In this document: positions 1-64,000 of the stretch, piece after piece | How the letters are laid out: the number at the start of each line of letters is the position of its first letter | Numbering within the stretch: the stretch's first letter is position 1 | NCBI GenBank assembly: GCA_008632985.1 | Contig: QPGO01000039.1 | Location: forward strand, 124,001-188,000 | Source: Psammoneis japonica | Lineage: Eukaryota | Length of the DNA stretch: 64,000 bases | Direction of reading: 5' to 3' | Program-made: the position numbers and the translations under genes | The notes under the pieces: generated by a model | What the model was told of the DNA's origin: nothing | Seen by the model: only the letters and a program-made list of their open reading frames with translations | Databases searched by the model: none

Positions 1-319
1 ATTTCTCATGAGGACCATTTTGTGTTGATTGAATAGCTTTTATTGCATCAATAAAGGCGCTCAGGAAACTGCTCGTCATGTTTTCGAGCTTCGGAGGACT
101 TGCAAAGTATCGGTAGGTCTGCACTTCATGGATGCGGTGAAATGAAACTGTGACCTTCTGCAGAACCCCTTGACGTTTGCAGAAGGCGGAAGCCAAGAAT
201 CAAATTTTCGAAATTTTGGAATGTCTCTGCCTCGCTCTGACAGATCTCGTATAAATTAGTCGCATGTGCTGTCACAGATCACTTGCTGGCGCGCGCGGCG
301 CCATGAAACGCTCTGGCTG

Positions 320-1860
320 GTGTGGCATTGCAAGGCAGCACTGGAGCAGCTGATGGTGGAGTCAGAGGTGCTAGAGCAGCTGGACAGCAAGCATTGGAGT
401 TGATGGCATTAGATCAGCTCAGAGACAATGGGGTGGCCAGCATGCAGCACTGTGGAGCAGGTGTGCCAGAGCAGGCAATGCAAAAGAGCTCGGGGGCAGG
501 GCTGGCAAGGCGAGGCAGCCAGCATGCACACAAGAGCAGCAGCACAGGAGGAGTCAGCATCAATGGAGCAGCTGGGTGGTGTTCAAGTTTTTAAGCTGGA
601 AATGGGAACATGAGCCAATGATGGTTTTTCACTGCAACAAGTGGTGCTTTTCTACAAAGAACACACAGGGCGTGAGATCTGTTGCTTGGAGCGATGGTCT
701 TGTGTCTCCCCTTGGTGTTTTTCTTGCCACAACTCTTTTTTTAGCAGCATGGTCACCACTTGGGCACAATTCTGACCCAGCTGACATTTGGAGTGAGCAC
801 GTCTTGCCGCACAAAAATGATGATGGCTCTCTTCCACACCTGGTGAGCTCTCGGGGGTTGATGAAAAGCCAATGTCGCCCACTGCTCTGAGAGCTCTCCT
901 CTTTTCCAAGAGCAGCACACCACACAGTGTGAAAGTTTGTGATCTTTTTTCCTTGCACGCCCATTGCAAAGTCAGTTTCCAGCATCGTTCTTTTGCAAAA
1001 AAGAATGGCCTTGCTTTCATTTTTTTTTGCAGCTTGCCCAGGTTGTCAAAGCATGCAGCAAATCACCGCAAACAACATTCTTGGTTTGGTCTTGAGGCCC
1101 AGAAGTGTTTTTTTGTTGTGAGGTTTTGGTGCCTTCTGCAGCAATCATTCTTTGCTTTGATGCTCTGTGAGACAATGGCAGCGTCAGAGAACAACCATTT
1201 CTCCTCAAATGTGCTGCACACAAATGAAGGCCCTTGACAGACTCATGAGCTTGAGGAGCACTGAGACAGCATTCTGCTTGCATGCACAGTTTCTCAAGAC
1301 CAAGAGGATTGCACTTTTTTTTTTGCTGAGAAACAAGCTCTGGCAGGTGTGCCAGTGCCCGCTTCATCACTCCTGGTGGCTCTGGTGTGTGGCTCTGAGC
1401 ACACCTCTGGTGTGGCTCTGAGCACACATCATGCTCCACACCACCAGAGTCACCTGTGTGCATGTTTCAATGGCGCTTCTTCAGCTGCCAAACTTTTGCC
1501 TTTTTTCACAAAGAGAGCCAACTTGCTTCTTGCAATGGCGAGCCATGGCGCTGCTGGCCCCTCAAACAAAAGGTTTGCTGCTGGTGCCTGCTGGTGCCAA
1601 GGTTTTCAAAAAAGGAAAAGCATGCAAGTTTGCAGTTTGCAGGCAATGTTGGCCTTGCATGGTCCCAGGCAACCAGATGTGTGGGGCGTTGTGACACAAA
1701 AAGAAAAGCCTGTGAAGCTTGTAGCGATGTTTCAAAGGCTTGACGGGAAAACCGTTATCTCAACGGATCTCAACGGACAATTGACGGTTGCAACGGCCGG
1801 TCGTGAAAACCGAAAGTTCAATCTTCCGACAGCAACCTACAGCCCCAGACGGCATAAAGG
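320..1860. mobile_element. Degenerate repeat/transposon remnant (TpA- and CpG-depleted), possibly ending in a DNA-transposon terminus near 1861
   Basis: Many overlapping Tyr-less, Cys/His/Trp-rich ORFs with no coherent product and very few TA or CG between 320 and 1730. Unmutated 3' edge has a tandem tctcaacgga repeat and ends ...ggcataaaggg|taa, weakly like a piggyBac CCCTTT terminus. Confidence 0.45.
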
Positions 1861-2159
1861 GTAATCATCAACAGCCCAATGTGACGTCAAAAATGAACCC
1901 AGACGTCATTGTGCAAGCATACCACTTCTACATGCCGTTGAGTCTAGTTTGGTATATTATAGTATATATTCGTTTGATGTTGAAGAAAGATGCATGAGCG
2001 ACCCACATTCTGCTGTAGTAGTAAAAGTTCGCAGAAGCGGCGAAAGGAAACCGACCATGAGCTGAGTGTCTGTCTTTTTTTTTCCCGGTTAATCGACGCT
2101 TTGACAGACACACCCAGCGAAATTCATCGTTAAGCAAATTGGGACGCAACAACACGAAA

Positions 2160-4649
2160 ATGTACCGTAGTGCTTATGGTCGAACGCTCAGAGTGCTGAA
2201 GACGATCCTTGTGGTGTTTTTTTCTTCCATACTAAAATGGCGAGGACAACTACCTTCCTTGTTTGCTGCAGCTGATGTTGTTTGTAATGACACCGCAGAA
2301 TGCGAGGCTTTGCTTTTGCCAGGATCAGAATGCATTGATGGGCACTGCAGCAATCCCTTTCAGAAGGGAGGATGTTTGAAGAACATGCTGCCGGGGTGGA
2401 CACAGCTTCGAGTCTGCAATTCCGACGATCCTCCGGAGGCGGTGAATGCAGGATTCTGTCGAATGCAAAACTCGGGTTTGGATTACATGGAGATCCTCAT
2501 TGACAGCCAGAACTGGGAGTCCGTCTTTTTTCAGGCGTGGATTCTGCAGATACTGCTGACTGAAATTCTCCATGTCCCAGCCACTATTGAGACCGGGACA
2601 CCCAATGTGAAAATGGACCTCTACGACGGGAATAACTCTTTTGGTTACGGCAATGCGAACGATTTTGATGCTCTAAAGACCGCTATGGTCTATGAAGACT
2701 GTAGAAATGTGATACAGGACCCAAATGGAGAATACAAGGCGTGCACACATGTTATTCCCGAAGTTTGGACAGGGCAAACGGCAAATTTAAAGCGGCTTGA
2801 ACAAGAAGGAATTGTGGAAAGTCCCGAAGGGACGGGCATGTTGGGACAGCAACATTGGTTCATACCAAGGTTTACTGGCGCCCGTGATCCGACGCTACTT
2901 TCATACCTTGGTCTGTCAGGAGAGCAAAATCGACGGAAGTTAGCCGCGACTTTTTTGAGACCAACCAAGTGGAAGGATTATTGCGATTTGGTATCAAAGG
3001 ATAATTGCCAGACAGATGACGGTGTTTCCCGTCGAGCACCTATTGACGACAGTGAGCATAATCGCTACTTTGTCGAAGGTGTGTACACCGGGCACTTTCG
3101 CGCAACAGACAAGAACGACTGTGACAAAAATCCAACTAACTGCACCGGACATATCGTTGACTACCCCTGTGGCTGGTCAAGTTTTGTCAAATCTCAAACC
3201 CATCATCTCAATATCGCCTTGGAGAGTGATGGAGATGAGCCCCTCTCTAATGGATACACTTACTCGAGTATGGTTGAGATATGGTCCGCTGCGAACGCTA
3301 CGAAATCAAACCTGATGGCATTGTGGTGGACACCCGAAGTACTGTACCAAAAATATTTGGGGTCAGATTCAGAGCTTCTGAAAGTGAACTTACCCCCACC
3401 AACGCAAGATTGTATCGAAGCGAGAATAGATATGTCAAAAAGATGTACATCGTCAGATCCGTTTGATCAATTCGGTGAACCCGTAGGAGCATGCGACGAT
3501 ACCCCGGCAGTGCTGCAAAAGGTCATGGCTGCAAGCCTATTCGATTCTACGTACGACCCTTTGATCCCAGATGCCCTCCGAAGTCCTGGGTATGATGCAA
3601 TAAAACAGTTCAGCATCTCTGCGCTTCAAATAGGAAAAATGTATGACTACTGGATTGAGCGACAGACTGATACGTGGAACTTTGATCCACGTTATGCCGC
3701 ATGCAAGTGGGTAGTTGAAAACCTGGATCACGTCAATTCTTTCGTGCCTCGGACTTATCCTCGCGTTGTCCGAGAAGAGGCAAACAGTGACCCTATTTTC
3801 TACTCCGCGTTTGTTTTGGCGGTTATTGCCGCTCTTCTCGTTCTCATTGTGGCTGCATTGACATATCGACAACGCAAGCGCAAAGTTATGAAATACGCAC
3901 AAGTCGAGTTCCTTTGGTTGTTGTTGGCCGGTCTTTTGCTGGTGTCGCTGGGTGCACTTATCCTTGCTTTCCATCCAACTGATGCTTCCTGTGTTGCTAC
4001 CATCTGGCTGCTTGGCATTGGGTACGCCTTGGAGCTTGTCCCACTTGCGGTAAAGATAGCAGCTATCAACCGACTGATGCAAGCAGCCCGGAAGTTGAAG
4101 CGTGTTGTTTTGAAACGCAGGTCTCTTTTTGGGGCAGTGTTACTCATTAGTACGGTTATCGCTATCTTTCTGGCGTTGTGGACGGCGCTGGATCCACCCC
4201 AAAGAACCGCCGAATACGAATTGACGAACAAAATGACAGAAGAAAGGGAGACCGTTGTGTCCGTAAGCTATTACTGCAGCTCAGATTCCATGGTGTGGAG
4301 ATTTGTCTTCGTTGGGTGGAATTGTCTGTTGTTGATGTGCGCGAGTATTCTGGCCTTTCACACACGGAAAGTACAAAAGAGTGTCAATGAAACGCACACC
4401 CTGGCAATCTTGATCTATTCCCATTTCATCTTTGTCGTTCTACGCGTCGTTCTTTTCTTCCTCGAAGAGTCTTTGAAGGTGTCAACTCTTGAAAGCATAG
4501 AGAGTTTGATCTTCAGCTTGGACACGATTGCAACGGTTTTTATTTATTTTTTCCCCAAGTTGGTTTCTAAAGATGATGAAAATCGCGAGGGAACCGTCAC
4601 GAAATTTCAGAAATCCGCCACTGCGCGAACGTCGTTAAGCGATTCCTAA
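2160..4649 (+). CDS. Class C (GABA-B-like) GPCR: Cys-rich N-terminus, periplasmic-binding-like ectodomain, 7TM_3 domain
   Basis: Intact ORF, first ATG at 2160. Ectodomain motifs include NWES..QAWILQILLTEIL, PEVW and YPCGWS. Seven hydrophobic helices with class C features (KYAQVEFL, C..TIWLLGIG, KIAAINRL, C in ECL2, NET). Confidence 0.85.
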   Translation: MYRSAYGRTLRVLKTILVVFFSSILKWRGQLPSLFAAADVVCNDTAECEALLLPGSECIDGHCSNPFQKGGCLKNMLPGWTQLRVCNSDDPPEAVNAGFCRMQNSGLDYMEILIDSQNWESVFFQAWILQILLTEILHVPATIETGTPNVKMDLYDGNNSFGYGNANDFDALKTAMVYEDCRNVIQDPNGEYKACTHVIPEVWTGQTANLKRLEQEGIVESPEGTGMLGQQHWFIPRFTGARDPTLLSYLGLSGEQNRRKLAATFLRPTKWKDYCDLVSKDNCQTDDGVSRRAPIDDSEHNRYFVEGVYTGHFRATDKNDCDKNPTNCTGHIVDYPCGWSSFVKSQTHHLNIALESDGDEPLSNGYTYSSMVEIWSAANATKSNLMALWWTPEVLYQKYLGSDSELLKVNLPPPTQDCIEARIDMSKRCTSSDPFDQFGEPVGACDDTPAVLQKVMAASLFDSTYDPLIPDALRSPGYDAIKQFSISALQIGKMYDYWIERQTDTWNFDPRYAACKWVVENLDHVNSFVPRTYPRVVREEANSDPIFYSAFVLAVIAALLVLIVAALTYRQRKRKVMKYAQVEFLWLLLAGLLLVSLGALILAFHPTDASCVATIWLLGIGYALELVPLAVKIAAINRLMQAARKLKRVVLKRRSLFGAVLLISTVIAIFLALWTALDPPQRTAEYELTNKMTEERETVVSVSYYCSSDSMVWRFVFVGWNCLLLMCASILAFHTRKVQKSVNETHTLAILIYSHFIFVVLRVVLFFLEESLKVSTLESIESLIFSLDTIATVFIYFFPKLVSKDDENREGTVTKFQKSATARTSLSDS

Positions 4650-4865
4650 TTTTAACATCCATGCATCACTAGAATTTTTCTCTGAGTCAAGAGAGGACAG
4701 ACAGCAATGCACCTCAGCCTGGTTTCACCCATTTGAGAATCATTCGCTGCGCAAATCCATTCAATGAATCAAACCGAGATTTCAGAGTCTCAGAGTCCAT
4801 GTACATGCCCAGGCTAAAGTGAAATCAAAGCTGAGGACAGAACAAGATCCACACTACAAAAAAAT

Positions 4866-7800
4866 CTATATGTAATGCGACTTCATAAATCGTTCGACGG
4901 CCGATATTCCGCGCTGCCGCTCCTCTTCAATTGCCGCCTTCAGGTCTTCCATTGTAACGAAGCGAGACTTTGTAGCTCTCAAAGCGGCAGATGCCGCCCC
5001 TCTGTATACTGCGTTCCCAATTTGAGTACAGTTTAGCTCATCAGATGCCCTTGCTAGCTCACCAAAGTCCAGCGACCTAGTTGGCAACGTGTCTTGGACA
5101 AATTTCTCCCACAATTTCTCTCGGCTTTCCCGATTCGGAAGGCCAAAAGAAACAGTAAACTTAAGGCCATCAAGTAGCCCCTTCTCCAAGCGAGACACGA
5201 AAAGTTCAAGTGAATCCGTGACATCAACAAGCAAAACGACAACACCGGGAAAACGCATCATTTCGCGAACGACAAGGTTGAGCAACCTTGAATCCTCTGC
5301 GGATGATGCGCTGCGCTGTCCTTCATTGGAGATACCGCCTAAAACGAGAACCGCGTCCATGAGCCGTGCCTCTTTGAAGCATTCTCTCACAACAGCTGCA
5401 TTCGCTTTGCCCGTTTTGCCAAGGAGCTGAGGAAGGTCGACGATTTTCAAGGGCTTGCCCAACTCAAACCCGATAGCCGCCGCTGCACCTTGTTTTCCGG
5501 ATCCACGGGGTCCCCAAAACAACGCGGTAGTTCCTTGACGGTCACGCATTGAATCGTCAAATCCCCATGTGTGGAATAGCACACTGCGGGCTTTTTCGAT
5601 GTCCACGATAGCTTTCAACTTCCCCATTAATTGATCACTTACAATGATTTCATCGAGACCTGACATCGGCACAACTCTTTCGTCAAAATCCACCATTTGC
5701 AGTGCCCCTCGCATCTGCTTTTTGCAGCCCTCGATGATATCAATCTCTGCAATCCTTGGTGATAGTGGATCCCGCCCGACAGCTAGTTGTAATGCAGATA
5801 TGACAGCATTCTTGATGAAACCACCTGTGAGCTCATATTTGAGTGCGATCGCATCCCAGTCAATATTGTTCTCGCACGGAATGGCCTCATGAGAAGTGAC
5901 AACTCGCCATATCTCGAGCCTCTCGACATGATTAGGCGGCTTAAACTCAAAGACCTCGGATATCCGACGAAACATGCTTTCATCCAGATCGAAGGGTCGG
6001 TTTGTTGCAAGCAGGCAAATTCCCTCAAATTGTTCCATTTGCGTCAGAAGTTCTGTGAGATGGGACGAGCCGCCAGAGTCTCGTCTCATAAACAGTGTCT
6101 CGCACTCATCGAAGAACAGTATTGCGTTGCTGAGCTCGGCTTCTCGGAAAACGGACTGGTACGATGAATAATTGGTTGCCTGTTCCGTTAGACGAGGAAA
6201 GTCCACTAGAAGCAGCTTTTTCCCAACTTTGGCTGCCAAAGCATTTGCCATCATTGTCTTTCCCGTGCCGGATGCTCCAGCAAACATAAGCGTAAGACCG
6301 ACACCGTAAGAAATGATTTTGTCAAAGCTACTTTGCTTTCTGTACCGAAGGAATTTATCAAAATTCGCCGTAGATGATATAATTGCTTCTTTGAGGCCCG
6401 GTGCCAGTATCACCGAGTTAATATCGACAGTGGGATCGTAAAGGTACGACCCCTGAATAACCTCTGTTGACTCTTTGTCTAGACCGACAATACAATCCAG
6501 CACTCGTCTGTCCAGCTGCACCTCGAAGTCTGTCAAGTCCGATGCATTGTAGGTTTCCGAAATGCGAATTAAACCCTTTTCCATCATTGTTGCTCTTCGA
6601 TAGAAATACGTTCTTGCAGCTACTTGTTCGGCAACAGACTCGCAAAACACTTGAAGCAAATCTCCCACAGAACACTTTGTGTTCGAACCACGGAACGATT
6701 CATTGGCAATGCTCGACTTGAATAGAGGGCTTATCATGGAGCCACATAAATAAAGCAGCACCGACTTTTCGAAAGATTCAAGAGAAAGCTGAGCAACAAG
6801 CTCTTCGAGACGAGGATAGAAAATACCTTCCTTCCGCGTCAGTTCCAGGCTCGCTTCAATCTTTCGCTGCGATAACTTATGTTTGGCAGAAAGCTCACCG
6901 ATAGATTGCTTCTTGCCACCACCGTCACTTCTCAGCCATCGAGACGGAGCTTCCAACGATGCCTGCTTCAGATCCCGCTCCAAGCGTTGATTTGAAATCT
7001 GTACCTGAAGCATAATCATCGAGAGTTGGTCCGATAGATAATCAAGTTCACACGTATACGGCCTCGGCTCGCGATCATTAATTTCTTGCTCAAGCTTCCC
7101 CTCCTCTTCCACTCCATCATTTGCATTCACACTTGCAACACCCGTTGAATCAACATCAGCATTGTCTGTTCCAGGCTCTTCCATTGCTAGATCTTTAAGC
7201 ATTTCCTGTATGGCTTTTTCAGTTGATTTCTTTTCGTCCTCTGGCGTCCCTTTGGCGCTCCCTGACCTTAGCGATCTGTTACTATCCGAGTCTAGACTAC
7301 TCTCATGATCAAGAATATTTTGCAGACGCGTTCCAGCCAGTTTAAGCCTATCTTCGGAACTAAGCGGCGCCCCAAGTAGTACGCGACAAACCTCATCGGG
7401 GACTTGAAACTTGAACTCTGATCCCAATACGTCCTCATCCAGCTGTCCAATGATCCTGTCTCTGACAAGCGGTCGAGTGTCATCCATGATGCAGTTCATT
7501 TGCAACTGACTAAGACAGCAGACGTATTGAACCAAAGAGCACCGACACTTGTCTTGGACCAATGGCGTCTCGGCATGGTCTTCGGATGGTAGCAAGGAAC
7601 GAAGAAGAGGCGACTTGGTAATCTTCACTGTAGTTATGAACCGAAGTACGTCAAGCTCAGAATCTGTCATTTGGTATTCCTTTGCTACTCTTGCCAAGGC
7701 CAGTACACTACTAGGTGAGTCTGATGCGCTATCCGTCGTGGTCTCATCAAGATTCAAGAATAACAATGGTTCAATCTTTTGCAAGAGCTTCTCAAGTGTG

Positions 7801-8339
7801 TTTCGTCGTCTGTTGAGCACTTGCATCTTTTCTGTATCATTTACTCCAGATTGGGACACTGGCACCTGACTGGTCGCATGCAACGTGCCTGGCAATTGCT
7901 TTGGGTAAAGGGTGCTACTAGTAGCCATTTCCGATACAGTACGGAGAAGAAAAAGGCGTAGAATGAACGTGTGCTCCACTCTCTGCCAGTAAGCTTCATC
8001 TGACGTGGGCATCTCTAGCACTCCATTGCGGAATTCCTCGGTGTCAATGTCGTTTTCCAATAGACATGCTATTACTTCGTCGTCCATTAAAGAATTTTGA
8101 GTCGTGTTTCGGATGGCATCAATTGCGTCCAAAATTCGCCTCATGTCTGGAACTCTCGTCACGCCCAAATGCTTCAAATCATCTCGATTGAGAATAAGGA
8201 GATCACGGCCAACGATTTGTTGTTGTTTGAAGTTGTCGGTGATGGTGGAGAGCGATGATATGCCTTCAATCGTTTCCAGAAACGACAACACATCGCTGGT
8301 GCCCCATTCGAGTGGGTCCGAGGTTACATTTTCACTCAT
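4866..8339 (-). CDS. SAM-domain protein with two AAA+ ATPase modules
   Basis: 1157-aa ORF. N-terminal SAM (W..DV..FL...F..QQIVGRDLLILNRDDLKHLGV). AAA1 has Walker A GASGTGKT, Walker B ILFFDE and sensor LATNR...RR. AAA2 has GPRGSGKQ with a degenerate Walker B (LVLGG). Confidence 0.85.
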   Translation of the reverse strand: MSENVTSDPLEWGTSDVLSFLETIEGISSLSTITDNFKQQQIVGRDLLILNRDDLKHLGVTRVPDMRRILDAIDAIRNTTQNSLMDDEVIACLLENDIDTEEFRNGVLEMPTSDEAYWQRVEHTFILRLFLLRTVSEMATSSTLYPKQLPGTLHATSQVPVSQSGVNDTEKMQVLNRRRNTLEKLLQKIEPLLFLNLDETTTDSASDSPSSVLALARVAKEYQMTDSELDVLRFITTVKITKSPLLRSLLPSEDHAETPLVQDKCRCSLVQYVCCLSQLQMNCIMDDTRPLVRDRIIGQLDEDVLGSEFKFQVPDEVCRVLLGAPLSSEDRLKLAGTRLQNILDHESSLDSDSNRSLRSGSAKGTPEDEKKSTEKAIQEMLKDLAMEEPGTDNADVDSTGVASVNANDGVEEEGKLEQEINDREPRPYTCELDYLSDQLSMIMLQVQISNQRLERDLKQASLEAPSRWLRSDGGGKKQSIGELSAKHKLSQRKIEASLELTRKEGIFYPRLEELVAQLSLESFEKSVLLYLCGSMISPLFKSSIANESFRGSNTKCSVGDLLQVFCESVAEQVAARTYFYRRATMMEKGLIRISETYNASDLTDFEVQLDRRVLDCIVGLDKESTEVIQGSYLYDPTVDINSVILAPGLKEAIISSTANFDKFLRYRKQSSFDKIISYGVGLTLMFAGASGTGKTMMANALAAKVGKKLLLVDFPRLTEQATNYSSYQSVFREAELSNAILFFDECETLFMRRDSGGSSHLTELLTQMEQFEGICLLATNRPFDLDESMFRRISEVFEFKPPNHVERLEIWRVVTSHEAIPCENNIDWDAIALKYELTGGFIKNAVISALQLAVGRDPLSPRIAEIDIIEGCKKQMRGALQMVDFDERVVPMSGLDEIIVSDQLMGKLKAIVDIEKARSVLFHTWGFDDSMRDRQGTTALFWGPRGSGKQGAAAAIGFELGKPLKIVDLPQLLGKTGKANAAVVRECFKEARLMDAVLVLGGISNEGQRSASSAEDSRLLNLVVREMMRFPGVVVLLVDVTDSLELFVSRLEKGLLDGLKFTVSFGLPNRESREKLWEKFVQDTLPTRSLDFGELARASDELNCTQIGNAVYRGAASAALRATKSRFVTMEDLKAAIEEERQRGISAVERFMKSHYI

Positions 8340-8519
8340 GATGCCTTTTAAGAGACACCGATGGAGTGGACTTTATGGGGTGTGTGCGCGCAAAGTCATG
8401 ACGATCGCCAGCAGGACAAAAGTGCCGCCGCCATTGTGGATCTCGAGAAAGTTGAGGGAGCATCATACGGAGCACAAAACCCAAAACTTTGTGCTGCCGC
8501 CCTTCACAAGGGCTCTACG

Positions 8520-11500
8520 ATCGTCTGTCCTTGGTGGAGGGCAGACAGACGGATGGGGAAGAGCAAATTTCATGTGGGAGGAACATTGTGCAAACACCTG
8601 GCCACTTGCCATCATTCACAATGGGGTCATCTCAGCAGCAGAGTCACAAACACCCCTTGGAAGAAGTGGGTTCATCCTTGCTCCAGCACCACAGGCACCC
8701 CTGGCTCTTCTGCTTTTCTCCAAAAGCCTGCCTGCCTGCCTCAGCCTCTCACTGGCATGGCTGGCTGGGGAGGGGGCAGTCATGAGAGATGAGCCAGAGA
8801 ATCATTGTCCAGTGGAGTCATCACTTTGAAGGTTGTTTTCTAGAAAATTGATGCCACAGGTGATGCATCAGCAGGGTTGGTGGTGGTTTCCAGTGAGACA
8901 AGCTCATTTGCGGCAGGCAGGCTTGGTTGGCTTGCAAGTGAAGCGCAACGAGTGAAAATGGGGCTTGCATCAAAGAAGAATTTGGCACCTCACATGTGAG
9001 GTCATGACCTGTCAGAGCAGTGACAGCTGAGTTGATGATGGATGCAAGCCTCTCTACAGGCCAGAAACAGCAGCAAAAACATGTGCGCCAGCAAGAAAGA
9101 GTGAGAGAGTGTGTGCCTGGTGTCAGCTGGCATGACAGTCTGTGCACACCACTGGGGGGGGGGGCAAAAGGCATGGGTCACCCCTGCCAATTAAAGTGCT
9201 GCTTCTCTTGCATCAAGCTCATTTGGAGGACAAAAATGGGGAAAGCATGCAGACAAAAGGAAGAGGGGGGGCGTCATGCGCCACAAGAGAAGAAGCCCCC
9301 GTTTGCTCTGCTGCTTGCTTGGTGCTGCCGATGTCATGGTGGGACCCCCTCTCACTGCATCTGCCCAAGACACCCATCATGCAACAACAATGGTGTGCCA
9401 GGTGCCAAAGAGCAAGCAAAAATCTGGTTGCCCATCAACCCAGAGAGCCAGCACATCAGACTCAACAGAAGACAAATGATGTTCTGTGCTTTTGGACACT
9501 CCTCTTGCAGAGAGAGGGGCACCCTTCTCCCCTCCCTCTCTCTCCTCTCGTCTCAGGTGGTTGAGACACAGCACAAAACCATCCAAGAAAGAAGTTCCCA
9601 AAGAAGTCACAGTTGGTGACAGGGTGTGTGAGCAGTGAAACACTGAGCCACCGGAGGAGATTTGTGTGTGTGTGGTGATTTTGACTGCGATTGAAGTTGA
9701 TTTGGAAGTTTTCACNATCTGATGAGAGTTGCCGCCAGATCGGCAAGCGCGTGAGATTGAATGGCAGACTGACAAACATGACCTGCAATTTTCTTGAATG
9801 GACTGTGGAGATTTGAAAAAATGGTCACACTTGGCCTGTCCTTCCATGTGCTCACAAAACTTGCGCAGGATTCTACGCACACAATGTTGTGTGGGGCGAT
9901 GCTGAAATGGCAGTTGTGCCAATCAGGCCTCATTCAAATTTGTGTGAGGCCAATGCAAATGGCACTTTCATGATGATGATGCAGCGGCGGTGTCTTCAGT
10001 GCATTCCTGCAGTCACACCACAGTGTGTGCTTCTAGATGTGACAATGTGTTGGAAAGTTTGAAAGAGATCTGTCTCATTGGTGGCGTCTCTGATGGTGTT
10101 GTTTTCAACATCAATTTATGGACTGGCTGTTGTGGACTGGACTGTTGTGGAAGGGCTGAATGTTGCAGCACTGGTGGCAGCAGGAGCCTTTTGCTGCTTT
10201 TGCACTGGCAGTGGTTGGAGCCTGTGCACTGCTGTCCTTTTTATCTGGCGGCAGTTGGTGCCCCTGCATGATGCTGGTGCTGGTGGTGGTTGGAGCTTTT
10301 TTGCTGCTGGCCAGTGGCTGCAGTGGGAGCCCATGTGTCACTGCCACTGCAGCACTGGTGGTGGTGGGATCCTGTGTGCTGCTAGCACTGGAGGTGGTTG
10401 GAGCCTTTTGCTGCTAGAACTGGCAGCAGCAGTGGCCTCTGTGCTGCTGCTGTGGCACAGGTGGCTGTGTGAGCCTGTGTCCTGCATGTTTGCCAGCATT
10501 GGCGGCGGTTGGAGCCTGTGTGCTGGTGACCATCGAGGCATTTGGAGCCTTGTTGTGTGGTGTCGGTGGGCACCCTGCATGCTGTTGGGACTGGTGATGG
10601 TTGGAGCTTTTTTGCTGACAGCCTGTGGTTGCAGTGGGAGCCTGTGTGTCACTGCCAGCACTGGTGGCAGTGTGATCCTGTGTGCTGCTGGCACTGGAGG
10701 TGGTTGGAGCCTTTTGCTGCTGGCGCTGGTGGCAGCAGCAGCCTGTTTGCTGCTGCTGCAGCGCTGGTGGTGGTGTGAGCCTGCATCCTGTGTGTTTGCC
10801 AGCATTGGCGGTGGTTGGAGCCTGTGCACAACCATCTTTTTTATCTGGTGGCGGTTGGCACCCCTGCATGATGCTGGCACTGGTGTGGCAGTGGGAGGCT
10901 GCATCCTGCACAACTGCTGGCACTGGCGGCGGTTGGAGCCTGTGTGCTGCTGTCCCTTTCATCTGGTGGCAGTGGGTGCCCCTGCATGATGCTGGCACTG
11001 GTGGCAGTGGGAGGCTGCACCCTGCACAGCTGCCAGCGCTTGCAGCGGTTGGAGCCCGTGCCAGTGGTTGGCGCTGGAGGCGGTTGGATCCTTTTGCTGC
11101 TGGGGCCCCAGCCTGCGCTGTTGGCACTGGAGGTGATTGGATCCTTTTTGTCTGGAGGCTGTGTGATGCTGACCATTGAGGTGGTTGGATCCTTTTCATC
11201 TGGTGGCGACACCTGCCCCTGCATGGCTGCAGGCACTCGTGGTTGTTGTTGTGGAGGTGGGAGCTCGCGCACAACCGCTGGCGCACTGGCGGCGGTGGGA
11301 GCCTGTGCACTGCTGACTGGTGTGTTGAGGCGGTTGGATCCTTTTTATCTGGCAGCTCTGGTGGTGGTGGGAGCCTTTTTGTTTGCTTGCACAGATGGCC
11401 ATGTGGTGGTGGGGTTGGAGCCTGGTCGCTGCTGGCACTCGTGGTGTGGGAGGCAGCCTTTGTGCCCCCCTCCTGCTGATGGGGTGGGAGCCTTTTTGCT

Positions 11501-11620
11501 GCTGACACGGGCAACAGTTGGAGTGTTTGTGCAATGCCAGGTCTGGTGGTGGTGGGAGCCTTTTTACTGCTAGCACTGGCAGTGGTTGGAGCCTGTGCAA
11601 CACACCAACCGTCGGCGGCG
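8520..11620. mobile_element. Degenerate repeat domain (TpA/CpG-depleted), element identity unresolved
   Basis: Dense nearly Tyr-less spurious ORFs, TG/CA-rich composition, one N near 9716; contains the tandem array listed next. Confidence 0.55.
10150..11600 (+). repeat. Degenerate minisatellite of ~30-40-bp units (core gcactggYggYggttggagcc) with a ~305-310-bp higher-order period
   Basis: The ggttggagcc/gggagcc/ggatcc core recurs more than 20 times. Matching blocks at about 10290/10601, 10397/10704 and 10510/10815. Confidence 0.8.
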
Positions 11621-11989
11621 GGATCTTGAGATGACCGGCGACAACTCGTGGAGAGATTGCTTGGGGGTTGCAGTGCAATTGTGTGTTTAAAAACCAGTGC
11701 TTTAGATTGTTAACGTAGATCTTAATGATGGTGATCTCTTGTCTCTATGTTCTTTTGATGATGTGGTGCAACAGTGTCTTCTTTTTAGCATCGCGGCCGA
11801 TTCACCACACTCTCTACTGGCTAGTTAGCAGCAGCAGGCCCTGGCTACTTGCTACTTGCACCACACGTCTGATTTTCACCTCGGATGCATGGCGACGGAC
11901 GGACAGTGCGACCAATTTTTCCGAATCATCTCCACAGTGTCCACCAGTCCATTGTCATTTGTTGCGATGAAAACTGCACGGCACTGACC

Positions 11990-13184
11990 ATGGCGTTGTC
12001 TCAGCGGCAGATTAACCACAAGCATCCCTTGCAAGCAGAGTCAACATCATCATCCTCGTCTGCTCATTTGGCCACCACTGCCGCCGAGGAAAAAGCCTCC
12101 TTGCTTGCTGCACGACTGCCGCGAACACTGCCGAAGAAATCGCATCTACGTACGAAATGCCTGTTGGTGACAATTGTAATATTAGTTTCCATGCAGTTGC
12201 TTGGATTATTGATTTTATCCGACACCTTTCCTGCGCTGCCATCATTCTGGAGAAGTCCCTGGGAGGCAATCTTGATTCCTCTCTTGCCTCTGGCACGAAC
12301 CGGAGGGCATTTTCGATTTTGCGTATATCAACGAAAATGGTTGTATTGGCCGCTTACCAGGGCCCGACGATTGTGGTTGATGCTGGGACGAAACAATCGT
12401 GATGATGCAGTCTTTTATATCGACATTGAAACGGGAACTGCTAAAAGCTACTCGAACAACGACCTGCCACCCATTCCGAAAAATCATTTGCGATACGTGG
12501 TCATTTCGGATACACACCTTTTGCACGACGATGTCCATCTTGTGCCGGGCCATGTGCTGATTCACTGTGGTGATGTCTTGGTGGAAAATCATGGCAACAG
12601 CAATAATATAGAGAGCAGCAAACGATTTCTCTCGAACTTTGATGATTGGTTGGGAAAACAACAATTGTTGTTTGGATTTGAATCTGTATCGGTAACGGGT
12701 GGCAATCATGACGGTATCTTGCAAGTCTTGGACGACAACCACCATGAGGAAATATTTCGACATGGATCCTTTGTGCACAACAAACAGATGCTATTGGGGT
12801 AGTAGCAATGCAACACAACGGCGCATTTATCTTAGTGCAAGCTCCCGAGGTAGTGATGGTGCTGCGAACCGTGCCTTTCAATACAGCACCAACCAAGCCG
12901 CTCATGACATTTGGTCCAAGGTTCCATTTGATGTAGATATCTTGGTGACACACGGGCCACCATTTGGAATTCTGGATGGGCCAAATGACGGACCCAATGC
13001 CGGATGCCCCATCCTATTGCAGTATGTGACGCAACAAATCAAGCCACGGGTCCATGTGTTTGGTCATTGGCATGATGCTGGCGCCGTCGTGGAGAAACGC
13101 AACAACATTGTATTTGTTAATGCTGCAAGCGTGGATTACGATTATGCCATGACACGCAAGCCAATAGTCTTTGATCTTGGTTAG
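11990..13184 (+). CDS. Metallophosphoesterase (MPPED/239FB-like) with N-terminal TM segment; +1 frameshift near 12796-12800
   Basis: Motifs ISDTH, IHCGD and GGNHD in the first frame; DILVTHGPP and HVFGHWH in the second frame. The break lies at the G run ttggggt. Confidence 0.8.
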
Positions 13185-13699
13185 CTCCGATTCGCTGATG
13201 GGAATCACATATATGTGGCTGTTGATTTTTACTGGAAAAAGAAATGGGCGCAAGTAACATAAAATCGCATACTGTACTGTAGAAGGGGGCGGCTCTAATC
13301 ATGGGTCGAGAGGACGAGAGGAACCCCCCGAAATAAAGCCCTCTCTAACTAGAAAGCAGACATGAGATGCAATTGATCCAATTGTGAGAGGCAACGACGA
13401 ACTGATCGGAAGAAGAAATCATCGTGCGACTGCGCTGCGCGAGAGGAAAAATTTGGACGCAAGTAGAAAACTTGGAGTGTTCTCTACACAAATAGCCAAA
13501 GTAACCTTGCCAACTTCAACCCTCTCCCGGACAATGGAAACGTGTACATTTCACACAACAAAGTATCCAGACTGCTCATTTACACCCCCCTCAACTTGTT
13601 TGTGGAGAGAGAAACTGCATGTTTTCTTACATTCATCGTTTGGCACAGCTCCACAAAACTGGAACGTCACGATTTTGGCACCTTTCTGAAACGGATGAA

Positions 13700-15600
13700 T
13701 GACATCCCCAATCTGTCATCTCTTGCCCCCAACGCTCCTGCACATCACAATGCTGCACTCACTTGGCACCTTGAAAAACCCATCAGCACCTTTTAAAAAA
13801 ACGCCCGAAAAGTCAGCACCCATGCAAAAAAGTGGGTGTCAGGCAGCCAGTGCAGTCATGCGCATGAGGGGTGGCTCTTGCTTCATCTTCTGTGCAAACT
13901 AAATTTGAGCAGATTCTGGCACCACAGCTGATGCATTGGTGGTGTTTGGTCATCTTGTTGGCTTGATGTCAACAGCGCAACCAGTGCAGGGTTGACTGCT
14001 GGGGGTTCATCACATGCGCAGGAAGGTTTGCAAGCCTTGCCAATGAGGTCACACAGGTTGTCACATGCTTCATCATGTTGTGAGATGACTGGGCCACTCT
14101 TCTCACACTGAAGGGCATGGTTGATGGAGAATTTACATCCACACAGCCATCACAGTGCTTGGGTGGAGTGCCGCCATTCCAAAGGCTGAGCGCATTGTGG
14201 AACTCTGGGCATGAGAGTTCCAAGCCATTTAGCATCAATGGGCACACTGAAGGCCATGCTCCAGTCTTGGTGCTGCATCAATGGATCTAGCCTGGACATT
14301 GGGTGGAGTCCAGAGAATTGACTTGAGGGTCTCCTCATGTGCTTTCACTTTCCGACTGGCTGCTTCTCATTTCACTTCATGCACACTGTCCTTGTGAACT
14401 GCAGAAGAGAATTCTGAGTGGCCACGCAGTGAATCTGTCACGTGCAAGCATGCAAAAGCACTTGCTTGAAAGTTTTGACCTGCAGACTCTGTTGGATGAG
14501 GGATGGATGGTTCCAAAAATTTCACTGGGATGGCAGACAGGGAGGCAGTCTGGGGGTCATTGTCTGCCAAGCTCTCTCTGAGCAATGCAGGAAGGAATTT
14601 GTGCTGTGTTGATTGCCCCACTTCCACAAAGGAGTCACCACAGTCATCAACCACATGCTGGACATGCTGCCACTGGTGTTGTGGGGACTTTTGCAGACCA
14701 GCACAGGCAGTCCATGGGTGGTGAATTGTGATCTTGTCTGGGCCTTGGACAAAACCAAGTGGGGCCCAGCATGACTGAGCTTTTTCCTCTGACCATCGGC
14801 CAAGTGCATCCATCTCACCAAAGAAGCCTCTGAGGTGGCAGCTGCCACATTTGACAGTGAAGCCAAGATCTCCAAGGCATGCTCTGGAGCTTTCCAGGCA
14901 ACGTTCTGGGAATGCCAGAGTGTTCTTCTTGGAGTTGTTGGCAGGGTGGCATCCATGCTTGGGGCCTTCAGCTTGGAGAGCCAAGCAAAAGTTCCAAAGG
15001 ACATCAAATTTTCCTCTGCTGCAGTGGAGTCATCAGCATGCCAAGAGGTGAAAGCATCCTTGAAATGCTTGTTCAGCTCTTGGACCAGTGGAAGAATTCC
15101 CAGTCCACAAGTCACTGCACCAAGTGGGTCACCCTGTGCAATGCCTTCATTGCTGAACAGCACATGATCAGGGTGGGTGCTCCAACAATGCTTGCAGCAA
15201 GTGAAAATGGACCTTGTGCCAGATGGCAAAAGGTGCATGACATTGCATGGCATCAAAGTCCCCTTTCTCCGAGGGTGGGTGCTCCAATGCTTGCAGCAAG
15301 TGAAAATGGACCTCATGCCAGATGGCAAAAGGTGCATGACATTGCATCGCATCAAAGTCCACATTCTCCGCATTGAACCCCGTTGGGAAGGCATCAACAC
15401 AAAAAAAAGAAGTTGGAAGTTGCCCTCAAATTTGTGTTGCTCCCAGAGCTCCCAGAGCAGATTTGTGGCATGAATTGCACCTTTGATGCCCACCTCTGGT
15501 CCTGCACATGGCTGATCTACACCACAAGCTTCCTTGGCTTCTCGCTCCAGCAACCAGGAGAACAGCTCAGGCCATGGCTTGCAGGTTTTGGCGCGGCTCT
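13700..15600 (-). mobile_element. Degenerate non-LTR retrotransposon (CRE-like RT plus C-terminal Zn-knuckle region)
   Basis: ACGVDQPCAG, EGIAQGDPL, WHADD (=WYADD), GPKHGCHP (=GPxYGYxP), HLRGFFG, LSCPEFHNAL...CDGC. Multiple frameshifts and an internal duplication at about 15170-15357. Confidence 0.85.
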
Positions 15601-16243
15601 TGTTCGGCATCATACGCGAATGTATGTTTTTATGTACAAGCAACGGAAAATAGATTTTTCAATGAATTAATCATGACCTTTTTTAATATTTAAATCAGCT
15701 TTCTTGACATCCGTTAGAATTTTGATTCCTTAACAAAATTGTTTGATTAGTCATTTTTGATTGTTGTGGCCTACAGTACAGTACAGTCACTTTCATTCTA
15801 CATACATAGCAGAACCCCAAATGATAACCGTTATTATTTACACAACATTTTCCGTTCAGATTCCAAAAATGTCAATGAACACCTCCAGAAATTGATTCGT
15901 GGACGGTAAGTATGAACGTACCACATAGTACGTACCGTACTGTAGGTCCTAGGGCCCTACGTCGTAAAAGACGCACAGTGAATAACGCTCATGCATCATG
16001 CCACCGGTAGCATGCATCACTCATCGCTCATCGCCCGCGAAATGAATGAAAGGTGGGGGTATTATTTTTCGAAATGTGACGGGTCCTGCTGCGGTGCAAT
16101 ACATTATTTGTTTGAAGATATCCTTTCATTCGATTTCTTTTAGCTGCTTTTTGCAATTGTCGGTAGAAACAGACTCATCCGGTTAACTAACGTCCAGCTG
16201 GACGCTGTTGCGTAGCTTACATACTTTTGGTCTTTGCTAAAAC

Positions 16244-17378
16244 ATGTTGGATTGGACTGCACTCGTCAATCACACCAGTCATTACTGTCGTCGTAGACGA
16301 CGCGGTCTGGTATTGTTTGGAGCTGTAGTGCTGCTTGTGGATTTGGCACTGCTCCTTCGAAACGCTTACAACAAGGAGGAGCCGCACCAGGAGAAGCCAC
16401 TGATGATTCGTCAAAGTACACGGATTCGTCAAATTTCCGTTTTGGGAGAACGGAACTCGGGGACACGATGGATATACGAGTCAGTTGCTTTCTTAAAGCA
16501 TGTCATGCCGTTGATCATTATGATGTGTGCTCACTGTGTTTTTATTGTTTTATCGGTGTATATAGCCACTTAATGGACTGCTTCAATAACTCGATTTACG
16601 TAAGAACAGTGATTTGTTTTCTTGTGTTCTTGTCGTTTTTGCATTAAGCACAAGTCATAATCTGACTCTTTTTCTTAAACATTTTAAACAGTTGCGAAGG
16701 AGCTTGAGTCGTCACAAGCACTGGTTTCAACACGAGAATACCCGTTTCTACCACCACGGTGTACTTGCCCTTGAACTCTTTCGGCATCCCTATTACTGGC
16801 TCAAGGCCATGCAGGATCGTCCCCATCACGCCCCCAACCACTTGTTTCTCAATGACTCTGAATTTTTAACCCGACCGTGGACCATGGATCGTATTGGAAG
16901 TGACTTGGTAGTATCGGAACAAGTCAGAAACGGCACGATAAAGTGTCAACAGGATTTTAACTACAGCGACATTATTTCGTGCGAAAAATATCCAATCCCA
17001 GAAGAGCAGTACAATCATTTCCTTTTTTTTTCAGAAGCTCAACCGTTTTACGAAATGAAACCTGGGAGGGGCGGTGAACCCTTTGCTAACATTATGGAGA
17101 TGCGCGGTGCCAAGATTCGGAATTTCCTTGGAATTAAGGACTATGAGGGCGTTGTGGACGTTTGGACCTTGCAATACGAATACTTGTTGAAGAATGGGAC
17201 CAAGCACCTCTTGGATCGAATATCCGAGGCAACAGGCGTGGAGTACCAGTGTGATCCATTCCCGCCACAAGAGAAACGCGACAAACGAGAAATGACAAAG
17301 AGCTTTGTGCGATTGGTCAATGAACATCTCGACTGGAGTGCGGAAGCACTTATTGGGTATTCTCCAGTGCAAGTTTAG
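16244..17378 (+). CDS. Membrane-anchored P-loop sulfotransferase-like protein; exons 16244-16479, 16566-16599, 16692-17378
   Basis: TM anchor, ISVLGERNSGTRW. Two GT-AG introns splice in frame to ...WIYDHLMDCFNNSIYLRRSLSRHKHWFQ; also FRHPYYW and QYE motifs. Confidence 0.75.
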
Positions 17379-17872
17379 TAGAATGACTTGGGCTTTGGGA
17401 AAGCGACTACAGTATTCAAGTTCGTACTCTATTGCCAGCTAAAATAGATACGTATGCGAACGAGTTAATGTAATTTTATTTTAAGGAAAAGTTAGAATTT
17501 ATGGTGCGGAAGAGTCAGGAGAAAGAGTGGTGAGCGAGTTCTATTTTGGTTATGGCGGGAAAACCTGTCTGACCTCTTCGACTAAAAACCATTTGATGAC
17601 GTCACCCTCATTTTTTCAGAAGAAGCAAAATAAATGTCGGATATCTCCCTCCAACACCACGTAACACTCAGTACACATTTGACGTACAAAATTTGGAATT
17701 CGGCATGCAGTACAGAAGATACCGTACAGTACATATGTAATACGACGAACAACGACAGAGACAATACAACAAGCTGCTGCAACAACATTGGAACATTGGC
17801 CGTTTCATTGCTCTATTACTCTTTACATTGGGTTTCTTCTCTTTGAATTATCACAACGTTTTATATATCACC

Positions 17873-18902
17873 ATGTGGAATGATTGGATAAATTCGCCAG
17901 TTCTCAAGATTTCAAACAATGCCAAGCCCCTCGCCGTACAAGTATCGGATTTCATGTGGTGGAATTTTCCATACCATCGTTTGTCATTGCAAGAAGGCTT
18001 GATACCCTTTCTGCTACGACCCGAAGGAGTCATGTCGATGGTTTTGTTTTATATCCTTTCCAAGCCACTCTTGATACAATTGGTCAAGAATTACTCCGAC
18101 GACACGTCCAAGTCGTCATCGTCGTCACGAGTTGCATTTACACGCTTTGTCGCTCTACACAATTTGGCCTTGTCCGTGTTTAGTCTCGTGGTGGCGGTGG
18201 AATGTTGGAATATTTTGGGTCGACAGGCATGGAAAACAAGCATTCAAGAAACGTATTGTGACCAGAGATTTCTGTATGAAACGTCCTCCTTTGGTGCGTG
18301 GGCGGTTGTGTTTTACGTTTCCAAGTTTTATGAATTCGTCGATACGTGGATTCTGATTTTGAAGGTACGAATCATCGTTTTGGTGGTGGAAACAACATAC
18401 TTTTGAGGAAGTGAAATGGAGTGGTTGTAATATCTATATGCTGTTGATTCTCAATCTTGAAAACGCCATCCTTATCTTTGCTGTTTTCTCTATATAGGGC
18501 AAACAACCATCCTTTCTTCAACTTTATCATCACGTCGGTATTGCTCTGTCCATGTGGGGTGGACTTGTCAGCTACGCCTCATGGATTACCATTGTCGTTT
18601 GTCTCAATAGTGTCATTCACACAATCATGTACCTTTACTTTTTTGTCAAAACCCTACATCCCCATTTGCTGCTACACTCCTTGGCACGGTGCTTGACCTT
18701 TATGCAAATTGGACAATTTTTATTGGGAATTGCCATTCAATGGTCTTTATCAAAAACGTGTGACTCCAACAATCCTGCTTCGAATTTCATGTGTATTCTC
18801 ATTATTGCCTATGCCATTGGTTTGATTGGACTCTTTGTGGCATTTGCATTCCAAAAGTATTTTAAGAGGCAACACGAAACGAAAAAGTTAAAGGAAAAGT
18901 AA
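17873..18902 (+). CDS. Fatty-acid elongase (ELO/GNS1/SUR4 family); exons 17873-18364, 18498-18902
   Basis: FYVSKFYEFVDTWILILK, spliced GKQPSFLQLYHH, NSVIHTIMYLYF, TFMQIGQF and a C-terminal Lys-rich ER-retention tail. Confidence 0.9.
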
Positions 18903-19016
18903 AAACGAGAGAGAGACAAGCGTTCTAAAAACATTTTTTTAGGAAAACGAGTCAAACTACAGAAGATAGAGTACCTATAACATGTTAAGCATAGTGTTTT
19001 GTTACTTCTCTATAGC

Positions 19017-20300
19017 TCACCACTCATCATCGACTTTACCAAACAAGTCGGGCATGCCGCACATCAAGTCTTCTTCTTCTTCTTCTTCTTCTTGCGTGCA
19101 TTTCTTCTTTTCATTGACATCATCAATCGGTTCGGCTTCTTTTTTCTCTTCCTCGTGCCGATGTCGGACATACCAACTCAATTGTTCCGATTCCACGTCA
19201 TGATTGGTTTCCTCATGCACACGTTCCAGGTAATTCAAGGCGTATCGAAATTCGTCAATGGAATTGCAATGCACCATTAAATCCCGAATTTTGGTATTGG
19301 ACTGCATATCCGCATGTAGATATCGGTGTAAATGACCACGAATGCACTTCATACCCGACCCTTGTCCACCCACGTCGGGTGGATGTTTTATGGCCAGTTC
19401 CAAGTATTCTCGAGCGAGCGCCAATCTCGAAATGATGCGCTTATTATTGGAGGACACGGGCAAAAACATGGGTGGGTACTCCAACAATGCTTCACTCGCC
19501 ATGATTCCATCGGCCTGGGTAACCTCCAAACACGCTTGTGCCTCTTGAAAATTCGAAACGGATCCATTGGCAAAAATGGGAATACGATTACCCAGCAAAT
19601 CCACTGCTTGTCGAATAGCATCCCAATCGGCCGCTCCCGTAAGGTGTTGTTTTTGCAATCGATTCCGTCCATGAATGGTAATGAGAGAAACACCGGCGTT
19701 TACTAATTTTTCATATAATTTCAAAGAATCTTGCACACCACTTGGCAACAAGCGCACCTTGACGCAAAGAGGTTTCGTCAAGACTTGAACGAGTTCCTTT
19801 ACCAAATTCAACAACAAGTCTTCTTGTTCCAACAAGAACGCTCCATACATGCCACGCCTAGCAATTCCTTGAGGACAACCACAATTGATATCAATTGCAT
19901 CGACATGCGGTTCAATTTCCAGCACCGCTTGTTTGACATAGTCCAAATGGGAACCACAAAATTGCGCCACGAGCGGACGATCGTGTGCCAGTGTGCCTTT
20001 GGTGGAATCAAAAAATTTGGACCTGTATTTGGGGGAGGTACAATACAATTTGGCATGAATCATGGGTGTATAGGCTAAATTGCATCCGTATCGTCGACAT
20101 TGCAAACGAAAGGGCAAATCGGATGCGTCCACCATGGGTGCCACCACAAGAGCCTTGTTTTGGAATGTCTTTTGGAGTTGTAATTTGGGCTCTGTGAGTA
20201 AATCATTCTCTGTATCCATTTTTGACTCGTATTTTTGTAATAATTTAATCACCCAGTCACGATCGACTACGTGCTGGTGCTGCTGTTGCTCCGTCGTCAT
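19017..20300 (-). CDS. DUS1: tRNA-dihydrouridine synthase (DUS1-like)
   Basis: VVAPMVDASDLPFR, YTPM, DRPLVAQFCG, DINCGCPQ, TIHGR, IFANG and DGIMASE. Start taken at the ATG of MTTEQQ. Confidence 0.9.
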   Translation of the reverse strand: MTTEQQQHQHVVDRDWVIKLLQKYESKMDTENDLLTEPKLQLQKTFQNKALVVAPMVDASDLPFRLQCRRYGCNLAYTPMIHAKLYCTSPKYRSKFFDSTKGTLAHDRPLVAQFCGSHLDYVKQAVLEIEPHVDAIDINCGCPQGIARRGMYGAFLLEQEDLLLNLVKELVQVLTKPLCVKVRLLPSGVQDSLKLYEKLVNAGVSLITIHGRNRLQKQHLTGAADWDAIRQAVDLLGNRIPIFANGSVSNFQEAQACLEVTQADGIMASEALLEYPPMFLPVSSNNKRIISRLALAREYLELAIKHPPDVGGQGSGMKCIRGHLHRYLHADMQSNTKIRDLMVHCNSIDEFRYALNYLERVHEETNHDVESEQLSWYVRHRHEEEKKEAEPIDDVNEKKKCTQEEEEEEEDLMCGMPDLFGKVDDEW

Positions 20301-20885
20301 GGTGCTGTCGTCTTTTTTTTTTTTTTGAGACACATGCAATAAAAGTTGGTCCCACAGTATCGTGCACGTTGTGCGTTTCTTGAAAAAACGGGTGGCGGAT
20401 GGCTGCTCCAAACGGAGGCCGGTCAGACAAGTAATCCCTCGTTGCAATCTATCTGCAATCAATCCCAATCAACGCACAAATAACACAGACAAATGCCACT
20501 ATTGGTGTGGAAGAAAAGCTCAATGTGGCATTGAAGAGTCGTCATTTTTAGCCCCATCTTTTCTATTACCGGTATTAGTCTCTACTCTAGCACCGCGAAG
20601 TGTTGAGCGCGGATCTTGAAAAGTCATTTGTGCTTCCGAAGGGCTGGTGTCATCGCGCGCGCGTGCGCGAGCGCGTTCAGACAGGTCGCGCGAATGAGGA
20701 ACGAACAGGAGTGTCAACGGAACGAACTCTGACTGACGCTACGTAAGACGTCGTATCTTTTCTACATGATTGTTGTTCCTCACATTTTGGATGCGTGACA
20801 GCTGTGAGTTGTCAAATCACTCACCTCATACTGTGATGGCTGATTGTTTCTTTCTTTTTCTCACAATAAAAAGAAAGCAAAAACA

Positions 20886-21710
20886 ATGGAAAAGTACATG
20901 GAAAACGCCAACGCGTGTCTTGAACACGCCCACAAGCTCCCCAAGTTCCTCTTGAGAGGATGCGCAGGGTTGATTTTGATTAGCTCAAAAGAAGCCGGTT
21001 TTGTTGTGTCGGGCGCCAGCGGACTTGGCGTGTTGGTATCGCACAAGGATGGAAAATGGTCTCCTCCCGTGGCGGTCAAACTCTCGGGATGGGGTATTGG
21101 TGCCGTTGCGGGTGCTCAAGAACGAGAGATGCTCATCGTTTTGGGACACATGGCGGCCAAAAAGTTGGTCGAAGGTGACGTTCAGTATACGCTCGGTGCC
21201 TCGGCCGGTTTTGCCGTTGCCGATTTTGGACGACAAGCCGAAATTGAAATGGCCGTGTCCAACAAGGGTGGAGTCGGTATGAGTTATGTTTACAGGTAAG
21301 AAAACAAAAAGCTCAATACATTATGATGTTTGCGGTATGAAACGCGCTCAAAACTCGACTCACAGTACTACTTTGTATCTTTTGATTTATGTTTAAGTTA
21401 TGCGAAAGGCACAATGATCTCGGCACAAATCGAAAACACAATGATTGCAGAAGAGCCCCACGTTAATGTCGGTGTTTACCACAAGTCCAGTGCCAAGGAG
21501 ATTATTCACAGTGGTGTCCCCTCTCCCGACACGTATGGAATTGGAGATTTCATGTCCAAGCTCGAGGCGCTCACTGCCGGACCGGCGGCGGGAGGAGTGG
21601 AAGCCGCCCCGGAAGCAGCAGCCGAAGCATCATCTGGTGCAGGCACAGAACCAGCCGAGGCAACAGAGACGGCCGAGGCGGGAGAGACGGCCGAAAAAGG
21701 CGAGTCTTAA
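20886..21710 (+). CDS. SYLF/Ysc84 lipid/actin-binding domain protein; exons 20886-21295, 21398-21710
   Basis: EAGFVVSGASGLGVLV...WSPP...GWGIGAVAGA. GT-AG intron splices to YVYSYAKG; acidic Ala-rich tail. Confidence 0.85.
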
Positions 21711-22362
21711 TTCTCACTCGCTATAGTAGTCGATCGCAATAGTAGCTCGAGCTATGAAACAAAAGCTTCTGTTTCATGCTTGTGTCATTTCATACTACGT
21801 ACAATTTATAGTCCTAACTAGCTAGCCGCCTTTAATATATTTGCTTCCGTAAGGTACGTTTCTGCATGATCCATCAAAACTGGAGTGTTTTCATTCCAAT
21901 ATTTGGCTTTGTATCTGGCATTAGCAAAAAGACTTGCGAGTAATCAACGTCACAACAGCAGCTCTTGCTATTGCGCAATTGCGACGCTGAATTAGAAATC
22001 GACAAGCTTCCTAGCTATTCAGCCCTCCTCCATAATGAAGAGCGACAGGGGGCATTTGGGAGATGTCCATGTCTTTGTGTGACGACTCTTCTGTCAATCT
22101 TGTGTATATATTATTTACAGAAAACGAAACGACAGTGTTCATGCACAATACGCTGTCATAACTGTTTGTTGAAAACGCCGTCAATTATGATGTGCTAGCG
22201 TGCTGTGGCTAAACAAAGTGCATTCTAATAAGGCATAACACAGGTGTAGACATGTAGTAATTTATCCATATTTACAAAGAAGCATATCCAGTGGCTCTGT
22301 CGAACCGTCAATGCCTTTACACTCTACCTTGTGCAATCAAGAATACATTGAAGAAATATCCT

Positions 22363-22902
22363 CTAGCAGATATTACCATCGATTACCTCCAGCAACAATT
22401 GCTGCTGCTCGGGGAATCGCAACTCACTGGCTGAAAACCCAGCAACGGCAGTCCTGTCCCAATATTTAGCATCCACCACCTCGGAGGAGCCATCCGAGGA
22501 AGGCGGATCTTGACCCGTAGGGCTTTCCGTGCAGCAATATCCGGTAAAGAGATCGAGTCCCGAAGTAAACGAAAACGACTTGACTCCACAGGCAGCTTCT
22601 CCAACCTCCACAGTCACTCCAGCCTCTTCGTTGGTTTCGCGAGCCGCAGCGGTTCTGGGCGATTCCAAAAAATTGACGCCTCCCGCAGGAAAGGACCATT
22701 TGCCGTCTGAATCTTGAACCAACAAGAGTTCATTGTTGTCGTTACGCACCAAACATCCAACGGCAAGTGGACACAAAACGTGAACTCCAGGTGTGCAGGC
22801 ATGGCAAAAAGAGGAGCGCTTGTTGTTGAGAGCCAACAAGAATGAGGTGAGGACTGCGATGATCTGGGTCCTTCCCAGCAATGTGAGTTGTTTCGACACC
22901 AT
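22363..22902 (-). CDS. Nudix hydrolase with putative signal peptide
   Basis: Nudix box WSFPAGGVNFLESPRTAAARETNEEAG and a hydrophobic N-terminus. Confidence 0.85.
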   Translation of the reverse strand: MVSKQLTLLGRTQIIAVLTSFLLALNNKRSSFCHACTPGVHVLCPLAVGCLVRNDNNELLLVQDSDGKWSFPAGGVNFLESPRTAAARETNEEAGVTVEVGEAACGVKSFSFTSGLDLFTGYCCTESPTGQDPPSSDGSSEVVDAKYWDRTAVAGFSASELRFPEQQQLLLEVIDGNIC

Positions 22903-23358
22903 GGTTCTTCGTTGACCCTATGTCGCAATGTTTCGTAAAAGTATCTGTCCAATGTCTGCTCGCTGGTTGCGAGTGTTGCAATTGCGGCATGCATGTGAAG
23001 CTGACGACGAAGGGAGGATAGGTGATAGCGGTGAAATTCATGTTGAGCGATGGCCTCTTCGCTCAAAATTTTCATCACGTAGACTAATACTGAATCCCCC
23101 GTAGAACATATTTCCGTTCACACGAGACGGCCGATCCTTGTGAAACTGCCAAATAATGAGTGAGTCAAAGAGGTCGACTGGTGATTTCCCGCCAAAAAAT
23201 CGAATTTAGCATGCGCGCCCACCAAGCATTCGCATCTCCTCAACTCCAAACTTTTGCACGACCGCTCATCTTTCTTCTTTTTCTCATTCAACAGAGAGAT
23301 AGCATCAGCGCAACCACGGAACAATTTTAGCATCTTGAATCTGCCAACAACAACAACA

Positions 23359-24711
23359 ATGACCGAGGAGGAATCGAAAACACTGTGTGCTTTGGATAAG
23401 AATGTTGAAGAGCACGAACAGGAAACTGCAAACGACATGGAGGCAAATAATGAGGACGAGAAAAGCAACAACGACGACGATTCCTCGGTGCTTATTTTGA
23501 TCGACAGTGCCGACCCAGATGAACAAGATGAACAAGATAATAGTGAGAATGATGACTCGACAACAACAACAACGATTCACTACACGACACCCACAGGTCG
23601 AATGCCTCGTCAATGGCTCATGGATCGGTGTGACGGTACATCGAAATACAATCCAGAACGCCGTCCACCGTGCTTTCTTTGTAATGTTCCATTTGTTGTC
23701 AAGTGGTTTCCCGATTATTTGGAACAAAATTGTTGTTGCGAAGGCATTGGTAAAGTGGGTTGCATCGAACCGGAAAACACACAAGCACGGACGGGTTTGT
23801 TTGCGACTGCCTTTGGCATGAATGTGATTGGTTTGTTGTGCTTGATTGTGGCGGCCTTTGCCATGGCAAATGACAAATACAATATTTTATGGAACATTTC
23901 CTTTACCAATGTGTGGTTGGAATTTATAAAGGGTCCACAAGAGTACCTCGAGTCGGGTACCTTTTACGAACTCGGCCTCCGTGCGGCGGCATTCAATAGT
24001 AAACTCAACAAGAATGGATCCGACACGGGTATCTTGTCATTTGAGGACTTTTGTGACGTGTTTGCGGCGCTTCCGGGATCGGCGCGGTACAGTCCCAGCA
24101 TGAGCGTCTTTGGAGCGTCCTATCAACAAGAATATGATTGCGATGCTTGTCAACAAATTAGCAAAAAAATCGTCCCGTCGCTCTTTTTGTCCATGCTTTC
24201 GTACATTCCCAATTTTACCACGGATATTCTTCGAATGTACTCCAATTACGATGTCAATTGTCAAAAATTCTTTGGAAGTGTCTTTTCTTGGATTTCGCTG
24301 GCCACGTCCATTTACACGTGGGTCAATTACCGCAAGGGATGCTTTGATTCACTCAACACGGATCCCTTTGGACTGGATGAGAATTTTCAAAAGGTAAATG
24401 ATCTGGATAGTCAAGATGTGTTTGTGGTGGTTCGGTTTCAGTGGAAGGGAGGGATTGGGCAAATTTGTTTGGCGGTGGCAACCTTTCTCAAGGTGGTGGA
24501 TATCGCCATTAATTGTATTCTCCCGACTCCGACAATTACACGTGACCACATGGAACAGGTAGAATACGAATGGAAATATGGAAACAAAGAGGGTGTCGAG
24601 TCAGCGGAACAAGATGAGAATGATGAGGTTCCGACAGTTGGCGGTGCAGCGGAAGAGTCATTACTTCAGTCTATGGAGGATTCGCACGCGAGTCAGGACG
24701 AGAAAACATGA
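23359..24711 (+). CDS. Hypothetical four-TM membrane protein (claudin-like topology) with acidic termini
   Basis: Intact ORF with four hydrophobic segments, a GLRA...CD..CDAC extracellular loop and D.NCQK and W..G.G..C motifs. Confidence 0.7.
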   Translation: MTEEESKTLCALDKNVEEHEQETANDMEANNEDEKSNNDDDSSVLILIDSADPDEQDEQDNSENDDSTTTTTIHYTTPTGRMPRQWLMDRCDGTSKYNPERRPPCFLCNVPFVVKWFPDYLEQNCCCEGIGKVGCIEPENTQARTGLFATAFGMNVIGLLCLIVAAFAMANDKYNILWNISFTNVWLEFIKGPQEYLESGTFYELGLRAAAFNSKLNKNGSDTGILSFEDFCDVFAALPGSARYSPSMSVFGASYQQEYDCDACQQISKKIVPSLFLSMLSYIPNFTTDILRMYSNYDVNCQKFFGSVFSWISLATSIYTWVNYRKGCFDSLNTDPFGLDENFQKVNDLDSQDVFVVVRFQWKGGIGQICLAVATFLKVVDIAINCILPTPTITRDHMEQVEYEWKYGNKEGVESAEQDENDEVPTVGGAAEESLLQSMEDSHASQDEKT

Positions 24712-24933
24712 TGAATTGTATGCCAGCAGAAACCAGATGAAGTAGGGAAGCGACAAAGATCAAAACAACTTGTTGTCCTGTGAAAGGATCGGAACAGAGA
24801 AGACCAGTGACGACCAAAAATTGTACATTATAAAAAGAAAACTACGGCAAAAGAAGCTCGGAATATTCGGAACCGCAAGTACCTATCCGCATTCACCTGC
24901 AAAGTACGACCATATATGCATCAAAATCGAAAC

Positions 24934-27481
24934 CTACTCCTCGGTTTTTTGATCCAAGCTCTTCAGATACTCCAGTACCTGACCAGCTTTGTGCCTTTCG
25001 GCCTCATCCAGAACCGAGTTGCCCCAACGATCACGGACGGACAAGTCGGCTCCAAACTCGACAAGCACCTTGAGAGCCGCCAGATTCCCTTCTGCCGAAG
25101 AAATATGAACCGCAGTACGCTTGTCATAATCCGCCGCATTCACGGGAATCTTTGCTCGCAACAGCCCTCGGAGGGTAACAACATCGCCTTCAAACACAGC
25201 TTGGCACAGCGTGGAGGCTGCTAAACTTTCACTCATGCATAGCTCTGCATCGTGTTCGAGTAGCACTTCCATTGCATCATCGTTCCCATTCTTTACGGCC
25301 TCAAACAAAGCAGAAGACCCGTGCATGTCAACCAAGTTCGGGTTTGCGTGATGTTCCAACAACTTGGTGACGGTCTCAACGTTCCCACTCATGGCTGCAA
25401 CCATGAGAGCCGTGCGGCTATCATAGTCGGCACTATCCGGATCAAAGCCATTACTACACATGATGGATATCGTACCCGTGTCACCTCGTGACGCAGCAAA
25501 TAAGAACCGATTTGTCTGGTCATCTTTTTGCTTGTTCATGTGCATCTGTACCAGATCCTTAACAGCCGTAAGGGAAGCCTCGCTTTTGGCAGAAGCAACG
25601 GCTTGACTAACTTCGGCTTCACGAGACATGCCAGTGGTGCTGTCATCGTAATACATGGATCCAGCGCGAAGTAAATCGATTCTCTGGGGTAGGGCTGAGT
25701 ATTCCGACGATTTAATGTCTTGGGCAATCTTCTCCACCTTGGATAACAGATTTCGCAAAATCTTGCCGACACTTCCTGGATGATCGTCTGCGATAACCTT
25801 GTAAGCGGACCGAGACATGGTGAGTGTCTTACAAACCTCAACAGTCCGTACCGTCTCGATCTGCGGTGACTCTGTGAAAAATTCAATTTCATTGACAAAA
25901 TGTCCTGCCGCAAGGCGCTTGGACGGCCCACCTTGAGTCGAAATGTCGCTACCTACAACACTTCCAAGACACGACGTATCATCATCCACTACCGTGGAAC
26001 CCTGTTCTATGGACCGCAACGAAACGGTTCCACTGACAAGCAAGTATAAATGTGCCGAAACCGATCCGCGTTGCAAGATCTCTTCGCCCGGACTGAAAAT
26101 CTCCACATTGCAAGCCGCCAAAAAAGCATCCACAAACTGCTGTCGAATACCAGCCATGAGACTGGTTTGCATGAGGGACGGAAGATAGATTCTGCGGAGA
26201 ACCCTGCGTCTCACGGAACTAGGAAAGTGCGATAGGACCTGCTCGTCGGCAACCTCACGGTTGTTAAAATCCAACTGCAGCTGTGTCTTGAGGCGTTTCT
26301 GGAAAGATTCGTCAAAATTATGAATGGACGAGTACTGATCAAGCGTCTCCAGTGTCTCGCGATAGACGCCAGTCTTCTCGTCGTTCTTGACCACCAACAA
26401 GGTGATGGAGCCAATCACCCAAGCCTGCAGAATAATATTGAGTAACATGTAGATCATCGCAAAGATCTGTTCTGCTGAATTGACTGGGCTCCAATCTCCA
26501 TAGCCAACCTAGAATAGAACATATGGGAAAAGAGAGGAGTGCTACTGTGAGCTTCAGCAAGCACAACGAGATCAAGAAGGCCATCAGTTTACTCACCGTT
26601 GTAAAGGTAACGACAGACCAGTACAGAGAGGTAATGTAACGTTCAAATCCATTCAAGTCCGCAACGCTGCCTCCAATCCAAGTGTCATCCTCTCGAAAGT
26701 TGGATTGACGGGCGATAAAGAAAAAGACACACGCGGCAATATGGGCCCATACAAGAGCAAATGAAAAGTTTCGCACCAACGTCAAGGAAGTAAGGCCAAC
26801 CTTTGGGTTGTACTGGAGTCTCGAAAAGAGCAACACCACACGATGCAGTCGAACCATTTTTGTCAACCTCAGCAGAGCAAGATACTGTGCCAATTGCGAG
26901 TTCTGTCCCATTTCACCTGCAATCGCCAATGCAATCGCATAAAACGGAAAGACGCCCATTAGGTCCACCCAAAACATCCTTTTCAAATAGTGCTTTGCAA
27001 TGAGCCTACGGTCATATGTAATGTGGTCCCGCTCATTGTAAAAGGCCAAATTGAAATTGACAATGATATCCACACAAAACACACTCAACAGCGTATACTC
27101 AATGATGGAGGAGGCATCATTGTGCGGTTCCATTCCAGCTGTTCCGAATCCAATCTCGTACGTTTCAAAGAAAATGGTAAAGATGGAACAAAACACTGTG
27201 AACCCCCACCAAATATTGTAAGACTTCATCCATGGGAAGATGATTCCCTTTACGTTTTCTTTCTTGACTCGCTCTCGCTCTGACGCTGCGCGAATGCCCG
27301 AAACAAATCGAGAGCTCTTGTGCGCCTTTTTCTTCAACGAAGAAGGCTTGGTGGTGGATGTTGATTCATCTTCATCGGTAGTACCGACAACCACATTGTC
27401 TGCAAACGAAACTTTTGATGTCATGGTCAAAGTCGCTTCTTCCGCAGGATCCTTAGTAGTAGTATTCCCTTTGGACGCCAT
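24934..27481 (-). CDS. Shaker-like (AKT/KAT-type) K+ channel with cyclic-nucleotide-binding domain and ankyrin repeats; exons 27481-26597, 26508-24934
   Basis: S4 LLRLTKMVRLHRV. Pore YITSLYWSVVTFTT|VGYGD is restored by an 88-nt GT-AG intron. CNBD (PGEEIL...LYLLVSG) and ankyrin repeats (DYDSRTALM, DYDKRTAVH). Confidence 0.92.
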
Positions 27482-27797
27482 TGTTCTCTCTTTCTGGGTA
27501 TGAAAAAGTGTCTGACAAAACGGGATGTTGATGTTCAAAGTGCTGAATCCGTGGAGGGAAGTTTTGAGCATGATCGCGCGAAGAGGTGCGCGAGAAAGCG
27601 CGGGAAAAGCGAAAAAAATTCAAATTTTGCACACACGCATCGTGGTCAAAGCGCGACTCAATCAAACGCATCTCACTTCGCGTCAACTGACAGCTCAAAG
27701 AACATCACTTTCTATCTTTTGACAAGACCGAAAGCCGTTGTTGATGGCTCACACAGAACTCACTGTCTCATCCTTTTTTTTGAAATAATCGAGCATC

Positions 27798-28589
27798 ATG
27801 GCCCTCAACGTATTCCGCATCTGTGGTGACATGTTGAACGTCCTTGTCTTTGTTGCACTCATGGCACGTTTCATGACGTCAAGGAATGCCCAAGCAATAT
27901 CGCTGCGTTCACTCGAGATGCTAGTGATGGTTTGCGTTTCGAGATATCTTGACCTCTTTACAACCTTTTACAATCTGTACAATTCTTGCATGAAGGTGTT
28001 TTACGTGATCGTTTCAGCGACTGCCGCTCTCAAGATTCGTTTCCACGAATCCCTCAGAACGACGTACGACGCGTCACTGGACTCGTACCCACACTGGAGA
28101 ATCGTGATTGGATCCTTTGCTTTGGCTGTGATGGTGCATCTCATGGGAAGTGGCATCCGCGGATTTTATTTGATGGAGTTATTGTGGACATTTTCGATAT
28201 GCCTCGAGGCTTTCCTGCTTGTCCCTCAGCTTTACTTGTTGCGAAACTATGATCACGTGGAATGCTTGACCGGGACTTACATTTTTTGCAAAGGTGTTTA
28301 CAGAATGTTTTATATTTTGAACTGGGTCTACAGAGCTCATACCGAGCGTTACTACCGACATCACTATCTTGTCTACGCTTTTGGGGTTATTCAATCCCTG
28401 ATTGGAGGATACGCGGTTTTCGAACTTCGTGACAAGGGTTGGAGTCCTTCGGAATTGTTTACCATTACAACTTATACTCAGCCGCGCTTGAGCCGCCTCA
28501 AGCAGTCTGTCGATGCCGAAAATAATGAAATCGAGGTCAATTCTTCTGGAACACCAACCGCTCTTCAGGAACCTTTGCTAGTAGTGTAA
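27798..28589 (+). CDS. ERD2: ER lumen protein-retaining receptor (ERD2/KDEL-receptor-like)
   Basis: NVFRICGD, AISLRS, RYLDLF, LWTFSICLEA...PQL and YRMFYILNWVYR motifs. Confidence 0.88.
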   Translation: MALNVFRICGDMLNVLVFVALMARFMTSRNAQAISLRSLEMLVMVCVSRYLDLFTTFYNLYNSCMKVFYVIVSATAALKIRFHESLRTTYDASLDSYPHWRIVIGSFALAVMVHLMGSGIRGFYLMELLWTFSICLEAFLLVPQLYLLRNYDHVECLTGTYIFCKGVYRMFYILNWVYRAHTERYYRHHYLVYAFGVIQSLIGGYAVFELRDKGWSPSELFTITTYTQPRLSRLKQSVDAENNEIEVNSSGTPTALQEPLLVV

Positions 28590-29037
28590 CTTTGGTATTC
28601 TAGATTCCACAAAGAGGGTTTTTGCTTGAGCACGACACGAGCAAAATCAAACTTGTAGCAGATAATTGATCGTTTTCAAAACTTTCAAAGCGAGACTGAA
28701 ATCGATTGCACTCTGCAGAAACCTATGTTTCTCTTCTGATGGTCAGCTATTCTTGCTGGGAACAAGGTCTGTCGAATGATAATCACCAGATACGCTGACA
28801 AGAGTATGATCAGCAATGCGATCGCTCATCAAATCACGGCACTAACAAAGAAAGCTATCTTATTGAGGTATTATGGTCCTACGAGGGGTGAAAGAATGAA
28901 TGGGACTGAAATGTCCCCCCCCCATCGTAGCTCTAGAGAGTTGCACTTTGCACGAAGCACTAACCGCACGAGATAAAACGACACGGCTTTCCGGAAATCT
29001 GGTGGTCAGCGTCTTGGGACGAAGACTTATCAACAGA

Positions 29038-30240
29038 TCACTGAGGCTCATAATACCCTTCCAAGTATTCTTGTATGAAATCATTCAGTTGCTTCTTCTG
29101 CCACTCTGTCCATGAAACCAGTTGCCACGATCGATGCACCTCGTGGTGTGTCCGTTCCTCCACTGTATCCATCAGCTTTGGAGGGCAATCAATCCCCGTA
29201 AACTCACACAACTTTGACATTTCCTCCCGCGTGTTGGAAGCGAAGCTTTCCATTGTCAACATGTGCCATTGGTGGGGCTGAGCCAGGTTCTCTTTGGCCC
29301 ATAGGACCTGGCGAACATGAGCAAGCATTTCTGCCACGTTGCCATCATGCACGGCAACAACATCATCCGAAGAGTTGTAAGCCCGCCGTGCGACCGCCGT
29401 GGCAATCATATCATATGGGTTTCGAAGCACAATAATAAAACGCGGTTCCACTGCCACATAGTTGAGAAAAGAATCCATAAAGGACTTTTGAGCCTCTGCA
29501 TTACTTGTATTCAACCACGGGTCGTTCCCAATGTTTAACATCCTTTTTGTGGATGCGCCTCCTTTCTTGTCTCCAATGACTTGTAATACCTCTCCATCTG
29601 CCACCCTGCCCTGCCATAGTCCCGGTATCGAATAGTTGTAGATCTGCACGCGCCCGTATTTGCCACAAAGGAATGAGTTCTCCGCCAGAGTTGTAAACAG
29701 ATCATTTCTTCTGCGATATGCAGGGTGCTCGAATCTGATCAGAGCATTCGCCTCATTCGCAATCATTGCATTCGGAGAGGCGTCGAGGCACGACCCAATC
29801 CACGAGTGTCCAGATCTGGGGAAGCCAAAGAACATGACATATCGTTTCACGGACGCAAAGTCTAACACATTCTGAATATAATCGTTCATTTCGATGTCGT
29901 CCTGCTCCGTCTTTGGACTGAAACGGGAGCAGGTCCCGAGACTTTGAGGCAGAGCCTTCTTAATTTGTGATATTGGCGTCTTTGCTGACGGCAATAATGA
30001 GCCAAACCATGTTTTCTGTCCCTTGTTTGGTTTGGAAACGACGGTTGTGCCTTGTTTTGGTGTCACGGCTCCGTTGATCAACGCAGTAAAAAGAAATACC
30101 ACAACAAACAGCAGGCAAACTGTAAGCTGGTTGATTCTTCCTTGTTCTCTAATCTGGACATTGATGATGCCTCCCTGCCTCTGCTGTTGGAGCCCCTCGC
30201 ACTCGTCGTGAGAACCGCTCCAACCAGCTTGATGCCTCAT
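29038..30240 (-). CDS. Type II membrane sulfotransferase-like protein
   Basis: TM anchor, FFGFPRSGHSWIGSCLDA (5'-PSB-like), VIGDKKGG and VLRNPYDMIAT (3'-PB-like). Confidence 0.8.
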   Translation of the reverse strand: MRHQAGWSGSHDECEGLQQQRQGGIINVQIREQGRINQLTVCLLFVVVFLFTALINGAVTPKQGTTVVSKPNKGQKTWFGSLLPSAKTPISQIKKALPQSLGTCSRFSPKTEQDDIEMNDYIQNVLDFASVKRYVMFFGFPRSGHSWIGSCLDASPNAMIANEANALIRFEHPAYRRRNDLFTTLAENSFLCGKYGRVQIYNYSIPGLWQGRVADGEVLQVIGDKKGGASTKRMLNIGNDPWLNTSNAEAQKSFMDSFLNYVAVEPRFIIVLRNPYDMIATAVARRAYNSSDDVVAVHDGNVAEMLAHVRQVLWAKENLAQPHQWHMLTMESFASNTREEMSKLCEFTGIDCPPKLMDTVEERTHHEVHRSWQLVSWTEWQKKQLNDFIQEYLEGYYEPQ

Positions 30241-30599
30241 TTTCGCTCGGGAGGAAATGAACGTCTGGAACCACTGCAGATGCAAGTGCAAAACCAAGAC
30301 GAACCCGTGTGTCCTTTTCAAATTTTGAATAGGCTGAGAAAAAACACAAGGAACGGAGAACTGTTTAATGTCTCGCCAATGAGTTCAATTTTCAATTGCC
30401 GCTGGTAAGTTTAGATTAAAAGGGCTGAACCGTCGCGCAGCTAGAGCTGGCGAACTTGACAGAGAGAGTCTTTGTAGGTACTGATAAACTGGCAATGCAT
30501 GCAAAAGCACACTCAGGAAAGGAGAGTCAAACAAAAAAAAAAAGTGAGATCACAAAGGCAGTATGATGCGTGTGTGCAGACGGCGTTGAACGGATCAGT

Positions 30600-33500
30600 T
30601 TTCCAGGAAAATATCTTCATGACTTGTTTATGTTCATTTACAGCTCAACGGATGCTTGTTGAATGAAACGTATGAAGATCTTAATACTCTAATTTTTAAA
30701 ATTTTCTTAGACACGTAACCGACAAGTTGCGGGTCGGCGCGGGTGTTGGTCTTCGACACATCATGCATGCAGCCCCGTCTGACCAACAAAGCTCCATGGC
30801 TGAAACTGGATGTGATTGAATCAAACTCATTCTACCAGCTCCATTTCACCACAATTTTGAAGGTTCCAGCCAGCCCCTTCTCTGTGCTGTACTGCCGTGG
30901 CTGGCCCTGGCACCCAGAGCCAACTCTCTTGCACCCCCATGTGTGCCAGCAGCTGGCGCTTCTTTTTTCCGAAACGCCAGTGCTGAGTGTGGTGGTTGCA
31001 CAACATTTGAGACCCCGCCAATCAAAAATTCATTTTCACAAACAAAAACTCTTGGATTTCATTGAGCAGGAGGCTGCTGCACACCCCGCTTTCATCGTCG
31101 CTCATCTGACGCACTCATGAAGCAAAGAGTGCCCGAGAGCAATGTTCAAGCTCAACATGCTGCAACTTGCATTTGTTCAATTTTCCATGCCATCCAGCTT
31201 TGAGTGAGATTTTTTAGGGCTGGATTATGGCAGAACATTTTTTGATCATGTGTGCCACCACACAAAGAGCGCACCACGTGCTTGTGTTTCCTTGTGCTCT
31301 GCGCGTGATTTTTTTGCAAAAACTTGTCTCGCACACACCTTGTTTTGCGTGTGAAGCCTGAGAGAACAACAAGTGGATCCTGTGTGTTGTCACAAATCTG
31401 CAAATCAACAACCGGCCATGGTGGTGAAAGACTTTGCCCCATTGGCCGATGACAGTGGCTCAGCGCATGGTGAAACCTGCTGTCCTTCTGGTCAGTCAAG
31501 ATGGATTTTGATTTGGGCGCAGCTTGAGTTTCATGATCGCGAGTGTGCTGTCACGAATCTGCCACATCCAGAACACTGAGCTGCTGGCATGTTGTTTTGT
31601 GCACGCACATCACAAACTTGCTTTTCTGCAGCGTTGTTGGTGCAATCGTGCATGTCAGAGTTTTGCACCCAGAATCATCACACGTTGCCACAAATGACAC
31701 TCTCTTCAAACAAGGCATGTGCAGAAAGAGGTTCATTGGTTTTTAATGCGTTCGCTGACAATGCATCTGTCTTTTCCAATTTCTGCATCAACATCCAGAA
31801 ACGCTGCAGATTGTGCTTGTTCCTGCAGCTCTCAGAATCACACGCATGAAAAGTTCTTTGCCATGCATGATGACACTCTTCAAAAAAGGTGTGCACAAAA
31901 AGAGCTTCATTTGTTTTTTGTGTGTTCACTTGCGTTGCATCCATCTTCTCCAATTTCTGCTTCCAGACCCAGAAAAACTGCAGAGGTGGAGAGTGGGGAG
32001 GCAACCCATTGGAGGTTGCCTGAGTTGTCAGGCTCATTTTAAAGGCTTCCCAAGTCTCTCCTCTGTTTCTGGTCCATGCTCCAAACATTTCATCGGCTGA
32101 ACCATCTGCAGCACAGGAGGTGTGAGGCAAACTTGGTCATTGCCACACAATGTCTTACACTGCACACCGGCATCCATGTTGCTCCAGAATCAGCAGTGCT
32201 GGATGCACTGATGCACCGGCAAGTGTGTGTTGCGGTTCATGTCAGCTCATCCACCTTGTGCTCTCACAATGTGCTCCACACTTTTTGGCAATGAATGAGG
32301 TTGATGTCAGAGCAATGGCACTTCTGCTGCAAACTCGCCCACTCCAGAATCAGCGGCGTTGGATGCACTGGCAAGTCCATGTTGCCGTTCCTGTGGGCTG
32401 TGTTGGATCATCTGTGTTGCACTCTCACAACGTGCTCCACTCTTTTTGGCAACAAATGAGGTGGGACAGAGCAACGGCAATTCAAACAATGGAACAGCAG
32501 CTCCTGCCACAAACTTGCCTGCTCCAGAATCAGCAGCACCGGATTCACTGGTGAGCCCATGTTGCGGTTCCTGTTGGCAGTGTTGGCTCATCATCTGCGT
32601 GGTGCTCTCACAACATGTTCTGCACTTTTTTGGCAATGAACAAAGTGGCTGCCAGCAGTGGCACTTCAAGAAAGTGAGCTGCAACTGCTGCTGCAAACTC
32701 CAGCATGTTGTCTCTGTCAGCGTCGCTCAATTTAAATGTAAACAACAAAATGGAATGTTCATGGTGCAGTGCAAATGATTTTAATTTACAAGTTTTGTGG
32801 GGACAGAGGGCGGGCACTCTCACAGGGAAAACATGTCCCTGTTTCACAGTGAAACAGGGGGTCCCACAGCACAAAAATGTTTGTCTGTCACAGTTGACAT
32901 GTGATTGCCAGCTGCACCAACTGTCAAGGTTTGAAACAACAGAATTTTGTGCCTAGATTAAAAACATTGCTGTGAGAAAGGGTGCTCTGTGTCACTGTGA
33001 TTCGTGCTCAGATGAGGCTGCAACAGTCACAAATGATGGGTGGCTCCAGCCATTGCAGAGAGGCAGTGGCAGGGTTGCATCTTTTGTGAAACAAGATCTT
33101 GCAATGGCCATGGCATTCTCCAACATTTGTGAAGGGGCAGCTGCGGATGTGGGTGCAAGACAAACTGCAAATTTTGTCCTTTGAAGAGACTCTGCTTTTC
33201 TTCAACTAATGCAGAGAGGGGGGGGGGTTGTCAATCTGACAGTGCTTGCAAGTGGCTCCTGCAATGAGGGACTTGTGTTAGATGCCAATTGTGAGAAAAA
33301 ATGATTGAGATTTTTTCCTTCTGATGCGATGCTGTGTGTGATGAGGTTTTGCTGGCTGATCGATCTTACATCATCGCCGATTTTGGGCACTCGGCACACG
33401 AAACAGCACTGATCATGGACAGTCCCCAGTCCCCAGTGGCCATGGATGGCGTAAAGTGGAAAGTGACTTTTTTGTGACCTTTGCAAGTGAAGGCTTCCAC

Positions 33501-33700
33501 ACAAGGTCCATCATCAGCGCAGTCAGTTACAAACTTTCTCCAGTTCTTCCTTCGCCACAAGCTCAGCAGCCGCATGAAAGGACCACGTGCCCCACTTCTT
33601 GAGCAGCACCACATCATTTCCCCCCCAAAAGCTCAGGGAGGTTCATAGGCTGCATTGAATGTGTTGGAATTTTCGTGTACAGGTGCATGACGAACATGCC
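30600..33700. mobile_element. Degenerate repeat domain with internal tandem duplications
   Basis: TpA/CpG-poor core 30750-33650. Two ~175-bp copies (about 31690 and 31870) and three ~160-180-bp copies starting ctccagaatcagc at about 32182, 32342 and 32522. Confidence 0.55.
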
Positions 33701-33796
33701 ATTCATTTACCAAGAAGCATCTTTTCGTAGCACACTGTAGCACATTATGAAAATTACATTACTCAAGAAGCACAATTCACACAAAACATCAAATCA

Positions 33797-35052
33797 TTAT
33801 TCATCCGGAAAGCTTGGAACACGAGCAAAGACATTCACTTCCCCACAACTTGTTCGGATGACCCTTAACGTATCATCCAGATACAAAATATCTGCGTGCG
33901 CAACACCATGGCCTCCTACAGGACGATTCAAAGTGAAAGACATTTTGCCTAACCATCACAACAAAAGAGAGGGAACAATATGATGCAATGTCATTTGTAC
34001 AACGTTGTATACTGCTCAATCTTTACAGCACTACAGAGCATTGTTTCTTACCATCTGCTTCCATGGTTTTTGGCGGTGTTGCTCCAACCGCAAGTCGCGC
34101 TCCAAACAGTTTTGCCCTTTCCTGCATGGGTCGATGTTTTCCGTGATTGTCTCCAAACAAGACTTTCCAAATGTGCAAATCCACGCTATCGATAATCTCC
34201 AACGAACCACCGGTAAACCAAATGGAGACGCAACCTTGTTGGTTTGGATTTGGCAAGGCGTAGCCATAGGTTGTCATTAACGCTTGAATGGGACGGGGGA
34301 CGATCCGGTTGGGAGCATCGTGATCGACTAGCTTGGTGTCGGACGATTCAATCGTACATGCTGTCACAATACTAACGAGTGGCGAATGTTAAAAGCATGA
34401 ATCAGAGATATACATCGAAACCTGAGACGTACAACGAGTAAAACAAAATAACTTACTCGTATGTTCTGAGCACTGTCTTTCCTTGCTTCAGTTCTTCTTG
34501 AAGACTTTTTGGGACTCGTTCAATAGCTTGTCGGTCTTTTTGACTCACATAATGAATAGGGTTAAACGTCCCTTGAATGCTACAAACAAGCGACGTTGGA
34601 CTGAACATATCAAAACACATTCGGCCCAATGAATACATGTAATCATTGTCTTGATTTCGACCCAAACAATCCTTGTATTTTGGTTTCGACAGAGTCAACC
34701 ACATGCCACTCAGCAGCTTATTTTTCTTGTTATTGGCATCATAATGTGAATCATATAGCTTTGTCAACTGTTCCAATGCCTCATTAAATCGAGGTGTCTC
34801 TACGTCTCCTCCCGAAATGGCAAGCTCCCGAATCAGATCCGTCTTGGCTTGTTGAATTTTCTCCGGATCATTCAGGCCCGTCTTTGCAGAAGGTGGCTGC
34901 GTCAGGAAATCCAACACATAATCTGACTCGTCCGGATCTGAGGGGAGCTTGTTCTTTCCTGCCGCCAAGTGATAAGAATCCTTACGCCGTTGACGACGAA
35001 TGTGCTCTTCTTGTTCCGTCATGGTTATATGTGAAGCGAATGGTTCATTCAT
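33797..35052 (-). CDS. PAP/fibrillin-like domain protein; exons 35052-34457, 34371-34052, 33948-33797
   Basis: Two GT-AG introns splice in frame (LRTYD|IVTAC; EADG|KMSF). LSGMWLTLS, YSLGRMCFDMF and a C-terminal RPVGGHG..DILYLDDTLRV. The third exon is not in the ORF track. Confidence 0.75.
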
Positions 35053-35435
35053 ATATCAAGTTCAAGGTGCGAAGGAAGCACACGACGTGTGTGATGTCGG
35101 AGTTCGCAAGTGACGCATACATACTTCGTCAGTTTCTTTTTACTGTATCATGTTTGGGCGTCTGAGCTTCAATAAATTAGTTTTATTATTAATTTTCGAG
35201 TACTGTACAAGGTACAGTCACTCGGTACGACATCCTTGCTTCAAAGAGCCTTAATGTCCAGAATCGGGGGCTTAGATGAAAGACTTATTCTGGTCCTAGC
35301 TTCAAATAGCCTAATGACCGAGAATCAATCGGGGGCAAATGATATTTTTGCAAAATGTGCGGTTCTTGTCTTTCCTCGCATTGGCATTCGCCATTCAATT
35401 TGTGTGGTTTGTGCCGCAAAAGTGCAAATGAGAAC

Positions 35436-36848
35436 ATGATGAGAGCGTTACTCTTATTTGCCTCGGCTCTATTCCTATGTTCCTCTTGTGTTGCAAGGGA
35501 ACAACCAGAAGATGTTGAAGGTGAGTTTTTGTGAGTCGAGAGAGAATCGATGTTCAACTGCAAAAAGAGTCTCACGCATTGCCAATATTTGAACACGCAC
35601 TATACTCTGTGACCACAGGAAACAACACGTAATGACCTTCCAAGTATTCGATCAACCGCAGACGATGGAAGCTAGCAGGCGAATTGTCACACCCGGGTTG
35701 GAAACGATTTACAGCTTCTTATATTTCACGAAATGCAAACTGCTTGGCGGTCGCGGGGAGATTCAACGACAGTGGCAGGATCTTTGTCCGAAAGGTTGTG
35801 AATGGAAAAATTGCACAAGCCAAGAGCAAACCCATTTTACCAAAGACAATGATGGCAAGGGAGGAAAATGGGGCATTGACAATGGTGCAATCGCTTTATC
35901 GGCAAACTGTGACCATGTCGCTCTGGGAAGCACAAACACAATTAGTGGTACAAGAATTGGTGCTGTGCGTGTCTATAAATACAATACACGAATCCGAGAA
36001 TGGATACAACTCGGTAGTGATATTATGGGGTCTGAGGATTTTGAAGATTTTGCAGAGCGAATTTCAATGTCGGACAATGGATTGCGAATAGCCACGTGTG
36101 GCGAGGACTGGCGAAAAACAACCGGACGATGTCGTGTCTTTGAATGGTCCGGTCATCGGTGGAAGCAGATTGGGCAGACCATAAAAGGTGGAGTAGGAGG
36201 AAAGAAAAATATTGGAGACACGTTGCGATTGTCTGGTGACGGCCAAGTGTTTGCGGTCCAGGGCCAAGACGAGAACAATAATGGCTTTGTCTACATTTAT
36301 GAATTGAAGCGGTCCGGCCGCAAGTTACATTGGGAGCTTCGAGATGCAATCACAAGATTCGGAAAAGTCGGTCAATTTGGCTATTCATTGACATTATGCG
36401 AAAATGGAGATTATCTTGCTGTTGGGCCCCTGCTTTTGACGGTGGGGTTAAAGGACAGGAGGATGATTCAGGTCGAGTAAAGGTGTTCAAATGGATTGCG
36501 TCAACCAAGAGGTACAAGCAGCTTGGTCGGCCAATCACCGGTAGAAACGAGGACGCTTGTGGTGACTCGGTATCAATCTCGTCTAATGGCATGCGTCTAG
36601 CGGTAGGATGTGACCAGAGGGGATTTGAGGAGTACGCGAATGACTCATTCGGTCCCTCAACGCGAGGTTATGTGAACGTGTATGACTACAATTCACGTCG
36701 AAAGGAATGGGTACTGTTGGGAAGAAGTATCAGGGGCGCTGTCCAAGAGCATCTTGGAAAGAGAGAGCGCATCGCCCTTTCTGGAGATGGGCGACTCCTC
36801 TTCGTTTCATCAAATTCGAGAGCTCTCCTCTTTCAGGCACCAAACTAG
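35436..36848 (+). CDS. Secreted beta-propeller (FG-GAP-like repeat) protein, frameshifted
   Basis: Signal peptide MMRALLLFASALFLCSSCVA and an intron from 35521. Repeats G.VRVY...W.QLG.DI.G.....FG..ISMS.NG..LAVG. Frameshift near 36425 (AVG-APAF); 5' splicing unresolved. Confidence 0.65.
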
Positions 36849-37439
36849 ACCCGAAAGAAAAATATGTTCAATTCTGCTCTAAGTCACGGACACACATGCT
36901 CTCATGTGCATGGCTAAGTTCAATCATCAAAATCAGAGATTGAGATACAACATTGCATCAAACTTGGTGTCATCATCGGAAGACGGGTGTCCTTTGTTTG
37001 TTTACATTTATGAGAATACGAGAAAGAGCGTCCGAAACACTTCCACCAACAAACGACGGAAAATGCAAAACGAGTGATACCTTGCACTCTGGCAGACTGG
37101 TACAGTATTGGGCTTCTCCTTCTATCTGTTTGTCTCGATTGTGCTGTGGTTGGTCATCAACTGTGTCTAAAGGCAAAATATTCCGATAAGAATGTGAAGA
37201 TTGCAGGGAAGAAAACCCCAGGAGGATCCGTAACGGTGTATCCACACAGAGTAGCTTCACCTCACTCTCTAAGAGAGCGCTCACTCGCTCGCTCCCGAAA
37301 ATGTGACACTGCAGCACAATTGTCCAAAAGCGATTGAAGTAGTTTTGGCAAAATACATTCACTGTCAAGCAATGGGCAGTTTTCTGTTTTGGATGCCGGT
37401 CTAGAGTAGAACATTCCTTCCCGGAGATTTGTAAAGCCA

Positions 37440-37540
37440 AAGGTTGCTCTCTAGCTCTCTCTAGCTAGAGTAGTGGTAACTAGAGCTCTAGCTCTAGCTA
37501 GAGCTAGCTCTACAATGCCGGTAGGGCCCTACTCTAGTGA
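37440..37540. repeat. CTAG/AGCT-rich low-complexity tract
   Basis: ctctagctctctctagctagag...ctagagctctagctctagctagagctagctcta. Confidence 0.6.
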
Positions 37541-37551
37541 GTCGAACTTAA

Positions 37552-37931
37552 GGGGGGTCATCCCCGCGTTTATCCTAAAATTACCGTTGCATTTGAATAA
37601 GGTTTTTTATAGTGCTTATTTTTGAATACAAGAATTATTCATAGTCACACCCGATCGCGCACGAAAACGAGAACCGCCATCAACACCGCGATCGAAGCAC
37701 GACGATGATGACAATCATCGATATTTCTCAAAAACGTAGTTTGCCGTCTACCAACTTTTCATGTATATACAATTTTGATACATAACAAACATAAAATAAA
37801 TGAGAGTTGGTAGACGGACCACCTCCGTTACAGACTTATGGCTTGTTGTTTTCACCACGGTGAAGCACGGTGAAATTCAGGAAAAATCATGCAAAACTCG
37901 AGCTAAAAAAAGTATTAGCAACCGACCACCC
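37552..37931. mobile_element. Non-autonomous Kolobok-like DNA element (380 bp)
   Basis: TTAA flanks at 37548-37551 and 37932-37935, short TIR ggggggtc/gaccaccc (RR..YY ends), internal inverted repeat gtctaccaactttt / gagagttggtagac, no ORF. Confidence 0.55.
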
Positions 37932-38134
37932 TTAATATTATCATCTTTCTTCATGCTCGAATAATTTGTAATAGAAGTACTAACTCGTGACTCAATGAGA
38001 GCATCGAACGGGACTGATCAAGTCGTGCAACTTACTCGCGTGCGAACTCGCGCGTTCTCAATTTTCAGCGACTGCAAGAAACACACCACAACACCAGAGT
38101 TGCAATAGAGCAAAAAGAAACACTAGAAACAACC

Positions 38135-38835
38135 ATGGGCAACAAGGTATCATTAGAAGAGGAACTCATTAACCTTCGAATAGTATCGAAGCAAATGCAA
38201 CGATCCTCCAAGAAATGCGAAAAGAACGAAAAGGCAGCATTGGAAAAACTGAAAAAGGTACGAACACCGCCGATTATGTACGACTCCCGTGTAGAATTGT
38301 ACGGCATTTTTTTCTCAATTTATTGTTGTTGTTGATAGGCAATCAAACAGGGCAATTCCGAAGGTGCCGCATTTACGGTCAAGATGCCATTCGAGAACGG
38401 AATCAAGCCATTAATCATTTACGCATGGCATCACGGATCGACGCGTGTGCGTCTCGCATTGAAACCGCCGTACGGATGAATCAAGTCACAAGCAGCATGA
38501 AGGGTGTAACCAAGGGCATGGACAAGGCGTTGGGCAATATGGATATCGAAGAAATATCGCGTCTTATGGATAAGTTTGAATCGCAATTTGAGGATTTGGA
38601 TGTCAAGACGCAATACATGGAGGGGTCCATGAATGCCACCACGGCAACATCGACTCCTGCCGAACAAGTCGATGAGTTGATTGGTAAAGTGGCCGATGAG
38701 AACAATTTGGAATTAGGAGAAGCCTTTACAGAAGCTGGGCCAATTGGAAGCAAGATTCCGTCTCTCAAGGAACCTGCACAGTCAGAACCAGCGGCTAATG
38801 ATTTGGAAGCGCGTCTTGCCAAGTTGAGGAGTTGA
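38135..38835 (+). CDS. CHMP1: ESCRT-III-associated CHMP1/Vps46/Did2; exons 38135-38257, 38339-38835; one C missing near 38368
   Basis: LINLRIVSKQMQRSSKKCEK|AIKQGNSEGA(R)IYGQDAIR...LRMASRIDA...MDKFE.QFEDLDV...DLEARLAKLR. Confidence 0.92.
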
Positions 38836-39342
38836 TTTTAAAGAGCCTACAGTATGGTGGTGTGTTGTCGGGTCTTCTGTAGGAGGTTTGTTTCTGAATT
38901 AGGAAGTTTTTGAATAAGGAATATTCCTCCGTTTTATTGAGGATATCAGCTCCTACCTGCAAGCTTCAATACGGACAGAGTGTGCAATCGGCTCACATTC
39001 ATCTACCCTATTCTTTAAAAAGTAGTGATAAGTCCTGCTTATTTGCCGCGACTTCTGTGGTATGCTTTGGAATGCTCGGACGCTCCAACTTGATTTGTTT
39101 TGTGTTTCAAGTCGCCATCAGTCTCTCCCATCATTTCCCCCAGTTGCGGTTCTCCCTATAGAAACAACTGATAACTCTCTAGAAGTACTAACATAGTTAC
39201 AAGCGAGAGATAAGCCATACTTATGAGCTACACAACCAACTCAAGCTTAAAGTAATTGACAACAGTAAGAGACCAGCTTATGCCGGCTAAATCGATCCAT
39301 CAGAAGCACTCGTCGTCGCCTGCGCGCTCCACTTAGAAAAAA

Positions 39343-40222
39343 TTACAGCTCCTTTTCCTCCTCCTTTGCCAATAATTTCTTCAACAAGACTTGACGCTGT
39401 TTCAACCAGGCGTACAACTCCGGTTTCATTTTGGAATCCTCCATTTTGTTCAATCGCTCCACTTGTGCCTCGAGCTCTTGCGGAGTTTTGGAACTCATTT
39501 TTTCGATATACCCCACTTGCTTTTCGTTGCAATTCTCCTTGGTTACCACGTTACACTTACCCGTGGCGGGCACCTTGTCTCCTTGAATTTCCAAAATTTC
39601 CATTTGAAAGACCAACACATCGCCTCCCCGAATTTTCGGTGGCGATCCACCATCTCCATAGGCAAGTTCCGACGGAATGGTCATTTCCCACTTGTCCCCC
39701 TCCACCTGAATTTGACAAACACAAGTTGATTGAGAAGACAGTGTTTGTTGACAGCACCCCTTCATCTTCATGCCAATGTGACTTAGAGTTTGTCAGAACT
39801 CGTGTTGTTGACAACATGCCATGCCTGACAAAAAATGACTTCAAACATCATGTTGAGAAACTTGAGATGGCATTTACACAGCTTACCATGAGTTGCATCG
39901 CTTCGGTCCAACCCTTGATGACTTGATTGGGAGCAAAGGTCGTGGGCGAACCACGATCGTACGACGAATCAAACGTCGTGCCGTCAATGAGTGTTCCGGC
40001 ATAATGGCAGGAACACGGCGAATCAATTGTGGGGTGGAACTCGCCACTGCCGCTTTTCAAAACCTTGTACTGTAAACCCGACGGTAAGGTAATGACACCG
40101 GGCTTTTTACCATTTTCCTCAAGAAACTTGAGACCAGCCTCATTGGTGCCGGCCAAGGCAGCAAGAGGCAAAAGGAGCAACAACAAGCAACGGAACGACG
40201 ACGACATGAGTTTCATGGTCAT
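39343..40222 (-). CDS. FKBP-type peptidyl-prolyl isomerase with signal peptide; exons 40222-39887, 39705-39343
   Basis: LPSGLQYKVL, HYAGTLIDGTTFDSSYDRG, VIKGWTEAMQLM|VEGDKWE..IPSELAYG. C-terminal KEEL suggests ER retention. Confidence 0.92.
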
Positions 40223-40439
40223 GATCTGCTGCAGAATGACTGACCATCCGCTGTCCGCTGTCCGCGATCGATCCATCCAACATCCAATCAAATCTTTTTG
40301 TGGACTGTCCTTCTGTCAGAGCCAATTCTCGATCGTTCCTTTCTGGAGGCCTGTGCGCCTGCTCTCGAGAGGGACAGCCAATGAAGGCTAATCTACTAGC
40401 TCTGCGCTGCTTGGAAGCCACAACTACAAAAAAGCCTAA

Positions 40440-41240
40440 GACAGCTAAGGTGTGAAATCATCCAGCTGACTGCTGAGTCCAGGAGCAGCGCACGTGGTCA
40501 AATGGCAAGCCACCAGAGAGACAGGAGTGCTTCAAAGCTGCCCAGACAGCAAAGAGAGAGCAATGTCAAACAAAAAATCCAAAGCTCAAGAAAAATGTGT
40601 GCAACAAATCTGCAGCCAGTGGTTGCAAGCTGGCCAAAAAAGAAAGAAGCCAGCTGTGTTTGCTTTCTCTGGCTGGCAACAAGTGCAAAAGTTTGTGCTC
40701 ATGGAAAGCTGTAGGTGGCAACAAAGTCATTGCTGAAAAATTCCAAGCATGTGCGGGTGTGACAGCAACCCATGCCAGCAGCCACTGTCATTTGCTTGTC
40801 ACAACAGCTGAGGCTCTTTTCTTTCTTTTCTTGTGACAATGCCAATGGTGTGCTCAACTCAGAGCTCTTTTGTGACAGACCAAGCAAGTGCATCATTTGT
40901 CTTGTTTGTAGATGGGGAGCAGCTCTGCCATGTGAGGATTTTTTGCCCCGTCTGTCATTTGTCTGTGCTGGGCTGCATTGGGGTTTTCTTGTTCAGGCAA
41001 AAAGCTGAGTCTCAGATGATCTGGAAGGGCAGCATGCAGCAAGATTTCCAGAGGTGCAAAAGTCAAAGTGCATGGCCAGTTGTCATGGGTGACTTTTGTG
41101 GTGCACCAAAAGCAGCCATGGTGCTGCTCCCCCCAAGCACACTTGGTTATTTCAAGAAGAGACCAGCTCCTGATGGTGCTTTGTGCACAAAACCAAGGCT
41201 TTGGCTACAGTTGCAGTCATGTGTCAAGAACCAACAACTT
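40440..41240. mobile_element. Short degenerate repeat domain between FKBP and the kinase
   Basis: TpA/CpG-poor, TG/CA-rich, only spurious ORFs. Confidence 0.45.
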
Positions 41241-41740
41241 GCAACGTGAGTCCATGCGTCGACCGTTGTCTCGCGCGCTTCGCACGCACGAACAATACGA
41301 TAGGGCTCCCCGAGCAGCTCGTGGAGTGCGGTGATGATGGAGAGTTGAACGCATCAAACAAAACGACGATGGCGGAGCAACAAGAAATGATGGGCCCTTT
41401 GTCACCATTGACGCACGTTCGCTACTCTTGTCCACTTTGTCACTCAGGAGATGATGTATTTGAGTCAGCGCGCAAAGTTCAAGCAGATCGCTGATCTAAT
41501 ACAGCACAGCGCGAAACCGAGCCTGCCCCACGTCATTTGAGGTTTTGTTGCAAAACACATGAATGACGGCATACAACCATGCCGGATAGCCGTTATCACG
41601 TGAATAAGCGATGGAAATATCCGTTGACATGGAGGCGCACTTTTGGCGAGACTTTGTGTCAAATTCTCCAGCAAAAGAAGCAGCGCAGTCAGTCTCACTT
41701 TTTTCTGTTGACTCACTCACACAGAGAGACGTATAACATC

Positions 41741-43204
41741 ATGGTTCAGACACGAGGCGCTGCGGCGCTCAATCGTCAAAAGAAGATGGCTTTTGAAAAG
41801 CTTGCTGCAAGCCGAAGAAAGCCACTACCAGAGAGTCGGGAAGAGATTGAAGCAGCACTTGCAGAAGCGTCGGATCCGGTGAAGAACCCATGGCTCGAGG
41901 AGTTTGAGATTGACGATGACGTGCTTGGCAAAGGGGGATCTGGATCCGTTCGTAGAGCGACCCACATGGGAACTGGATATGAAGTTGCGCTCAAAAGGAT
42001 TGAAACGACAGGCGACTTCATGTGGGACCTTGTCAAGCGTGAGATCGAGATCCAAGGTTCTTTATGTCACCCTCGCGTTGTTCGTCTCTTTGGTTGTTAC
42101 TTCCTCCCGCCCGATCCGAGCAGCAATGTGTCAGGCACCAGTCCCGTTCGACCCTCCGCCACTGGTAGTTCTCTGCAAGGCGATGATTTAAATGTGGACT
42201 TTAAAAATCCGTCTGTCGGGCGGTTTCAGATTTTTGCTAATGGCACAAGCGACTCCGGCTCCGAAGGAACGGACATCAATTCCGGAGATTTTTATGGCAA
42301 CTCAGAGGCAGCTGGTATCAGTTCAGACGAGTCTGAAGGTAGCGCAGAAAGCTCCGTCTCCCTTCTTGATTTTGAGAAAATGCTAGGTAATATGGAGGTG
42401 ACACGCCGGAAACCGGAACTGAAGTTCAGCATCGTCCTGATCATGGAGCTGTGTCCCAATGGCTCGCTGCAGGATCACTTCGAATCCGCCAAGGCCAAGT
42501 GTCTCCCAGAGAGGAGTGTGGCAAACTACGTGGAGAGCATTGCTGAGGCACTTCTCTACCTACATTCTGAGGAAAACGTCCTTCATCGGGACATCAAGCC
42601 TGCAAATATTCTTTTGTCGGCTGATTGGACCCCCAAGGTTGGTGACTTTGGTATTTCTGTTCGCGACCCGAAACCGCGTCGACAGTCGCTTTTTCGAACC
42701 CCTGGTTTTGCAGCTCCTGAACTTTTGGAAACCGCCTGCTACTGGGAAGGACCTGGTCATGACGAGCGGGTTGACCTGTGGTCCCTAGGTGTCACTGCCT
42801 ACTCCCTCTTAGTTGGCTCCATGCCTTTTCCGGATCAAGACGTCCCTAAACGCAAACACGTGCCGGCGCATGTGCTCAGCGCCCAAGCTAGCATGTGCCT
42901 GGGACACGCAAAAGACACTAAGTCCAAAAAATATTTGGAGAAGCGGCTACAAGAAATTGGTGGGCCTATGTACCTTGGTGTAGAACGTTTTTGCAGAGAG
43001 CTTGACGAACAAGCCTGGAATGACTGCTTTCCACTGGAAGCCCTGGAATTGGAACTCCCGGTTCCTCTTAAATTCCCCGACTTTGTGTCGGAGGAGGCCA
43101 AGGACTTCCTGGGGGGTCTATTGCGTGCCAACCCATGTGATCGCATGTCGCTCGAGGACGTTCAGCAGCACCCTTGGATCCAAAAGTTTCATGCGAAACA
43201 TTGA
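41741..43204 (+). CDS. Aurora-like Ser/Thr protein kinase with a large insertion
   Basis: LGKGGSG, VALK, REIEIQGSLCHP, HRDIKPANIL, DFG, APE, DLWSLG and HPW. First ATG at 41741. Confidence 0.88.
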   Translation: MVQTRGAAALNRQKKMAFEKLAASRRKPLPESREEIEAALAEASDPVKNPWLEEFEIDDDVLGKGGSGSVRRATHMGTGYEVALKRIETTGDFMWDLVKREIEIQGSLCHPRVVRLFGCYFLPPDPSSNVSGTSPVRPSATGSSLQGDDLNVDFKNPSVGRFQIFANGTSDSGSEGTDINSGDFYGNSEAAGISSDESEGSAESSVSLLDFEKMLGNMEVTRRKPELKFSIVLIMELCPNGSLQDHFESAKAKCLPERSVANYVESIAEALLYLHSEENVLHRDIKPANILLSADWTPKVGDFGISVRDPKPRRQSLFRTPGFAAPELLETACYWEGPGHDERVDLWSLGVTAYSLLVGSMPFPDQDVPKRKHVPAHVLSAQASMCLGHAKDTKSKKYLEKRLQEIGGPMYLGVERFCRELDEQAWNDCFPLEALELELPVPLKFPDFVSEEAKDFLGGLLRANPCDRMSLEDVQQHPWIQKFHAKH

Positions 43205-44070
43205 AGGGCCAAGCCCGTGTGGTGAACAGACAGAAAGTTGTTCTGTAGTTGTGTGATGTAAGCCGTAATAAGAATTAGTTTCAATGAAGAAAAACACATG
43301 TACGGAGCTATAAACGAGAGAGAGAGAGCGCTTATTCATTCGATCACTTAGTGGAACAAGCAGGCAAAACAGAAGAAAATTGTACGAAACACTAGCTAGC
43401 TACGGCATTGTAGGTGTGACTAGTGGGTACGATGCACCACAGGTCTACTGATGAAATCATCTGACAAATGCCAAACAGGTGTAGCATCTCGGACCAGAAG
43501 CCGCCTCTATTCTTACCTTCCTCTTTCGTCAACAATCCAACCGTCGATTCCCGTGTATCTCATTAATCAACATTTACAAGTTGGTTTCTCTACTGTTCAT
43601 TCACGGGCGGCGGCGGCGGCGCGCTTTAGAGGCATCAGTACTCCACACTTATTGGCCAATTATACCCGAGATTGTCGTGACCCATCACCTTGAGATTGAA
43701 CCCATACCCAAATTCCATTTCAACTTCGGACACGTGCAAACAATGGAGGACTGCAGACCCTCCTTGATTGGCAAAGATGACGTTCAACACTTGTGCCACC
43801 TGCGGGACATTGTTCGACCTGCACACCGTGTTTCATCACACTTTTGTGATTTCTGCTCGCGGTCTATTTGGTCAGTGGATTTCGTTGGTGCTTTGGGTTT
43901 GTCATGTCCAAAGTCCTTGGCCATCATGAGTGAGAAGATGACACTCTGGTGCACGCAACAAAAGAGGAATGTCAGCAAGTGGTTCCAATGACAAATCAAA
44001 ACATCACATTGTTTTTCTTGCATTTGAACAACAGTCATGATTTGCCTGCAGAAAACAATCAGCAGCACCA

Positions 44071-44267
44071 TGATCATGTGAACATGGCAGGACAAAAAGC
44101 AGCAAAATTGGCCAGCTCATTGGTGCACTGAATTGGAAAGGAGATGGACTCTGGAAGGCATTTCTCACTTGATCATGTGAACATGGCAGGACAAAAAGCA
44201 GCAAAATTGGCCAGCCCATTGGTGCACTGAATTGGAAAGGAGATGGACTCTGGAAGGCATTTCTCAC
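44071..44267 (+). repeat. Near-perfect 99-bp tandem duplication
   Basis: tgatcatgtgaacatggcagg...ggcatttctcac at 44071 and 44170, with one internal substitution seen (ctcat/cccat). Confidence 0.85.
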
Positions 44268-47200
44268 AAGGAATGGAGCAGACAGAGAGCTCTGCTAAAG
44301 CCATGCCATGCAAGGCTGGACCCTGATGTGACACTTGCTCCACACAGAACATCTGTCATGCAGCACACTGGACAAGGAGGTGGGCACTTGTTGACCACAT
44401 CAGAGCACAAGTTAAAAGTGCACAAATCACCCAGGTGCCAAAGCATGCTGTGGCTGTCCCTTTTGGTTAGACTCACTCAACCCCTTTTTTGTTTCAAAAT
44501 GCCAACAAAAGAGCAAGGGCCAAAGCTCAAGCTGTGAGCAGCTGTGGTCCCAGCAAGCAAGGTGAGCTCTGATCTCAAAAAGCCAGGTGGTGTTTGACTT
44601 GAGCAATGCTGTGCATGACAGTCACCAGACAAGAAGGAGCTTGAGATGTTGTGGCATCTCAATGCCAAAATGGGGATTCTCTTCTTTGGCAAGAAGTTGG
44701 CTGGAAAAAAGCGGCTTTTGTTGCTTGCCAATTTTGATCCACTGTGCACTCATTGAGCAATGAGGTTTTTGAGAGAAGCTGCAATTTTGTCATTGCCCAA
44801 GTGTGTCACAAAGGAGGCAGAACAGGGGGGCAGCTTGCAAGCAAGGAGAGCATGCTGCAGGGCTCCTCTTCTCACCTCATTGGGTGGGTGAGTTCTTTTG
44901 TGAGCTGCCTGTGCTTTTTGCTCAATCCATCTGCGGTGCAGAAAAAATGAGTTGTTGCAAACTCACTGTTAGCGCCTTGGGAAATCTTGCTCTCTTGCAG
45001 CTTTGGCTGGCAGCTGGGAAAGTGTCAATGAGCAGTGCAGTGGCTGCTGCATTTGGGAGTGCCAGAGGTCTTGTTGTCAATGGCTTGGAAACAGCAAAAC
45101 CTGCTTTACAGCCCAATCAGCCATGACTTGAACTTTTTTGGCAGAGGACATGCAGACAAAAATGGCTGTTTGGAATGCATGATGATGTGCAGCACAATGG
45201 CCAGCTGTTTTCTAGATTGTCAACATGGTGATCATTGATGAGAAACAAACCATCAAATGACAGTTGTTGGCAAGAGCCAGTTGCACTCCTCACAAAAAGC
45301 AAGCAACTGAAATCACTGCAGTTGCTGGCAGCTTGAGAAGAAGCCAGTTGAACTTTCCAACAACACACAATGATGTTCTCAGCACTTCTCCTGAGTTGCC
45401 AAGCAGTCAATCTGAGAAATGAAACAAACTGCAGGCACATTTGTTTGGTGTCCAATCCCTTGAAAATGGGCGGGAAGTGCAAATGACTGGCAGTCCAAAG
45501 GTTGGCCATGCTGGTCAACCACCACTGACACCCCTTGACAAAATCATCTCCAGTGCCACAGAAGCAGCACCACTTCAATGACTTCCTCCATCTCCCCCAA
45601 GAAATGGGACTCAACATGCATGGTGATGTGCAGAGCAGCTTTCCCATGTCATCTGGGCATGAGCCAACCCATGCCGCTGGCAATGCCCTGTTGTTAGATT
45701 TGACCAAAGCAGCTCTCACTCACATCAGATGAAAATGGCACAAAAAATTGGTGATTTGACCAAGAGGAGAGCTCAGGGTCAGACACAGCAAGGTCAGCTT
45801 GCTTGTTGCTGATGACCACCATCTGTGGATGTTGGTTGACAATGCACACAACTTGCACTCAAAGCACAATCTTTTGGAAGCTGGGTCCAAAAACACACAC
45901 ATCAACAGTTGTTGCCACCCACAATGTGGCGTGCAACTTCTCACCACTTTGCTGCTGAGTGCCCATGCATTCTTCATCTCAACCTGTCAACAGAAAAAGC
46001 AGAACCTCTGGCACTGCACAATGGTTGTGCAAGCAAATTTTTTTCACTGGGGGTGGGTGGGCTTCAAGGGTGCACACACTTCTCCAGTTGGTGGGCAGCC
46101 ACATTGGGGTTTTGAGTGGAGGCATCTCCCCACATTGCGCCAAATCTGTGGCAACACAACAAATGACCATCAGAATCTCAGGCCCTCAATGCTTTGAGCG
46201 ACCACCAATTTTGAGTTAATTTGAGCCAATGCTTTCCTTGTGGAGCTCTCACAAATGACAACCAGCCACTGAGTGGTGGTTGGAAATTGTTGATGGCCCA
46301 TCAAGAAGGCCACAGTGTTGGTGGTGCTCAGGGAAAAAGTTTTGATGACCCAGCATTGGCAAACCTTGTTTGCACAGGCATTTTGTCCCTCAGTGGAATG
46401 TTCACTTGTTTGGTCACTCAGTGGCAACATTTCAACCATTTCTTTGGTCACCTGGCACACAGACCAGCAACTGTCAAGGAGCCAGTTGTCCTGCAATGTC
46501 TGCACTGTGGCTCCAACAGTCATTTGAATCTGGAAATTTTCTAAAGGAGGCTGCATTTCAGCAACTCTTCAATGAAGCTTTTGCAGTGCAATTGCCACCT
46601 GAGTTTGCTGTTTGTCCAGAGTTGAGAGCCTTTGCTGAAGACACAAATGGGAAGACAGTTGCGGGGGAACTGGATTTTCAAACAGCTGGCAACTTACGTT
46701 GGGCTGTTGAGCTTTTGAGAAATGGGAACAAGACCAATGAACATGCACATTGCTTTGACCTGATCAATGGGAAGCATCATTTAGCAGGGCACAAAGCTCA
46801 CACCTCATTGTGGACTTCAGGAGAACTCGTGGGTGCAAACAAGTGAAATCCACACACAAACATTGCACTCTGCACTTTTCCACATCCTTTGAGTCAGTGG
46901 AAATCAAAATGAGAGAGTGCCCACTGTTGAAGAAGCTCATGGATTGATCAAAGCATCATTTGGCCAGCTTGCATTGGCAGAGGGGTAAAAATGTGTGATG
47001 GCTCACAGAAAAACTCAACCTCCCATTGGCCAGCAGCAACAGGAGCTGCTTTTGTAAAGGAGACTGTGAAACAGAAGATCAGCTTGTGACTGACTTTGTT
47101 GTAATTTGTGCTGGCTTTGGGTGAAGAGCAAGTGTTCAGCTGTTGATTTTAATGTGTGGTTGTTTTTGTGTTGATTGACATTTTGCATGGGATGTTGCTT

Positions 47201-48825
47201 TTTGACAAAGTGGCTTTGTGGCATGTGCCAGAGAGGGACCTTGGAAGCCACAGCTGCATTAAACCAGCATGATTATCCAGCAACTGACTTCACAAATGGT
47301 GCAATGTCAAACTCTTTTTCAAATTGCTCCAATGGTGAAACCAATGGCAAAACAGCTTCTATCTTGCAGCATGGTGGTGGGCCAGAGTGGACAATGTTTT
47401 GTGCAAGTGCAAGAAGCTGCAGAGCAACGAGAATGCAAACACAAAAAAAAATGATGTGGAGCTCCAGCAAATGCTTGATCTGCACCTGATTTGGTGATTT
47501 TGCTGCCAAAGGATTTGGCAAAATCCACTTTGCAACCAGTGGTTGCAAGCCAGCCAAAGAGGCAAGATGCTGTGACTGCATTCTTGAGCCGACAGTCAAT
47601 GCAAGAGTCATTGCACTCACCAAAAGCCAAACAGAACTGCCGCTCAAACTCTGAGCATGGCAACCCTGTCTCTGTTGAGTGCTTGCTGAGGCAATTGTGG
47701 CACTCTTTGCCTTTGTTCCAAGAGAAGGTGGTCCTCTTTTTGCACTCGTCTGTCTGTCGGATGGATCATTTGTGCTTGTTGGGAGTGAAGTTGGTGTGAA
47801 AAGTGACTCCGTCACAAACTTTGTTGGAACCGCTTGATGGACAATGATGACAGACGTTTTGTCGTCATCGTTGCGACAGATCCGGGCAGTGCGTACATCG
47901 GAATCAATGGTTGATGTTGTTGCTGTTGTTTTGGCACCATGTCATGAGCATTGTGAGCATCTTGTTGAGATCTCATTGCGATGGGAACAGGAAAATGGCA
48001 GCACATGTGGTGCTTCAATCACGAAATGCATCCAACCCAAAGGACCCGGGGGTGGCAAAGTGAAGTCGTTCCAGTTTGTTCATTTTCACAGTTTTGTTTT
48101 TCTTTGTTGTTGGTTGTGTTGTTTGTGTCCATGGGATGCAATGAATGTGTTCAATGTCCCAGGAGGTCTCGCACTGTTGGCACACGGGGCTGCGGATTTC
48201 ATTGCCTTGAGCTCAAAATCCCCGCAGAAGCGCAAGCAGGTTCAGTGCTAGAGTGAGCCGGTGTTTTTCCTTTGTCCCCTTTCGAAATCCCAGCATGGAA
48301 AAGTCAAAAGGTCAAGAAAAGACAGAGGAATGACTGACAAAAGAGGATCCCATGGAGAGCAAGAAACAGAGGAGCAAAAGGGTTTCCAGGAGTCTCCAAT
48401 CAATGGTGCCAGAGACAAAGGGGGTGTCCCCTCAACGTTGCTGAATGTTGCATCGAACACAAAGGAGACCCTGAACAAAAAAGACAAAAGAGCAATGAGG
48501 TTCCTCAGGAGACATGCATGAGAAGTGCCCATTCTTCTTCCCTGCTCATTGTTCTGGGACACTTCACAAAGTTTCTGCATCCAGGAACTTGCGGCACTCA
48601 AGGGTGGTGCTGTGGAGTTCATCAGTGGCAGCTTTGAAACAAGTCTCAGATCAATGATGTTGGAGGTCAATGACAACAATGTTGTGCATTTGTTTTGCCA
48701 TGATGATGTTGGAGGTCAATGACAACAATGTCATGCAATTGCTTTAGAAAATTTGCCAATGGCAAAATGACATCATGGTTGATCGGCAGCTTGTTGCTCA
48801 CGCAAGTTTTGCATTGCCAGACAAT

Positions 48826-49149
48826 TTAGCATGTGCTGCTGCATGCACTCTCTAGCTGTTTGCTCAAGTCATCAGACCAAACATCATCGGACCATTCATC
48901 ATCAGTCCATGCATCATCTGTCCTGGCATCATCTCTCCCAGCATTGTCTGTCCAAGCATTGTCTGTCCCAGCATTGTCTGTCCCAGCATCGTCTGTCCCA
49001 GCATCATCTGTCCAAGCATCATCTGTCCTGGCATCATCATAACATGACATGAGATCCAAGTCAGAGGTTGCAGCATCATCAGAGAACTCAGCATTTGCAG
49101 AAGCAAACAATGACATGACGAACAGCATCAACAAACAAAATGTTTTCAT
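48826..49149 (-). pseudogene. Signal-peptide ORF with acidic (T/S)DD(A)x pentapeptide repeats (15-bp tandem repeat)
   Basis: MKTFCLLMLFVMSLFASANA followed by DDARTDDAWTDDAGTDDAGTDNAG...; embedded in the hypermutated domain. Confidence 0.55.
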
Positions 49150-50832
49150 TGTGATTTTTGAATGCCCAGTTTGAAATCAGAAACCAAGGCAAGTCAAGTC
49201 ACAAAGGCTCCAATGACTCAATGTTGAGTTGTAGATCAGGAACCAAAGGCCCATGAACTCACCAGTCTAAACGTGAAGAACACACAGCAGATGGTTGTTC
49301 TGTTTGAATCAGCACGTGGCCTTGCCTTGTGTGCCAAAGGCATAAAATGAGCTCATGGCTGCAAACGTGTGGTCAGGGGAAGGCCACTCATCGCTCAATT
49401 TAAAGGAGCAATGAATGAATTACGTCACTTTGTCAGAGGAGGACTTGTCCAGAAAATCACTGACTTCAAGCTGACACGCACATGACCCTCTGGCACTGGA
49501 ACAGTTGGTGCAATTGTGTGTGCTGCAGGTTCAACTGATGCTGACATGATGCTCAATGCCTGCAGCTGTGTCAAAGCTGCAAGCACCTTAAGGATTTTAG
49601 CCAAAAGCTTAGAACAGAGACAAGTTTGATCTAGACGAGAGCATCCAGCTTGTAAATCATCAAGCAAACGGCTTTGAAAACATGTCCATGTCTGTGATTG
49701 GAGATGGTGAAGTGCAAAAGAAGAAAACAAGCAGAAATCAATGCATGTGGTCAATTGCCGCTGACACCATGGGCTGCTTGCTGTCGACTGAAATGTCAAC
49801 ATTGCCACCAGGTGTTGCAACGCTCATGACTTTGGTCACCCGATGCTGCATTTGATCGACCGCATCCAGATCAGGCAGTTTGGTTCAAACACAGGCGTGG
49901 CTTTCCTCTGAGAGTCTTCATTTGTTGATGCCACACTCACACTTGATTCTCCAATGGCTTCTTTTGCTTTGTTGACAGTTTTCTGAGATGAATTCTGGAA
50001 ACAACACGTCCGCAGGGGCTCGAACTTGGTGTTGAGTTTGGGTGGCTGCAGAGAGGGCTTCGCATTTTGGGTTCCCACCAAGTGCTCTCGCAAGATCGCC
50101 GCAACACTTTTGGTGTCATCAATGATGCCACTCTGCTTGGAAGCATCAACAACCTAAAGCAGGCGGAGCAAATTGCTTTGCAGCTGAGACAAGATTGTCG
50201 GGTCCAATCCTGGTGCCATGGGCGCCAGTGTGCCGACAACTTGTGTGCCATGTGCTTGTTGGAGATCCCAGCCAAACTCTGGGATGGTCGAGATGTCATT
50301 GCAGATTCTGCTGTTGTCCACCAGATTGTTTGCCAAAAGTGAGAGGATGCATTGGGGTTCCCATTTCGGCCTTGAATTGAGATGGAGTCTCAAAGGTTCA
50401 CTTGTCACATTTCTCCCAACACACTCCTGTGGTGCCACTGAGGTTGATTGACCTGCGGGACCAAACTGAATGCGTTGATTGCCCTTCCTGGGCCTGTTCT
50501 TGTTCTTGTTCTTGTCCATCTTTCTTTCCTTGGGTTCCTTGGTTGGTTGCTTGGACGGTTGTGGTGACTTGACGACGGCAGCAAGGCCCATGATTGGGTC
50601 TCGAAATTTTCAAAATAGAGCGCCCTGAAGTGGCTTGCTCACATGCAATCTCCTGTCATTTCTGATTTGGGACACCATTTCACCTTCAGTTCTCCACTCG
50701 CCATTTGGTCTGTGATGAAGAAATGCCAAATGTTGATGTGCTTGGTGCGTTTGCTGCTAGAGGCGTTGCCGTTCTTTTCAGAAGCATGGCACTCTTTTTG
50801 TCTTGGTGCATGACGTCATCCACAACCTCGCA

Positions 50833-51220
50833 ACGCGCTCCAGCCCCAGGTGGGACTCCGTGTGACATTGGGCCCGTAGAATTCTACGTGCGAGCTCCCC
50901 AGTGCGAGAATTTAATCAATGCATGTGTTTGTCTTCAACATCAAATAAACCGCCAAGTTTGTGGTGCAATTGTGCCTCTTGCCACTCGACGTTTTTGCAA
51001 ATGCGCCTGCCCTGCGCGATTCTTAAGACGTCATAGAATTGCGCTGCAACAAAAAATGTCAAAAGTTGTTGGACGGATCGCTCAACAAGTGCACCGTAAA
51101 ATGACACAAAATGTCGAAAAAATCACGTAGAAATCTATGTGCGCGACATGCGACGTGATTCAAAAAACCATCAATGTCACAGTTCAGCAGTGCGAGGTCC
51201 CACCTAGACCTGGAACGCGT
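50833..51220. mobile_element. MITE, 388 bp, 24-bp imperfect TIRs, 6-bp TSD CTCGCA
   Basis: Left end acgcgctccagccccaggtgggac; right end reverse complement acgcgttccaggtctaggtgggac. TSD at 50827-50832 and 51221-51226. Removal restores Copia EAQGCEVVDD. Confidence 0.88.
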
Positions 51221-51808
51221 CTCGCATCCTTGAGCTTCCACAAAGTGGCGCATCCAACAATGGCATGAAGTCATCAGCTCCAACAACCTCGGCTTTGGCA
51301 GAGCTGCAAGTGTTGAGCTTCTGCTTGGTGGACCCCGTTGCAGGGAATCCTCGTCCTGGGGACAATCCTCCTCCGGAGTGTCCTTGCATGTTTGGATGGA
51401 CCGCACATGCTGAGTCGATCCACCATTTAAGGACACCACTTCCGTTGGCACTCAAAATCAGGGGCGACGTGCGTGCATCTCTGAGACACTTCACAAGGCC
51501 AGCAAGTTTGTCCCAGTCATCCTTGTCTGGTTCTCACACACTCTCGTCGTGAGAAATGTGATTGCTGTGCATGTGTCAGGTCGGGCTCATTTGGTGGCAC
51601 ATGATGTCTTGGCTGCCAAGTTGTGAAACTGTGCAGCCTTGTCTGCTGATGGCTTTTTGCAGTCTTCGTCAACTGCAAGCAAGTCTTTCGGTGCTGCGTT
51701 CGACTTGGCACCCTTTTCCTTTGGAGCAGCCTTGTCGAATGCTGATGGGATCTCATCGATGCACCCTGTCATTGCAATCTTGACTTGACCATGGACGGTG
51801 TGGTCTAA

Positions 51809-53050
51809 GACTCTGTCCAAACACTGTCATGGGCATGATCACACCCACGTCACGCAGGCTTTTATGATGACGTCACAGGTCACACCCGCAATGTTCTGTC
51901 CAAACACATTCGTGCGTGCTGTGTGACAGCAGCCCCACCTCATGGACATTAGTCGAATGATTCAAACTTACAGCACGCGAAGCAATGCCAGATGCAACAT
52001 GAATGAACCAGCGATGACAACACGACAAGAACGACATGACCATGTCGACGAGATCGCAACCACAAGGCGACAATGAGCCACACAAAGGACACCCATTGAT
52101 AAAAAAATCATGCTTGTGCACAACTTATGGCTTGATCAGTTGTCTGAAAGAGTGCATGACATGAATTTATTTTAAGAAACTGTTTGGCGAAATGGTTGTG
52201 TCAGAAGAGTCCAGAATGGCACACAAAGCCCCCCAAAGACAACAAGCGGCCCATGCATGGTCTCATGTGGTTGCCTCATATAACATGCAGCCACATGCGC
52301 TTTGGCCGCATCAAAAAACGATGCACATCGGTTGTTTTCGTGTTTCGTCGGTGGGGTGTGATGTTTGGGTATGATGTTTAAAATAGAAGATTAAGGGAGC
52401 CTGTGTAGAGCGGAAGGGAACAGCAGAGGGAGGCACGGAGGTAGCTGTAGAGATGGCAGAGTAGAAGGGTTGAAGGACGCAAGACGAAGGGCGTTTTGAG
52501 GAAGGCATGGGTGAGGAGGGAGTGGGGAGAGAGGAGGTGAATCGAAGGATGTGCGTAGAAAGGTGAAGAACGACGTTGCAGCTGAGAGTTTGGGTGGCCC
52601 ACTGGGATGGGGTGGCCATACGGCAGGCACTCCCAAAGCAATCGGCGGACAGACGACGCCATGCGAAGTCAGCGGAGGGAAGGATTGCAGACGGAGACGA
52701 CAAAGCGTAGAGGAAGGCGGAGCAGGAGGCATCAGAGTGACGAAAGTCAGAGGAAGAGGACCAGGGTGGCTTGGGCTGAGAGCAGACAGAGGAGGATGTA
52801 GAACCAAAGAGCAAGCGGTGAGCAAAGCAGCCGAGACCACCAAGGTGATCTACAGTGAAGGGGAGCAGGAAGATGCCATCATCGAGGAAGTCTGTTCTTG
52901 CGAGAACAAACATCCTCGTGAAAGTTGGCATGGCCTAAAATTACGTCATGCATGGGGCCAATGACCACTGATTTTTTCGAAGAGGCTCATTTTAGGTGCT
53001 GTGACGTCAGGCATGATCACACGCATGCATGACAGTGTTTGGACAGGGTC
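51809..53050. mobile_element. Non-autonomous PIF/Harbinger-like element (1242 bp), 23-bp TIRs, TAA TSD
   Basis: Left end gactctgtccaaacactgtcatg; right end reverse complement gaccctgtccaaacactgtcatg. TAA at 51806-51808 and 53051-53053. Removal restores LGMTL-DHTV. Confidence 0.9.
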
Positions 53051-53524
53051 TAAAGTCATTCCAAGACATTCATGATTTTGCCTCTGCTGACGGTCATCTT
53101 TCCAGATCCGTCTTCAAAAATGCTCTCGCATTCCTTAAGAAGCCATTCCATCATCCTGTCTGCCACTTTCCTCTTGCGGTGGCTCAGTTTGCAGTGTCGT
53201 CCACATGGAACAAGACAGTCATCTGCATTCCTTTGATGTCCTTGTTGAAGATGCAGGGATTGCATGGGTTCACAACAAAACCAATCAAATCAAGACTTTT
53301 AGTGAACTTACGGCAGCAGAGCAGGCTTGCCACCACAGTGCCGCAGAGGGCGTTGTGGCACCCAACCAACAACTGTTTCACTCCCTTCTTGTCTGTTGTG
53401 ATGTGCAAAGGGCAAGCAAACATCTGGAGCCATCTCCAGCAGGATGTCAACCAGGACTCCACCTAGCCTGATGATGACCATGTCCTTCTTGTGTTCGATT
53501 TGGGTTTAGATGAATGCGTTTGGG

Positions 53525-54081
53525 ACGTGTTCCAGCCGCGCGTGAACACACGCATTTAAAAAAACAACATTTGCGCGATTTTCGCATGGCCACTAACTTG
53601 TGATCAAACTGTTGAGTAAAAAAAATGCTTCACACATTTGCAAATGTTTTTGACACACATTGACAAGACCCACCTGAGTGTGTTAAAACAATCGGTTGCT
53701 TTCCATTTCTCATTTTTGTTGCGCTAATTGCATCACAACACAACGGATGATTTTTGGCGCAACTGTTGCCGTCATTGGGATGTCACCCAAACACATCTTT
53801 CTACGATGCCGCTTGGCATGTTTTCCACCTGCAAAGAAATTGCACAGTGTGAAATGTGCTGACGTAGAATCAGCATTGAGTCCACTGAGGAGGTTTGTGA
53901 CACATGTCCCATGAGAACTTGAATGCCCCACAAAAAACTGTTTAATTGTCCACACTCTGTGCGCCCACAAAAGTTAGTCTGCCCAAGTGTTTTACATGAA
54001 AATGCTCCATGTGCTAAAAGACACACAATTTATGTTCAAAATCAATTGTCGTTTTGTGCGTCACCTGGGACTGGAACACGT
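53525..54081. mobile_element. MITE, 557 bp, ACGTGTTCCAG TIRs, 6-bp TSD YTTGGG
   Basis: Perfect 11-bp TIR acgtgttccag/ctggaacacgt. Flanks tttggg (53519-53524) and cttggg (54082-54087). Removal restores Copia DIPNAF. Confidence 0.85.
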
Positions 54082-56281
54082 CTTGGGATGTCAGCCACTG
54101 CGACATCATCTTCTTCTTTGGCATCAATGACACACAAAAGCAAAACTGCTTCTGTTGACACTGTTGGCAAGCTGGCATCCTTCTTTGAGATGCAGTCTCA
54201 TTGCTTGTTTCCACCTGCAACGGCACAGCCTTTGACACTCTTGTCGCGCTTTTCCTTGAGGAACATGTGGGAATCCAGTGCGGTTCAACGTTGACGCAGT
54301 GTCAGTTCCCTCCAATGCAGGGGTTCGAGCGCATCCCTGAAGTGCAGTTGCTTCATTTCGGAGCAGGCCGCTTTGTAGGCTCTGTCTCCCCATTGCTTGA
54401 GACCAGCCTTGAGGGAAAGCTGTGTCATGATCACAGCCACAACATCGGGTTCCTGCTGGCAGAAGTCATGCTGCACAAACATGTGTGAGTCAGGATTGAG
54501 TGCGCTGTGGGTCTCCAGTTTCATTGCGGCATGTGAGCACTTGTTGCCAGTCATGCTTGGGATGCAGCTCTTGGTCTGAGTCTTGGTCCGCGCACAGAAC
54601 AACGCAGTCCTTCAGTGGGTTGTTCCATTGGCTGTTGAGCCGGTTCTGGTGGTGGTGCTGGTGTTTCAGGTTTGGCAGGGGCCTGAATTTTGTCTTGTGG
54701 AGGTGGAATGTTGAGATCATCCTCTGTTTCGTTGACTGGAGGAGGTTTGTAATTGTCCCATGCATCATCCGCAGCATCCACTCCTGGGAGCTCAACATTG
54801 CCATCGTCGGCTTCCTCAGGTGGCAACAGGTCCACTCCTGGGGTAGGAGCAAGGGGGTCTTCTGGCATGAGAGCATTGTTGATGAGCTTGTCCTCAGGTT
54901 CCACTCCTGGGACTTCCACATCTCCGATGAGATGGCCTTTGCAATCAGCAAAGATCAGGTCTTCCAGTTGGTCCTTGCCGAGTTCATCAACTTGCGCAAC
55001 AATGACATTGGGCACAGGGAGTTCATCCCAGTTGCAGTGTGCAATCTTCTTGCCAGAATCAAGAGCCATGGGTCAACATCCTCCTTGGACACTCCGGTTT
55101 TGGCAGTTTTCATGCATGGGGCAAGTGGATGCACATGCAATGTCGACATTGTTTTGACTGTTAGATTCGTTCCATGTGGTGCCATCATCTAGCTGCAGTG
55201 TTCACAGGCAAATGTTTTGTCTGTTGGTTGTCGTGCAATCACCCATGTCGGCCTTCAACGTGACGAAACATTGAGCAGCTTAATTGGGCCTGACCGGGGT
55301 CAAGATTCCATGTCCCTCGACTGCCTCCCCCACATTGGACCTTTGAGGCATGCCAGCAATCCATCGTTTCTCTGTGTGTCTGAATTGCTTTGGAGAGGTC
55401 TTTTAACAGTGTAACGTCATGAAGATTGAGTCACACTGGGTCAGATTGTGGTGCTCACACTGAGATTTGCATGGGGTGAGTGCAGTTCAAGGTGTTTTCT
55501 TGACCCCCCCAGCAAACATGAAAGTCTCCCAGACAACCAACACAATTGCCACCGACTCCCACACTTTGATTCAATCTCTTTCCACAATCAAAATGTGCAT
55601 CATCTGCCTGGCCGCCAGCTTCAAATGGCTTTGCCATGAAACCATGCCAATGGCAGAAAGCTTTGAATGTCCAAAGGTCTGACATTCTTGCATCTGTGCA
55701 TGAGTCAACTTTTGGCCAGATCCAACTTGAACCCAAGCAGCAATGTTGCCATCAGTTTGGACTGGGGCACGTGTCCATTGCAATGATGAGGCGACATGAC
55801 AGTGTGGAAATCGAGTGATGTTGATGACTGTTCCCTGGTTTTGAAACAAAAAAGCACGAGTGAGACCACATCGCGGACGGCCACCGGCGCTCATCAATGC
55901 TGACACGCGCGCTCCCGCCCTGGCCTCGCGCCTCGCCTCTCACCTCAAAACTCAAGATCCTTTGTGCTTTTGTTGCTCTTGGCTCTTGTCCTCCGCCAAC
56001 ACTGCTTTTGCAATTTACAAGCACAGTCAAATCTGCTCAATGATTGGTGTCTTGGCCTGATGCCGTCAAAAAAGCAGAAAACGCAGGTCAAAACCGCTTG
56101 CAATTTTGAAAGTTCTGACAACGGCGGCCACTGCAAACCCCATGGCTCGCCTTCTATCTCCCCTCCTCAAGACAACAACAATGATGCGCTTTCATCCTCA
56201 TTGCAGAATCTTTTGAGTCAAAATGACTCCATGATGAAAGCTGTCAGGTGTTCCAGAGACAGTGTCATCTTTGTCGTGGAC

Positions 56282-56827
56282 TCAACATTCAGAATCTTCT
56301 GCAGGACATTCGGGTCCGGTTTCATCGTGTTGGCAGGTGTAAATCAATGTTGTTTCGATTTCTGCATCGTGCTTCATGCACAGTGACTCGGATGTGCATG
56401 TGTTGTTGATCGAAACTTGTGTGAACGTCTTGTCTGTTTGCTTGTTGTTGTTGTTGTCAAACTGCACGACAAAGTCACTGCAGCTGAAAACGCTGCCATT
56501 GTGATCACTTGGTCTGATCAAAATCACGTCTAATGCTTCTCCTTGTGCGATGTCATTGTTGTCACCTGGACACATGATCATGTCCATCACAGCAGTGTTG
56601 CAAGACAGACAATCAAGAGAAAAGGTGTCGTCGCCACAGCAATTCGATTTCGCCATCATGGTCATCGCAAAGTGTTCGAGCAAACGGCGCGTGCACTCTT
56701 GCGGTTTTGGCACGAATGCGCAAGTCTGTTCCTTACCCTGACAGCTTCTCCTAGACAACAGCTGTTCATCACAATGTGGAAGGAAGTCCAGATGCATTGC
56801 GAAGGATCTGTTCACCACAGCGTTCAT
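56282..56827 (-). pseudogene. Host-like Cys-containing protein fragment within the hypermutated domain
   Basis: 181-aa frame with protein-like composition but only one Tyr; no TE motif recognised. Confidence 0.35.
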
Positions 56828-57082
56828 TCTCGCGATTGGATGACCGGCAAATTGTCGACAAGAAGAAATCGTGGCAAGCCAAGAAAATGAAAAATTGGCT
56901 CGTCAAGCCAGAACTAAAAGACAGCACAAACAAGAACAAGAAAGTCAAGAAGCAGAGCAAGAAAGCAGAAGCAGAGACAAGGGAATGAAGAATGGCAGAC
57001 GCAGATGATGCAGCCAAGTGGAAGGAGGAGCTCTGTCATGGTGCACTGGATGGGAGAGAAGTGAATGGTGCAGCTGGATCTA

Positions 57083-57085
<3 letters not shown>

Positions 57086-57116
<31 letters not shown>
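57086..57116 (+). repeat. (GA)n microsatellite
   Basis: Run of GA dinucleotides. Confidence 0.9.
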
Positions 57117-57118
<2 letters not shown>

Positions 57119-57934
57119 GCAAGAGCAGGGGATGCACATTGACCAGACGAGACACGAGACCTGTGTTGCCCCCTGCTTTGTCTTGATGTCAGCGCAGTGT
57201 TGACTGTTGAGTGCCTTTGTTTGTTGTGTGGGCAGCAAGATGGCTGGAACAATGGACTGCAGAACAGTTTGAGCCAATGTCACTTGTCTGACTTTGTGTC
57301 TTGTTGGTCTTGCTTTGGCTGAGTCTGTCTTTTCTTTTCACACAAGGTTTGCAAAGCAGTCATCTGGAACATGAAAGCCAATGGCCTTGAGCTCACGCAA
57401 GGAGCTGGATCGAAAAGGCTTGTCTCGAGGTGGCAAGCGCTCAACCAGTTGCTTGTGGGTGACCAGAGTTGGCTCACATCCATGCGCATTCACAAGTTTC
57501 TTCACTGTGTCCAACGTTTCTTCTCGGAAGTGGTGCTCTTTCGAAGAGTCACTGAAAGAATGCCATCTCAGCACCCAGCAAAGATGCTCTAGATTTCTTG
57601 GGCATTGTTTTCCGCCTGGGCGTTTTGCGATGATGGCAAGACGGTCCTTCACTGAAAGACAGGTTTGAGTTGAGAACAGATCATTGTTCATCTGGTGTGG
57701 CAACAATGCAAGTGCTGACCTGCGCGAGCGGGAATCCCGCACCATTGTTTGTGTCAGTTCCTGACTTCTTGGGAGGAGACACCCAGGACCATCAGACAGC
57801 CTGACGGTTTACCCCAGCCATGTGGCACCATGTCACACCCTGGGTGTGATGGCCATTGTGCCCATGCCATGCAATTGACCACTTGCCACAAGTTCTCACA
57901 TTGATGCAGGGAAGGCGTTGAACCAAGGGACATC

Positions 57935-59350
57935 ATGTCCACCTCCATGGGTGGTGGAGATTGCCTTCTCTGTTCAGTGTGCCAACTCCCCTTTTCTGCA
58001 CGGGGTGGTTTGGAGTCACATCTTCGGCAGTCCACCAACTGCCAGCAAGCTCTTGCCACTGCTGGAGCTGCCACTGCTGCTGCCAACTCCACAGATGGCA
58101 ATGATGGGGATCTCAGTGAAGCTCCACCTCTTCGATGCATTGAATGCCGTTGTCAAGGTGCAAATTCTGTGACAAACACCACTCAAATTGTTCCCTCCAC
58201 CCTCAACCCCGGAACAAGGAGATCTTCCAGACCAGCAGCATCACAAGCATGGCACCCCCAGTCCTCTGCCTCCAGAACGTCACCTCCTCCAGATGCATTG
58301 ATGGTGTCATCTGTCCATCACAATGAATCAGCCGAAGCCACATCTTTCATCATGGCCACTGAGGAAGAGCAAAGCAACAACGTTGGTGCTGGTGCTGGTC
58401 TCCCACCAGCACATCTTCTGGAAGGTCAAGCAATGAATCTGGCCGACAATGAGGACTTCAACGCACCCATGGTGCATTCTAACGAGATTCATGCAATGGC
58501 TGGGATCCTGTGACTGTGTCAGATGTCAGGTGTTCCCGTTGAGGTTGCTGATGACATCACAGCCACTGTTCACAACAAGCACGCCTCTGGCAGCCTTTCA
58601 GCTGCACGCCCCCCTCCCAAGACCCGAACCGTCATTTCCAAACTAGAAAAAATGCTCCCTGGTGTTGTGAAACCAGTCTTGTTCAGGGTGCCACTCAAAA
58701 CAGTCTCCATCAATGCTCAATTTTGACACAATCCTGACTTTGTGTCCTCTGCCCCCATCCCTTCACACAATTTCCTGGAGCAACTAGATGATCATTTTGC
58801 AGATCCCATTTTCCACAACATCAACAATCTCAACGTTGATCCTCATGACCACTGGCGCGCGCATCCAACAACTCCCTCTGGTTGCAACACCAGCAATGGT
58901 GACTGGAACCTGAAGTCAGAATCAGAAGTCAAGGATGGTGAGTGGCAGAACAAGTTTGCTGCAGTGTTCTTTGGTCCCAAGCTCCCTCCCGTCTTTCACA
59001 CATTCTTGATTTTCTACACTGACAAGATGGGGAATGGAGCAGTTTCCCCTCTCTCCATGGAACCGTTTGTGTTCTCACACTTGCTCTCATTAAAGAATCT
59101 GCCCGGAGGAACCACCGTTGCTGGAGGCCCCTTGGATTTGTGCCATGTTGCAGCAGCCCCTTGATCTCCTCCAAACAGAATGTTTTTTGGCAGGAATGTC
59201 CGGAACTGCCATCGCATCCTGAGCAAAATTCTGGAGCCCTTGTTTGAAGCCCAGAAGAATCCGCGATGCAACTTGGGCTTGTGGCAGAGAAATGGGAGGG
59301 CAAAGAACTTGGCTGAAGGAGTCCATTTGGTTGATTCGAGGATGACTCCT
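57935..59350 (+). mobile_element. Degenerate Plavaka-like transposase with N-terminal C2H2-type zinc finger
   Basis: CSVC..PFSARGGLESHL; FLEQLDD...NLNVDP.D.W; NGDW; LIFYTDK.G...MEPFVFS; WRPLGFVP; RNCHRIL. Stops and frameshifts. Confidence 0.65.
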
Positions 59351-59649
59351 TCCTTGACTTGGTGGCAATGATGGACTTGAGCCTTGGAGCACACAGCTCC
59401 AGGCCAAATCCATTGGTGAACAGCTCGGTTTCATTGAAATCGGGTGCATCAAACGTGAAGGACGGGTCGGGGTCACCGCCATCGTCGTCGCCGTCCTTCA
59501 ACAATTCGGCTGCCATGGTTGATTGCTTGTGGTGCGTTGGGTGGAAGTTTGTGCAGAAACGTGTAGAACGCAACAGTGCACCCTCTCTCAGCTGAGTCCG
59601 TGCACTGCTGCAATCTATGGTTCATAGAGTTGATGTCCGGAGGCTGTCA

Positions 59650-60670
59650 AATGAAGTGATGAGTGTCCATTGCAGGGCAAGGGATGTTGAAGTTGTTGCC
59701 TCTGCATGACGCCCATTGCTTCGTTGTCTGAGGAAAACTCAGATGGCAGAGGAGTGACAAAGTCATCCAGAAACAGCAGGGGGACTCACCCATTTGCGGA
59801 AGCTTCACCTTAAATTGTTTTGGAGTGAATGTGCAATGGGCATCTGCATTGTTGGTCACGCGTTGTCACACGAATGGCCAAAAATCCTGTGCTGCCCACA
59901 TCAGATTCTCACACCCAATGGGTGGCAAATTCCCACATGGTGGTGTGGGATTTGCCACACATGTGGGTGTGCCCTTCACAACATCATTGCCACACCAGAT
60001 GTTGCGCTCCAGCATGAAAATGGCGATGGAGTTCGTTGTCTCCTTGCGTGTCTCCATCCGAGTTGAGCCATTCATTGTCATTTGCCTTGTAGTCCCACTG
60101 TCCACAGCGGACAAAGTCATGGCAAGTTGTTCCATCTTCAGGGCGAAACTCACAGTCCAGGATGTGCGCTCCGTTCAGCACAAGTCTTCGCCCGCGTTTC
60201 AGGCATCCCACAAAGAACGCTTCTTGGGAAAGCGGGCAAGAAAAGGAACGACACATCTGGTCATCTTCTCACAAAGCTTTTGGCGCCATCTCCGAGATCC
60301 ATCGTCATCTTCATCATCATCACCCTCTACATGCTGATGCCTGCATTGGATCATGTGCGACAAGATCTTGATCTCTTTCACGCAACCCTTGTCAAAACGA
60401 CGAGCTTGAGCAGCATTCAGCCCCCCGGATGGGAGAAGAAGAGCCTGGGCACCAGCGGTAGAACATCATGCAGATAGAAACGGCACATGGCGGAGGAATT
60501 TAGCACACCTGAGTGTGGAACGTGATCGGCATTATCTTGGCCCAGATTTCGGGAGGGAGAAACGGCAGCGGCCCAGCAGGGTTACCGTAGCATTGACTCC
60601 TGGTCTGTCTGCCAACCGTTTTCCACACCGCCCCATCACTACGCCTCTTCCTTTTCGTCGTCGTTGTTGT
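59650..60670 (-). pseudogene. F-box-like family pseudogene (paralog of 62627-62971)
   Basis: LPFLPPEIWAKI..DHVPHS.V.N.SA.CRF.LH; then, after frameshifts, AQARRFDKG.VKEIKI...VVPFLARFPK. Confidence 0.7.
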
Positions 60671-60681
60671 GAAACGAGTTT

Positions 60682-62172
60682 ATGTCCTTCTTCGTAGAAC
60701 CGGATGCAACAGTTAGCGTCGCTTTTTCTTGTTCTTGTTGGACCATGTCTTCAGTAGTGATGGGAAACGACTCTGCGTCGTCCTCTAAGAATTGCGGTTA
60801 TGCGTTCAATAGCGGTGGTGGTTGTAGTGATGGTGATGGCACAGCGAGCGACCACGCTGCTGCCAGAGCTCGCGTTGCTGGCGTAACACGCCCTTCCGGA
60901 GTAGCCCTTGAGAGTAGGGAGAGGAAGACGACCTCTTCTCCGACTGGGGAAGCTCTGAACTACGACGACGATGATGCGTTTGAGCTGAGAGAATGGGCCG
61001 AAAAATGGCTGGAAAAGAAACACCCTCGGGTGACCCAGAGGGCCCGTAAATCGTCACCGGACCGGTACACTCCCTACGATGCAAACCGCAACAAAGGAAT
61101 TATTCCTCACAAGCATTTTGAAGAAGCCTTCGAGGAATTCCGGAGTCGCTTCATGGATGTTACGAGCAGTAGCTACACTAGTACCGAACCATCCGTGGTT
61201 CTGGTGGCCACCGGCGTGCACAAGGATTGGACCCCGCCAGAGGCATTGCGAAAGGCGAAATTCTTATTCTTCCCCTCTCTGAGGTGGGGTGGGACGACAA
61301 CGTCGGCCTTGTTCATTGTTTATATGCCCGGAAAAGAGCATGGTGCTGCCGATGCATGTGTCAACGATTCGATTGGTACGTGGATTCGTAGCAATGGGCT
61401 TCACGCCGTGCTAAATAGTGGTCTGAGCTCTGGGGACTATGCCAGACCACAGCCTGACCGACGCATTTTCCCGAAGTCCGAGTTTCGCGATGGAGATAGA
61501 GACATAGACCAAGACAATGGAGGCACACCCCTTTCTCGTTTCATCTGGGAAGTGGAATATAAGAATCGAAACCCGCTGGATATGCGAAAGAATGGGAAGC
61601 AACTGATGCGGTCTCCCTACAATCGATTGTACCTGGCGGCCAAAATCTATGAAACCGACACGGTGGACGGTCACACCGAGGCGGCCATTGTTTTGTGGGG
61701 ACGAACCATAGGAAATGACGACAAGGTTGAAGTCATCGAAGCCGTGAGCTTTGGAACCAAAGACCTCTCTGAGGAACACAAGGATGAGTTTTCGGGCCAC
61801 GAAACTCGAACAAGTCTCGTGGGCGTTGGTATCAGTGATTGGCGACGCCCGCAAGAGTTCCCTCCGCATTATCCACATTTTCAGAATCCTCTCAACCCGG
61901 AACAGACACCTGAAGAATTTCTCTTGGATATTCCTCTCGAAGGCATGTTGCATAAGGTTCTGATCCCTTCAGATTCCGAGGACACTCCACAGTACTTAAA
62001 CGAACTTCGAGAAAACGGTGCTCGTGCAGTGAGCAATCTTAAGATTGACCTCCGCGTCCTTTTGAGCGATGTACTCGATGTGGCTGGAAATGCGCGTTCG
62101 GCACCCACTGCTGGGTCCACCACTGCTGCCGTTGCTGCTCCATCCACCAAGAAACAAAGGACAAAGAGGTAG
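60682..62172 (+). CDS. Hypothetical protein with PD-(D/E)xK/Uma2-like restriction-endonuclease fold
   Basis: Intact 496-aa ORF with MPG.EH, QPD...P and FIWEVEYKNR, plus a C-terminal NLS-like KKQRTKR. Confidence 0.65.
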   Translation: MSFFVEPDATVSVAFSCSCWTMSSVVMGNDSASSSKNCGYAFNSGGGCSDGDGTASDHAAARARVAGVTRPSGVALESRERKTTSSPTGEALNYDDDDAFELREWAEKWLEKKHPRVTQRARKSSPDRYTPYDANRNKGIIPHKHFEEAFEEFRSRFMDVTSSSYTSTEPSVVLVATGVHKDWTPPEALRKAKFLFFPSLRWGGTTTSALFIVYMPGKEHGAADACVNDSIGTWIRSNGLHAVLNSGLSSGDYARPQPDRRIFPKSEFRDGDRDIDQDNGGTPLSRFIWEVEYKNRNPLDMRKNGKQLMRSPYNRLYLAAKIYETDTVDGHTEAAIVLWGRTIGNDDKVEVIEAVSFGTKDLSEEHKDEFSGHETRTSLVGVGISDWRRPQEFPPHYPHFQNPLNPEQTPEEFLLDIPLEGMLHKVLIPSDSEDTPQYLNELRENGARAVSNLKIDLRVLLSDVLDVAGNARSAPTAGSTTAAVAAPSTKKQRTKR

Positions 62173-62360
62173 ACTGAGAACAAATATGTGGATCCTTTAC
62201 TTGCACTTTATTCTGAACATATGGAGAAGGCACCATTTCCAATATAAGATTCTGAGTTTGTCCTTCGAATAACCGTCAATGATGCTCACTGTCAACGGAA
62301 CAATACGATTCTCCTAACCAGAAAAACTAACGTGGGATATCTAACACTTTACACTCCAAA

Positions 62361-62657
62361 GTGACCCTGTTGGATGAAAACTTGTTGGAAATCTTTCAGG
62401 CCCTCGACAAGAATGGAGATGGAGTTTTGGAACTAGCAGAATTGGAACTCATTCTGCGCGACTTGGGTGCCAAGGACATTCCCAGAACCTTTGTGCACAT
62501 GGATTTGGACAATACGGGCATCGTCCATTGGGACGAATTTTGTGCCATAATGCAACGACAATTCCATGACGGACCGGGTGTGTGCATGCGTTATCGACAA
62601 CAACGGTTTCAAACTGCCGTTCTCAATCACTTTGGGGTAGACAGTCCTGCTATGTAG
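62361..62657 (+). pseudogene. Two-EF-hand fragment lacking an ATG start
   Basis: Canonical loops DKNGDGVLELAE and DLDNTGIVHWDE. Confidence 0.6.
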
Positions 62658-62971
62658 TAAGAACGAGACGTCGATGCATTGTGAAGGAAGAAACGACATG
62701 TAGCCGAGAAATTCATGACATCTGAGTAAGGAACGTGATCAGTGATGATCTTGGCCCAAATCTCTTGAGGGAGAAACGGCAGCTCCCGAGACGAACGTTC
62801 TATAGAGTCGTCTCCACCGGAAGCATCAACAAGATCTGAATTTTCCTCATCTCCCTTCTTTTCACCCTCATCTTCAAGTGTTCTCCGGCGCTTCTTGTTC
62901 ATCTCTTCTTTCTCGCCTCCAAAAGCAGCCTCAGGTTCTAAGCGCTTGGCTGCATCGCGGGTCGTCACCAT
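62627..62971 (-). pseudogene. Truncated F-box-like gene
   Basis: MVTTRDAAKR..KKRRR..LPFLPQEIWAKIITDHVPYSDVMNFSATCRFFLH, then stops where the paralog continues. Confidence 0.6.
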
Positions 62972-63399
62972 ATCGGTCGGTTTTTCTTGCGTTTGCTGCT
63001 TTTTCTCCGGTCTTTCAATAGTCCAGTTATCCCTCTGTATTAACTTAAATCTGAAAACCTCAAAAAAAGCAGAGATAAAGCAGCAGGGCAACAACACGTC
63101 GCAAAAGCAACACGACCTCTGCTTGCGTTTATATTTTGCCTGCCCTCGAGAGGCCGGCGTGCCGGCGTGTTCCAACGTACGCCACCTTCAGAAACTCACC
63201 GGAGATTCGTGACATCGTTGCATATGATACTCTACGACCTTCTAAAATAGCAGTAGAGCTACTTAGGAGATGCCTGAGACATTATGAGGGCAGATACTAC
63301 AGACGATGATCAACGAGGGGCAGTTATTAGTTTCTGAATTAAAGTCTGCCGTTTCGTCTGGGCAGAATGTGTAAAGACGCTACATGAATTCACAACTTT

Positions 63400-64000
63400 A
63401 GCTCCTTCACGACCTCATCAATGCACTCACAGGCACACCCCGAGTCCACATGTAAACAGTTGTGTTCTTGTTTCTCTCCTCCTGGTGAACAAGGAAACTT
63501 GGCAATGGGTGGAGTGCACTTTTCTCGAATGACGGCTTGGGCATGTCGAAACGTGATCACTGCTTGTTGTTGGACTCAACGTCTTCCCAATGTTTCGATG
63601 GTCACATCCAGACTCTTGTTGACAGCTTGATAGAGAGCAATGTCCCATCGTATGACAGATTGATTTTGCAGCTGACATGGCTGGTTCCACAGCAAATGAG
63701 TGGGTCAATGCATCGACTTGAGGTCTCATTGACTCGATTGTGCCTGATGGACCTCTGCTTGGGGCAGCCTTGCTGGCAATCAACTCAATTTACCCAAAGG
63801 CCTCTTGGTGGAGTCAGTTCTCACCAGACTTGACCAACAGGGATGTGTTCTGCATGTTGGTCTCACGAGCGACAGCCACAGAGTCAGAAGCTCACTTTGT
63901 GCATCAAGTGAACGACTTTGCATGCTCGCATTTGGCAACACCTGGGTGTCAAATCATCAGTCTTGATTTCGTCAATGAGGCTCTGTCCATGTTGTTTGTT
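63400..64000. mobile_element. Edge of another partly degenerate repeat domain
   Basis: TA and CG thin out toward the window end; no coherent ORF. Confidence 0.35.

What the first reader, a model, noticed from the sequence alone, without database searches (positions are those of the whole stretch)
320..60400. Candidate repeat-targeted TpA>TpG/CpA hypermutation system (a 'reverse RIP')
Seen: kb-scale repeat domains (about 320-1730, 8520-11620, 13690-15590, 30750-33650, 40440-41240, 43900-60400) are nearly devoid of TpA and poor in CpG, with TG/CA in excess, while neighbouring genes use TA and CG freely. In three unrelated TE classes (LINE, Copia, Plavaka-like), conserved Tyr codons read as Cys or His, i.e. 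A>G at TpA on either strand. Established: 5mC deamination gives CpG>TpG/CpA (diatom TEs are CG-methylated by DNMT5), and fungal RIP gives CpA>TpA; neither removes TpA. Inference: a second, A:T>G:C mutator acts on repeats or heterochromatin. Candidates are adenine deamination or modification at TpA, or a context-biased repair/translesion pathway. It would destroy TE catalytic Tyr motifs and TA target sites. I know of no description of this, but cannot check the literature.
Basis: partly seen in the sequence, partly recalled or inferred. Interest (0 to 1): 0.95.

Follow-up and report, generated by a model that had tools for sequence, protein, structure and literature searches.

The report
TpA-erasing hypermutation of diatom transposons
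Dead transposons and repeats in this diatom genome have lost nearly every TA step to TG or CA, the footprint of a targeted A:T-to-G:C mutator so far described only once, in an unrelated alga.

Summary
In the six stated domains TA occurs 170 times against 1682 expected (o/e 0.10; outside 0.54) and CpG o/e is 0.35. Read-derived contigs at about 60x reproduce 5.8 kb of TA-free DNA with 6 differences.

Polarised against 70 homologues, a degraded Ty1/copia element keeps 0 of 19 consensus Tyr (14 Cys, 3 His). A>G at codon position 2 hits 14 of 19 TA contexts but 10 of 270 others. A Plavaka-like DNA transposon shows the same pattern. The LINE was not found.

New details:
- The hot motif is 5'-TAY-3'. 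RTAY is 97-99% gone, while YTAR is half kept.
- TA loss is faster than, and separable from, CpG decay.
- It cannot create stop codons.
- Metagenomic relatives (L031, L019, protein P0031) carry the same signature with CpG and open frames intact.

The organism is a diatom. The same TpA>TpG/CpA hypermutation was shown directly in Bigelowiella natans (bioRxiv 2026), so the process is not undescribed. I found no report of it in diatoms. The enzyme is unknown; an adenine deaminase is the leading guess.

The parts
314..1720 (.). TA/CG-depleted domain (TA 5, CG 17, TG+CA 312 among YpR steps); content unidentified
   Evidence: HMM segmentation; sliding windows
8526..11606 (.). TA/CG-depleted domain. 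It is strand-asymmetric (TG 456 against CA 259) and holds tandem units of 103, 118 and 306 nt at 10262-11061. It starts 187 nt upstream of the ATG (8339) of the minus-strand SAM-WHD-AAA gene
13583..15589 (.). TA/CG-depleted domain (TA 7, CG 22, TG+CA 448); holds a 99-nt duplication at 15170-15370
30757..33665 (.). TA/CG-depleted domain. Its core, 31335-33335, is a high-copy family with roughly 160-180-nt tandem units (summed word depth 1100-5400 against about 60)
39678..39871 (-). Short depleted segment lying within the 181-nt GT..AG intron (39704-39884) of an FKBP gene; both exons are normal
   Evidence: (joint 39703/39885)
40451..41255 (.). TA/CG-depleted domain (TA 4, CG 5, TG+CA 184). It ends 324 nt before the kinase gene's ATG. 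One of its few remaining TAs (40712-40713) reads TG in the X1 contig
43735..60453 (.). 16.7-kb block of nested mobile-element relics, depleted throughout except for two islands. CpG o/e varies from 0.05 to 0.8 within it, while TA stays at or below about 0.39 (mostly 0.03-0.28)
50535..55096 (-). Degraded Ty1/copia polyprotein (RT to C-terminus, model positions 929-1702) in 9 frame-shifted pieces. It is interrupted at 53527-54083 (557 nt) and 51812-53064 (1253 nt). The aligned pieces have TA o/e 0.092
57962..59266 (+). Plavaka-like DNA-transposase relic with two in-frame TGA stops and a frameshift; TA o/e 0.064
50748..51223 (.). Near-normal island (TA fraction 0.087, CG 0.26) lying in a gap of the Copia alignment
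52279..52944 (.). Near-normal island (TA fraction 0.116, CG 0.233) nested inside the 1253-nt insertion in the Copia; probably the youngest insert
63416..63997 (.).
37338..38004 (.). Counter-example: a high-copy element (summed depth 6149) with normal TA (o/e 0.7-0.8) and CpG (1.0-1.4)

Best explanation
SHOWN. The window comes from a diatom nuclear genome. About 26.5 kb of it is relics of mobile elements and repeats: a Ty1/copia retrotransposon, a Plavaka-like DNA transposon, tandem families and unidentified remains. Two context-specific transition processes have rewritten these relics.

(1) A:T>G:C at TpA, giving TpA>TpG or CpA according to the strand hit. It is close to saturation and strongly prefers 5'-TAY-3' (equivalently T>C in 5'-RTA-3').

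(2) C>T at CpG, as expected from cytosine methylation of diatom transposons (established knowledge, not tested here).

Process 1 is faster than process 2 and does not depend on it. It hits both strands equally and stops within a few bases at the domain borders, next to intact genes. It affects a DNA transposon as well as a retroelement. It cannot create stop codons, so it leaves reading frames open but full of missense changes (Tyr>Cys/His, Ile>Val/Met/Thr, Val>Ala, Thr>Ala).

INFERRED. This is the long-term footprint of the TpA-specific hypermutation that a mutation-accumulation experiment caught in the act on integrated viral DNA in Bigelowiella natans. It would then be a regulated, locally targeted DNA-editing defence that acts in place on silenced or foreign DNA.

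MOST SPECULATIVE STEP. The agent is a DNA-acting adenine deaminase (A>inosine, read as G), perhaps of the TadA/ADAT2 kind, whose native tRNA substrate has U33-A34. That motif parallel is recalled, not tested. How targets are chosen (small RNA, chromatin mark or homology) is unknown.
For: Depletion and borders.

Flux balance against flanking DNA, per 1000 dinucleotides: TA -32.2, CG -30.8, TG +32.7, CA +32.7. GC rises by 19.7 and AT falls by 13.5. That is what TA>TG/CA predicts, and the opposite of what CpG decay alone would give.

Polarity, from the Copia against an HMM of 70 homologues, 67 of them carrying PF07727:
- In columns where at least 56 of 70 homologues agree, Tyr is kept 0 of 12 times and non-Tyr/non-Arg residues 252 of 299 times (Fisher 8e-10). 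Arg is kept 10 of 25 times.
- A>G at codon position 2: TA 14 of 19, CA 0 of 34, AA 7 of 95, GA 3 of 141 (Fisher 8e-14).
- A>G at codon position 1: 18 of 24 events follow a T, while only 3 of 112 retained A's do.
- T>C at position 2 is followed by A in 12 of 16 events.
- G>A at position 1 follows a C in 22 of 30 events.

The 3' preference:
- NTAN remaining, domains relative to outside: ATAT 0.01, ATAC/GTAT 0.01, GTAC 0.03. Mixed contexts 0.09-0.22. CTAA/TTAG 0.46, TTAA 0.50, CTAG 0.51.
- Polarised: T|A-Y 17 mutated and 0 kept, T|A-R 1 mutated and 3 kept (p 0.003).
- This also explains Cys 14 against His 3.

DNA-level and in place:
- The Plavaka-like DNA transposon is hit.
- TG and CA counts are equal in 5 of the 6 domains.
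- Aligned repeat units show 103 adjacent CA/TG double differences, against 10 AC/GT and 6 CT/TC.
- The youngest nested insert is the least depleted.

Not an assembly artefact:
- X1 contigs at word depth 61-65 cover 44238-47486 with 1 difference and 47457-50000 with 5.
- Seventy-nine metagenomic relatives have median TA o/e 0.64. The window's copy has 0.092.

Independence from CpG decay, and occurrence elsewhere:
- Protein P0031 keeps 7 of 17 conserved Tyr (6 Cys, 1 His), 42 of 42 conserved Arg and an open 1777-aa frame.
- L031: Tyr 4, Cys 5, His 5 of 16; CpG o/e 0.92.
- L019: Tyr 7, Cys 6, His 11 of 26; Arg 38 of 43; no stops.
- The same RTAY-hot, YTAR-cold pattern appears in these loci.

Precedent: bioRxiv 10.64898/2026.01.13.699255 (Results and Discussion read). 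It reports 230 of 231 de novo mutations in two viral inserts as A>G or T>C, all at TpA, about 1000 times the background rate and only in some lines. TpA-poor CDS there are enriched in RT and DDE domains.

Host: all named Dus homologues are diatoms.
Against: - No de novo event was observed here. Everything is a footprint in one 64-kb window, and no genome is held.
- The flux and residual-context figures assume that the elements began with the composition of the flanking DNA. The 79 relatives support that only for the Copia.
- The reads (X1-X3) come from one sample that may be the assembly's own, and their library type is not on record. A read-level artefact is therefore unlikely but not formally excluded.
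- The choice of targets is unclear. A roughly 100-copy element at 37338-38004 is untouched. Most depleted DNA is single-copy at 85% likeness or more.
- The CA/TG double differences cannot be assigned one by one to TA or CG ancestors. Aligned pairs: CG/TG 40, CA/CG 39, TA/TG 15, CA/TA 10.
- No LTR pair was found, so the cleanest in-place test is missing.
- L072 has TA o/e 0.22 but keeps 12 of 22 Tyr with only 1 Cys. A low TA content can therefore arise in other ways.
- The close pair L008/L007 shows only modest TA-type excess: 10 of 26 and 5 of 35 derived changes.
- Nothing here tells adenine deamination from a thymine-directed route, and no candidate enzyme could be searched for.
- For the retroelement alone, editing at the RNA or cDNA stage is not excluded.
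Confidence: 0.7

Rival explanations
1. The footprint and the targeting are the same, but the chemistry starts at thymine. A TET/JBP-type dioxygenase would hydroxylate T in 5'-RTA-3' within silenced DNA (5hmU or a base-J-like derivative), and mispairing or faulty repair would fix T>C.
For: TpA is palindromic, so A>G in TAY and T>C in RTA cannot be told apart in sequence. In dinoflagellates a TET/JBP enzyme makes 5hmU that is enriched on repeats and helps silence TEs (PMC11572971, abstract and passages seen). Plavaka-type transposons are associated with TET/JBP genes in fungi (recalled, not checked).
Against: In the passages I read, that paper reports no T>C mutagenesis and no TpA context ('TpA' occurs 0 times). 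5hmU pairs with A and is only weakly mutagenic (established knowledge). There is no evidence for 5hmU or base J in diatoms in anything searched here. No genome was available to look for the enzyme.
Confidence: 0.13
2. There is no dedicated system. A context-biased error or repair pathway, such as a translesion polymerase or biased mismatch repair, would work only in heterochromatin and slowly convert TpA to TpG/CpA as a by-product of silencing.
For: Depletion coincides with CpG-decayed, presumably methylated and silent DNA, and domain borders are sharp like chromatin borders. The extent grows with apparent age in the nested inserts.
Against: Copies with open frames and all conserved CpG-Arg codons intact have already lost half or more of their Tyr (P0031, L019, L031). 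The process is therefore much faster than ordinary decay. In conserved columns Tyr loss is more than 15 times the background per-codon loss. In B. natans the rate is about 1000 times background and is on or off between lines. No known polymerase or repair bias is this strict for TAY (my knowledge).
Confidence: 0.1
3. Editing happens before integration. Retrotransposon RNA or cDNA would be deaminated at UA/TA (ADAR- or APOBEC-style), so copies arrive already mutated, which would explain borders that coincide with element ends.
For: The environmental Copia copies with open frames (P0031, L019, L031) could be 'edited on arrival'. A 5' U preference is typical of ADARs, as stated in the preprint's Discussion.
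Against: A DNA transposon relic is hit equally. Both strands are hit: Cys and His in the window, and L019 with 6 Cys and 11 His. Tandem units diverged by CA/TG double differences after duplication. TAG is the least depleted trinucleotide (0.29, against 0.05 for TAT), whereas ADARs favour a 3' G (recalled). ADARs are confined to animals (recalled).
Confidence: 0.04
4. The pattern is a sequencing or assembly artefact: modified bases in heterochromatin are miscalled, so TA is read as TG or CA.
For: The library type of the only runs found is not on record, and they share one sample that may be the assembly's source.
Against: X1 contigs average 214 nt per record, and the pieces laid on this stretch have a word depth of about 60. 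That is the look of accurate short reads, and they match the TA-free block with 6 differences in 5.8 kb. The same signature occurs in unrelated metagenome contigs and in a database protein. The elements also carry frameshifts, insertions and CGA>TGA stops, which show real decay.
Confidence: 0.03

Closest known systems
TpA-specific hypermutation of integrated giant-virus and virophage DNA in Bigelowiella natans (Mettrop et al., bioRxiv 10.64898/2026.01.13.699255; Results and Discussion read)
   Same: Only A>G/T>C, only at TpA, either strand. It is confined to foreign or mobile DNA next to normally mutating genes. The long-term signature is TpA loss with CpA+TpG gain. TpA-poor CDS are enriched for reverse transcriptase and DDE transposase.
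   Different: The host is a diatom (Stramenopiles), not a chlorarachniophyte (Rhizaria). Only the footprint is seen here, not the events. Depletion here is near saturation (TA o/e 0.02-0.1, against Rho 0.45 for their NCLDV insert). The targets are transposons and tandem repeats. A CpG-decay layer lies on top. The 3' pyrimidine preference found here is not mentioned in their main text ('trinucleotide', 'flanking' and 'downstream' occur 0 times). Their supplements could not be read.
Repeat-induced point mutation (RIP) of ascomycete fungi
   Same: A genome defence by dinucleotide-specific transitions that riddles mobile DNA with mutations, leaves sharp borders and skews dinucleotide content.
   Different: The direction is opposite. 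RIP makes TpA from CpA, lowers GC and creates stop codons. Here TpA is destroyed, GC rises and no new stops can arise. RIP needs duplication and a sexual cycle, and neither is shown here.
5-methylcytosine deamination at CpG in methylated transposons
   Same: It is present here as the second layer: Arg CGN>TGN/CAN in 13 of 32 consensus Arg, and G>A after C in 22 of 30 events.
   Different: It cannot remove TpA. TA loss also occurs where CpG is intact (55.5-57 kb in the window; P0031, L019, L031).
Deaminase editing of retroelements in animals (ADAR A>I on dsRNA; APOBEC3 C>U on cDNA)
   Same: Host-driven hypermutation of mobile elements by base deamination. ADAR shares the 5' U/T preference.
   Different: Here a DNA transposon and tandem DNA are also hit, both strands equally. 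The 3' preference is pyrimidine, not G. The change is A>G, not C>U.
5hmU marking of transposons by TET/JBP in dinoflagellates (PMC11572971)
   Same: A non-cytosine base modification aimed at repeats in a marine alga.
   Different: It is an epigenetic mark, and no mutational footprint is reported in the passages read. No link to TpA is stated.

Membership tests
TpA-specific A:T>G:C hypermutation of foreign DNA (B. natans type) | Substitutions are A>G/T>C and fall on TpA only | tested here: met
   Codon position 2: TA 14 of 19 against 10 of 270 in other contexts. Position 1: 18 of 24 events follow a T. T>C is followed by A in 12 of 16 events.
TpA-specific A:T>G:C hypermutation of foreign DNA (B. 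natans type) | TpA depletion is coupled to CpA+TpG enrichment in clustered kb-scale regions | tested here: met
   TA -32.2 and TG+CA +65.4 per 1000 dinucleotides. Ten HMM segments total 26,557 nt.
TpA-specific A:T>G:C hypermutation of foreign DNA (B. natans type) | Confined to mobile or foreign DNA; neighbouring genes are spared | tested here: met
   Copia and Plavaka-like relics lie inside the domains. Genes at 187-324 nt from the borders have normal TA. One high-copy element is spared.
TpA-specific A:T>G:C hypermutation of foreign DNA (B. natans type) | De novo mutation rate orders of magnitude above background, and episodic | not testable with these tools
   This needs mutation-accumulation lines. 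Here there is only a lower bound from the footprint: Tyr loss is more than 15 times the background per-codon loss.
Fungal RIP | C>T at CpA producing TpA; GC falls; stop codons are created | tested here: not met
   TpA is destroyed, not made. GC is 0.497 in the domains against 0.465 outside. Of the stop triplets in the depleted domains, 1246 of 1462 are TGA.
CpG methylation decay as the sole cause | All excess TG/CA derives from CpG | tested here: not met
   TA loss equals CG loss in size. GC rises and AT falls. Tyr>Cys/His is polarised. TA loss occurs with intact CpG.
ADAR-type RNA hyper-editing | A>G with a 5' U and a 3' G preference, on transcripts only | tested here: not met
   The 5' T preference is met. 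The 3' preference is Y: TAT remaining 0.05, TAC 0.11, TAG 0.29. A DNA transposon and both strands are hit. The ADAR 3' G preference is recalled.
Ty1/copia retrotransposon (the element at 50535-55096) | Polyprotein with an RVT_2 reverse transcriptase, collinear with family members | tested here: met
   Nine collinear hmmsearch pieces cover model positions 929-1702 of an HMM built from 70 homologues, 67 with PF07727. Pfam itself gave no hit on the window's copy.
Plavaka (KDZ) DNA transposase (the element at 57962-59266) | Homology to PF18759 | tested here: inconclusive
   The window's copy matches P0201 at E 1.5e-93. Of 11 homologues scanned, 3 hit PF18759 and 2 of those are above the cut-off. 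P0201 and the window's copy give no direct Pfam hit.
TadA/ADAT2-type deaminase as the agent | A CDA-fold adenine deaminase is present, nuclear, and active on DNA at TAY | not testable with these tools
   No genome is held for this window.

The most novel reading that the evidence does not exclude
Diatoms and chlorarachniophytes, and perhaps the SAR clade at large, would share a dedicated DNA-editing immune system. It would recognise newly silenced mobile or viral DNA and, in bursts, convert A to G in 5'-TAY-3' on both strands of the integrated copy. It would act before and independently of cytosine-methylation decay. It would kill catalytic Tyr and other TA-bearing codons while leaving reading frames open. 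The TAY motif points to a TadA-like adenine deaminase recruited to chromatin, which would be a natural double-strand-DNA adenine editor.
Probability: 0.45. Interest if true: 0.9.

Novelty: new member of a known kind. Interest (0 to 1): 0.75.

Why it matters
**A second lineage.** A targeted A:T>G:C mutator is the mirror image of RIP and of APOBEC-type defences. Until a 2026 preprint no such process was known in any eukaryote. Finding its saturated footprint in a diatom, a different supergroup branch of great ecological weight, suggests an old and widespread defence rather than an oddity of one alga.

**Handles for finding the enzyme.** The new details give testable leads: the TAY motif, independence from CpG methylation, action on DNA transposons, and sharp borders. 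A natural DNA adenine editor would also interest base-editing technology.

**Practical consequences.**
- Hypermutated elements keep open reading frames. Gene callers therefore report them as proteins, as with P0031, and family profiles miss them: Pfam saw neither TE here.
- TE annotation, TE age estimates and dinucleotide-based methylation proxies (CpG o/e, TG/CA excess) will be biased in diatom genomes.

Tried and rejected
- **Pfam on the depleted DNA.** 212 stop-to-stop ORFs of 70 aa or more and four read-through scans gave no TE family. The elements were found only through a YVDD-like motif scan and homologue searches.
- **LTR pair for the Copia.** None turned up in a sensitive self-BLAST or in the repeat finder.
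- **Rfam.** No family in the window.
- **Sequencing runs.** No RNA holder was listed. X3 laid nothing. X2 gives no cover over the depleted domains; its uneven depth and a spliced joint suggest RNA, but it is labelled 'DNA?'. This is not used as evidence. Only 40 of 335 'other letter' rows were shown, so contexts of read/assembly differences could not be tallied in full. Of the 40 shown, 8 are TA<>TG/CA and 11 are CG<>TG/CA.
- **Trio L008/L007/L011.** Only a modest TA-type excess.
- **L072.** TA-poor, but without the Tyr>Cys/His signature, so it is not counted as an instance.
- **Intron motif.** A search for the intron's internal motif in other domains was at chance level.
- **Earlier findings of the scan.** Nothing on this genome or this phenomenon.
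- **Literature.** Searches for a diatom report found none. A search for natural dsDNA adenine deaminases returned only base-editor papers.
- **UV damage.** Considered and rejected, because C>T at non-CpG sites is rare (Pro kept 28 of 32, His>Tyr 0 of 13).
- **GC-biased gene conversion.** Rejected, because A>G outside TpA is rare (10 of 270).


Full report
**1. The observation**

A sliding 1-kb scan shows TA o/e of 0.00-0.15 over long stretches that alternate with stretches at 0.4-0.85.

| Region | Length | TA o/e | CG | TG | CA | GC | AT |
|---|---|---|---|---|---|---|---|
| Six stated domains | 26,616 nt | 0.10 (170 against 1682.3 expected) | 0.35 | 1.67 | 1.78 | 1.21 | 0.86 |
| Rest of the window | 37,384 nt | 0.54 | 0.97 | 1.22 | 1.20 | 1.02 | 0.95 |

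(All.)

It splits the last by two near-normal islands, 50748-51223 and 52279-52944. It also adds 39678-39871 and 63416-63997. The depleted total is 26,557 nt.

Borders are sharp. One lies 187 nt from the ATG of the SAM-WHD-AAA gene, and another 324 nt before the kinase gene.

**2. Is it in the DNA or only in the assembly?**

No genome is held for this window. One public sample holds the region as three runs, all kept as contigs, with library type not on record.

X1's contigs have a word depth of 61-65, the same as over the genes, and average 214 nt per record. They cover:
- 39712-44100 with 2 differences,
- 44238-47486 with 1 difference,
- 47457-50000 with 5 differences.

So an independent k-mer assembly of accurate reads reproduces the TA-free block. 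The sample may be the assembly's own. I therefore rate the artefact as unlikely rather than excluded. Section 6 adds evidence from metagenome contigs that are not this assembly.

**3. What the domains contain**

Pfam recognised no transposon family. It was run on 212 of the 215 stop-to-stop ORFs of 70 aa or more. The three left out were two flanking genes and one ORF with the N. Four read-through scans with X at the stops also found nothing.

A motif scan found one HVDD site at 53207 on the minus strand. Its surroundings retrieved 70 proteins at up to 73% identity, 67 of them with PF07727 (RVT_2). An HMM built from them places nine collinear, frame-shifted pieces on the minus strand between 55096 and 50535, covering model positions 929-1702. 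Insertions interrupt them at 53527-54083 and 51812-53064. This is a Ty1/copia relic.

A second relic lies at 57962-59266 on the plus strand. It matches P0201 at E 1.5e-93. Three of 11 scanned homologues hit PF18759 Plavaka, two of them above the cut-off. So the 'Plavaka-like' reading holds, at a distance. The LINE was not found.

Other findings on content:
- Tandem families lie at 10262-11061 and about 31694-32699.
- 31335-33335 is high-copy in the reads.
- 43.3-50.0 kb has single-copy depth.
- A roughly 100-fold element at 37338-38004 is rich in TA and CpG and unmutated.

**4. Direction and context of the changes**

*Codon evidence from the Copia.* Over 734 aligned model positions, the 19 consensus Tyr read Cys 14, His 3, Val 1, Phe 1 and Tyr 0. 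Eleven of these columns have Tyr in at least 60 of 70 homologues.

For comparison, retention of other residues was:

| Residue | Kept |
|---|---|
| Trp | 7 of 7 |
| Pro | 28 of 32 |
| Gly | 35 of 43 |
| Asp | 42 of 54 |
| His | 10 of 13 |

In columns where at least 56 of 70 homologues agree, Tyr is kept 0 of 12 times, against 252 of 299 for non-Tyr/non-Arg residues (Fisher 8e-10). Arg is kept 10 of 25 times, going to Cys, Gln, His, Trp or TGA, which is CpG decay.

*Context of A>G and T>C.*
- A>G at codon position 2: 14 of 19 after T, 0 of 34 after C, 7 of 95 after A, 3 of 141 after G (Fisher 8e-14).
- A>G at position 1: 18 of 24 events follow a T, whereas only 3 of 112 retained A's do.
- T>C at position 2 is followed by A in 12 of 16 events.
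- G>A at position 1 follows C in 22 of 30 events.

*The Plavaka-like relic.* Against P0201 it shows Tyr > His 3, Cys 1, Tyr 1 and Ala 2. The two Ala lie in a frameshifted stretch.

*Rivals excluded by this.* The family consensus does not already carry Cys/His. A>G is not general, which rules out GC-biased conversion. C>T outside CpG is rare, which argues against UV damage.

**5. New details of the process**

(a) *Flux.* Relative to flanking DNA, per 1000 dinucleotides, TA changes by -32.2, CG by -30.8, and TG and CA by +32.7 each. The losses and gains balance. GC rises by 19.7 and AT falls by 13.5. TA>TG/CA predicts this; CpG decay predicts the reverse.

(b) *Flanking bases.* NTAN remaining, domains relative to outside:

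| Class | Contexts | Remaining |
|---|---|---|
| RTAY | ATAT, ATAC/GTAT, GTAC | 0.01, 0.01, 0.03 |
| Mixed | four context pairs | 0.09-0.22 |
| YTAR | CTAA/TTAG, TTAA, CTAG | 0.46, 0.50, 0.51 |

An additive per-strand model fits all ten classes roughly. Its rates by the base 3' of the A are T 2.3, C 1.75, A 0.35 and G 0.34 (my arithmetic). The hot motif is therefore 5'-TAY-3'.

The polarised check agrees. T|A-Y sites give 17 A>G and 0 kept. T|A-R sites give 1 A>G and 3 kept (p 0.003).

This also explains the excess of Cys (14) over His (3). A Tyr codon is itself TAY on the sense strand. The antisense A is hot only if the preceding base is a purine. Across both elements, His follows a purine in 5 of 6 cases.

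(c) *No strand bias.* TG equals CA in five of six domains.

(d) *Independence from CpG decay.* At 55.5-57 kb TA o/e is 0.04-0.10 while CpG is 0.64-0.75.

(e) *Stop codons.* TA>TG/CA cannot make a new stop. In the depleted DNA 1246 of 1462 stop triplets are TGA.

(f) *Action in place.* Aligned repeat units differ by 103 adjacent CA/TG double changes, against 10 AC/GT and 6 CT/TC. That is the mark of separate hits on either strand of an ancestral TA or CG after duplication.

Individual ancestors cannot be assigned. Aligned pairs are CG/TG 40, CA/CG 39, TA/TG 15 and CA/TA 10.

The two near-normal islands lie in stretches that do not align to the Copia model. One is nested inside an already depleted insertion. 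This fits accumulation with time.

**6. Outside the window**

Seventy-nine metagenomic loci of the same Copia family have a median TA o/e of 0.64 (quartiles 0.58-0.70) and a median CpG of 0.91. The window's aligned pieces have 0.092.

Some relatives carry the signature without CpG decay or stops:
- L031: TA o/e 0.17, CpG 0.92; of 16 Tyr columns, Tyr 4, Cys 5, His 5.
- L019: of 26 Tyr columns, Tyr 7, Cys 6, His 11; Arg 38 of 43; no stop.
- Weaker cases: L051, L039, L050 and L008.

Protein P0031 has an open 1777-aa frame. It keeps 7 of 17 conserved Tyr (6 Cys, 1 His) but 42 of 42 conserved Arg. Against its nearest relative, its commonest differences are Y>C 17, V>A 16, T>A 12 and Y>H 9.

L031, L019 and L072 together repeat the RTAY-hot, YTAR-cold pattern: ATAC 0.10 and GTAC 0.16, against CTAG 0.86 and TTAA 0.70.

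Results that weigh against this reading:
- L072 is TA-poor but keeps 12 of 22 Tyr with only 1 Cys.
- The close pair L008/L007 shows only 10 of 26 and 5 of 35 TA-type derived changes.

**7. Organism and literature**

All named homologues of the window's Dus protein are diatoms, and the best hit of any kind, which is unnamed, is 59% identical. Genes here are long and nearly intron-free. The window is therefore diatom nuclear DNA, not Bigelowiella.

A 2026 preprint (10.64898/2026.01.13.699255; outline, Results and Discussion read) reports mutation-accumulation lines of B. natans:
- 231 of 302 nuclear mutations fell in two integrated viral regions.
- 230 of those were A>G or T>C, and all of these GC-biased changes were at TpA.
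- The rate was about 1000 times background.
- It was seen in 11 of 15 lines.
- TpA-poor CDS were enriched in RT and DDE domains.
- An ADAT2-like deaminase is proposed as the agent.

Its main text mentions neither diatoms nor flanking-base preference. Its supplements were not readable here.

Five searches found no report of this process in diatoms. A dinoflagellate paper shows 5hmU on repeats as a silencing mark (PMC11572971; abstract and passages read). It serves as the model for the thymine-first rival.

**8. Mechanism**

Shown: a saturating, DNA-level, strand-symmetric, TAY-specific A:T>G:C process confined to mobile-element relics, overlaid by CpG decay.

Inferred: it is the same kind of targeted hypermutation as in B. 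natans, acting in place and early, before CpG decay.

Guessed: adenine deamination by a TadA/ADAT2-like enzyme. The U33-A34 context of their tRNA substrates, and the YAC preference of early TadA-derived editors, are recalled parallels and not tests.

A thymine-directed route cannot be excluded from sequence alone. Target choice is open. Copy number alone is not the trigger, because the element at 37.3-38.0 kb escapes.

**9. Verdict**

The finding is real and striking. It is no longer without precedent. It is a new instance, in a second eukaryotic lineage, of a process described once in 2026. It adds a sequence motif, a relation to CpG decay and evidence of occurrence in environmental samples.

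Noticed in passing
window 39704-39884 (minus strand): The 181-nt GT..AG intron of an FKBP gene carries the TA/CG-poor, TG/CA-rich signature (3 TA and 1 CG), while both exons are normal. The X2 contig splices it out exactly, which suggests that X2 is RNA although it is labelled 'DNA?'. It may be a transposon-derived intron hit by the same mutator, which would mean targeting at a resolution below 200 nt.
   Followed up: partly
window 37338-38004: An intergenic element with summed read-contig depth of about 6149 (against about 60 around it). It has normal TA and high CpG, and is rich in CTAG/CTCTAGCT repeats. It is a high-copy repeat that escapes both TA and CpG erosion.
   Followed up: partly
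proteins P0031, P0036; loci L019, L031: Database 'proteins' and metagenome contigs of the Copia family have open frames but half or more of their conserved Tyr replaced by Cys/His. Because TA>TG/CA cannot create stops, hypermutated dead elements pass as intact genes.
   Followed up: yes
window 8526-11606: This depleted domain is strongly strand-asymmetric (TG 456 against CA 259; G 1007 against C 710; GC up to 0.61). It is built of 103-, 118- and 306-nt tandem units. Its nature is unknown.
   Followed up: no
window 4866-8339 (minus strand): An intronless 1157-aa protein with SAM, a variant winged helix (PF22977) and AAA ATPase domains. Beyond three unnamed, presumably close relatives (59-68% identical), the next hits at 30-35% identity include an ATPase from a Sphingomonas bacterium; most are unnamed.
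   Followed up: no
window 48869-49038: A 15-nt tandem repeat of 11.3 copies lies inside the TA-free block.
   Followed up: no
window 40713: One of the few TAs left in domain 40451-41255 reads TG in the X1 contig (depth 61 of 61). This is either an allelic or culture difference, or a recent TpA>TpG event. It is a single site.
   Followed up: no
NCGN contexts in the depleted domains: CpG loss depends on context. GCGC is almost fully kept (0.94 of the outside frequency), while ACGA/TCGT and TCGA fall to 0.27-0.28.
   Followed up: no

Follow-up and report, generated by a model that had tools for sequence, protein, structure and literature searches.

TpA-directed hypermutation of invading DNA has so far been described once, in a preprint of 2026 that deals with one chlorarachniophyte, Bigelowiella natans. 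According to the text of that preprint, new mutations in mutation-accumulation lines arise only at TpA, which becomes TpG or CpA, in integrated viral DNA (Mettrop et al. 2026, bioRxiv 10.64898/2026.01.13.699255). The same text reports that TpA-depleted coding sequences of B. natans are enriched in RT and DDE domains and that most of the affected sequences are unannotatable (bioRxiv 10.64898/2026.01.13.699255). The preprint text, supplements apart, contains no mention of CpG, flanking context or diatoms. We found no report in the literature of TpA-specific hypermutation or of TpA-free transposons in diatoms. In ascomycete RIP, as summarized in the RIPCAL paper, the change is from CpA to TpA (PMC2621366).

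Here we describe the TpA signature in a diatom genome, in a window of 64 kb (the whole stretch of DNA that was analysed), where it is near saturation over a third of the sequence. As far as the text of the preprint allows the comparison, B. natans TpA hypermutation is the closest known case. The diatom locus adds to it a flank rule (T-A-Y favoured, YTAR spared) and the independence of TpA loss from CpG decay. The RT remnant in the window is likely a defunct member of a multi-copy non-LTR retrotransposon family, and its DNA has likely been rewritten by two dinucleotide-specific, strand-symmetric transition processes.

Structure of the retrotransposon copy and its tyrosine and arginine columns

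The copy occupies positions 15553-13985 on the minus strand and is frameshifted and 5'-truncated compared with its relatives. These are single-ORF proteins of ~1000 aa that combine an RVT_1 domain with a C-terminal region rich in Cys and His. The following features were delineated.

13732..15612, unstranded: island poor in TpA and CpG and rich in TG/CA, holding the dead RT copy (dinucleotide O/E)
15020..15553, minus strand: RT piece A, fingers/palm to the YxDD box, HMM states 435-576 (tblastn with 7 relatives; HMM E 1e-7, 2e-15)
15029..15043, minus strand: catalytic box WHADD; His encoded by CAT, 15038-15040 (motif and relatives' alignment)
15170..15370, unstranded: internal tandem duplication, ~100 bp x 2, 92% identity, breaking the RT between motifs
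14292..15020, minus strand: RT piece B, out of frame with piece A, HMM states 576-822, with GPKHGC, CHLRG, ACAGL and QHVQHV (HMM E 6e-35)
14143..14277, minus strand: RT-family piece C, which uses the third frame (tblastn, HMM)
13985..14143, minus strand: RT-family piece D, Cys-rich C-terminal region, HMM states 866-915 (tblastn, HMM)

Both ends of the family profile, an HMM built from 88 relatives, are missing from the copy; the last ~170 states found no match. It carries at least three frameshifts, one of them between pieces A and B near 15017-15020, in addition to the internal duplication. The two copies of this duplication differ by one CA<>TG exchange in ~100 bp; its use as a clock for the conversions was dropped, one difference being too few to decide timing. 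The Pfam RVT_1 profile gives at best E 0.25 against piece A. In the consensus of the relatives a Cys/His-rich block, to which piece D aligns, is followed by conserved R/D/E positions; these may represent a putative zinc knuckle and restriction-like endonuclease. No endonuclease profile gave a match. Among solved structures R2 proteins come nearest (E about 6e-4, RT core only), which suggests a distant R2-type affinity of the family.

The first-pass annotation had read a 373-aa ORF at this place as a tyrosine-free RT. The absence of Tyr from this span was confirmed; the stop-to-stop frame 14522-15658 (378 aa, minus strand) has a single Tyr, at residue 3, upstream of it. The assignment as RT held for the first ~210 aa, which are in the RT frame, and failed for the remainder, which is out of frame: the motifs downstream of about 15020 sit in another frame, ORF 14367-15029 (tblastn, HMM). 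The out-of-frame remainder stays open because TAA and TAG are impossible without TpA. The altered motifs proposed in that annotation were all located. WYADD reads WHADD, YGLG reads CGLG (Cys TGT, 15107-15109), AYAGL reads ACAGL (Cys TGT, 14703-14705), RYLGG reads CHLRG (Cys TGC, 14838-14840; His CAC, 14835-14837) and QYVQRV reads QHVQHV (His CAT at both 14664-14666 and 14655-14657); GPKHGC, with both outcomes side by side, lies at 14949-14966.

The substitutions were tabulated over an alignment with 88 relatives, each 600 aa or longer, a Tyr column being one in which at least half of the relatives have Tyr. With ancestral states of the window copy taken from protein alignments (~35% identity) and composition rather than from paralogues, its eight Tyr columns read Cys (4), His (3) and Asn (1), with no Tyr left, and all seven Cys/His codons (TGY or CAY) are one transition away from TAY. 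None of the 12 Arg columns has kept Arg (C3, W2, H2, Q1, K2, M1, A1); at eight of them the residue is C, W, H or Q, encoded by TGN or CAN and each one transition from CGN. The other conserved columns are retained in 95 of 167 cases (Tyr and Arg columns against the rest, Fisher p = 2e-7). Further changes have the same form: CCA, the expected product of CTA, accounts for five of six Leu-to-Pro changes, ACA (expected from ATA) for one Ile-to-Thr change and GCA (expected from GTA) for one of two Val-to-Ala changes.

Two alternatives had been named alongside the original proposal, namely that His or Cys is native at these positions in the family, or that Tyr is replaced equally by all neighbouring residues. 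Neither agrees with the alignments. The catalytic column, His in the window, is Y in 62 and F in 19 of 84 relatives (Y/F 81/84; M 1, L 1), and at the Tyr columns of the window copy His/Cys account for seven of eight replacements with no F, S or D. Across 151 relatives the 1202 cells in the Tyr columns include Y 903, F 134, H 48 and C 7, and R fills 2011 of the 2549 cells in the Arg columns (window versus relatives, Fisher p = 3e-9 for Tyr and 2e-10 for Arg). The closest database relative, P0002, also has WHADD; it is probably a partly converted copy and not an intact one, because it is itself Tyr-poor (1.28%; median of the relatives 2.17%).

Dinucleotide composition of the islands and the flank rule

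The observed-to-expected ratio in the island 13732-15612 is 0.05 for TpA, 0.17 for CpG and 1.80 for TG and CA, and none of the remaining 14 dinucleotides is clearly shifted, all being within ~0.25 of background. In 13732-15619 the background density predicts 76.7 TpA, and seven are present (Poisson p = 2e-24). Six TA lie within the island, the last at 15518, and nine more are found across 15613-15691. The products are symmetric between the strands, with 185 TG versus 180 CA across 13903-15505. The sum of TA, CG, TG and CA is 240 per kb in the island and 246 per kb in the background, a mass balance that bears out the earlier idea that TpA loss and CpG decay converge on the same TG/CA products; yet the two losses are separable. 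GC content is nearly unchanged (0.51 in the island versus about 0.46).

This and ten similar islands make up 20.8 kb, ~21 of the 64 kb or about one third of the window. They have sharp edges and are set among intact host ORFs. In a homology search the host genes look like those of a diatom. In the pooled islands TA and CG are the only dinucleotides that fall (0.06 versus 0.55 and 0.31 versus 0.97 in the background), and TG/CA the only ones that rise (1.75 versus 1.20). Tyr and Arg are converted as the first-pass annotation had held, the catalytic motif included, but its description of the change as codon-level is not sustained: the agent acts on dinucleotides, over the whole island and ten others. 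TpA loss is uniform among the eleven islands (O/E 0.03-0.07), while CpG loss varies (0.06-0.55, a ninefold spread), and the two are therefore overlapping, separable processes. Isolated double mismatches between repeat copies within islands number 177, of which 80 are CA<>TG, as against 8 in the next class; the HSPs overlap, which makes these counts redundant.

A mobile-element protein is recognizable in one of the 11 islands, 13732-15612. Pfam searches of 113 ORFs (25 + 88) of the other islands found no transposon or viral domain, and repeat targeting is accordingly demonstrated for one island. Tandem arrays without RT occur among the other ten, and their copies differ by CA<>TG. The segment 13472-13655 combines a high word depth with normal TpA; conversion is thus not universal among repeated stretches.

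The survival of TpA depends on its flanks. With host genic DNA as a proxy for the ancestral composition and CpG decay assumed to be symmetric, RTAY survives at 0.008 of its background density (2 sites), mixed contexts at 0.072 and YTAR at 0.29 (chi-square p = 8e-17), and the excess of RCAR is 24.3 per kb versus 14.6 for RTGR. The survival of YTAR implies a T-A-Y target. Among CpG contexts RCGY survives best (0.56), whereas RTAY is the worst among TpA. We dropped a possible parallel between the T-A context and the U33-A34 step in tRNA anticodon loops, the ADAT/TadA substrate: in eukaryotic A34 tRNAs position 35 is mostly a purine, unlike the T-A-Y bias.

Origin of the conversions

The first process is probably a TpA-directed A-to-G (equivalently T-to-C) hypermutation, turning TpA into TpG or CpA, favouring T-A-Y, largely sparing Y-T-A-R and near saturation with ~5% of the expected TpA left. 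The second is probably ordinary CpG decay to TpG/CpA, slower, differing between islands and presumably driven by cytosine methylation of silenced repeats. Jointly they turn the TAY codons of Tyr into TGY/CAY and the CGN codons of Arg into TGN/CAN, and they destroy the YxDD box. With the TAA and TAG stops deleted, spurious long ORFs arise in every frame. The sequence data show the conversions, their specificity and strand symmetry, the flank bias and the separability of the two processes. We infer that the first process is an enzymatic defence hypermutation of the B. natans type, perhaps via an adenine deaminase acting on DNA, and that it acted on the window copy after insertion. We count as evidence for action after duplication the CA<>TG exchanges between island repeat copies and the distinct TA losses in two metagenome relatives (L007 and L011, below).

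In an independent set of 79 metagenome loci, the cells at Tyr states are Y 400, F 72, H 21 and C 7 of 510, and 61 of the 63 loci covering all seven Tyr states keep at least five Y/F; the same seven states in the window are C, C, H, C, C, H and N. The RT DNA of these 79 relatives has a median TpA O/E of 0.54 (minimum 0.10) and a median CpG O/E of 0.73, and the window (TpA 0.05) lies below all of them. The RT family is not TA-poor by nature. At the DNA level none of the 79 loci matched the window element in blastn. Contigs of unrelated metagenome projects show Tyr-to-His/Cys loss and TpA hypermutability in relatives. One relative, L011, has Y1, F1, H2 and C3 at the seven Tyr states together with 10 of 10 Arg and a CpG O/E of 0.84; TA poverty is confined to a local stretch in L011 and L022, with normal CG counts. 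L011 and L007 are 94.5% identical, and 20 of their 95 differences are TA versus TG/CA, on ~45 TA sites. Different TA sites were lost in L007 and L011 (13 and 7), and 15 of the 20 differences are in the T-A-Y direction. The TA retained in both are YTAR 12, mixed 3 and RTAY 0; the residual TA in a further relative, L027, are YTAR 9, mixed 3 and RTAY 0.

Editing before integration, in which ADAR- or APOBEC-like hypermutation struck the RNA or first-strand cDNA of the retrotransposon during retrotransposition and the inserted copy was already converted, appears improbable. An element of an RT family copies itself via RNA, and the TpA-free state ends sharply at the 5' end of the element (last island TA at 15518, dense TA from 15613), an edge that fits editing before insertion as well as action in situ. 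Editing of one strand would give one product, while the marks here are symmetric, both in the Tyr replacements (Cys 4, His 3) and in the TG and CA counts, and the signature is also present in ten other islands, including RT-less tandem arrays with CA<>TG differences between copies. ADAR favours a 3' G, and the 3' preference here is for a pyrimidine. The 5' U preference does agree with that of ADAR, for which the B. natans preprint gives the citation, but the B. natans changes that the same text describes arise in integrated DNA (bioRxiv 10.64898/2026.01.13.699255).

A single mechanism for both losses, one enzyme or base-modification pathway acting on the self-complementary YpR dinucleotides CpG and TpA (a C and A deaminase, or oxidation of 5-methylpyrimidines), is likewise improbable. 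It would explain why the islands poor in one dinucleotide are also poor in the other, with the same products, and ADAT2-type enzymes are cited in the preprint text as reported to deaminate A and C in DNA (bioRxiv 10.64898/2026.01.13.699255). Against it stand the ninefold variation of CpG loss among islands at constant TpA loss, the TpA loss with normal CpG in L011, L007 and L022, and the unlike dependence on flanks, RCGY being the best kept and RTAY the worst.

A sequencing or assembly artefact, in which modified bases of silenced DNA were miscalled and TA and CG read as TG/CA, is very improbable. The islands could be heavily modified chromatin, and the only run that contains the stretch (X1, library type not on record) may be the source of the assembly itself. 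Contigs of this run with a word depth of 28-35 match 13318-14510 and 14929-16225 with no other letters; this exact reproduction, at a depth of ~30 on the island beside ~55 on the flanks, is typical of accurate short reads. A further 254 X1 contigs, at least 80% alike, differ by 185 transitions versus 62 transversions. The copy also carries frameshifts and a duplication, and the like Tyr loss and TpA hypermutability were seen in the metagenome contigs of unrelated projects. Contigs of a second run (X2) skip 16480-16565 and 16600-16691 in the manner of spliced RNA and give almost no cover on the island; they carry no weight in the present reading.

That the family shuns TpA and CpG under selection, for example to evade nucleases that sense RNA or DNA, and has at no time been rich in TA is hardly credible: UpA and CpG suppression is described as common in cytoplasmic RNAs and viruses (PMC3829696) and the relatives are already mildly TA-poor, but even their minimum O/E exceeds that of the window, and replacement of the catalytic and seven other Tyr, loss of Arg and a broken frame are impossible under selection on a working element.

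With the reading of two transition processes, the wider consequences can be considered. The TpA process is probably widespread in ecologically dominant algae, because partial forms occur in marine metagenome contigs. As a tentative proposal that we would not yet back at even odds, diatoms and the marine eukaryotes with the same RT family could possess a RIP-like defence whose chemistry runs opposite to that of fungal RIP, an enzyme system that converts the adenine of T-A-Y to guanine on both strands of silenced or foreign duplex DNA until TpA is near extinct. If so, its occurrence in a stramenopile and in the rhizarian B. natans would mean that it is ancient or was repeatedly acquired within SAR, and the enzyme behind it would be a natural editor that changes adenine in chromosomal DNA in a sequence-specific way. 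In islands stripped of Tyr, CGN Arg and two stop codons out of three, gene callers predict long false ORFs. Profile searches miss converted elements, as with RVT_1 here, and transposons will consequently be undercounted in the repeat annotation of such genomes.

Comparison with known systems

The relatives are similar to R2-type non-LTR retrotransposons in their RVT_1 domain, their Cys/His-rich C-terminal region and their ~1000-aa single ORF. The window copy belongs with the YxDD-type RTs, the HMM of 88 relatives matching at E 6e-35, the relatives matching RVT_1 and the window box being mutated to His. The likeness to R2 is weak and confined to the RT core, and any placement among the CRE, NeSL, R2 and R4 clades, the CRE-like label of the first-pass annotation included, would be provisional.

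Like ascomycete RIP, the process operates by dinucleotide transitions that saturate repeated or mobile DNA, ruin ORFs and leave sharply bounded compositional islands. In contrast to RIP, which creates TpA and AT-rich DNA, TpA is destroyed here, CpA and TpG are the products and GC is barely altered; the ratios (TpA 0.05, CpA 1.8) point in the reverse direction. The CpG half of the signature resembles the methylation-driven decay of vertebrates and plants, with CpG changing to TpG/CpA on both strands and Arg CGN to Cys, Trp, His or Gln, as in the island (CpG O/E 0.17, 8 of 12 conserved Arg now TGN or CAN). Such decay varies with age between loci, and CpG loss varies likewise among the islands; it accounts for the CpG half only and cannot remove TpA. 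With ADAR and APOBEC the process shares the inactivation of mobile elements by mutation as a defence and, with ADAR, the 5' U/T preference. Those enzymes act on single RNA or cDNA strands and leave asymmetric marks, whereas here the products are symmetric, the 3' preference is for a pyrimidine, the surviving TA are followed by a purine and RT-less elements are also hit.

The closest resemblance is to B. natans, as its preprint text describes it. In both, TpA becomes TpG or CpA according to the strand (Tyr to Cys 4/His 3 in the window), TpA depletion is accompanied by CpA/TpG gain in clusters amid normal host DNA, and only TpA is altered, once the CpG loss here is assigned to CpG decay. The RT copy and the unannotated remainder of the islands recall the RT and DDE enrichment and the mostly unannotatable sequences of B. 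natans. The hosts differ, a chlorarachniophyte there and a diatom (stramenopile) here. The depletion is deeper here (O/E 0.03-0.07 versus Rho 0.45 for the NCLDV region described in the preprint), and the one identified target is a retrotransposon, there a viral insertion. The B. natans process is known from a live mutation rate, that of the window from its sequence alone. Here CpG decay overlies the TpA loss and a T-A-Y/YTAR flank bias shows, neither being mentioned in the preprint text; any candidate enzyme must explain this flank rule.

The reverse transcriptase copy and its lost tyrosine codons

The TpA-poor island contains a fragment of a reverse transcriptase (RT), encoded on the minus strand at 15553-13985, as located by tblastn with seven database relatives. 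The fragment is divided into four frame pieces by at least three frameshifts and includes an internal tandem duplication.

Components of the RT copy (window positions; frame pieces from tblastn with seven relatives)
15553-15020, minus strand, RT frame piece 1
15020-14292, minus strand, RT frame piece 2
14277-14143, minus strand, RT frame piece 3
14143-13985, minus strand, RT frame piece 4
15170-15370, internal tandem duplication of ~100 bp within the RT copy

In a family profile of 1083 states, derived from 88 relatives that reach 600 aa or more, the window copy spans states 435-915 (best E 6e-35) and thus lacks about 430 N-terminal and 170 C-terminal positions. The Pfam domain RVT_1 matches the relatives and reaches only E 0.25 with the window copy; among solved structures, R2 retrotransposon proteins come nearest, with a weak match (E ~6e-4). 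At E <=0.001 the family has 13,841 representatives, a very large number. No second copy was found within the 64-kb window; 254 contigs of the public sequencing run X1 are at least 80% alike to the element, which is therefore multi-copy in its genome.

The first-pass annotation had described here a 373-aa open reading frame without tyrosine, in which RT motifs carry histidine or cysteine in place of tyrosine and arginine. All of its motifs were recovered where it had placed them, and the 373-aa span indeed lacks tyrosine (the median content of the relatives is 2.17%). The reading frame itself stands only in part: the first ~210 residues are RT, the remainder is out of frame, and the motifs past ~15020 lie in another frame by tblastn. 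It stays open because TAA and TAG cannot occur without TpA; six overlapping ORFs of more than 120 aa are found across the 1.9-kb island.

Tyr and Arg columns were defined as those with the respective residue in at least 50% of the 88 long relatives. At the eight Tyr columns the window copy has Cys in four, His in three and Asn in one (codons TGC, TGT, CAT, TGC, CAC, TGT, CAT and AAT), so that tyrosine is not replaced equally by all neighbouring residues. At the 12 Arg columns it has C3, W2, H2, Q1, K2, M1 and A1. All 20 of these columns have changed, while 95 of 167 other conserved columns are retained (Fisher p = 2e-7). The relatives do not share the replacements: the catalytic column contains Y 62, F 19, M 1 and L 1 of 84. 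Across 151 relatives, the 1202 Tyr-column cells include Y 903, F 134, H 48 and C 7, and 2011 of 2549 Arg-column cells are Arg. In 79 metagenome loci, taken as an independent set, the 510 Tyr-state cells include Y 400, F 72, H 21 and C 7, and Arg occupies 656 of 681 Arg-state cells; of 63 loci covering all seven Tyr states, 61 keep at least five Y/F. One exception is P0002, the database protein closest to the window copy, which likewise reads WHADD; it is itself Tyr-poor and most plausibly a further copy that has been converted in part.

Leu-to-Pro changes in the window copy are CCA in five of six cases, one Ile-to-Thr change is ACA, and the two Val-to-Ala changes are GCA and GCT. CCA, ACA and GCA are the products expected from CTA, ATA and GTA, and point the same way as the Tyr and Arg losses. 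The finding is real, and its first interpretation was essentially right.

TpA-poor islands in the window

The RT-bearing island (13732-15612) has an observed/expected ratio (O/E) of 0.05 for TpA, 0.17 for CpG, and 1.80 for both TG and CA. Only seven TA are observed in 13732-15619, compared to 76.7 predicted from background density. The sum of TA, CG, TG and CA is 240 per kb in the island and 246 per kb outside; the gained TG and CA thus account for the lost TA and CG, in agreement with the proposed convergence of both losses on TG/CA. Eleven islands, ~20.8 kb in total, were identified in the window. TpA O/E is 0.03-0.07 in every island, and CpG O/E is 0.06-0.55.

Further islands (window positions)
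408-1688
8525-11538
30867-32632
40588-41146
43814-46952
47411-49193
49761-50727
51287-51800
54144-55131
55432-60325

In the pooled islands compared to background, TA is 0.06 vs 0.55, CG 0.31 vs 0.97 and TG/CA 1.75 vs 1.20, while the remaining twelve dinucleotides are within ~0.2 of background. None of 113 ORFs tested in the ten further islands has a transposon or viral Pfam domain. The islands are separated by long intact host ORFs, among them a 7TM receptor, an AAA ATPase, Dus and a kinase. The RT family as such is not devoid of TA: the RT DNA of the 79 metagenome relatives has a median TpA O/E of 0.54 (minimum 0.10; CpG median 0.73). The process acts on dinucleotides and is wider than the RT element alone.

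Just outside the RT island, region 13472-13655 has a summed X1 word depth of 818, compared to ~55 in the flanks, and normal TpA (8 TA in ~170 bp). It resembles repeat DNA that was spared from conversion, perhaps owing to its small size or recent origin. An ORF cut off by the window end (63722-64000, plus strand) matches Pfam Serpin (E 3e-9) in a TpA-poor stretch (63501-64000, 3 TA); it may represent either a gene copy that was converted or a host gene bordering an island.

Flanking context, strand symmetry and separation from CpG decay

The 73 surviving TpA in the islands are distributed as YTAR 40, mixed 31 and RTAY 2 (R, purine; Y, pyrimidine), compared to 231, 727 and 427 in the background (chi-square p = 8e-17). 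Measured against background density, the surviving fractions are 0.29, 0.072 and 0.008, respectively. The six surviving TA of the RT island, classified by reading, are four YTAR and two mixed, with no RTAY. Excess products reach 24.3 per kb for RCAR/YTGY but only 14.6 per kb for RTGR/YCAY; provided that CpG decay is symmetric, the changed adenine is the one before a pyrimidine, and the target is T-A-Y.

The flank rule recurs in independent data. The metagenome loci L007 and L011 are 94.5% identical, and 20 of their 95 differences are TA vs TG/CA, 15 of them in the T-A-Y direction (11/14 at mixed-context sites, counted by hand from the listed rows). TA kept in both loci are YTAR 12, mixed 3 and RTAY 0, and the residual TA of L027 are YTAR 9, mixed 3 and RTAY 0; in 68 relatives with normal TpA, RTAY makes up 28%, YTAR 20% and mixed 52%. 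Local, partial TpA depletion with normal CpG, Tyr-to-His/Cys changes and YTAR-biased survivors was observed in the metagenome relatives L011 (501-3000), L022 (2001-4957), and the whole of L027 and L007; the process therefore occurs in other uncultured eukaryotes.

In L011 tyrosine is lost (Y1, F1, H2, C3 of 7), whereas arginine is kept in 10/10 columns and CpG O/E is 0.84. Within the local TA-poor stretches of L011 and L022, TA falls to 3-10 per 500 bp (flanks, 18-33), and CG counts do not change. RCGY survives best of the CpG classes in the window islands (0.56), whereas RTAY survives worst of the TpA classes. The uneven CpG loss as opposed to the uniform TpA loss, the state of L011 and L022, and the differing flanks argue for two separate processes. 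CpG loss is read as ordinary, slower decay, presumably driven by methylation, which is known from diatom transposons; TpA loss is read as a separate, much faster process.

The products are strand-symmetric (Cys 4 vs His 3 at Tyr codons; TG 185 vs CA 180). Among isolated double mismatches between island repeat copies, mostly from a tandem array at 10.2-11.6 kb, CA<>TG accounts for 80/177 and the next class for 8, the counts being redundant since HSPs overlap. Mismatches of this kind are left when different copies resolve a self-complementary dinucleotide in different ways, whether it was ancestrally TA or CG. The degenerate array (10160-11600) has ~33-bp subunits and higher-order periods of 103, 118 and 306 bp; CA<>TG double changes predominate between its copies, as though ancestral TA/CG had been resolved unit by unit.

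TA sites lost separately number 13 and 7 in the comparison of L007 and L011. The 5' edge of the RT island is sharp, since the last island TA is at 15518 and 15613-15691 contains nine TA. We infer that the window RT copy was hypermutated after insertion; the sharp edge fits either order.

Sequence accuracy, host context and known systems

X1 contigs match 13318-14042, 14015-14510, 14929-15246 and 15318-16225 with no other letters, a pattern that fits accurate short reads, although X1 may be the assembly's own data. An independent argument against a base-modification artefact comes from metagenome contigs of other projects, in which changes of the same kind occur. X1 word depth is 28-35 on the island matches and 51-59 in the flanks. 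This roughly halved depth within 12000-17500, where the flanks carry a second allele at depth ~30, could stem from a hemizygous insertion or from haplotypes that have strongly diverged. A contig of a second run, X2, probably an RNA run, skips 16480-16565 and 16600-16691, which resemble introns of the gene lying downstream of the island. By eye from translations, two adjacent ORFs at 17741-18902 (plus strand) appeared to be putative halves of an intron-split fatty-acid elongase (ELO-type) gene. The best named matches of the Dus ORF (19017-20468) are diatoms, including Ditylum, Cyclotella, Thalassiosira, Nitzschia, Pseudo-nitzschia and Skeletonema, at 45-59% identity with none closer than 59%; one named match is labelled non-diatom. 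The long intron-poor ORFs fit this affinity, and the host is placed only as diatom-like.

Fungal RIP creates TpA and thus runs in the opposite direction to the loss seen here. ADAR and APOBEC editing is strand-asymmetric, in contrast to the strand-symmetric products in the window. The accessible part of a 2026 preprint on Bigelowiella natans mutation-accumulation lines reports that 231 of 302 nuclear point mutations fell in two integrated viral regions, where almost all were A-to-G or T-to-C and all those AT-to-GC changes were on TpA; that this genome also contains clusters poor in TpA and rich in CpA+TpG, and coding sequences enriched for RT and DDE domains; and that an ADAT2-like deaminase is the proposed agent (bioRxiv 10.64898/2026.01.13.699255). 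That part mentions neither CpG, flanking context nor diatoms, and no comparable report for diatoms was found in the literature searched. The window presents TpA-directed hypermutation in a strong, near-saturated form with superimposed CpG decay, in a lineage for which the literature searched gave no earlier report. Novel features are the lineage itself, how far the depletion has gone, that it can be separated from CpG decay, the T-A-Y/YTAR bias and the partial cases in marine metagenomes.

What the first reader, a model, noticed from the sequence alone, without database searches (positions are those of the whole stretch)
43900..50800. Surviving TpA sites show a flanking-base preference (YTAR spared, RTAY lost)
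By eye, residual TA in mutated domains is mostly CTAG, TTAG, CTAA or TTAA. YTAY and RTAR occur occasionally, and RTAY (GTAC, ATAT, GTAT, ATAC) is almost absent; I saw one GTAC near 47893 in a less-mutated patch. The same pattern holds in 320-1730 and 8520-11620. A strand-symmetric tetranucleotide preference suggests enzyme specificity for alternating purine-pyrimidine RTAY.
Basis: seen in the sequence. Interest (0 to 1): 0.75.

Follow-up and report, generated by a model that had tools for sequence, protein, structure and literature searches.

The report
Sequence fingerprint of a TpA mutator
In this diatom's transposon-rich DNA a mutation process turns TA into TG or CA, and it hits the A about three times faster when a pyrimidine follows it on the same strand, a fingerprint that could identify the unknown enzyme.

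Summary
Observation confirmed. In 43900-50800, 23 of 37 surviving TA are YTAR and 1 is RTAY; nearby genes show the reverse (199 and 380 of 1,225). A 370-kb genome sample repeats this. The cause is TA>TG/CA hypermutation of transposon-rich domains, polarised by repeat copies and separate from CpG decay.

At 177 sites with TAY on one strand and TAR on the other, the TAY adenine was hit more at 130 and less at 23. The base 3' of the A carries the effect (pyrimidine about 3x); a purine at -2 adds nothing. RTAY is simply hot on both strands. Outer flanks matter too: TTTAAA and TCTAAA are nearly immune.

TpA hypermutation itself is published for Bigelowiella (bioRxiv 2026), with no flank rule in the parts I read. 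This scan earlier noted both the process and TAY on other pieces of this genome. New here: the quantified extended motif, and LINE relatives from other organisms with the same erasure. The best mechanism is enzymatic DNA adenine deamination; the enzyme is unidentified, with ADAT2 and a dsRBD-less ADAR-like protein as candidates.

The parts
43706..60458 (.). TpA-erased domain that contains the finding (TA O/E 0.11, CG O/E 0.42; survivors YTAR 60, RTAR 33, YTAY 25, RTAY 4)
   Evidence: two-state segmentation
43900..50800 (.).
47893..47896 (.). The only RTAY (GTAC) in the focal block, in a CpG-richer patch
50833..51225 (.). Copy of family C, a high-copy 390-bp MITE-like element with imperfect terminal inverted repeats; 20 of 30 ancestral TA sites lost
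51804..53055 (.). Copy of family B, a 730-bp MITE-like element with terminal inverted repeats, interrupted by a LINE end; 37 of 52 TA sites changed to CA or TG, 29 of 33 CpG kept
52377..52880 (-). 5'-truncated 3' end of a young 6.2-kb non-LTR retrotransposon (family L), inserted in the family B copy
1..1721 (.). TpA-erased domain (TA O/E 0.12)
8375..11687 (.). TpA-erased domain (TA O/E 0.09)
13629..15612 (.). TpA-erased domain (TA O/E 0.05)
30717..33645 (.). TpA-erased domain (TA O/E 0.09) with dispersed copies elsewhere
40447..41422 (.). Short TpA-erased domain (TA O/E 0.10)
41567..43204 (+). Protein kinase gene next to the domain, unmutated control (segment TA O/E 0.52)

Best explanation
A host process acts on transposon-rich, silenced domains and converts the A of 5'-TA-3' to G, on either strand, one site at a time; the result reads TA>TG or TA>CA. 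The 5' T is almost obligatory. Counting the mutated A as 0, the rate rises about 3-fold with a pyrimidine at +1 and 1.5-fold with A at -2, and falls with A at +2 (0.65) or T at -3 (0.5). Favoured target: roughly 5'-R-A-T-[A]-Y-Y; near-immune: T-Y-T-A-R-A. Once either strand is hit the TpA is gone, so survival depends on the sum of both strands' rates, which yields RTAY lost and YTAR spared. SHOWN: direction, TA specificity, transition purity, DNA level, strand-resolved motif, fit to genome-wide survivors. INFERRED: the chemistry is enzymatic deamination of adenine to hypoxanthine in DNA, fixed by replication; targeting follows chromatin state rather than pairing of repeats. UNKNOWN: the enzyme. 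Candidates in the genome are ADAT2 and a dsRBD-less ADAR-like deaminase.
For: Direction: 36 of 57 TA-bearing sites in family B and 123 of 186 in family L show TA, CA and TG together; 1 and 3 include CG. Eleven columns with conserved Tyr in outside homologues read Cys 20, His 8, Tyr 17, Phe 10 in five open LINE copies. Specificity in family C (29 copies against three TA-rich natural copies): A>G 290/1421 at TA, 9/1880 at AA, 4/1189 at CA, 1/1218 at GA; transversions at TA 2/1421; C>T at CG 45/1415. Non-coding DNA elements are hit on both strands, so RNA editing of a retroelement intermediate cannot explain it. Strand test 130:23, events 1,164 vs 406; non-coding families alone 15:0 and 17:5. Factors with site-bootstrap intervals: +1Y 3.31 (2.67-4.20), +2A 0.65 (0.50-0.85), -3T 0.49 (0.35-0.66), -2A 1.51 (1.20-2.01). 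Alignment-derived rates predict the ten survivor classes in the independent genome sample (log r 0.94, chi2 67 vs 604 for a flat model). The same TA>TG/CA spectrum arose de novo in Bigelowiella mutation-accumulation lines, where deamination was proposed (10.64898/2026.01.13.699255). Evolved TadA prefers YAC on DNA (PMC12703980).
Against: Sequence cannot tell a lesion on A from one on the paired T. No enzyme is shown. Known natural adenine deaminases with a 5' U preference favour a purine at +1, the opposite (fungal Tad2/Tad3: A or G; ADAR: slight G; PMC11156358). Evolved TadA also edits CA, which is untouched here. No strand-coordinated runs (z 0.60, -0.12, -0.36), so no processive tracts. The fit to survivors is imperfect (TTAA 85 seen vs 49-57 predicted; CTAC/GTAG 24 vs 48-50). 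In family B, ATAA and TTAT are hit equally (20 vs 23) and ATAC exceeds GTAT. Copies are related, above all in the LINE, so event counts and likelihood gaps are inflated. Outside this genome the strand test is weak (L183 15:8, p 0.21) or flat (L186/L190/L227 3:3, 2:1, 4:3). The genome encodes endonuclease V, which can act on inosine (recalled).
Confidence: 0.62

Rival explanations
1. The mutator reads only TpA; the flank effects come from DNA shape or opening (rigid A-tracts such as TTTAAA resist flipping), not from an active site, so the motif will not point to one enzyme family.
For: The outer-flank effect is symmetric: a model in which it acts on both strands fits better (3768) than +2 alone (3893) or -3 alone (3816) at equal parameter number; TTTAAA 23 seen vs 22.6 at genic density, TCTAAA 32 vs 34.8. 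A-tract rigidity is recalled, not tested.
Against: The main +1 effect is strand-specific, which a property of the duplex step alone does not give easily; G at +1 protects nearly as much as A.
Confidence: 0.15
2. The lesion is on thymine in 5'-RTA (an oxidised or alkylated T that pairs with G), made by an unknown T-modifying enzyme, perhaps related to the many cytosine methyltransferases here.
For: The same data read on the other strand give 5'-R-T-A. The genome has 27 DNA-methylase matches.
Against: No TET/JBP match (0 candidates; weak evidence). A 145:1 transition purity suits hypoxanthine better than oxidised T (recalled).
Confidence: 0.12
3. Error-prone gap filling by a polymerase-eta-like enzyme during repair of deaminated 5-methylcytosine.
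For: Pol eta makes WA hotspots (PMC6423074). TA loss and CpG loss share domains and correlate across family C copies (rho 0.49).
Against: AA is 40-fold colder than TA; transversions are nearly absent; no strand-coordinated patches; loss does not rise near CpG (rho +0.37, 0.03, 0.02 with distance); copies with 15-23 of 30 TA lost show no CpG loss.
Confidence: 0.06
4. One reading: a protein recognises the symmetric alternating tetramer RTAY and mutates either strand.
For: Survivor classes rank RTAY < mixed < YTAR; ATAA/TTAT are balanced in family B.
Against: It predicts equal TG and CA outcomes at asymmetric sites; observed 130:23. The -2 purine factor is 1.04.
Confidence: 0.03
5. Artefact of composition, selection on codons, newly created TA sites, or sequencing error.
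For: Some survivors may be new TA sites; the LINE is coding.
Against: Windows were chosen by CpG, not TA; the effect is strongest in non-coding families; loss rates measured in alignments predict the survivors; short-read contigs agree with the assembly.
Confidence: 0.02

Closest known systems
TpA hypermutation of integrated viral DNA in Bigelowiella natans (Mettrop et al., bioRxiv 10.64898/2026.01.13.699255; read parts 1-3 of 5, abstract to conclusion, plus a term search; figures, methods and supplements not seen)
   Same: TpA>TpG and TpA>CpA transitions only, on both strands, confined to foreign or mobile DNA, leaving TpA-poor, CpA/TpG-rich clusters; adenine deamination proposed.
   Different: Here a diatom; targets are MITEs, LINEs and captured gene copies; 158 of 368 sampled kb have TA O/E below 0.2, whereas the viral region there is at 0.45. 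The main text has no occurrence of flank, context, trinucleotide or diatom. Its figure 2B and mutation table, which I could not see, may hold flank data.
Repeat-induced point mutation (RIP) of ascomycetes (recalled)
   Same: Dinucleotide-specific transitions that erase mobile DNA, with sharp domain borders.
   Different: Opposite direction (RIP makes TpA from CpA). No strand-coordinated runs here. An 85-91% identical paralog pair is untouched, and the Bigelowiella target is single-copy.
Fungal Tad2-Tad3-Ame1 A-to-I mRNA editing and ADAT2/3 (PMC11156358, passages)
   Same: Strong U/T at -1; A to I.
   Different: Acts on RNA and favours A or G at +1; here DNA and a pyrimidine at +1.
Metazoan ADAR and protist ADAR-like proteins (PMC11156358 passages; PMC11946409 section 9 and one supplementary table)
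   Same: Adenine deaminase fold that works on duplexes; this genome has an ADAR-like gene, and one is listed for Bigelowiella.
   Different: ADARs have weak flank preference with G at +1 and act on RNA; protist ADAR-like activity on DNA is untested.
Laboratory-evolved TadA adenine base editors (PMC12703980, one passage)
   Same: A to G in DNA; YAC preference overlaps TAC.
   Different: Engineered; accepts CA, which is cold here (4/1189).
Polymerase eta A:T mutagenesis in somatic hypermutation (PMC6423074, passages)
   Same: A to G hotspot at TA.
   Different: WA includes AA, and mutations come in repair patches; neither is seen.

Membership tests
Bigelowiella-type TpA hypermutation | Almost only A:T>G:C transitions | tested here: met
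   290 A>G vs 2 transversions at TA, family C; 226 vs 5, family B
Bigelowiella-type TpA hypermutation | Confined to TpA, both strands | tested here: met
Bigelowiella-type TpA hypermutation | Restricted to foreign or mobile DNA, genes spared | tested here: met
   erased domains hold MITEs, LINEs and gene copies
Bigelowiella-type TpA hypermutation | Ongoing, about 1000-fold raised rate in some lineages only | not testable with these tools
   Copies vary from 1 to 24 of 30 sites lost and 2 of 8 listed allelic differences in the block are TA-type, but no rate per generation
Bigelowiella-type TpA hypermutation | Same enzyme or same flank motif (homology of the two processes) | not testable with these tools
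   enzyme unknown in both; that preprint's supplements are closed
RIP | C:G>T:A at CpA | tested here: not met
   C>T at CA 1/1160
RIP | Triggered by sequence duplication as such | tested here: inconclusive
   Clustered methyltransferase copies at 91-96% identity are erased; the L118/L127 pair at 85-91% is not (67 of 106 TA kept, changes balanced)
RIP | Strand-coordinated tracts | tested here: not met
ADAT2/3-type deaminase action | U/T at -1 | tested here: met
ADAT2/3-type deaminase action | Purine at +1, as in fungal mRNA editing | tested here: not met
   +1 C 2.7, T 3.6, G 1.1 relative to A
ADAT2/3-type deaminase action | ADAT2 and ADAT3 genes present | tested here: inconclusive
   ADAT2-like gene in L056 (label from recalled motifs); no ADAT3 recognised
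ADAR-type deaminase action | Catalytic A_deamin domain in the genome | tested here: met
   L165: HAE, PCG and CSDK motifs; ADAR1/2 are the best solved relatives
ADAR-type deaminase action | G favoured at +1, weak -1 rule | tested here: not met
Polymerase eta mutagenesis | WA target including AA | tested here: not met
   9/1880 at AA vs 290/1421 at TA

The most novel reading that the evidence does not exclude
Diatoms and other algal lineages share a genome-defence system built on a natural adenine deaminase that works on chromosomal, possibly double-stranded, DNA in silenced domains. Its footprint (5'-R-A-T-[A]-Y-Y) matches no described deaminase, and the conserved dsRBD-less ADAR-like protein, present here and listed for Bigelowiella, is the enzyme or its core.
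Probability: 0.22. Interest if true: 0.93.

Novelty: new variant of a known kind. Interest (0 to 1): 0.68.

Why it matters
A:T>G:C genome defence has one published report, a 2026 preprint, and no enzyme. A quantified, strand-resolved motif is a cheap filter: any candidate protein or any other genome can be checked against it. It already argues against polymerase eta and against unmodified fungal-type ADAT or metazoan ADAR specificity. The process has rewritten over 40% of the sampled DNA here and appears in LINE relatives from other organisms, so it may shape many algal genomes and mislead transposon dating and annotation (tyrosine-free frames, lost stop codons). A natural DNA adenine deaminase would also interest base-editing work, where such activity had to be evolved in the laboratory.

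Tried and rejected
1) Majority-state and singleton counting in the LINE mis-polarises hypermutable sites (apparent CA>TA excess; singleton TA and CG rates about equal); replaced by three-state and strand-outcome analyses. 2) A search with the focal block found only short 69-81% matches, so it cannot be polarised directly; the rates come from neighbouring families. 3) Protection by CpG at +1/+2 (TACG): 0.73, interval 0.51-1.07, not established. 4) Flank TA depletion does not predict loss within family C copies (rho -0.05); most copies sit in erased flanks, so the test is weak. 5) Per-copy loss is over-dispersed (variance/mean 4.1 vs 0.57), but it tracks other changes (rho 0.53), so bursts cannot be told from age. 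6) No TET/JBP and no MPG glycosylase match; absence is not shown. 7) A metagenome scan with a mutated retroelement frame found nothing. 8) None of 27 protein homologues of the LINE was tyrosine-poor. 9) No RNA holder listed. 10) Paper searches found no report of TpA erasure in diatoms or of its flank preference; the Bigelowiella preprint came from a lead and search 34. PMC9399415, PMC13403082 and PMC10661471 (passages, one section part) gave no usable motif. 11) An intact parent for the erased methyltransferase copies was not found by DNA search.
Full report
Setting. The window lies on contig C37 of a 91-Mb eukaryotic assembly. Ordinary genes (kinase, AAA ATPase, ion channel and others) alternate with sharply bounded domains poor in TA and CG and rich in CA and TG. 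The named best relatives of one host gene are all diatoms, so I call the organism a diatom.

The observation. In 43900-50800 there are 37 TA in 6,901 bases: YTAR 23, RTAR 8, YTAY 5, RTAY 1. The genic segments give 199, 314, 332 and 380 of 1,225 (p 1e-12). I fetched 37 stretches of 10 kb (three more requested did not exist). Of 368 one-kb windows without N, 158 have TA O/E below 0.2 and 102 have CG O/E below 0.4. Choosing windows by CG avoids circularity. Those 102 hold 347 TA, of which 200 are YTAR and 13 RTAY, against 1,111 and 2,056 of 6,779 in 167 genic-type windows. CpG survivors show no comparable bias. Short-read contigs agree with the assembly and show single-copy depth over the block (one sample, possibly the source).

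What removes TA. Three repeat families beside the block gave alignments: C (390 bp, 32 copies), B (730 bp, 13 copies) and a 6.2-kb LINE (30 copies). Near-duplicates L010, L072, L025 and L013, and short or very diverged matches, were left out of the site model. TA is ancestral: the same site shows TA, CA and TG in different copies at 36 of 57 TA-bearing sites in B and 123 of 186 in the LINE, with CG at only 1 and 3. Columns with conserved tyrosine in 27 outside homologues read Cys 20, His 8, Tyr 17, Phe 10 in five LINE copies. In family C, A>G occurs at 290 of 1,421 TA opportunities, 9 of 1,880 AA, 4 of 1,189 CA and 1 of 1,218 GA; transversions at TA are 2 of 1,421 and CpG transitions 45 of 1,415. 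So the process is TA-specific, transition-only, faster than CpG decay and separable from it. It hits non-coding DNA elements on both strands, so it works on DNA. TA loss also runs ahead of CG loss across domains.

The real motif. Whether a site became TG or CA shows which strand's A changed. Over 257 ancestral TA sites and 4,392 site-copies, 177 sites have TAY on one strand and TAR on the other. The TAY strand was hit more at 130, less at 23, equally at 24 (C 15:0, B 17:5, LINE 98:18). Negative log-likelihoods: no context 4216; symmetric R/Y 4143; single-strand +1 pyrimidine 3957; adding a -2 purine 3956. Relative rates at +1 are A 1, G 1.1, C 2.7, T 3.6. With one fitted dose, these rates predict the ten survivor classes of the genome sample (log r 0.94; chi2 67 against 604 for a flat model), with TTAA under-predicted and CTAC/GTAG over-predicted. 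Related copies inflate the likelihood gaps, so I rely on site counts and site bootstraps.

Outer flanks. A at +2 (0.65) and T at -3 (0.49) lower the rate, and A at -2 raises it (1.51), each with a bootstrap interval excluding 1. Because T at -3 on one strand is A at +2 on the other, this outer effect is symmetric, and a symmetric term fits better than either side alone. TTTAAA survives at genic density (23 vs 22.6) and TCTAAA nearly so (32 vs 34.8), while 67 of 136 hexamer classes have no survivor. This hints that duplex structure matters, or that the enzyme contacts both strands.

How hits accumulate. Neighbouring events in a copy are not strand-coordinated, loss does not rise near CpG, and family C copies range from 1 to 24 of 30 sites lost, tracking other changes. 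Two of eight listed allelic differences in the block are TA-type and five CG-type. Targeting is not simply duplication. Clustered methyltransferase gene copies are erased and nearly tyrosine-free, but an 85-91% identical paralog pair is not. I infer that silenced chromatin is the target; no methylome was available.

Beyond this genome. Of 80 metagenome loci with relatives of the LINE, four have TA O/E of 0.11-0.33 and 76 have 0.45-0.87. L183 (34% protein identity to our LINE) has no tyrosine in 1,062 aligned residues. Of 143 TA in its 75%-identical relative L177, 103 read CA or TG and 6 are kept, whereas a control relative keeps 37 of 90. Survivors in L183 and L242 are YTAR in 18 of 35 cases against 156 of 1,028 in 15 close relatives (p 1e-6). 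The strand test there is 15:8 (p 0.21). A third lineage (L186, L190, L227) differs among 97%-identical copies largely by TA>CA/TG, with no strand bias in small numbers. The host organisms are unknown.

Candidate enzymes. Searches found dCMP, guanine-type and RibD-type deaminases, a TadA-like and an ADAT2-like gene, and two A_deamin genes. One looks like ADAT1 (label from recalled motifs). The other, L165, is an ADAR-like deaminase with intact catalytic motifs and no other Pfam domain in its three exon frames, conserved across diatoms. Protist ADAR-like proteins without dsRNA-binding domains are described, and the supplementary table lists one for Bigelowiella among the less certain sequences, for three diatoms, and none for Fistulifera solaris (PMC11946409). 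The asparagine that the Bigelowiella preprint highlights in ADAT2 appears present here; from recall it is the usual eukaryotic residue, so it is not diagnostic. Nothing links either gene to the mutations yet.

Comparison with what is known. The process works like the TpA hypermutation seen in Bigelowiella natans and meets the three features I could test; homology is untested. It resembles RIP in logic but fails RIP's defining chemistry. The +1 pyrimidine rule is opposite to fungal Tad2/Tad3 editing and to ADAR, overlaps the YAC rule of evolved TadA, and the cold AA argues against polymerase eta. Searches found no paper on this in diatoms; the library lacks most subscription journals, and the preprint's supplements were closed. 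Earlier notes of this scan reported the process many times in this genome and proposed TAY twice. I had reached the trimer reading before the first look-up and tested it independently; the preprint lead came from those notes.

Verdict. It is a new variant of a recently described kind, with a motif that makes the enzyme question testable. Confidence: motif about 0.9; adenine deamination with active-site reading about 0.6. Interest 0.68.

Noticed in passing
L122, L123, L124, L128 (G000 C297, C301): Several clustered copies of a cytosine methyltransferase gene, 91-96% identical, are TpA-erased and nearly tyrosine-free; the genome has 27 DNA-methylase matches in all.
   Followed up: partly
L118 and L127 (G000 C10): A methyltransferase gene and an 85-91% identical paralog 65 kb away; neither is TpA-erased.
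   Followed up: yes
L165:2672-4388: ADAR-like deaminase without dsRNA-binding domain, conserved in centric and pennate diatoms; its alignment lacks an obvious match to the ADAR2 flipping loop (loop recalled). A CCCH zinc-finger gene lies downstream.
   Followed up: partly
L166:1877-2338: TpA-erased fragment of a host nucleobase deaminase gene inside a mutated domain, with His where the intact relative in L055 has Tyr.
   Followed up: no
L055:313-1785: A nucleobase deaminase domain fused in one frame to what looks like a 2-oxoglutarate/Fe dioxygenase domain (label from recall).
   Followed up: no
L060-L079: Young 6.2-kb LINE whose copies keep 1,253-residue open frames despite TA loss, because the process removes rather than creates stop codons; even the least mutated copies are TA-poor in coding parts.
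   Followed up: partly
L183, L242, L186, L190, L227: Metagenome LINE relatives from other organisms with the same TpA erasure; L183 keeps CpG at O/E 1.0, so erasure occurs without CpG decay.
   Followed up: partly
window 10063-11744: Degenerate GT-rich tandem repeat array with long open frames on both strands inside an erased domain.
   Followed up: no
window 44071-44267, 15186-15370, 48857-49049: Tandem duplications of 99, 99 and 15 bases; the first is 99% identical and TA-free in both copies, so it arose after erasure.
   Followed up: no
window 37550-37910: Another high-copy short element within otherwise genic DNA (read depth far above background).
   Followed up: no
window 60464-60576 and 62677-62790: Diverged duplication at 2.2-kb spacing in unmutated DNA, probably tandem paralogous genes.
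   Followed up: no
G000: Endonuclease V gene present; no MPG glycosylase or TET/JBP match found.
   Followed up: partly

Follow-up and report, generated by a model that had tools for sequence, protein, structure and literature searches.

Every conserved tyrosine of a dead Ty1/copia-type pol gene has been replaced in the 64-kb window of our study (the whole stretch of DNA analysed). We consider it probable that two dinucleotide-specific, strand-symmetric transition processes hit this DNA in place, the one at TpA being targeted hypermutation of the Bigelowiella natans type, and that the relic is embedded in a block of silenced or junk DNA with sharp edges. What we observed directly is the spectrum and direction of the mutations, the di- and trinucleotides in which they fall, their restriction to certain regions and the fact that they also struck nested DNA transposons once these had inserted. 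For such a "reverse RIP" pattern, the sole earlier report known to us comes from one unrelated alga, B. natans (bioRxiv 10.64898/2026.01.13.699255).

Structure of the Copia pol relic

By homology, the minus strand at 50411-55093 retains the 3' two-thirds of a Ty1/copia-type pol that is now dead (integrase end, RT, RNase H; RVT_2), with relatives found in aquatic metagenomes; CoDi, a diatom Copia lineage, is a candidate for its finer label. The relic is now single-copy according to word depth, carries 8 frame changes and 5-6 in-frame stops, and is interrupted by three TIR insertions (50833-51220, 51808-53051 and 53524-54082). Piece 1 (54083-55093; integrase end/linker and N-terminal RT) matches aa ~915-1235 of ~1750-aa polyproteins, with E down to 1.9e-87 (tblastn, 13 full-length homologues), and contains one frame change and in-frame stops; its tyrosines are read as Cys at 54566, 54539, 54461 and 54194 and as His at 54533. 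The other minus-strand pieces were placed by homologue alignment. Piece 2 (53052-53523; RT core, three frame changes) has Tyr>Cys at 53418, 53345, 53318, 53315, 53264, 53130 and 53068, Tyr>His at 53405 and Tyr>Phe at 53409. Piece 3 (51221-51807; RT C-terminus and RNase H), whose RNase H stretch has 78% identity to the best homologue, has Tyr>His at 51802 and 51247 and Tyr>Cys at 51763, 51601, 51488 and 51226, while piece 4 (50411-50832; RNase H end and C-terminal tail) has Tyr>His at 50808, 50725 and 50645 and Arg>Trp at 50728.

Loss of conserved tyrosines

The majority residue among 120 homologues was taken as the family residue, and a column was considered conserved at 70% or more agreement among at least 10 homologues (572 such columns in the relic). 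The relic keeps 424 of these 572 residues (an earlier sequence-only reading had found most other motif residues recognisable), yet none of the 21 tyrosines (Fisher p=1.5e-13; 424 of 551 for the non-Tyr residues). Fifteen of these tyrosines became Cys, 5 His and 1 Phe. With a 90% threshold, 0/18 tyrosines were kept versus 325/415 columns overall. Conserved arginines were kept in 16 out of 35 cases, and Arg CGN codons are read as Cys, Trp, stop, His or Gln in the relic.

The sequence-only reading had also described serial Tyr>Cys/His replacements in the Copia pol, and we recovered all eight that it cited on the minus strand: KQRDYIS>KQ*DCIS (Arg to stop at codon 54200, TGA; Y>C at 54194, TGC), LYG>LCG (codon 53345), LLYY>LLCC (codons 53318 and 53315), NPYDPC>NPCNPC (Y>C at 53264, D>N at 53261), YLGMTLDY>CLGMTLDH (Y>C at 53068, TGT, and Y>H at 51802, the motif being split by insertion 2), RYFMEAQGY>RHFVEAQGC (codons 51247, 51241 and 51226), YQD>HQD (codon 50808) and IRYFFI>IWHFFI (codons 50728 and 50725).

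Mutation spectrum and sequence context

The 148 replaced conserved residues comprised 33 TA>TG, 15 TA>CA, 17 CG>CA and 13 CG>TG changes, together with 18 other single transitions, 28 single transversions and 24 cases of two or more changes. Thus, TA>TG/CA or CG>TG/CA made up 78 of the 96 replacements explicable by one transition. The proposed concentration of divergence at TA and CG dinucleotides stands on these counts, but not as the trace of one process, since TA and CG decay are separable (see below). TpA enrichment over other A/T sites, on which the proposal had been staked, was clear: A>G at codon position 2 affected 14/21 TA versus 2/161 AA/GA/CA sites. Every test run agreed with Tyr>Cys/His as an independent trace of dinucleotide-targeted mutation. 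At codon position 1, A>G was found at 17/25 sites with a preceding T versus 4/117 otherwise, and T>C at codon position 2 at 10/15 sites with third base A versus 0/150 with another third base; all 7 Val>Ala codons read GCA and all 3 Leu>Pro codons CCA. At nucleotide level, with the majority base among 72 metagenome relatives as reference, A>G occurred at 11/14 TA sites versus 11/161 other NA sites; the same strict test, in which some numbers are small, fitted poorly for T>C (2/14 at TpA versus 4/19 at TpT) and for G>A at CpG (0/9).

The surviving sites show that the per-strand target is 5'-TAY-3', equivalently RTA on the opposite strand. Island/normal frequency ratios were 0.01-0.03 for RTAY, 0.09-0.23 for the mixed classes and 0.47-0.50 for YTAR, and at trinucleotide level 0.06-0.11 for TAY versus 0.28-0.29 for TAR; the strength of the rule comes from these island-wide survivor ratios, under the assumption that the islands originally had the same composition as their flanks. 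Within the relic alone the preference was marginal (TAY mutated 15/19 versus TAR 2/6; p=0.059), 10 out of 11 surviving TA steps were YTA, and a purine preceded 4 of the 5 Tyr>His events. GCGC was not depleted (island/normal ratio 1.08), and the other NCGN classes had ratios of 0.29-0.61.

The island and the nested TIR insertions

The relic is enclosed in a TA/CG-poor, TG/CA-rich island at 43800-60350 (16.5 kb, delimited by per-kb dinucleotide o/e), one of six in the window. Per kb, its TA o/e was 0.04-0.39 and its CG o/e 0.05-0.75, versus 0.45-0.8 and ~1.0 outside. Every island was depleted in both TA and CG, with TA o/e of 0.04-0.2 and edges that are sharp at 200-bp resolution. With both strands pooled, the islands lost 31.9 TAN and 30.2 CGN per kb and gained 32.0 TGN per kb, the gain expected from TA and CG loss being (31.9+30.2)/2 = 31.05; for island DNA other than the insertions and the 2.5-kb relic, we infer the direction of change from composition and this mass balance rather than from polarised differences. 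The ~14 kb of non-Copia DNA flanking the relic is as depleted as the relic itself. Copia was not detectable in the other five islands, though they share the depletion pattern, and no Pfam family matched any ORF of 100 aa or more in the island at 43800-60350. Outside the insertions this island is single-copy DNA by word depth. GC was slightly higher in islands (0.47-0.51 versus 0.45-0.49).

The three insertions reported within pol are real, each bounded by TIRs; they are TIR transposons that inserted later and split pol. Insertion 1 (50833-51220) is a 388-bp element of a very high-copy family (TIR arms 50833-50856 and 51197-51220, 83% complementary; word depth 61,000-72,000 versus ~60; TA o/e 0.39, CG o/e 1.2). 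Insertion 2 (51808-53051) is a multicopy 1244-bp element (arms 51808-51831 and 53028-53051, 96% complementary; depth 560-4600; TA o/e 0.35, CG o/e 0.71) in which at least 7 positions read TG/CA where the family majority has TA. Insertion 3 (53524-54082) is a multicopy, MITE-like element of 559 bp (arms 53524-53545 and 54061-54082, 82% complementary; depth ~5000 versus ~60 for unique DNA; TA o/e 0.26, CG o/e 0.79). The TIRs of insertions 1 and 3 are related.

The nested insertions were less depleted in TA (o/e 0.26-0.39) than the relic (0.08). We scored their differences against the depth-weighted majority of their own family, among 40 of the 86 differing rows. At least 18 positions differed: 8 TA->TG/CA, 6 CG->TG/CA, 1 in the opposite direction and 3 transversions. 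Among these rows, 14 of the 15 transition differences run from TA/CG in the family to TG/CA in the window. Copies of DNA transposons have thus changed relative to their own families, which argues that the process acts on DNA in place.

Comparison with reads and metagenome relatives

Contigs of run X1 (~60x word depth) match the islands over 3249 nt with 1 difference and over 3405 nt with 9. The transition differences between window and X1 were TA/CG<->TG/CA in 10/10 cases inside islands versus 3/6 outside. X1 is probably the sample from which the window was assembled, its library type not being on record, and therefore does not count as independent evidence. The same Tyr>Cys/His signature was found in independent metagenome assemblies (locus L068, proteins P0055 and P0111). 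L068 shows Tyr>Cys/His in 8/19 cases and keeps 27/28 Arg, while locus L053 keeps 8/8 Tyr and 11/23 Arg; these TpA-only and CpG-only relatives indicate two processes, with TA decay separable from CG decay.

Proposed mechanism and alternatives

Process 1 would change A:T to G:C at TpA (TA>TG or TA>CA), with a per-strand preference for 5'-TAY-3', and process 2 would change C:G to T:A at CpG. Tyr codons are TAY and would thus be an ideal target of process 1: mutation of the coding-strand A would give TGY (Cys) and of the opposite-strand A CAY (His), while process 2 would account for the fates of Arg CGN. Since the changes affect both strands, the flanks and the nested DNA transposons, chromosomal DNA must have been the substrate. 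Process 1 would be the same kind of TpA hypermutation as that of B. natans mutation-accumulation lines, probably through a candidate TadA/ADAT-like deaminase that would convert DNA adenine to inosine and may be recruited to silenced mobile DNA. Process 2 may be 5-methylcytosine deamination in CpG-methylated transposons. Both the enzyme and the methylation are putative, read from the footprint in the sequence.

Whether the process attacks A at TAY or T at RTA, the footprint would be identical, and the double-stranded motif RTA/TAY suits either enzyme. A primary lesion on thymine is therefore possible, if rather doubtful: a TET/JBP-type enzyme, for example, could oxidise T in 5'-RTA-3' to 5-hydroxymethyluracil (hmU) or a J-like base, which would then mispair or be repaired in an error-prone way to give T>C. 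In TpA steps the T is a preferred site of dinoflagellate hmU and of trypanosomatid base J, and 5-methylpyrimidines are substrates of TET/JBP enzymes; this could also link TA and methyl-CpG targets. Nothing in the sequence, however, favours thymine over adenine deamination, no known route from hmU to efficient T>C came up in our analysis, and the TpA-only and CpG-only relatives speak against a single enzyme for both dinucleotides. These relatives also make it quite unlikely that one dual-specificity deaminase acted on A in TpA and C in CpG, even though both dinucleotides are depleted in every island and ADAT2 enzymes that deaminate A and C in nucleic acids are cited in the B. natans preprint (bioRxiv 10.64898/2026.01.13.699255), whose text contains "CpG" 0 times. 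CG loss is uncoupled from TA loss: at 44-47 kb both are extreme (TA o/e 0.04-0.07, CG 0.05-0.09), but 56-57 kb combines TA o/e 0.10 with CG o/e 0.75, and insertion 1 is TA-poor with CG in excess.

Editing of the retrotransposon RNA or cDNA during its replication cycle (ADAR-like A-to-I, or cDNA deamination), so that the copy integrated already hypermutated, appears quite improbable. It would fit the predominance of coding-strand A>G at tyrosines (15 Cys versus 5 His, binomial p=0.04) and the 5' U favoured by ADAR-type enzymes, as stated in the same preprint (bioRxiv 10.64898/2026.01.13.699255). The Cys:His bias, however, follows from the TAY rule, since in every Tyr codon a pyrimidine follows the coding-strand A, and both orientations occur (33 TA>TG and 15 TA>CA). 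Further evidence against it comes from the equally depleted flanks, the direction of change in the nested transposons and the five other islands; in-place mutation of flanks and insertions, which would refute such editing, is shown in part. That no targeted process was at work is largely refuted and very improbable, whether the pattern is then put down to artefacts of assembly or base calling, to the native composition of foreign DNA, or to a general AT>GC bias, for instance from biased gene conversion. The slightly higher island GC and the single matching run, X1, of unrecorded library type, would be in favour of that view. However, X1 contigs reproduce the islands almost exactly, independent metagenome assemblies carry the same Tyr>Cys/His, A>G is too rare at non-TpA adenines (2/161, 11/161) for a general bias, and the polarised relic and insertion changes are real mutation from TA and CG.

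Comparison with known systems

Mettrop et al. 2026 (bioRxiv 10.64898/2026.01.13.699255) describe how integrated NCLDV and virophage DNA is hypermutated at TpA in B. natans, where de novo A>G or T>C made up 210/211 and 20/20 changes in two regions, all of these on TpA; TpA-poor, CpA+TpG-rich clusters were enriched in RT and DDE domains, and an ADAT2-like A-deaminase was proposed. Positions 44001-52000 and 53001-60000 of the window fall within the thresholds given there (Rho TpA <=0.43, Rho CpA+TpG >=1.52, at least 3 consecutive windows) when the mean of TG/CA is used. As described in that preprint, the B. natans process likewise consists of TpA-confined transitions to TpG or CpA by strand, in foreign or mobile DNA only, and by this analogy the TpA process here would be of the same kind, with CpG decay in addition and in a stramenopile-like host. 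That host, whose stramenopile-like character is read from one Atlas hit and from gene structure, has intron-poor genes, whereas B. natans is a chlorarachniophyte, and the process here struck a Copia relic, MITE-like elements nested in it and junk of no identifiable kind instead of giant-virus inserts. Depletion is far deeper here (TA o/e 0.04-0.1 versus Rho 0.45 in the B. natans NCLDV region), CpG is lost as well as TpA, and a 3'-pyrimidine preference is seen, while the main text of the preprint does not use "context", "flanking" or "trinucleotide". The B. natans process was measured in mutation-accumulation lines; ours is a footprint.

For the CG half of the pattern only, the decay of methylated transposons provides an account: diatom TEs are CpG-methylated by DNMT5a according to PMC9998398, the relic has CG>TG (13) and CG>CA (17) in both orientations, and the island is CG-poor relative to its surroundings. 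Like the process here, repeat-induced point mutation (RIP) of ascomycete fungi makes strand-symmetric transitions in DNA at specific dinucleotides; it is limited to mobile or repeated DNA, where it leaves compositional islands with sharp edges and destroys reading frames. RIP converts CpA to TpA, so that TpA goes up and CpA/TpG down; here the direction is opposite, TpA being destroyed and CpA/TpG rising, and the relic is now single-copy. ADAR hyperediting and TadA/ADAT share the A>G outcome and the 5' U/T requirement, but their substrate is RNA and not chromosomal DNA, and ADARs are metazoan. TadA/ADAT target A34, after the invariant U33 (native bacterial site UACG), and early TadA-derived base editors favoured YAC, a preference that would match TAY here.

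A truncated Copia relic interrupted by three TIR elements

The broken Copia-type pol on the minus strand of the window (hereafter the relic) was collinear, from position 55093 down to 50411, with amino acids ~915–1727 of polyproteins of 1715–1790 aa (tblastn, best E-value 1.9e-87). The relic had 423 homologues at E ≤ 0.001, and the full-length ones contained PF07727, the Copia-type reverse transcriptase domain (RVT_2). The relic is thus of the Ty1/copia (RVT_2) type, with RNase H downstream of the reverse transcriptase. The Pfam search of 8 pol fragments of the window returned 0 relevant families, the fragments being too decayed. The gene is dead: its four pieces together contained 8 frame changes, and 5–6 in-frame stops were also present. 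Within the window, tblastn gave no match to amino acids 1–914 of the polyproteins, also when E-values up to 0.1 were allowed, and the same search recovered neither gag, protease or integrase upstream of the relic nor any further Copia pieces, while no long, LTR-like direct repeats were found flanking it. The relic is thus a 5'-truncated and not a complete element. The CoDi groups of diatom Copia elements are defined by reverse transcriptase phylogeny with reference elements (Maumus et al. 2009, PMC2806351), and the terms RIP, TpA, dinucleotide, hypermutation and deamination are absent from that text.

Three insertions, each bounded by terminal inverted repeats (TIRs), interrupted the relic: insertion 1 at 50833–51220, with an observed/expected ratio (o/e) of 0.39 for TA and 1.2 for CG, insertion 2 at 51808–53051 (0.35 and 0.71) and insertion 3 at 53524–54082 (0.26 and 0.79). 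All three were multicopy in X1, the sole sequencing run containing the locus, with word depths of ~61,000–72,000, 560–4,600 and ~5,000, respectively, against ~60 for unique DNA; for the family of insertion 1, this depth corresponds to roughly a thousand copies. The TIR of insertion 1 (ACGCG.TCCAG...GGTGGGAC) resembled the TIR of insertion 3, and both insertions therefore probably belong to related MITE-like families. We found no further copies of the insertions in the window that were usable for a comparison between island and non-island DNA (see the islands below).

Loss of tyrosine and arginine and the substitution spectrum

Using tblastn, we placed 120 homologues on the relic, and we considered a column conserved when it was covered by at least 10 homologues and at least 70% of them agreed. 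The relic retained 424 out of 572 conserved residues and none of the 21 conserved tyrosines, which had become Cys (15), His (5) and Phe (1); the difference between tyrosine and all other residues was highly significant (Fisher p=1.5e-13). The sequence-only reading had proposed serial replacements of Tyr by Cys or His in this pol, and every replacement that it named, at tyrosines and in other motif residues, was found in the relic as stated. Codon 53068 is TGT (Cys) in the frame of that reading, a 'Val' there being a frame artefact. Arginine showed the second-worst loss (16 out of 35 retained), and the lost residues were replaced by Cys (6), Gln (4), His (2), stop (2), Trp (1) and Lys, Asp, Gly and Leu (1 each).

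Among the 148 replaced conserved residues, 96 were explicable by one transition, and 78 of those fell into four classes: TA>TG (33), TA>CA (15), CG>CA (17) and CG>TG (13), the last two giving, together with the arginine losses, a spectrum compatible with CpG decay. This agrees with the proposal that divergence is concentrated at TA and CG. The remaining replacements comprised 18 other single transitions, 28 single transversions and 24 cases with at least two changes. Only 7 of the 96 were A>G or T>C changes outside TpA (AA>AG 2, TT>CT 2, CA>CG 2 and GA>GG 1). The TA/CG rule was valid beyond tyrosine and over codon borders: all 7 Val>Ala codons were GCA and all 3 Leu>Pro codons were CCA. In particular, A>G at codon position 1 occurred in 17 of 25 cases after T vs 4 of 117 otherwise, and T>C at codon position 2 in 10 of 15 codons with A as the third base vs 0 of 150 others. 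At codon position 2, A>G was found at 14/21 TA sites (Tyr) vs 2/161 AA, GA or CA sites (Asn, Lys, Asp, Glu, His, Gln).

A stricter test at the nucleotide level drew on 72 metagenome relatives, with four loci that themselves looked mutated omitted, and was limited to the 1050 sites where at least 15 relatives were present and at least 80% of them agreed. A>G was found at 11/14 TA vs 11/161 other NA sites. The samples were small for T>C (2/14 at TpA vs 4/19 at TpT, no excess) and for the CpG changes, where C>T was found at 4/9 sites but G>A at 0/9. Given the A>G counts at both levels, TpA was enriched over other A/T sites by 12- to 50-fold, so the outcome that would have refuted the sequence-only reading, a lack of such enrichment, was not observed. 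A:T>G:C changes were limited largely to TpA and gave both TpG and CpA.

TA- and CG-poor islands in the window

The composition of the window per kb was bimodal. Ordinary DNA had a TA o/e of 0.43–0.82 and a CG o/e near 1, while six islands had a TA o/e of 0.04–0.2, a CG o/e of 0.05–0.75 and a TG/CA o/e of 1.6–1.95. These islands were located at about 1–1750, 8500–11550, 13600–15550, 30800–33550, 40400–41200 and 43800–60350, the last one containing the relic. Their borders were sharp at 200-bp resolution (e.g. from 1 to 15 TA per 200 bp at 15.6 kb), and the genes next to them were unaffected. With both strands pooled, the islands differed from the rest of the window by -31.9 TAN, -30.2 CGN and +32.0 TGN per kb; the gain in TGN expected if all lost TA and CG had turned into TG/CA is 31.05 per kb.

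The only identifiably mobile sequences in the islands were the Copia relic and insertions 1–3. The Pfam search of 73 ORFs (minimum length 100 aa) assigned no family to any island ORF proper, and its sole significant match, to FKBP, fell on a gene at the border of an island. The islands correspond to the clusters of TpA-poor, CpA+TpG-rich 1-kb windows that mark the confinement of B. natans-type hypermutation (see below) to foreign or mobile DNA. ORFs of 100–230 aa were present in all six frames of the islands because TAA and TAG were lost.

We also observed some local features of the islands. The island at 8500–11550 showed a strong strand asymmetry of the products (448 TG vs 255 CA), while the skew of the other islands was at most 0.04. 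A GC-rich (0.57), internally repetitive block with units 65–86% self-similar was found at 10000–11700, and there was a lone N at 9716. Finally, a 98-bp tandem duplication, 99% identical, was located at 44071–44267, immediately inside the large island at its left border.

Sequence context of the TA and CG losses

The TA-containing tetranucleotides were depleted to different degrees: the island/normal frequency ratio was 0.01–0.03 for RTAY (ATAT, ATAC/GTAT and GTAC), 0.09–0.23 for the mixed classes and 0.47–0.50 for YTAR (CTAG, CTAA/TTAG and TTAA). These ratios fit independent half-sites, with a per-strand survival of ~0.15 when the 3' base is a pyrimidine and ~0.70 when it is a purine; therefore, the target per strand is 5'-TAY-3' (RTA on the opposite strand). 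An enzyme reading the palindrome RTAY as one site was rejected, since the mixed classes fit half-sites (0.70 x 0.15 = 0.105 predicted vs 0.09–0.23). The trinucleotide ratios were 0.06–0.11 for TAY and 0.28–0.29 for TAR. In the relic, 15 out of 19 T|AY sites were mutated vs 2 out of 6 T|AR sites (p=0.059), and 10 out of 11 surviving TA had a pyrimidine on their 5' side. The excess of Cys over His follows from the same context, because in every Tyr codon a pyrimidine follows the A of the coding strand, while the A of the opposite strand has a 3' pyrimidine only if the base preceding the codon is a purine; such a purine was present in 4 of the 5 Tyr>His events. Regarding CpG, GCGC was undepleted in the islands (ratio 1.08) and the other NCGN classes had ratios of 0.29–0.61; a 5' G seems to protect CpG in the islands.

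Changes in place on DNA

The relic (TA o/e 0.08, CG o/e 0.43) was more depleted than the insertions nested in it (0.26–0.39 and 0.71–1.2), which fits a later arrival of the insertions and a time-dependent process. We compared the insertion copies with the depth-weighted majority of their own family. Among the differences listed (40 of 86), 18 were insertion positions differing from the family: the window had TG/CA where the family had TA in 8 and CG in 6, one change was opposite and three were transversions. A further multicopy element at 37600–37900 (depth ~800–4900), located in TA-normal DNA (TA o/e 0.82 for 37001–38000), showed the converse of the island copies at 37829, where it retained TA and the family majority had CA.

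Among the differences listed between the window and X1, the transitions were TA/CG<->TG/CA changes in 10 out of 10 cases inside the islands vs 3 out of 6 outside, which is a weak hint of recent activity and not a rate. The X1 contigs matched the islands almost exactly (1 difference in 3249 nt and 9 in 3405 nt), and this speaks against a base-calling artefact, in a comparison that is not independent, given that X1 is probably the source sample of the window.

Separable TA and CG decay in related Copia loci

We recovered 76 related Copia loci from metagenome contigs, some of them in assemblies labelled marine, which would support a CoDi placement of the relic only indirectly. The scan patterns, one of which (YCQVHEE) contains Tyr, were biased towards copies that are still intact, and mutated copies are thus likely to be more frequent than they appear here. 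Most of the loci had a TA o/e of 0.43–0.9 and retained Tyr and Arg. Pooled over conserved columns, they showed 154/4069 TA-class and 269/4069 CG-class replacements, compared with 32/101 and 21/101 for the window on the same columns. Two loci showed one type of decay alone. In L068, 8 out of 19 Tyr had become Cys or His, with 27 out of 28 Arg and 94% of the other conserved residues retained, and 16 out of 35 replacements were TA-class. L053 retained 8 out of 8 Tyr and 11 out of 23 Arg, and 22 out of its 41 replacements were CG-class. The window itself likewise showed CG losses of different depth that did not follow the TA loss. TA decay and CG decay are thus two processes rather than one.

The tyrosine signature was also present in database homologue proteins: P0055 had 9 Cys or His at 17 Tyr columns, and P0111 had 5 at 15. 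A comparison of the loci L038, L006, L007 and L029, intended as a clean young example, was not used as evidence, given its poor alignment (10341 columns, 554 unpolarised sites) and its weak signal, with 12 out of 61 L038-derived changes in the TA class.

Candidate mechanism and known systems

The window records a strand-symmetric change of TA (preferentially TAY) and CG to TG/CA, at the level of DNA and limited to discrete blocks of DNA that is mobile or junk. Fungal RIP acts by C>T changes at CpA (or other CpN) and leaves an excess of TpA and a deficit of CpA/TpG; the islands reverse this sign, with a TG/CA o/e of 1.67–1.79 in the relic and islands against the TA depletion of the relic, and CA>TA accounted for only 1 of the 96 single-transition replacements. 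ADAR-type hyperediting of RNA, fixed by retrotransposition, is contradicted by the 15 TA>CA changes on the coding strand and by the presence of the same changes in the flanks and in the nested insertions, which are DNA transposons and whose changes an RNA-editing route cannot explain. A thymine-directed modification at RTA as the primary lesion would leave a footprint identical to that of the adenine route, and we regard it as unlikely.

For the TA part, we favour a TpA-only hypermutation of the kind reported in Bigelowiella natans, with an adenine deaminase of TadA/ADAT-derived type as the candidate enzyme. The A34 on which TadA/ADAT enzymes act follows the invariant U33, with UACG as the site in bacteria, and YAC was the favoured context of early TadA-derived base editors. 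An enzyme derived from this family would be in keeping with the TAY preference, which narrows the enzyme search. The CG part would most simply be explained by deamination of 5-methylcytosine, and diatom transposons are described as CpG-methylated through DNMT5a (PMC9998398).

According to the B. natans preprint (Mettrop et al. 2026, bioRxiv 10.64898/2026.01.13.699255), mutation-accumulation lines were followed for de novo mutations, and two regions of integrated viral DNA had A>G or T>C in 210/211 and 20/20 cases, all of the A>G/T>C mutations being at TpA, and the locally raised mutation rate, about 1000-fold, was seen in living lines. In the same source, TpA-poor/CpA+TpG-rich clusters were enriched in RT and DDE domains, and an ADAT2-like adenine deaminase was proposed. 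The text of the preprint addresses neither CpG nor flanking-base context, whereas the islands show CpG decay and the TAY preference.

Host lineage and implications

Three observations would fit a stramenopile host, possibly a diatom. The genes of the window were long intron-free ORFs, a structure that argues against Bigelowiella itself, whose genes are intron-rich. The nearest Atlas cluster of the AAA protein of the window was eukaryotic and 'commonest Oomycota', with the phylum known for only 8 members, while the Atlas match of the Dus protein was uninformative on taxonomy. The third observation is the occurrence of Copia relatives in metagenome assemblies, some with a marine label. In the literature, we found no report of the TA/CG to TG/CA pattern in diatoms or other stramenopiles, and the sole precedent found is the very recently described case of the rhizarian alga B. 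natans, in the 2026 preprint. New here with respect to B. natans are the different host lineage together with a retrotransposon target, the TAY preference and the coexisting, separable CpG decay.

If a stramenopile does share the TpA-directed hypermutation of Bigelowiella, the latter is no one-alga curiosity. Eukaryotes would then have a second, independent kind of genome defence by mutation, next to RIP in fungi and APOBEC editing in vertebrates, and this one runs in the opposite compositional direction, from AT to GC. With less than even confidence, we suggest that A:T>G:C editing directed specifically at TAY sites of chromosomal DNA may be an ancient and widespread 'reverse-RIP' defence of the SAR supergroup (a rhizarian, a stramenopile-like host and the uncultured aquatic protists behind L068 and P0055), in which a DNA adenine deaminase derived from TadA/ADAT would be recruited to CpG-methylated, silenced mobile DNA, erasing Tyr codons and TAA/TAG stops and leaving TG/CA-rich islands.

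The pattern also matters for annotation. Replacement of Tyr by Cys or His, combined with that of Arg by Cys, Gln or stop, offers a simple protein-level detector for metagenomes, and decayed transposons of this type are missed by domain-based annotation. Gene finders would overcall in islands without TAA and TAG, owing to the long spurious ORFs in six frames; in the island at 43800–60350, as in the other islands, TGA was nearly the sole remaining stop.
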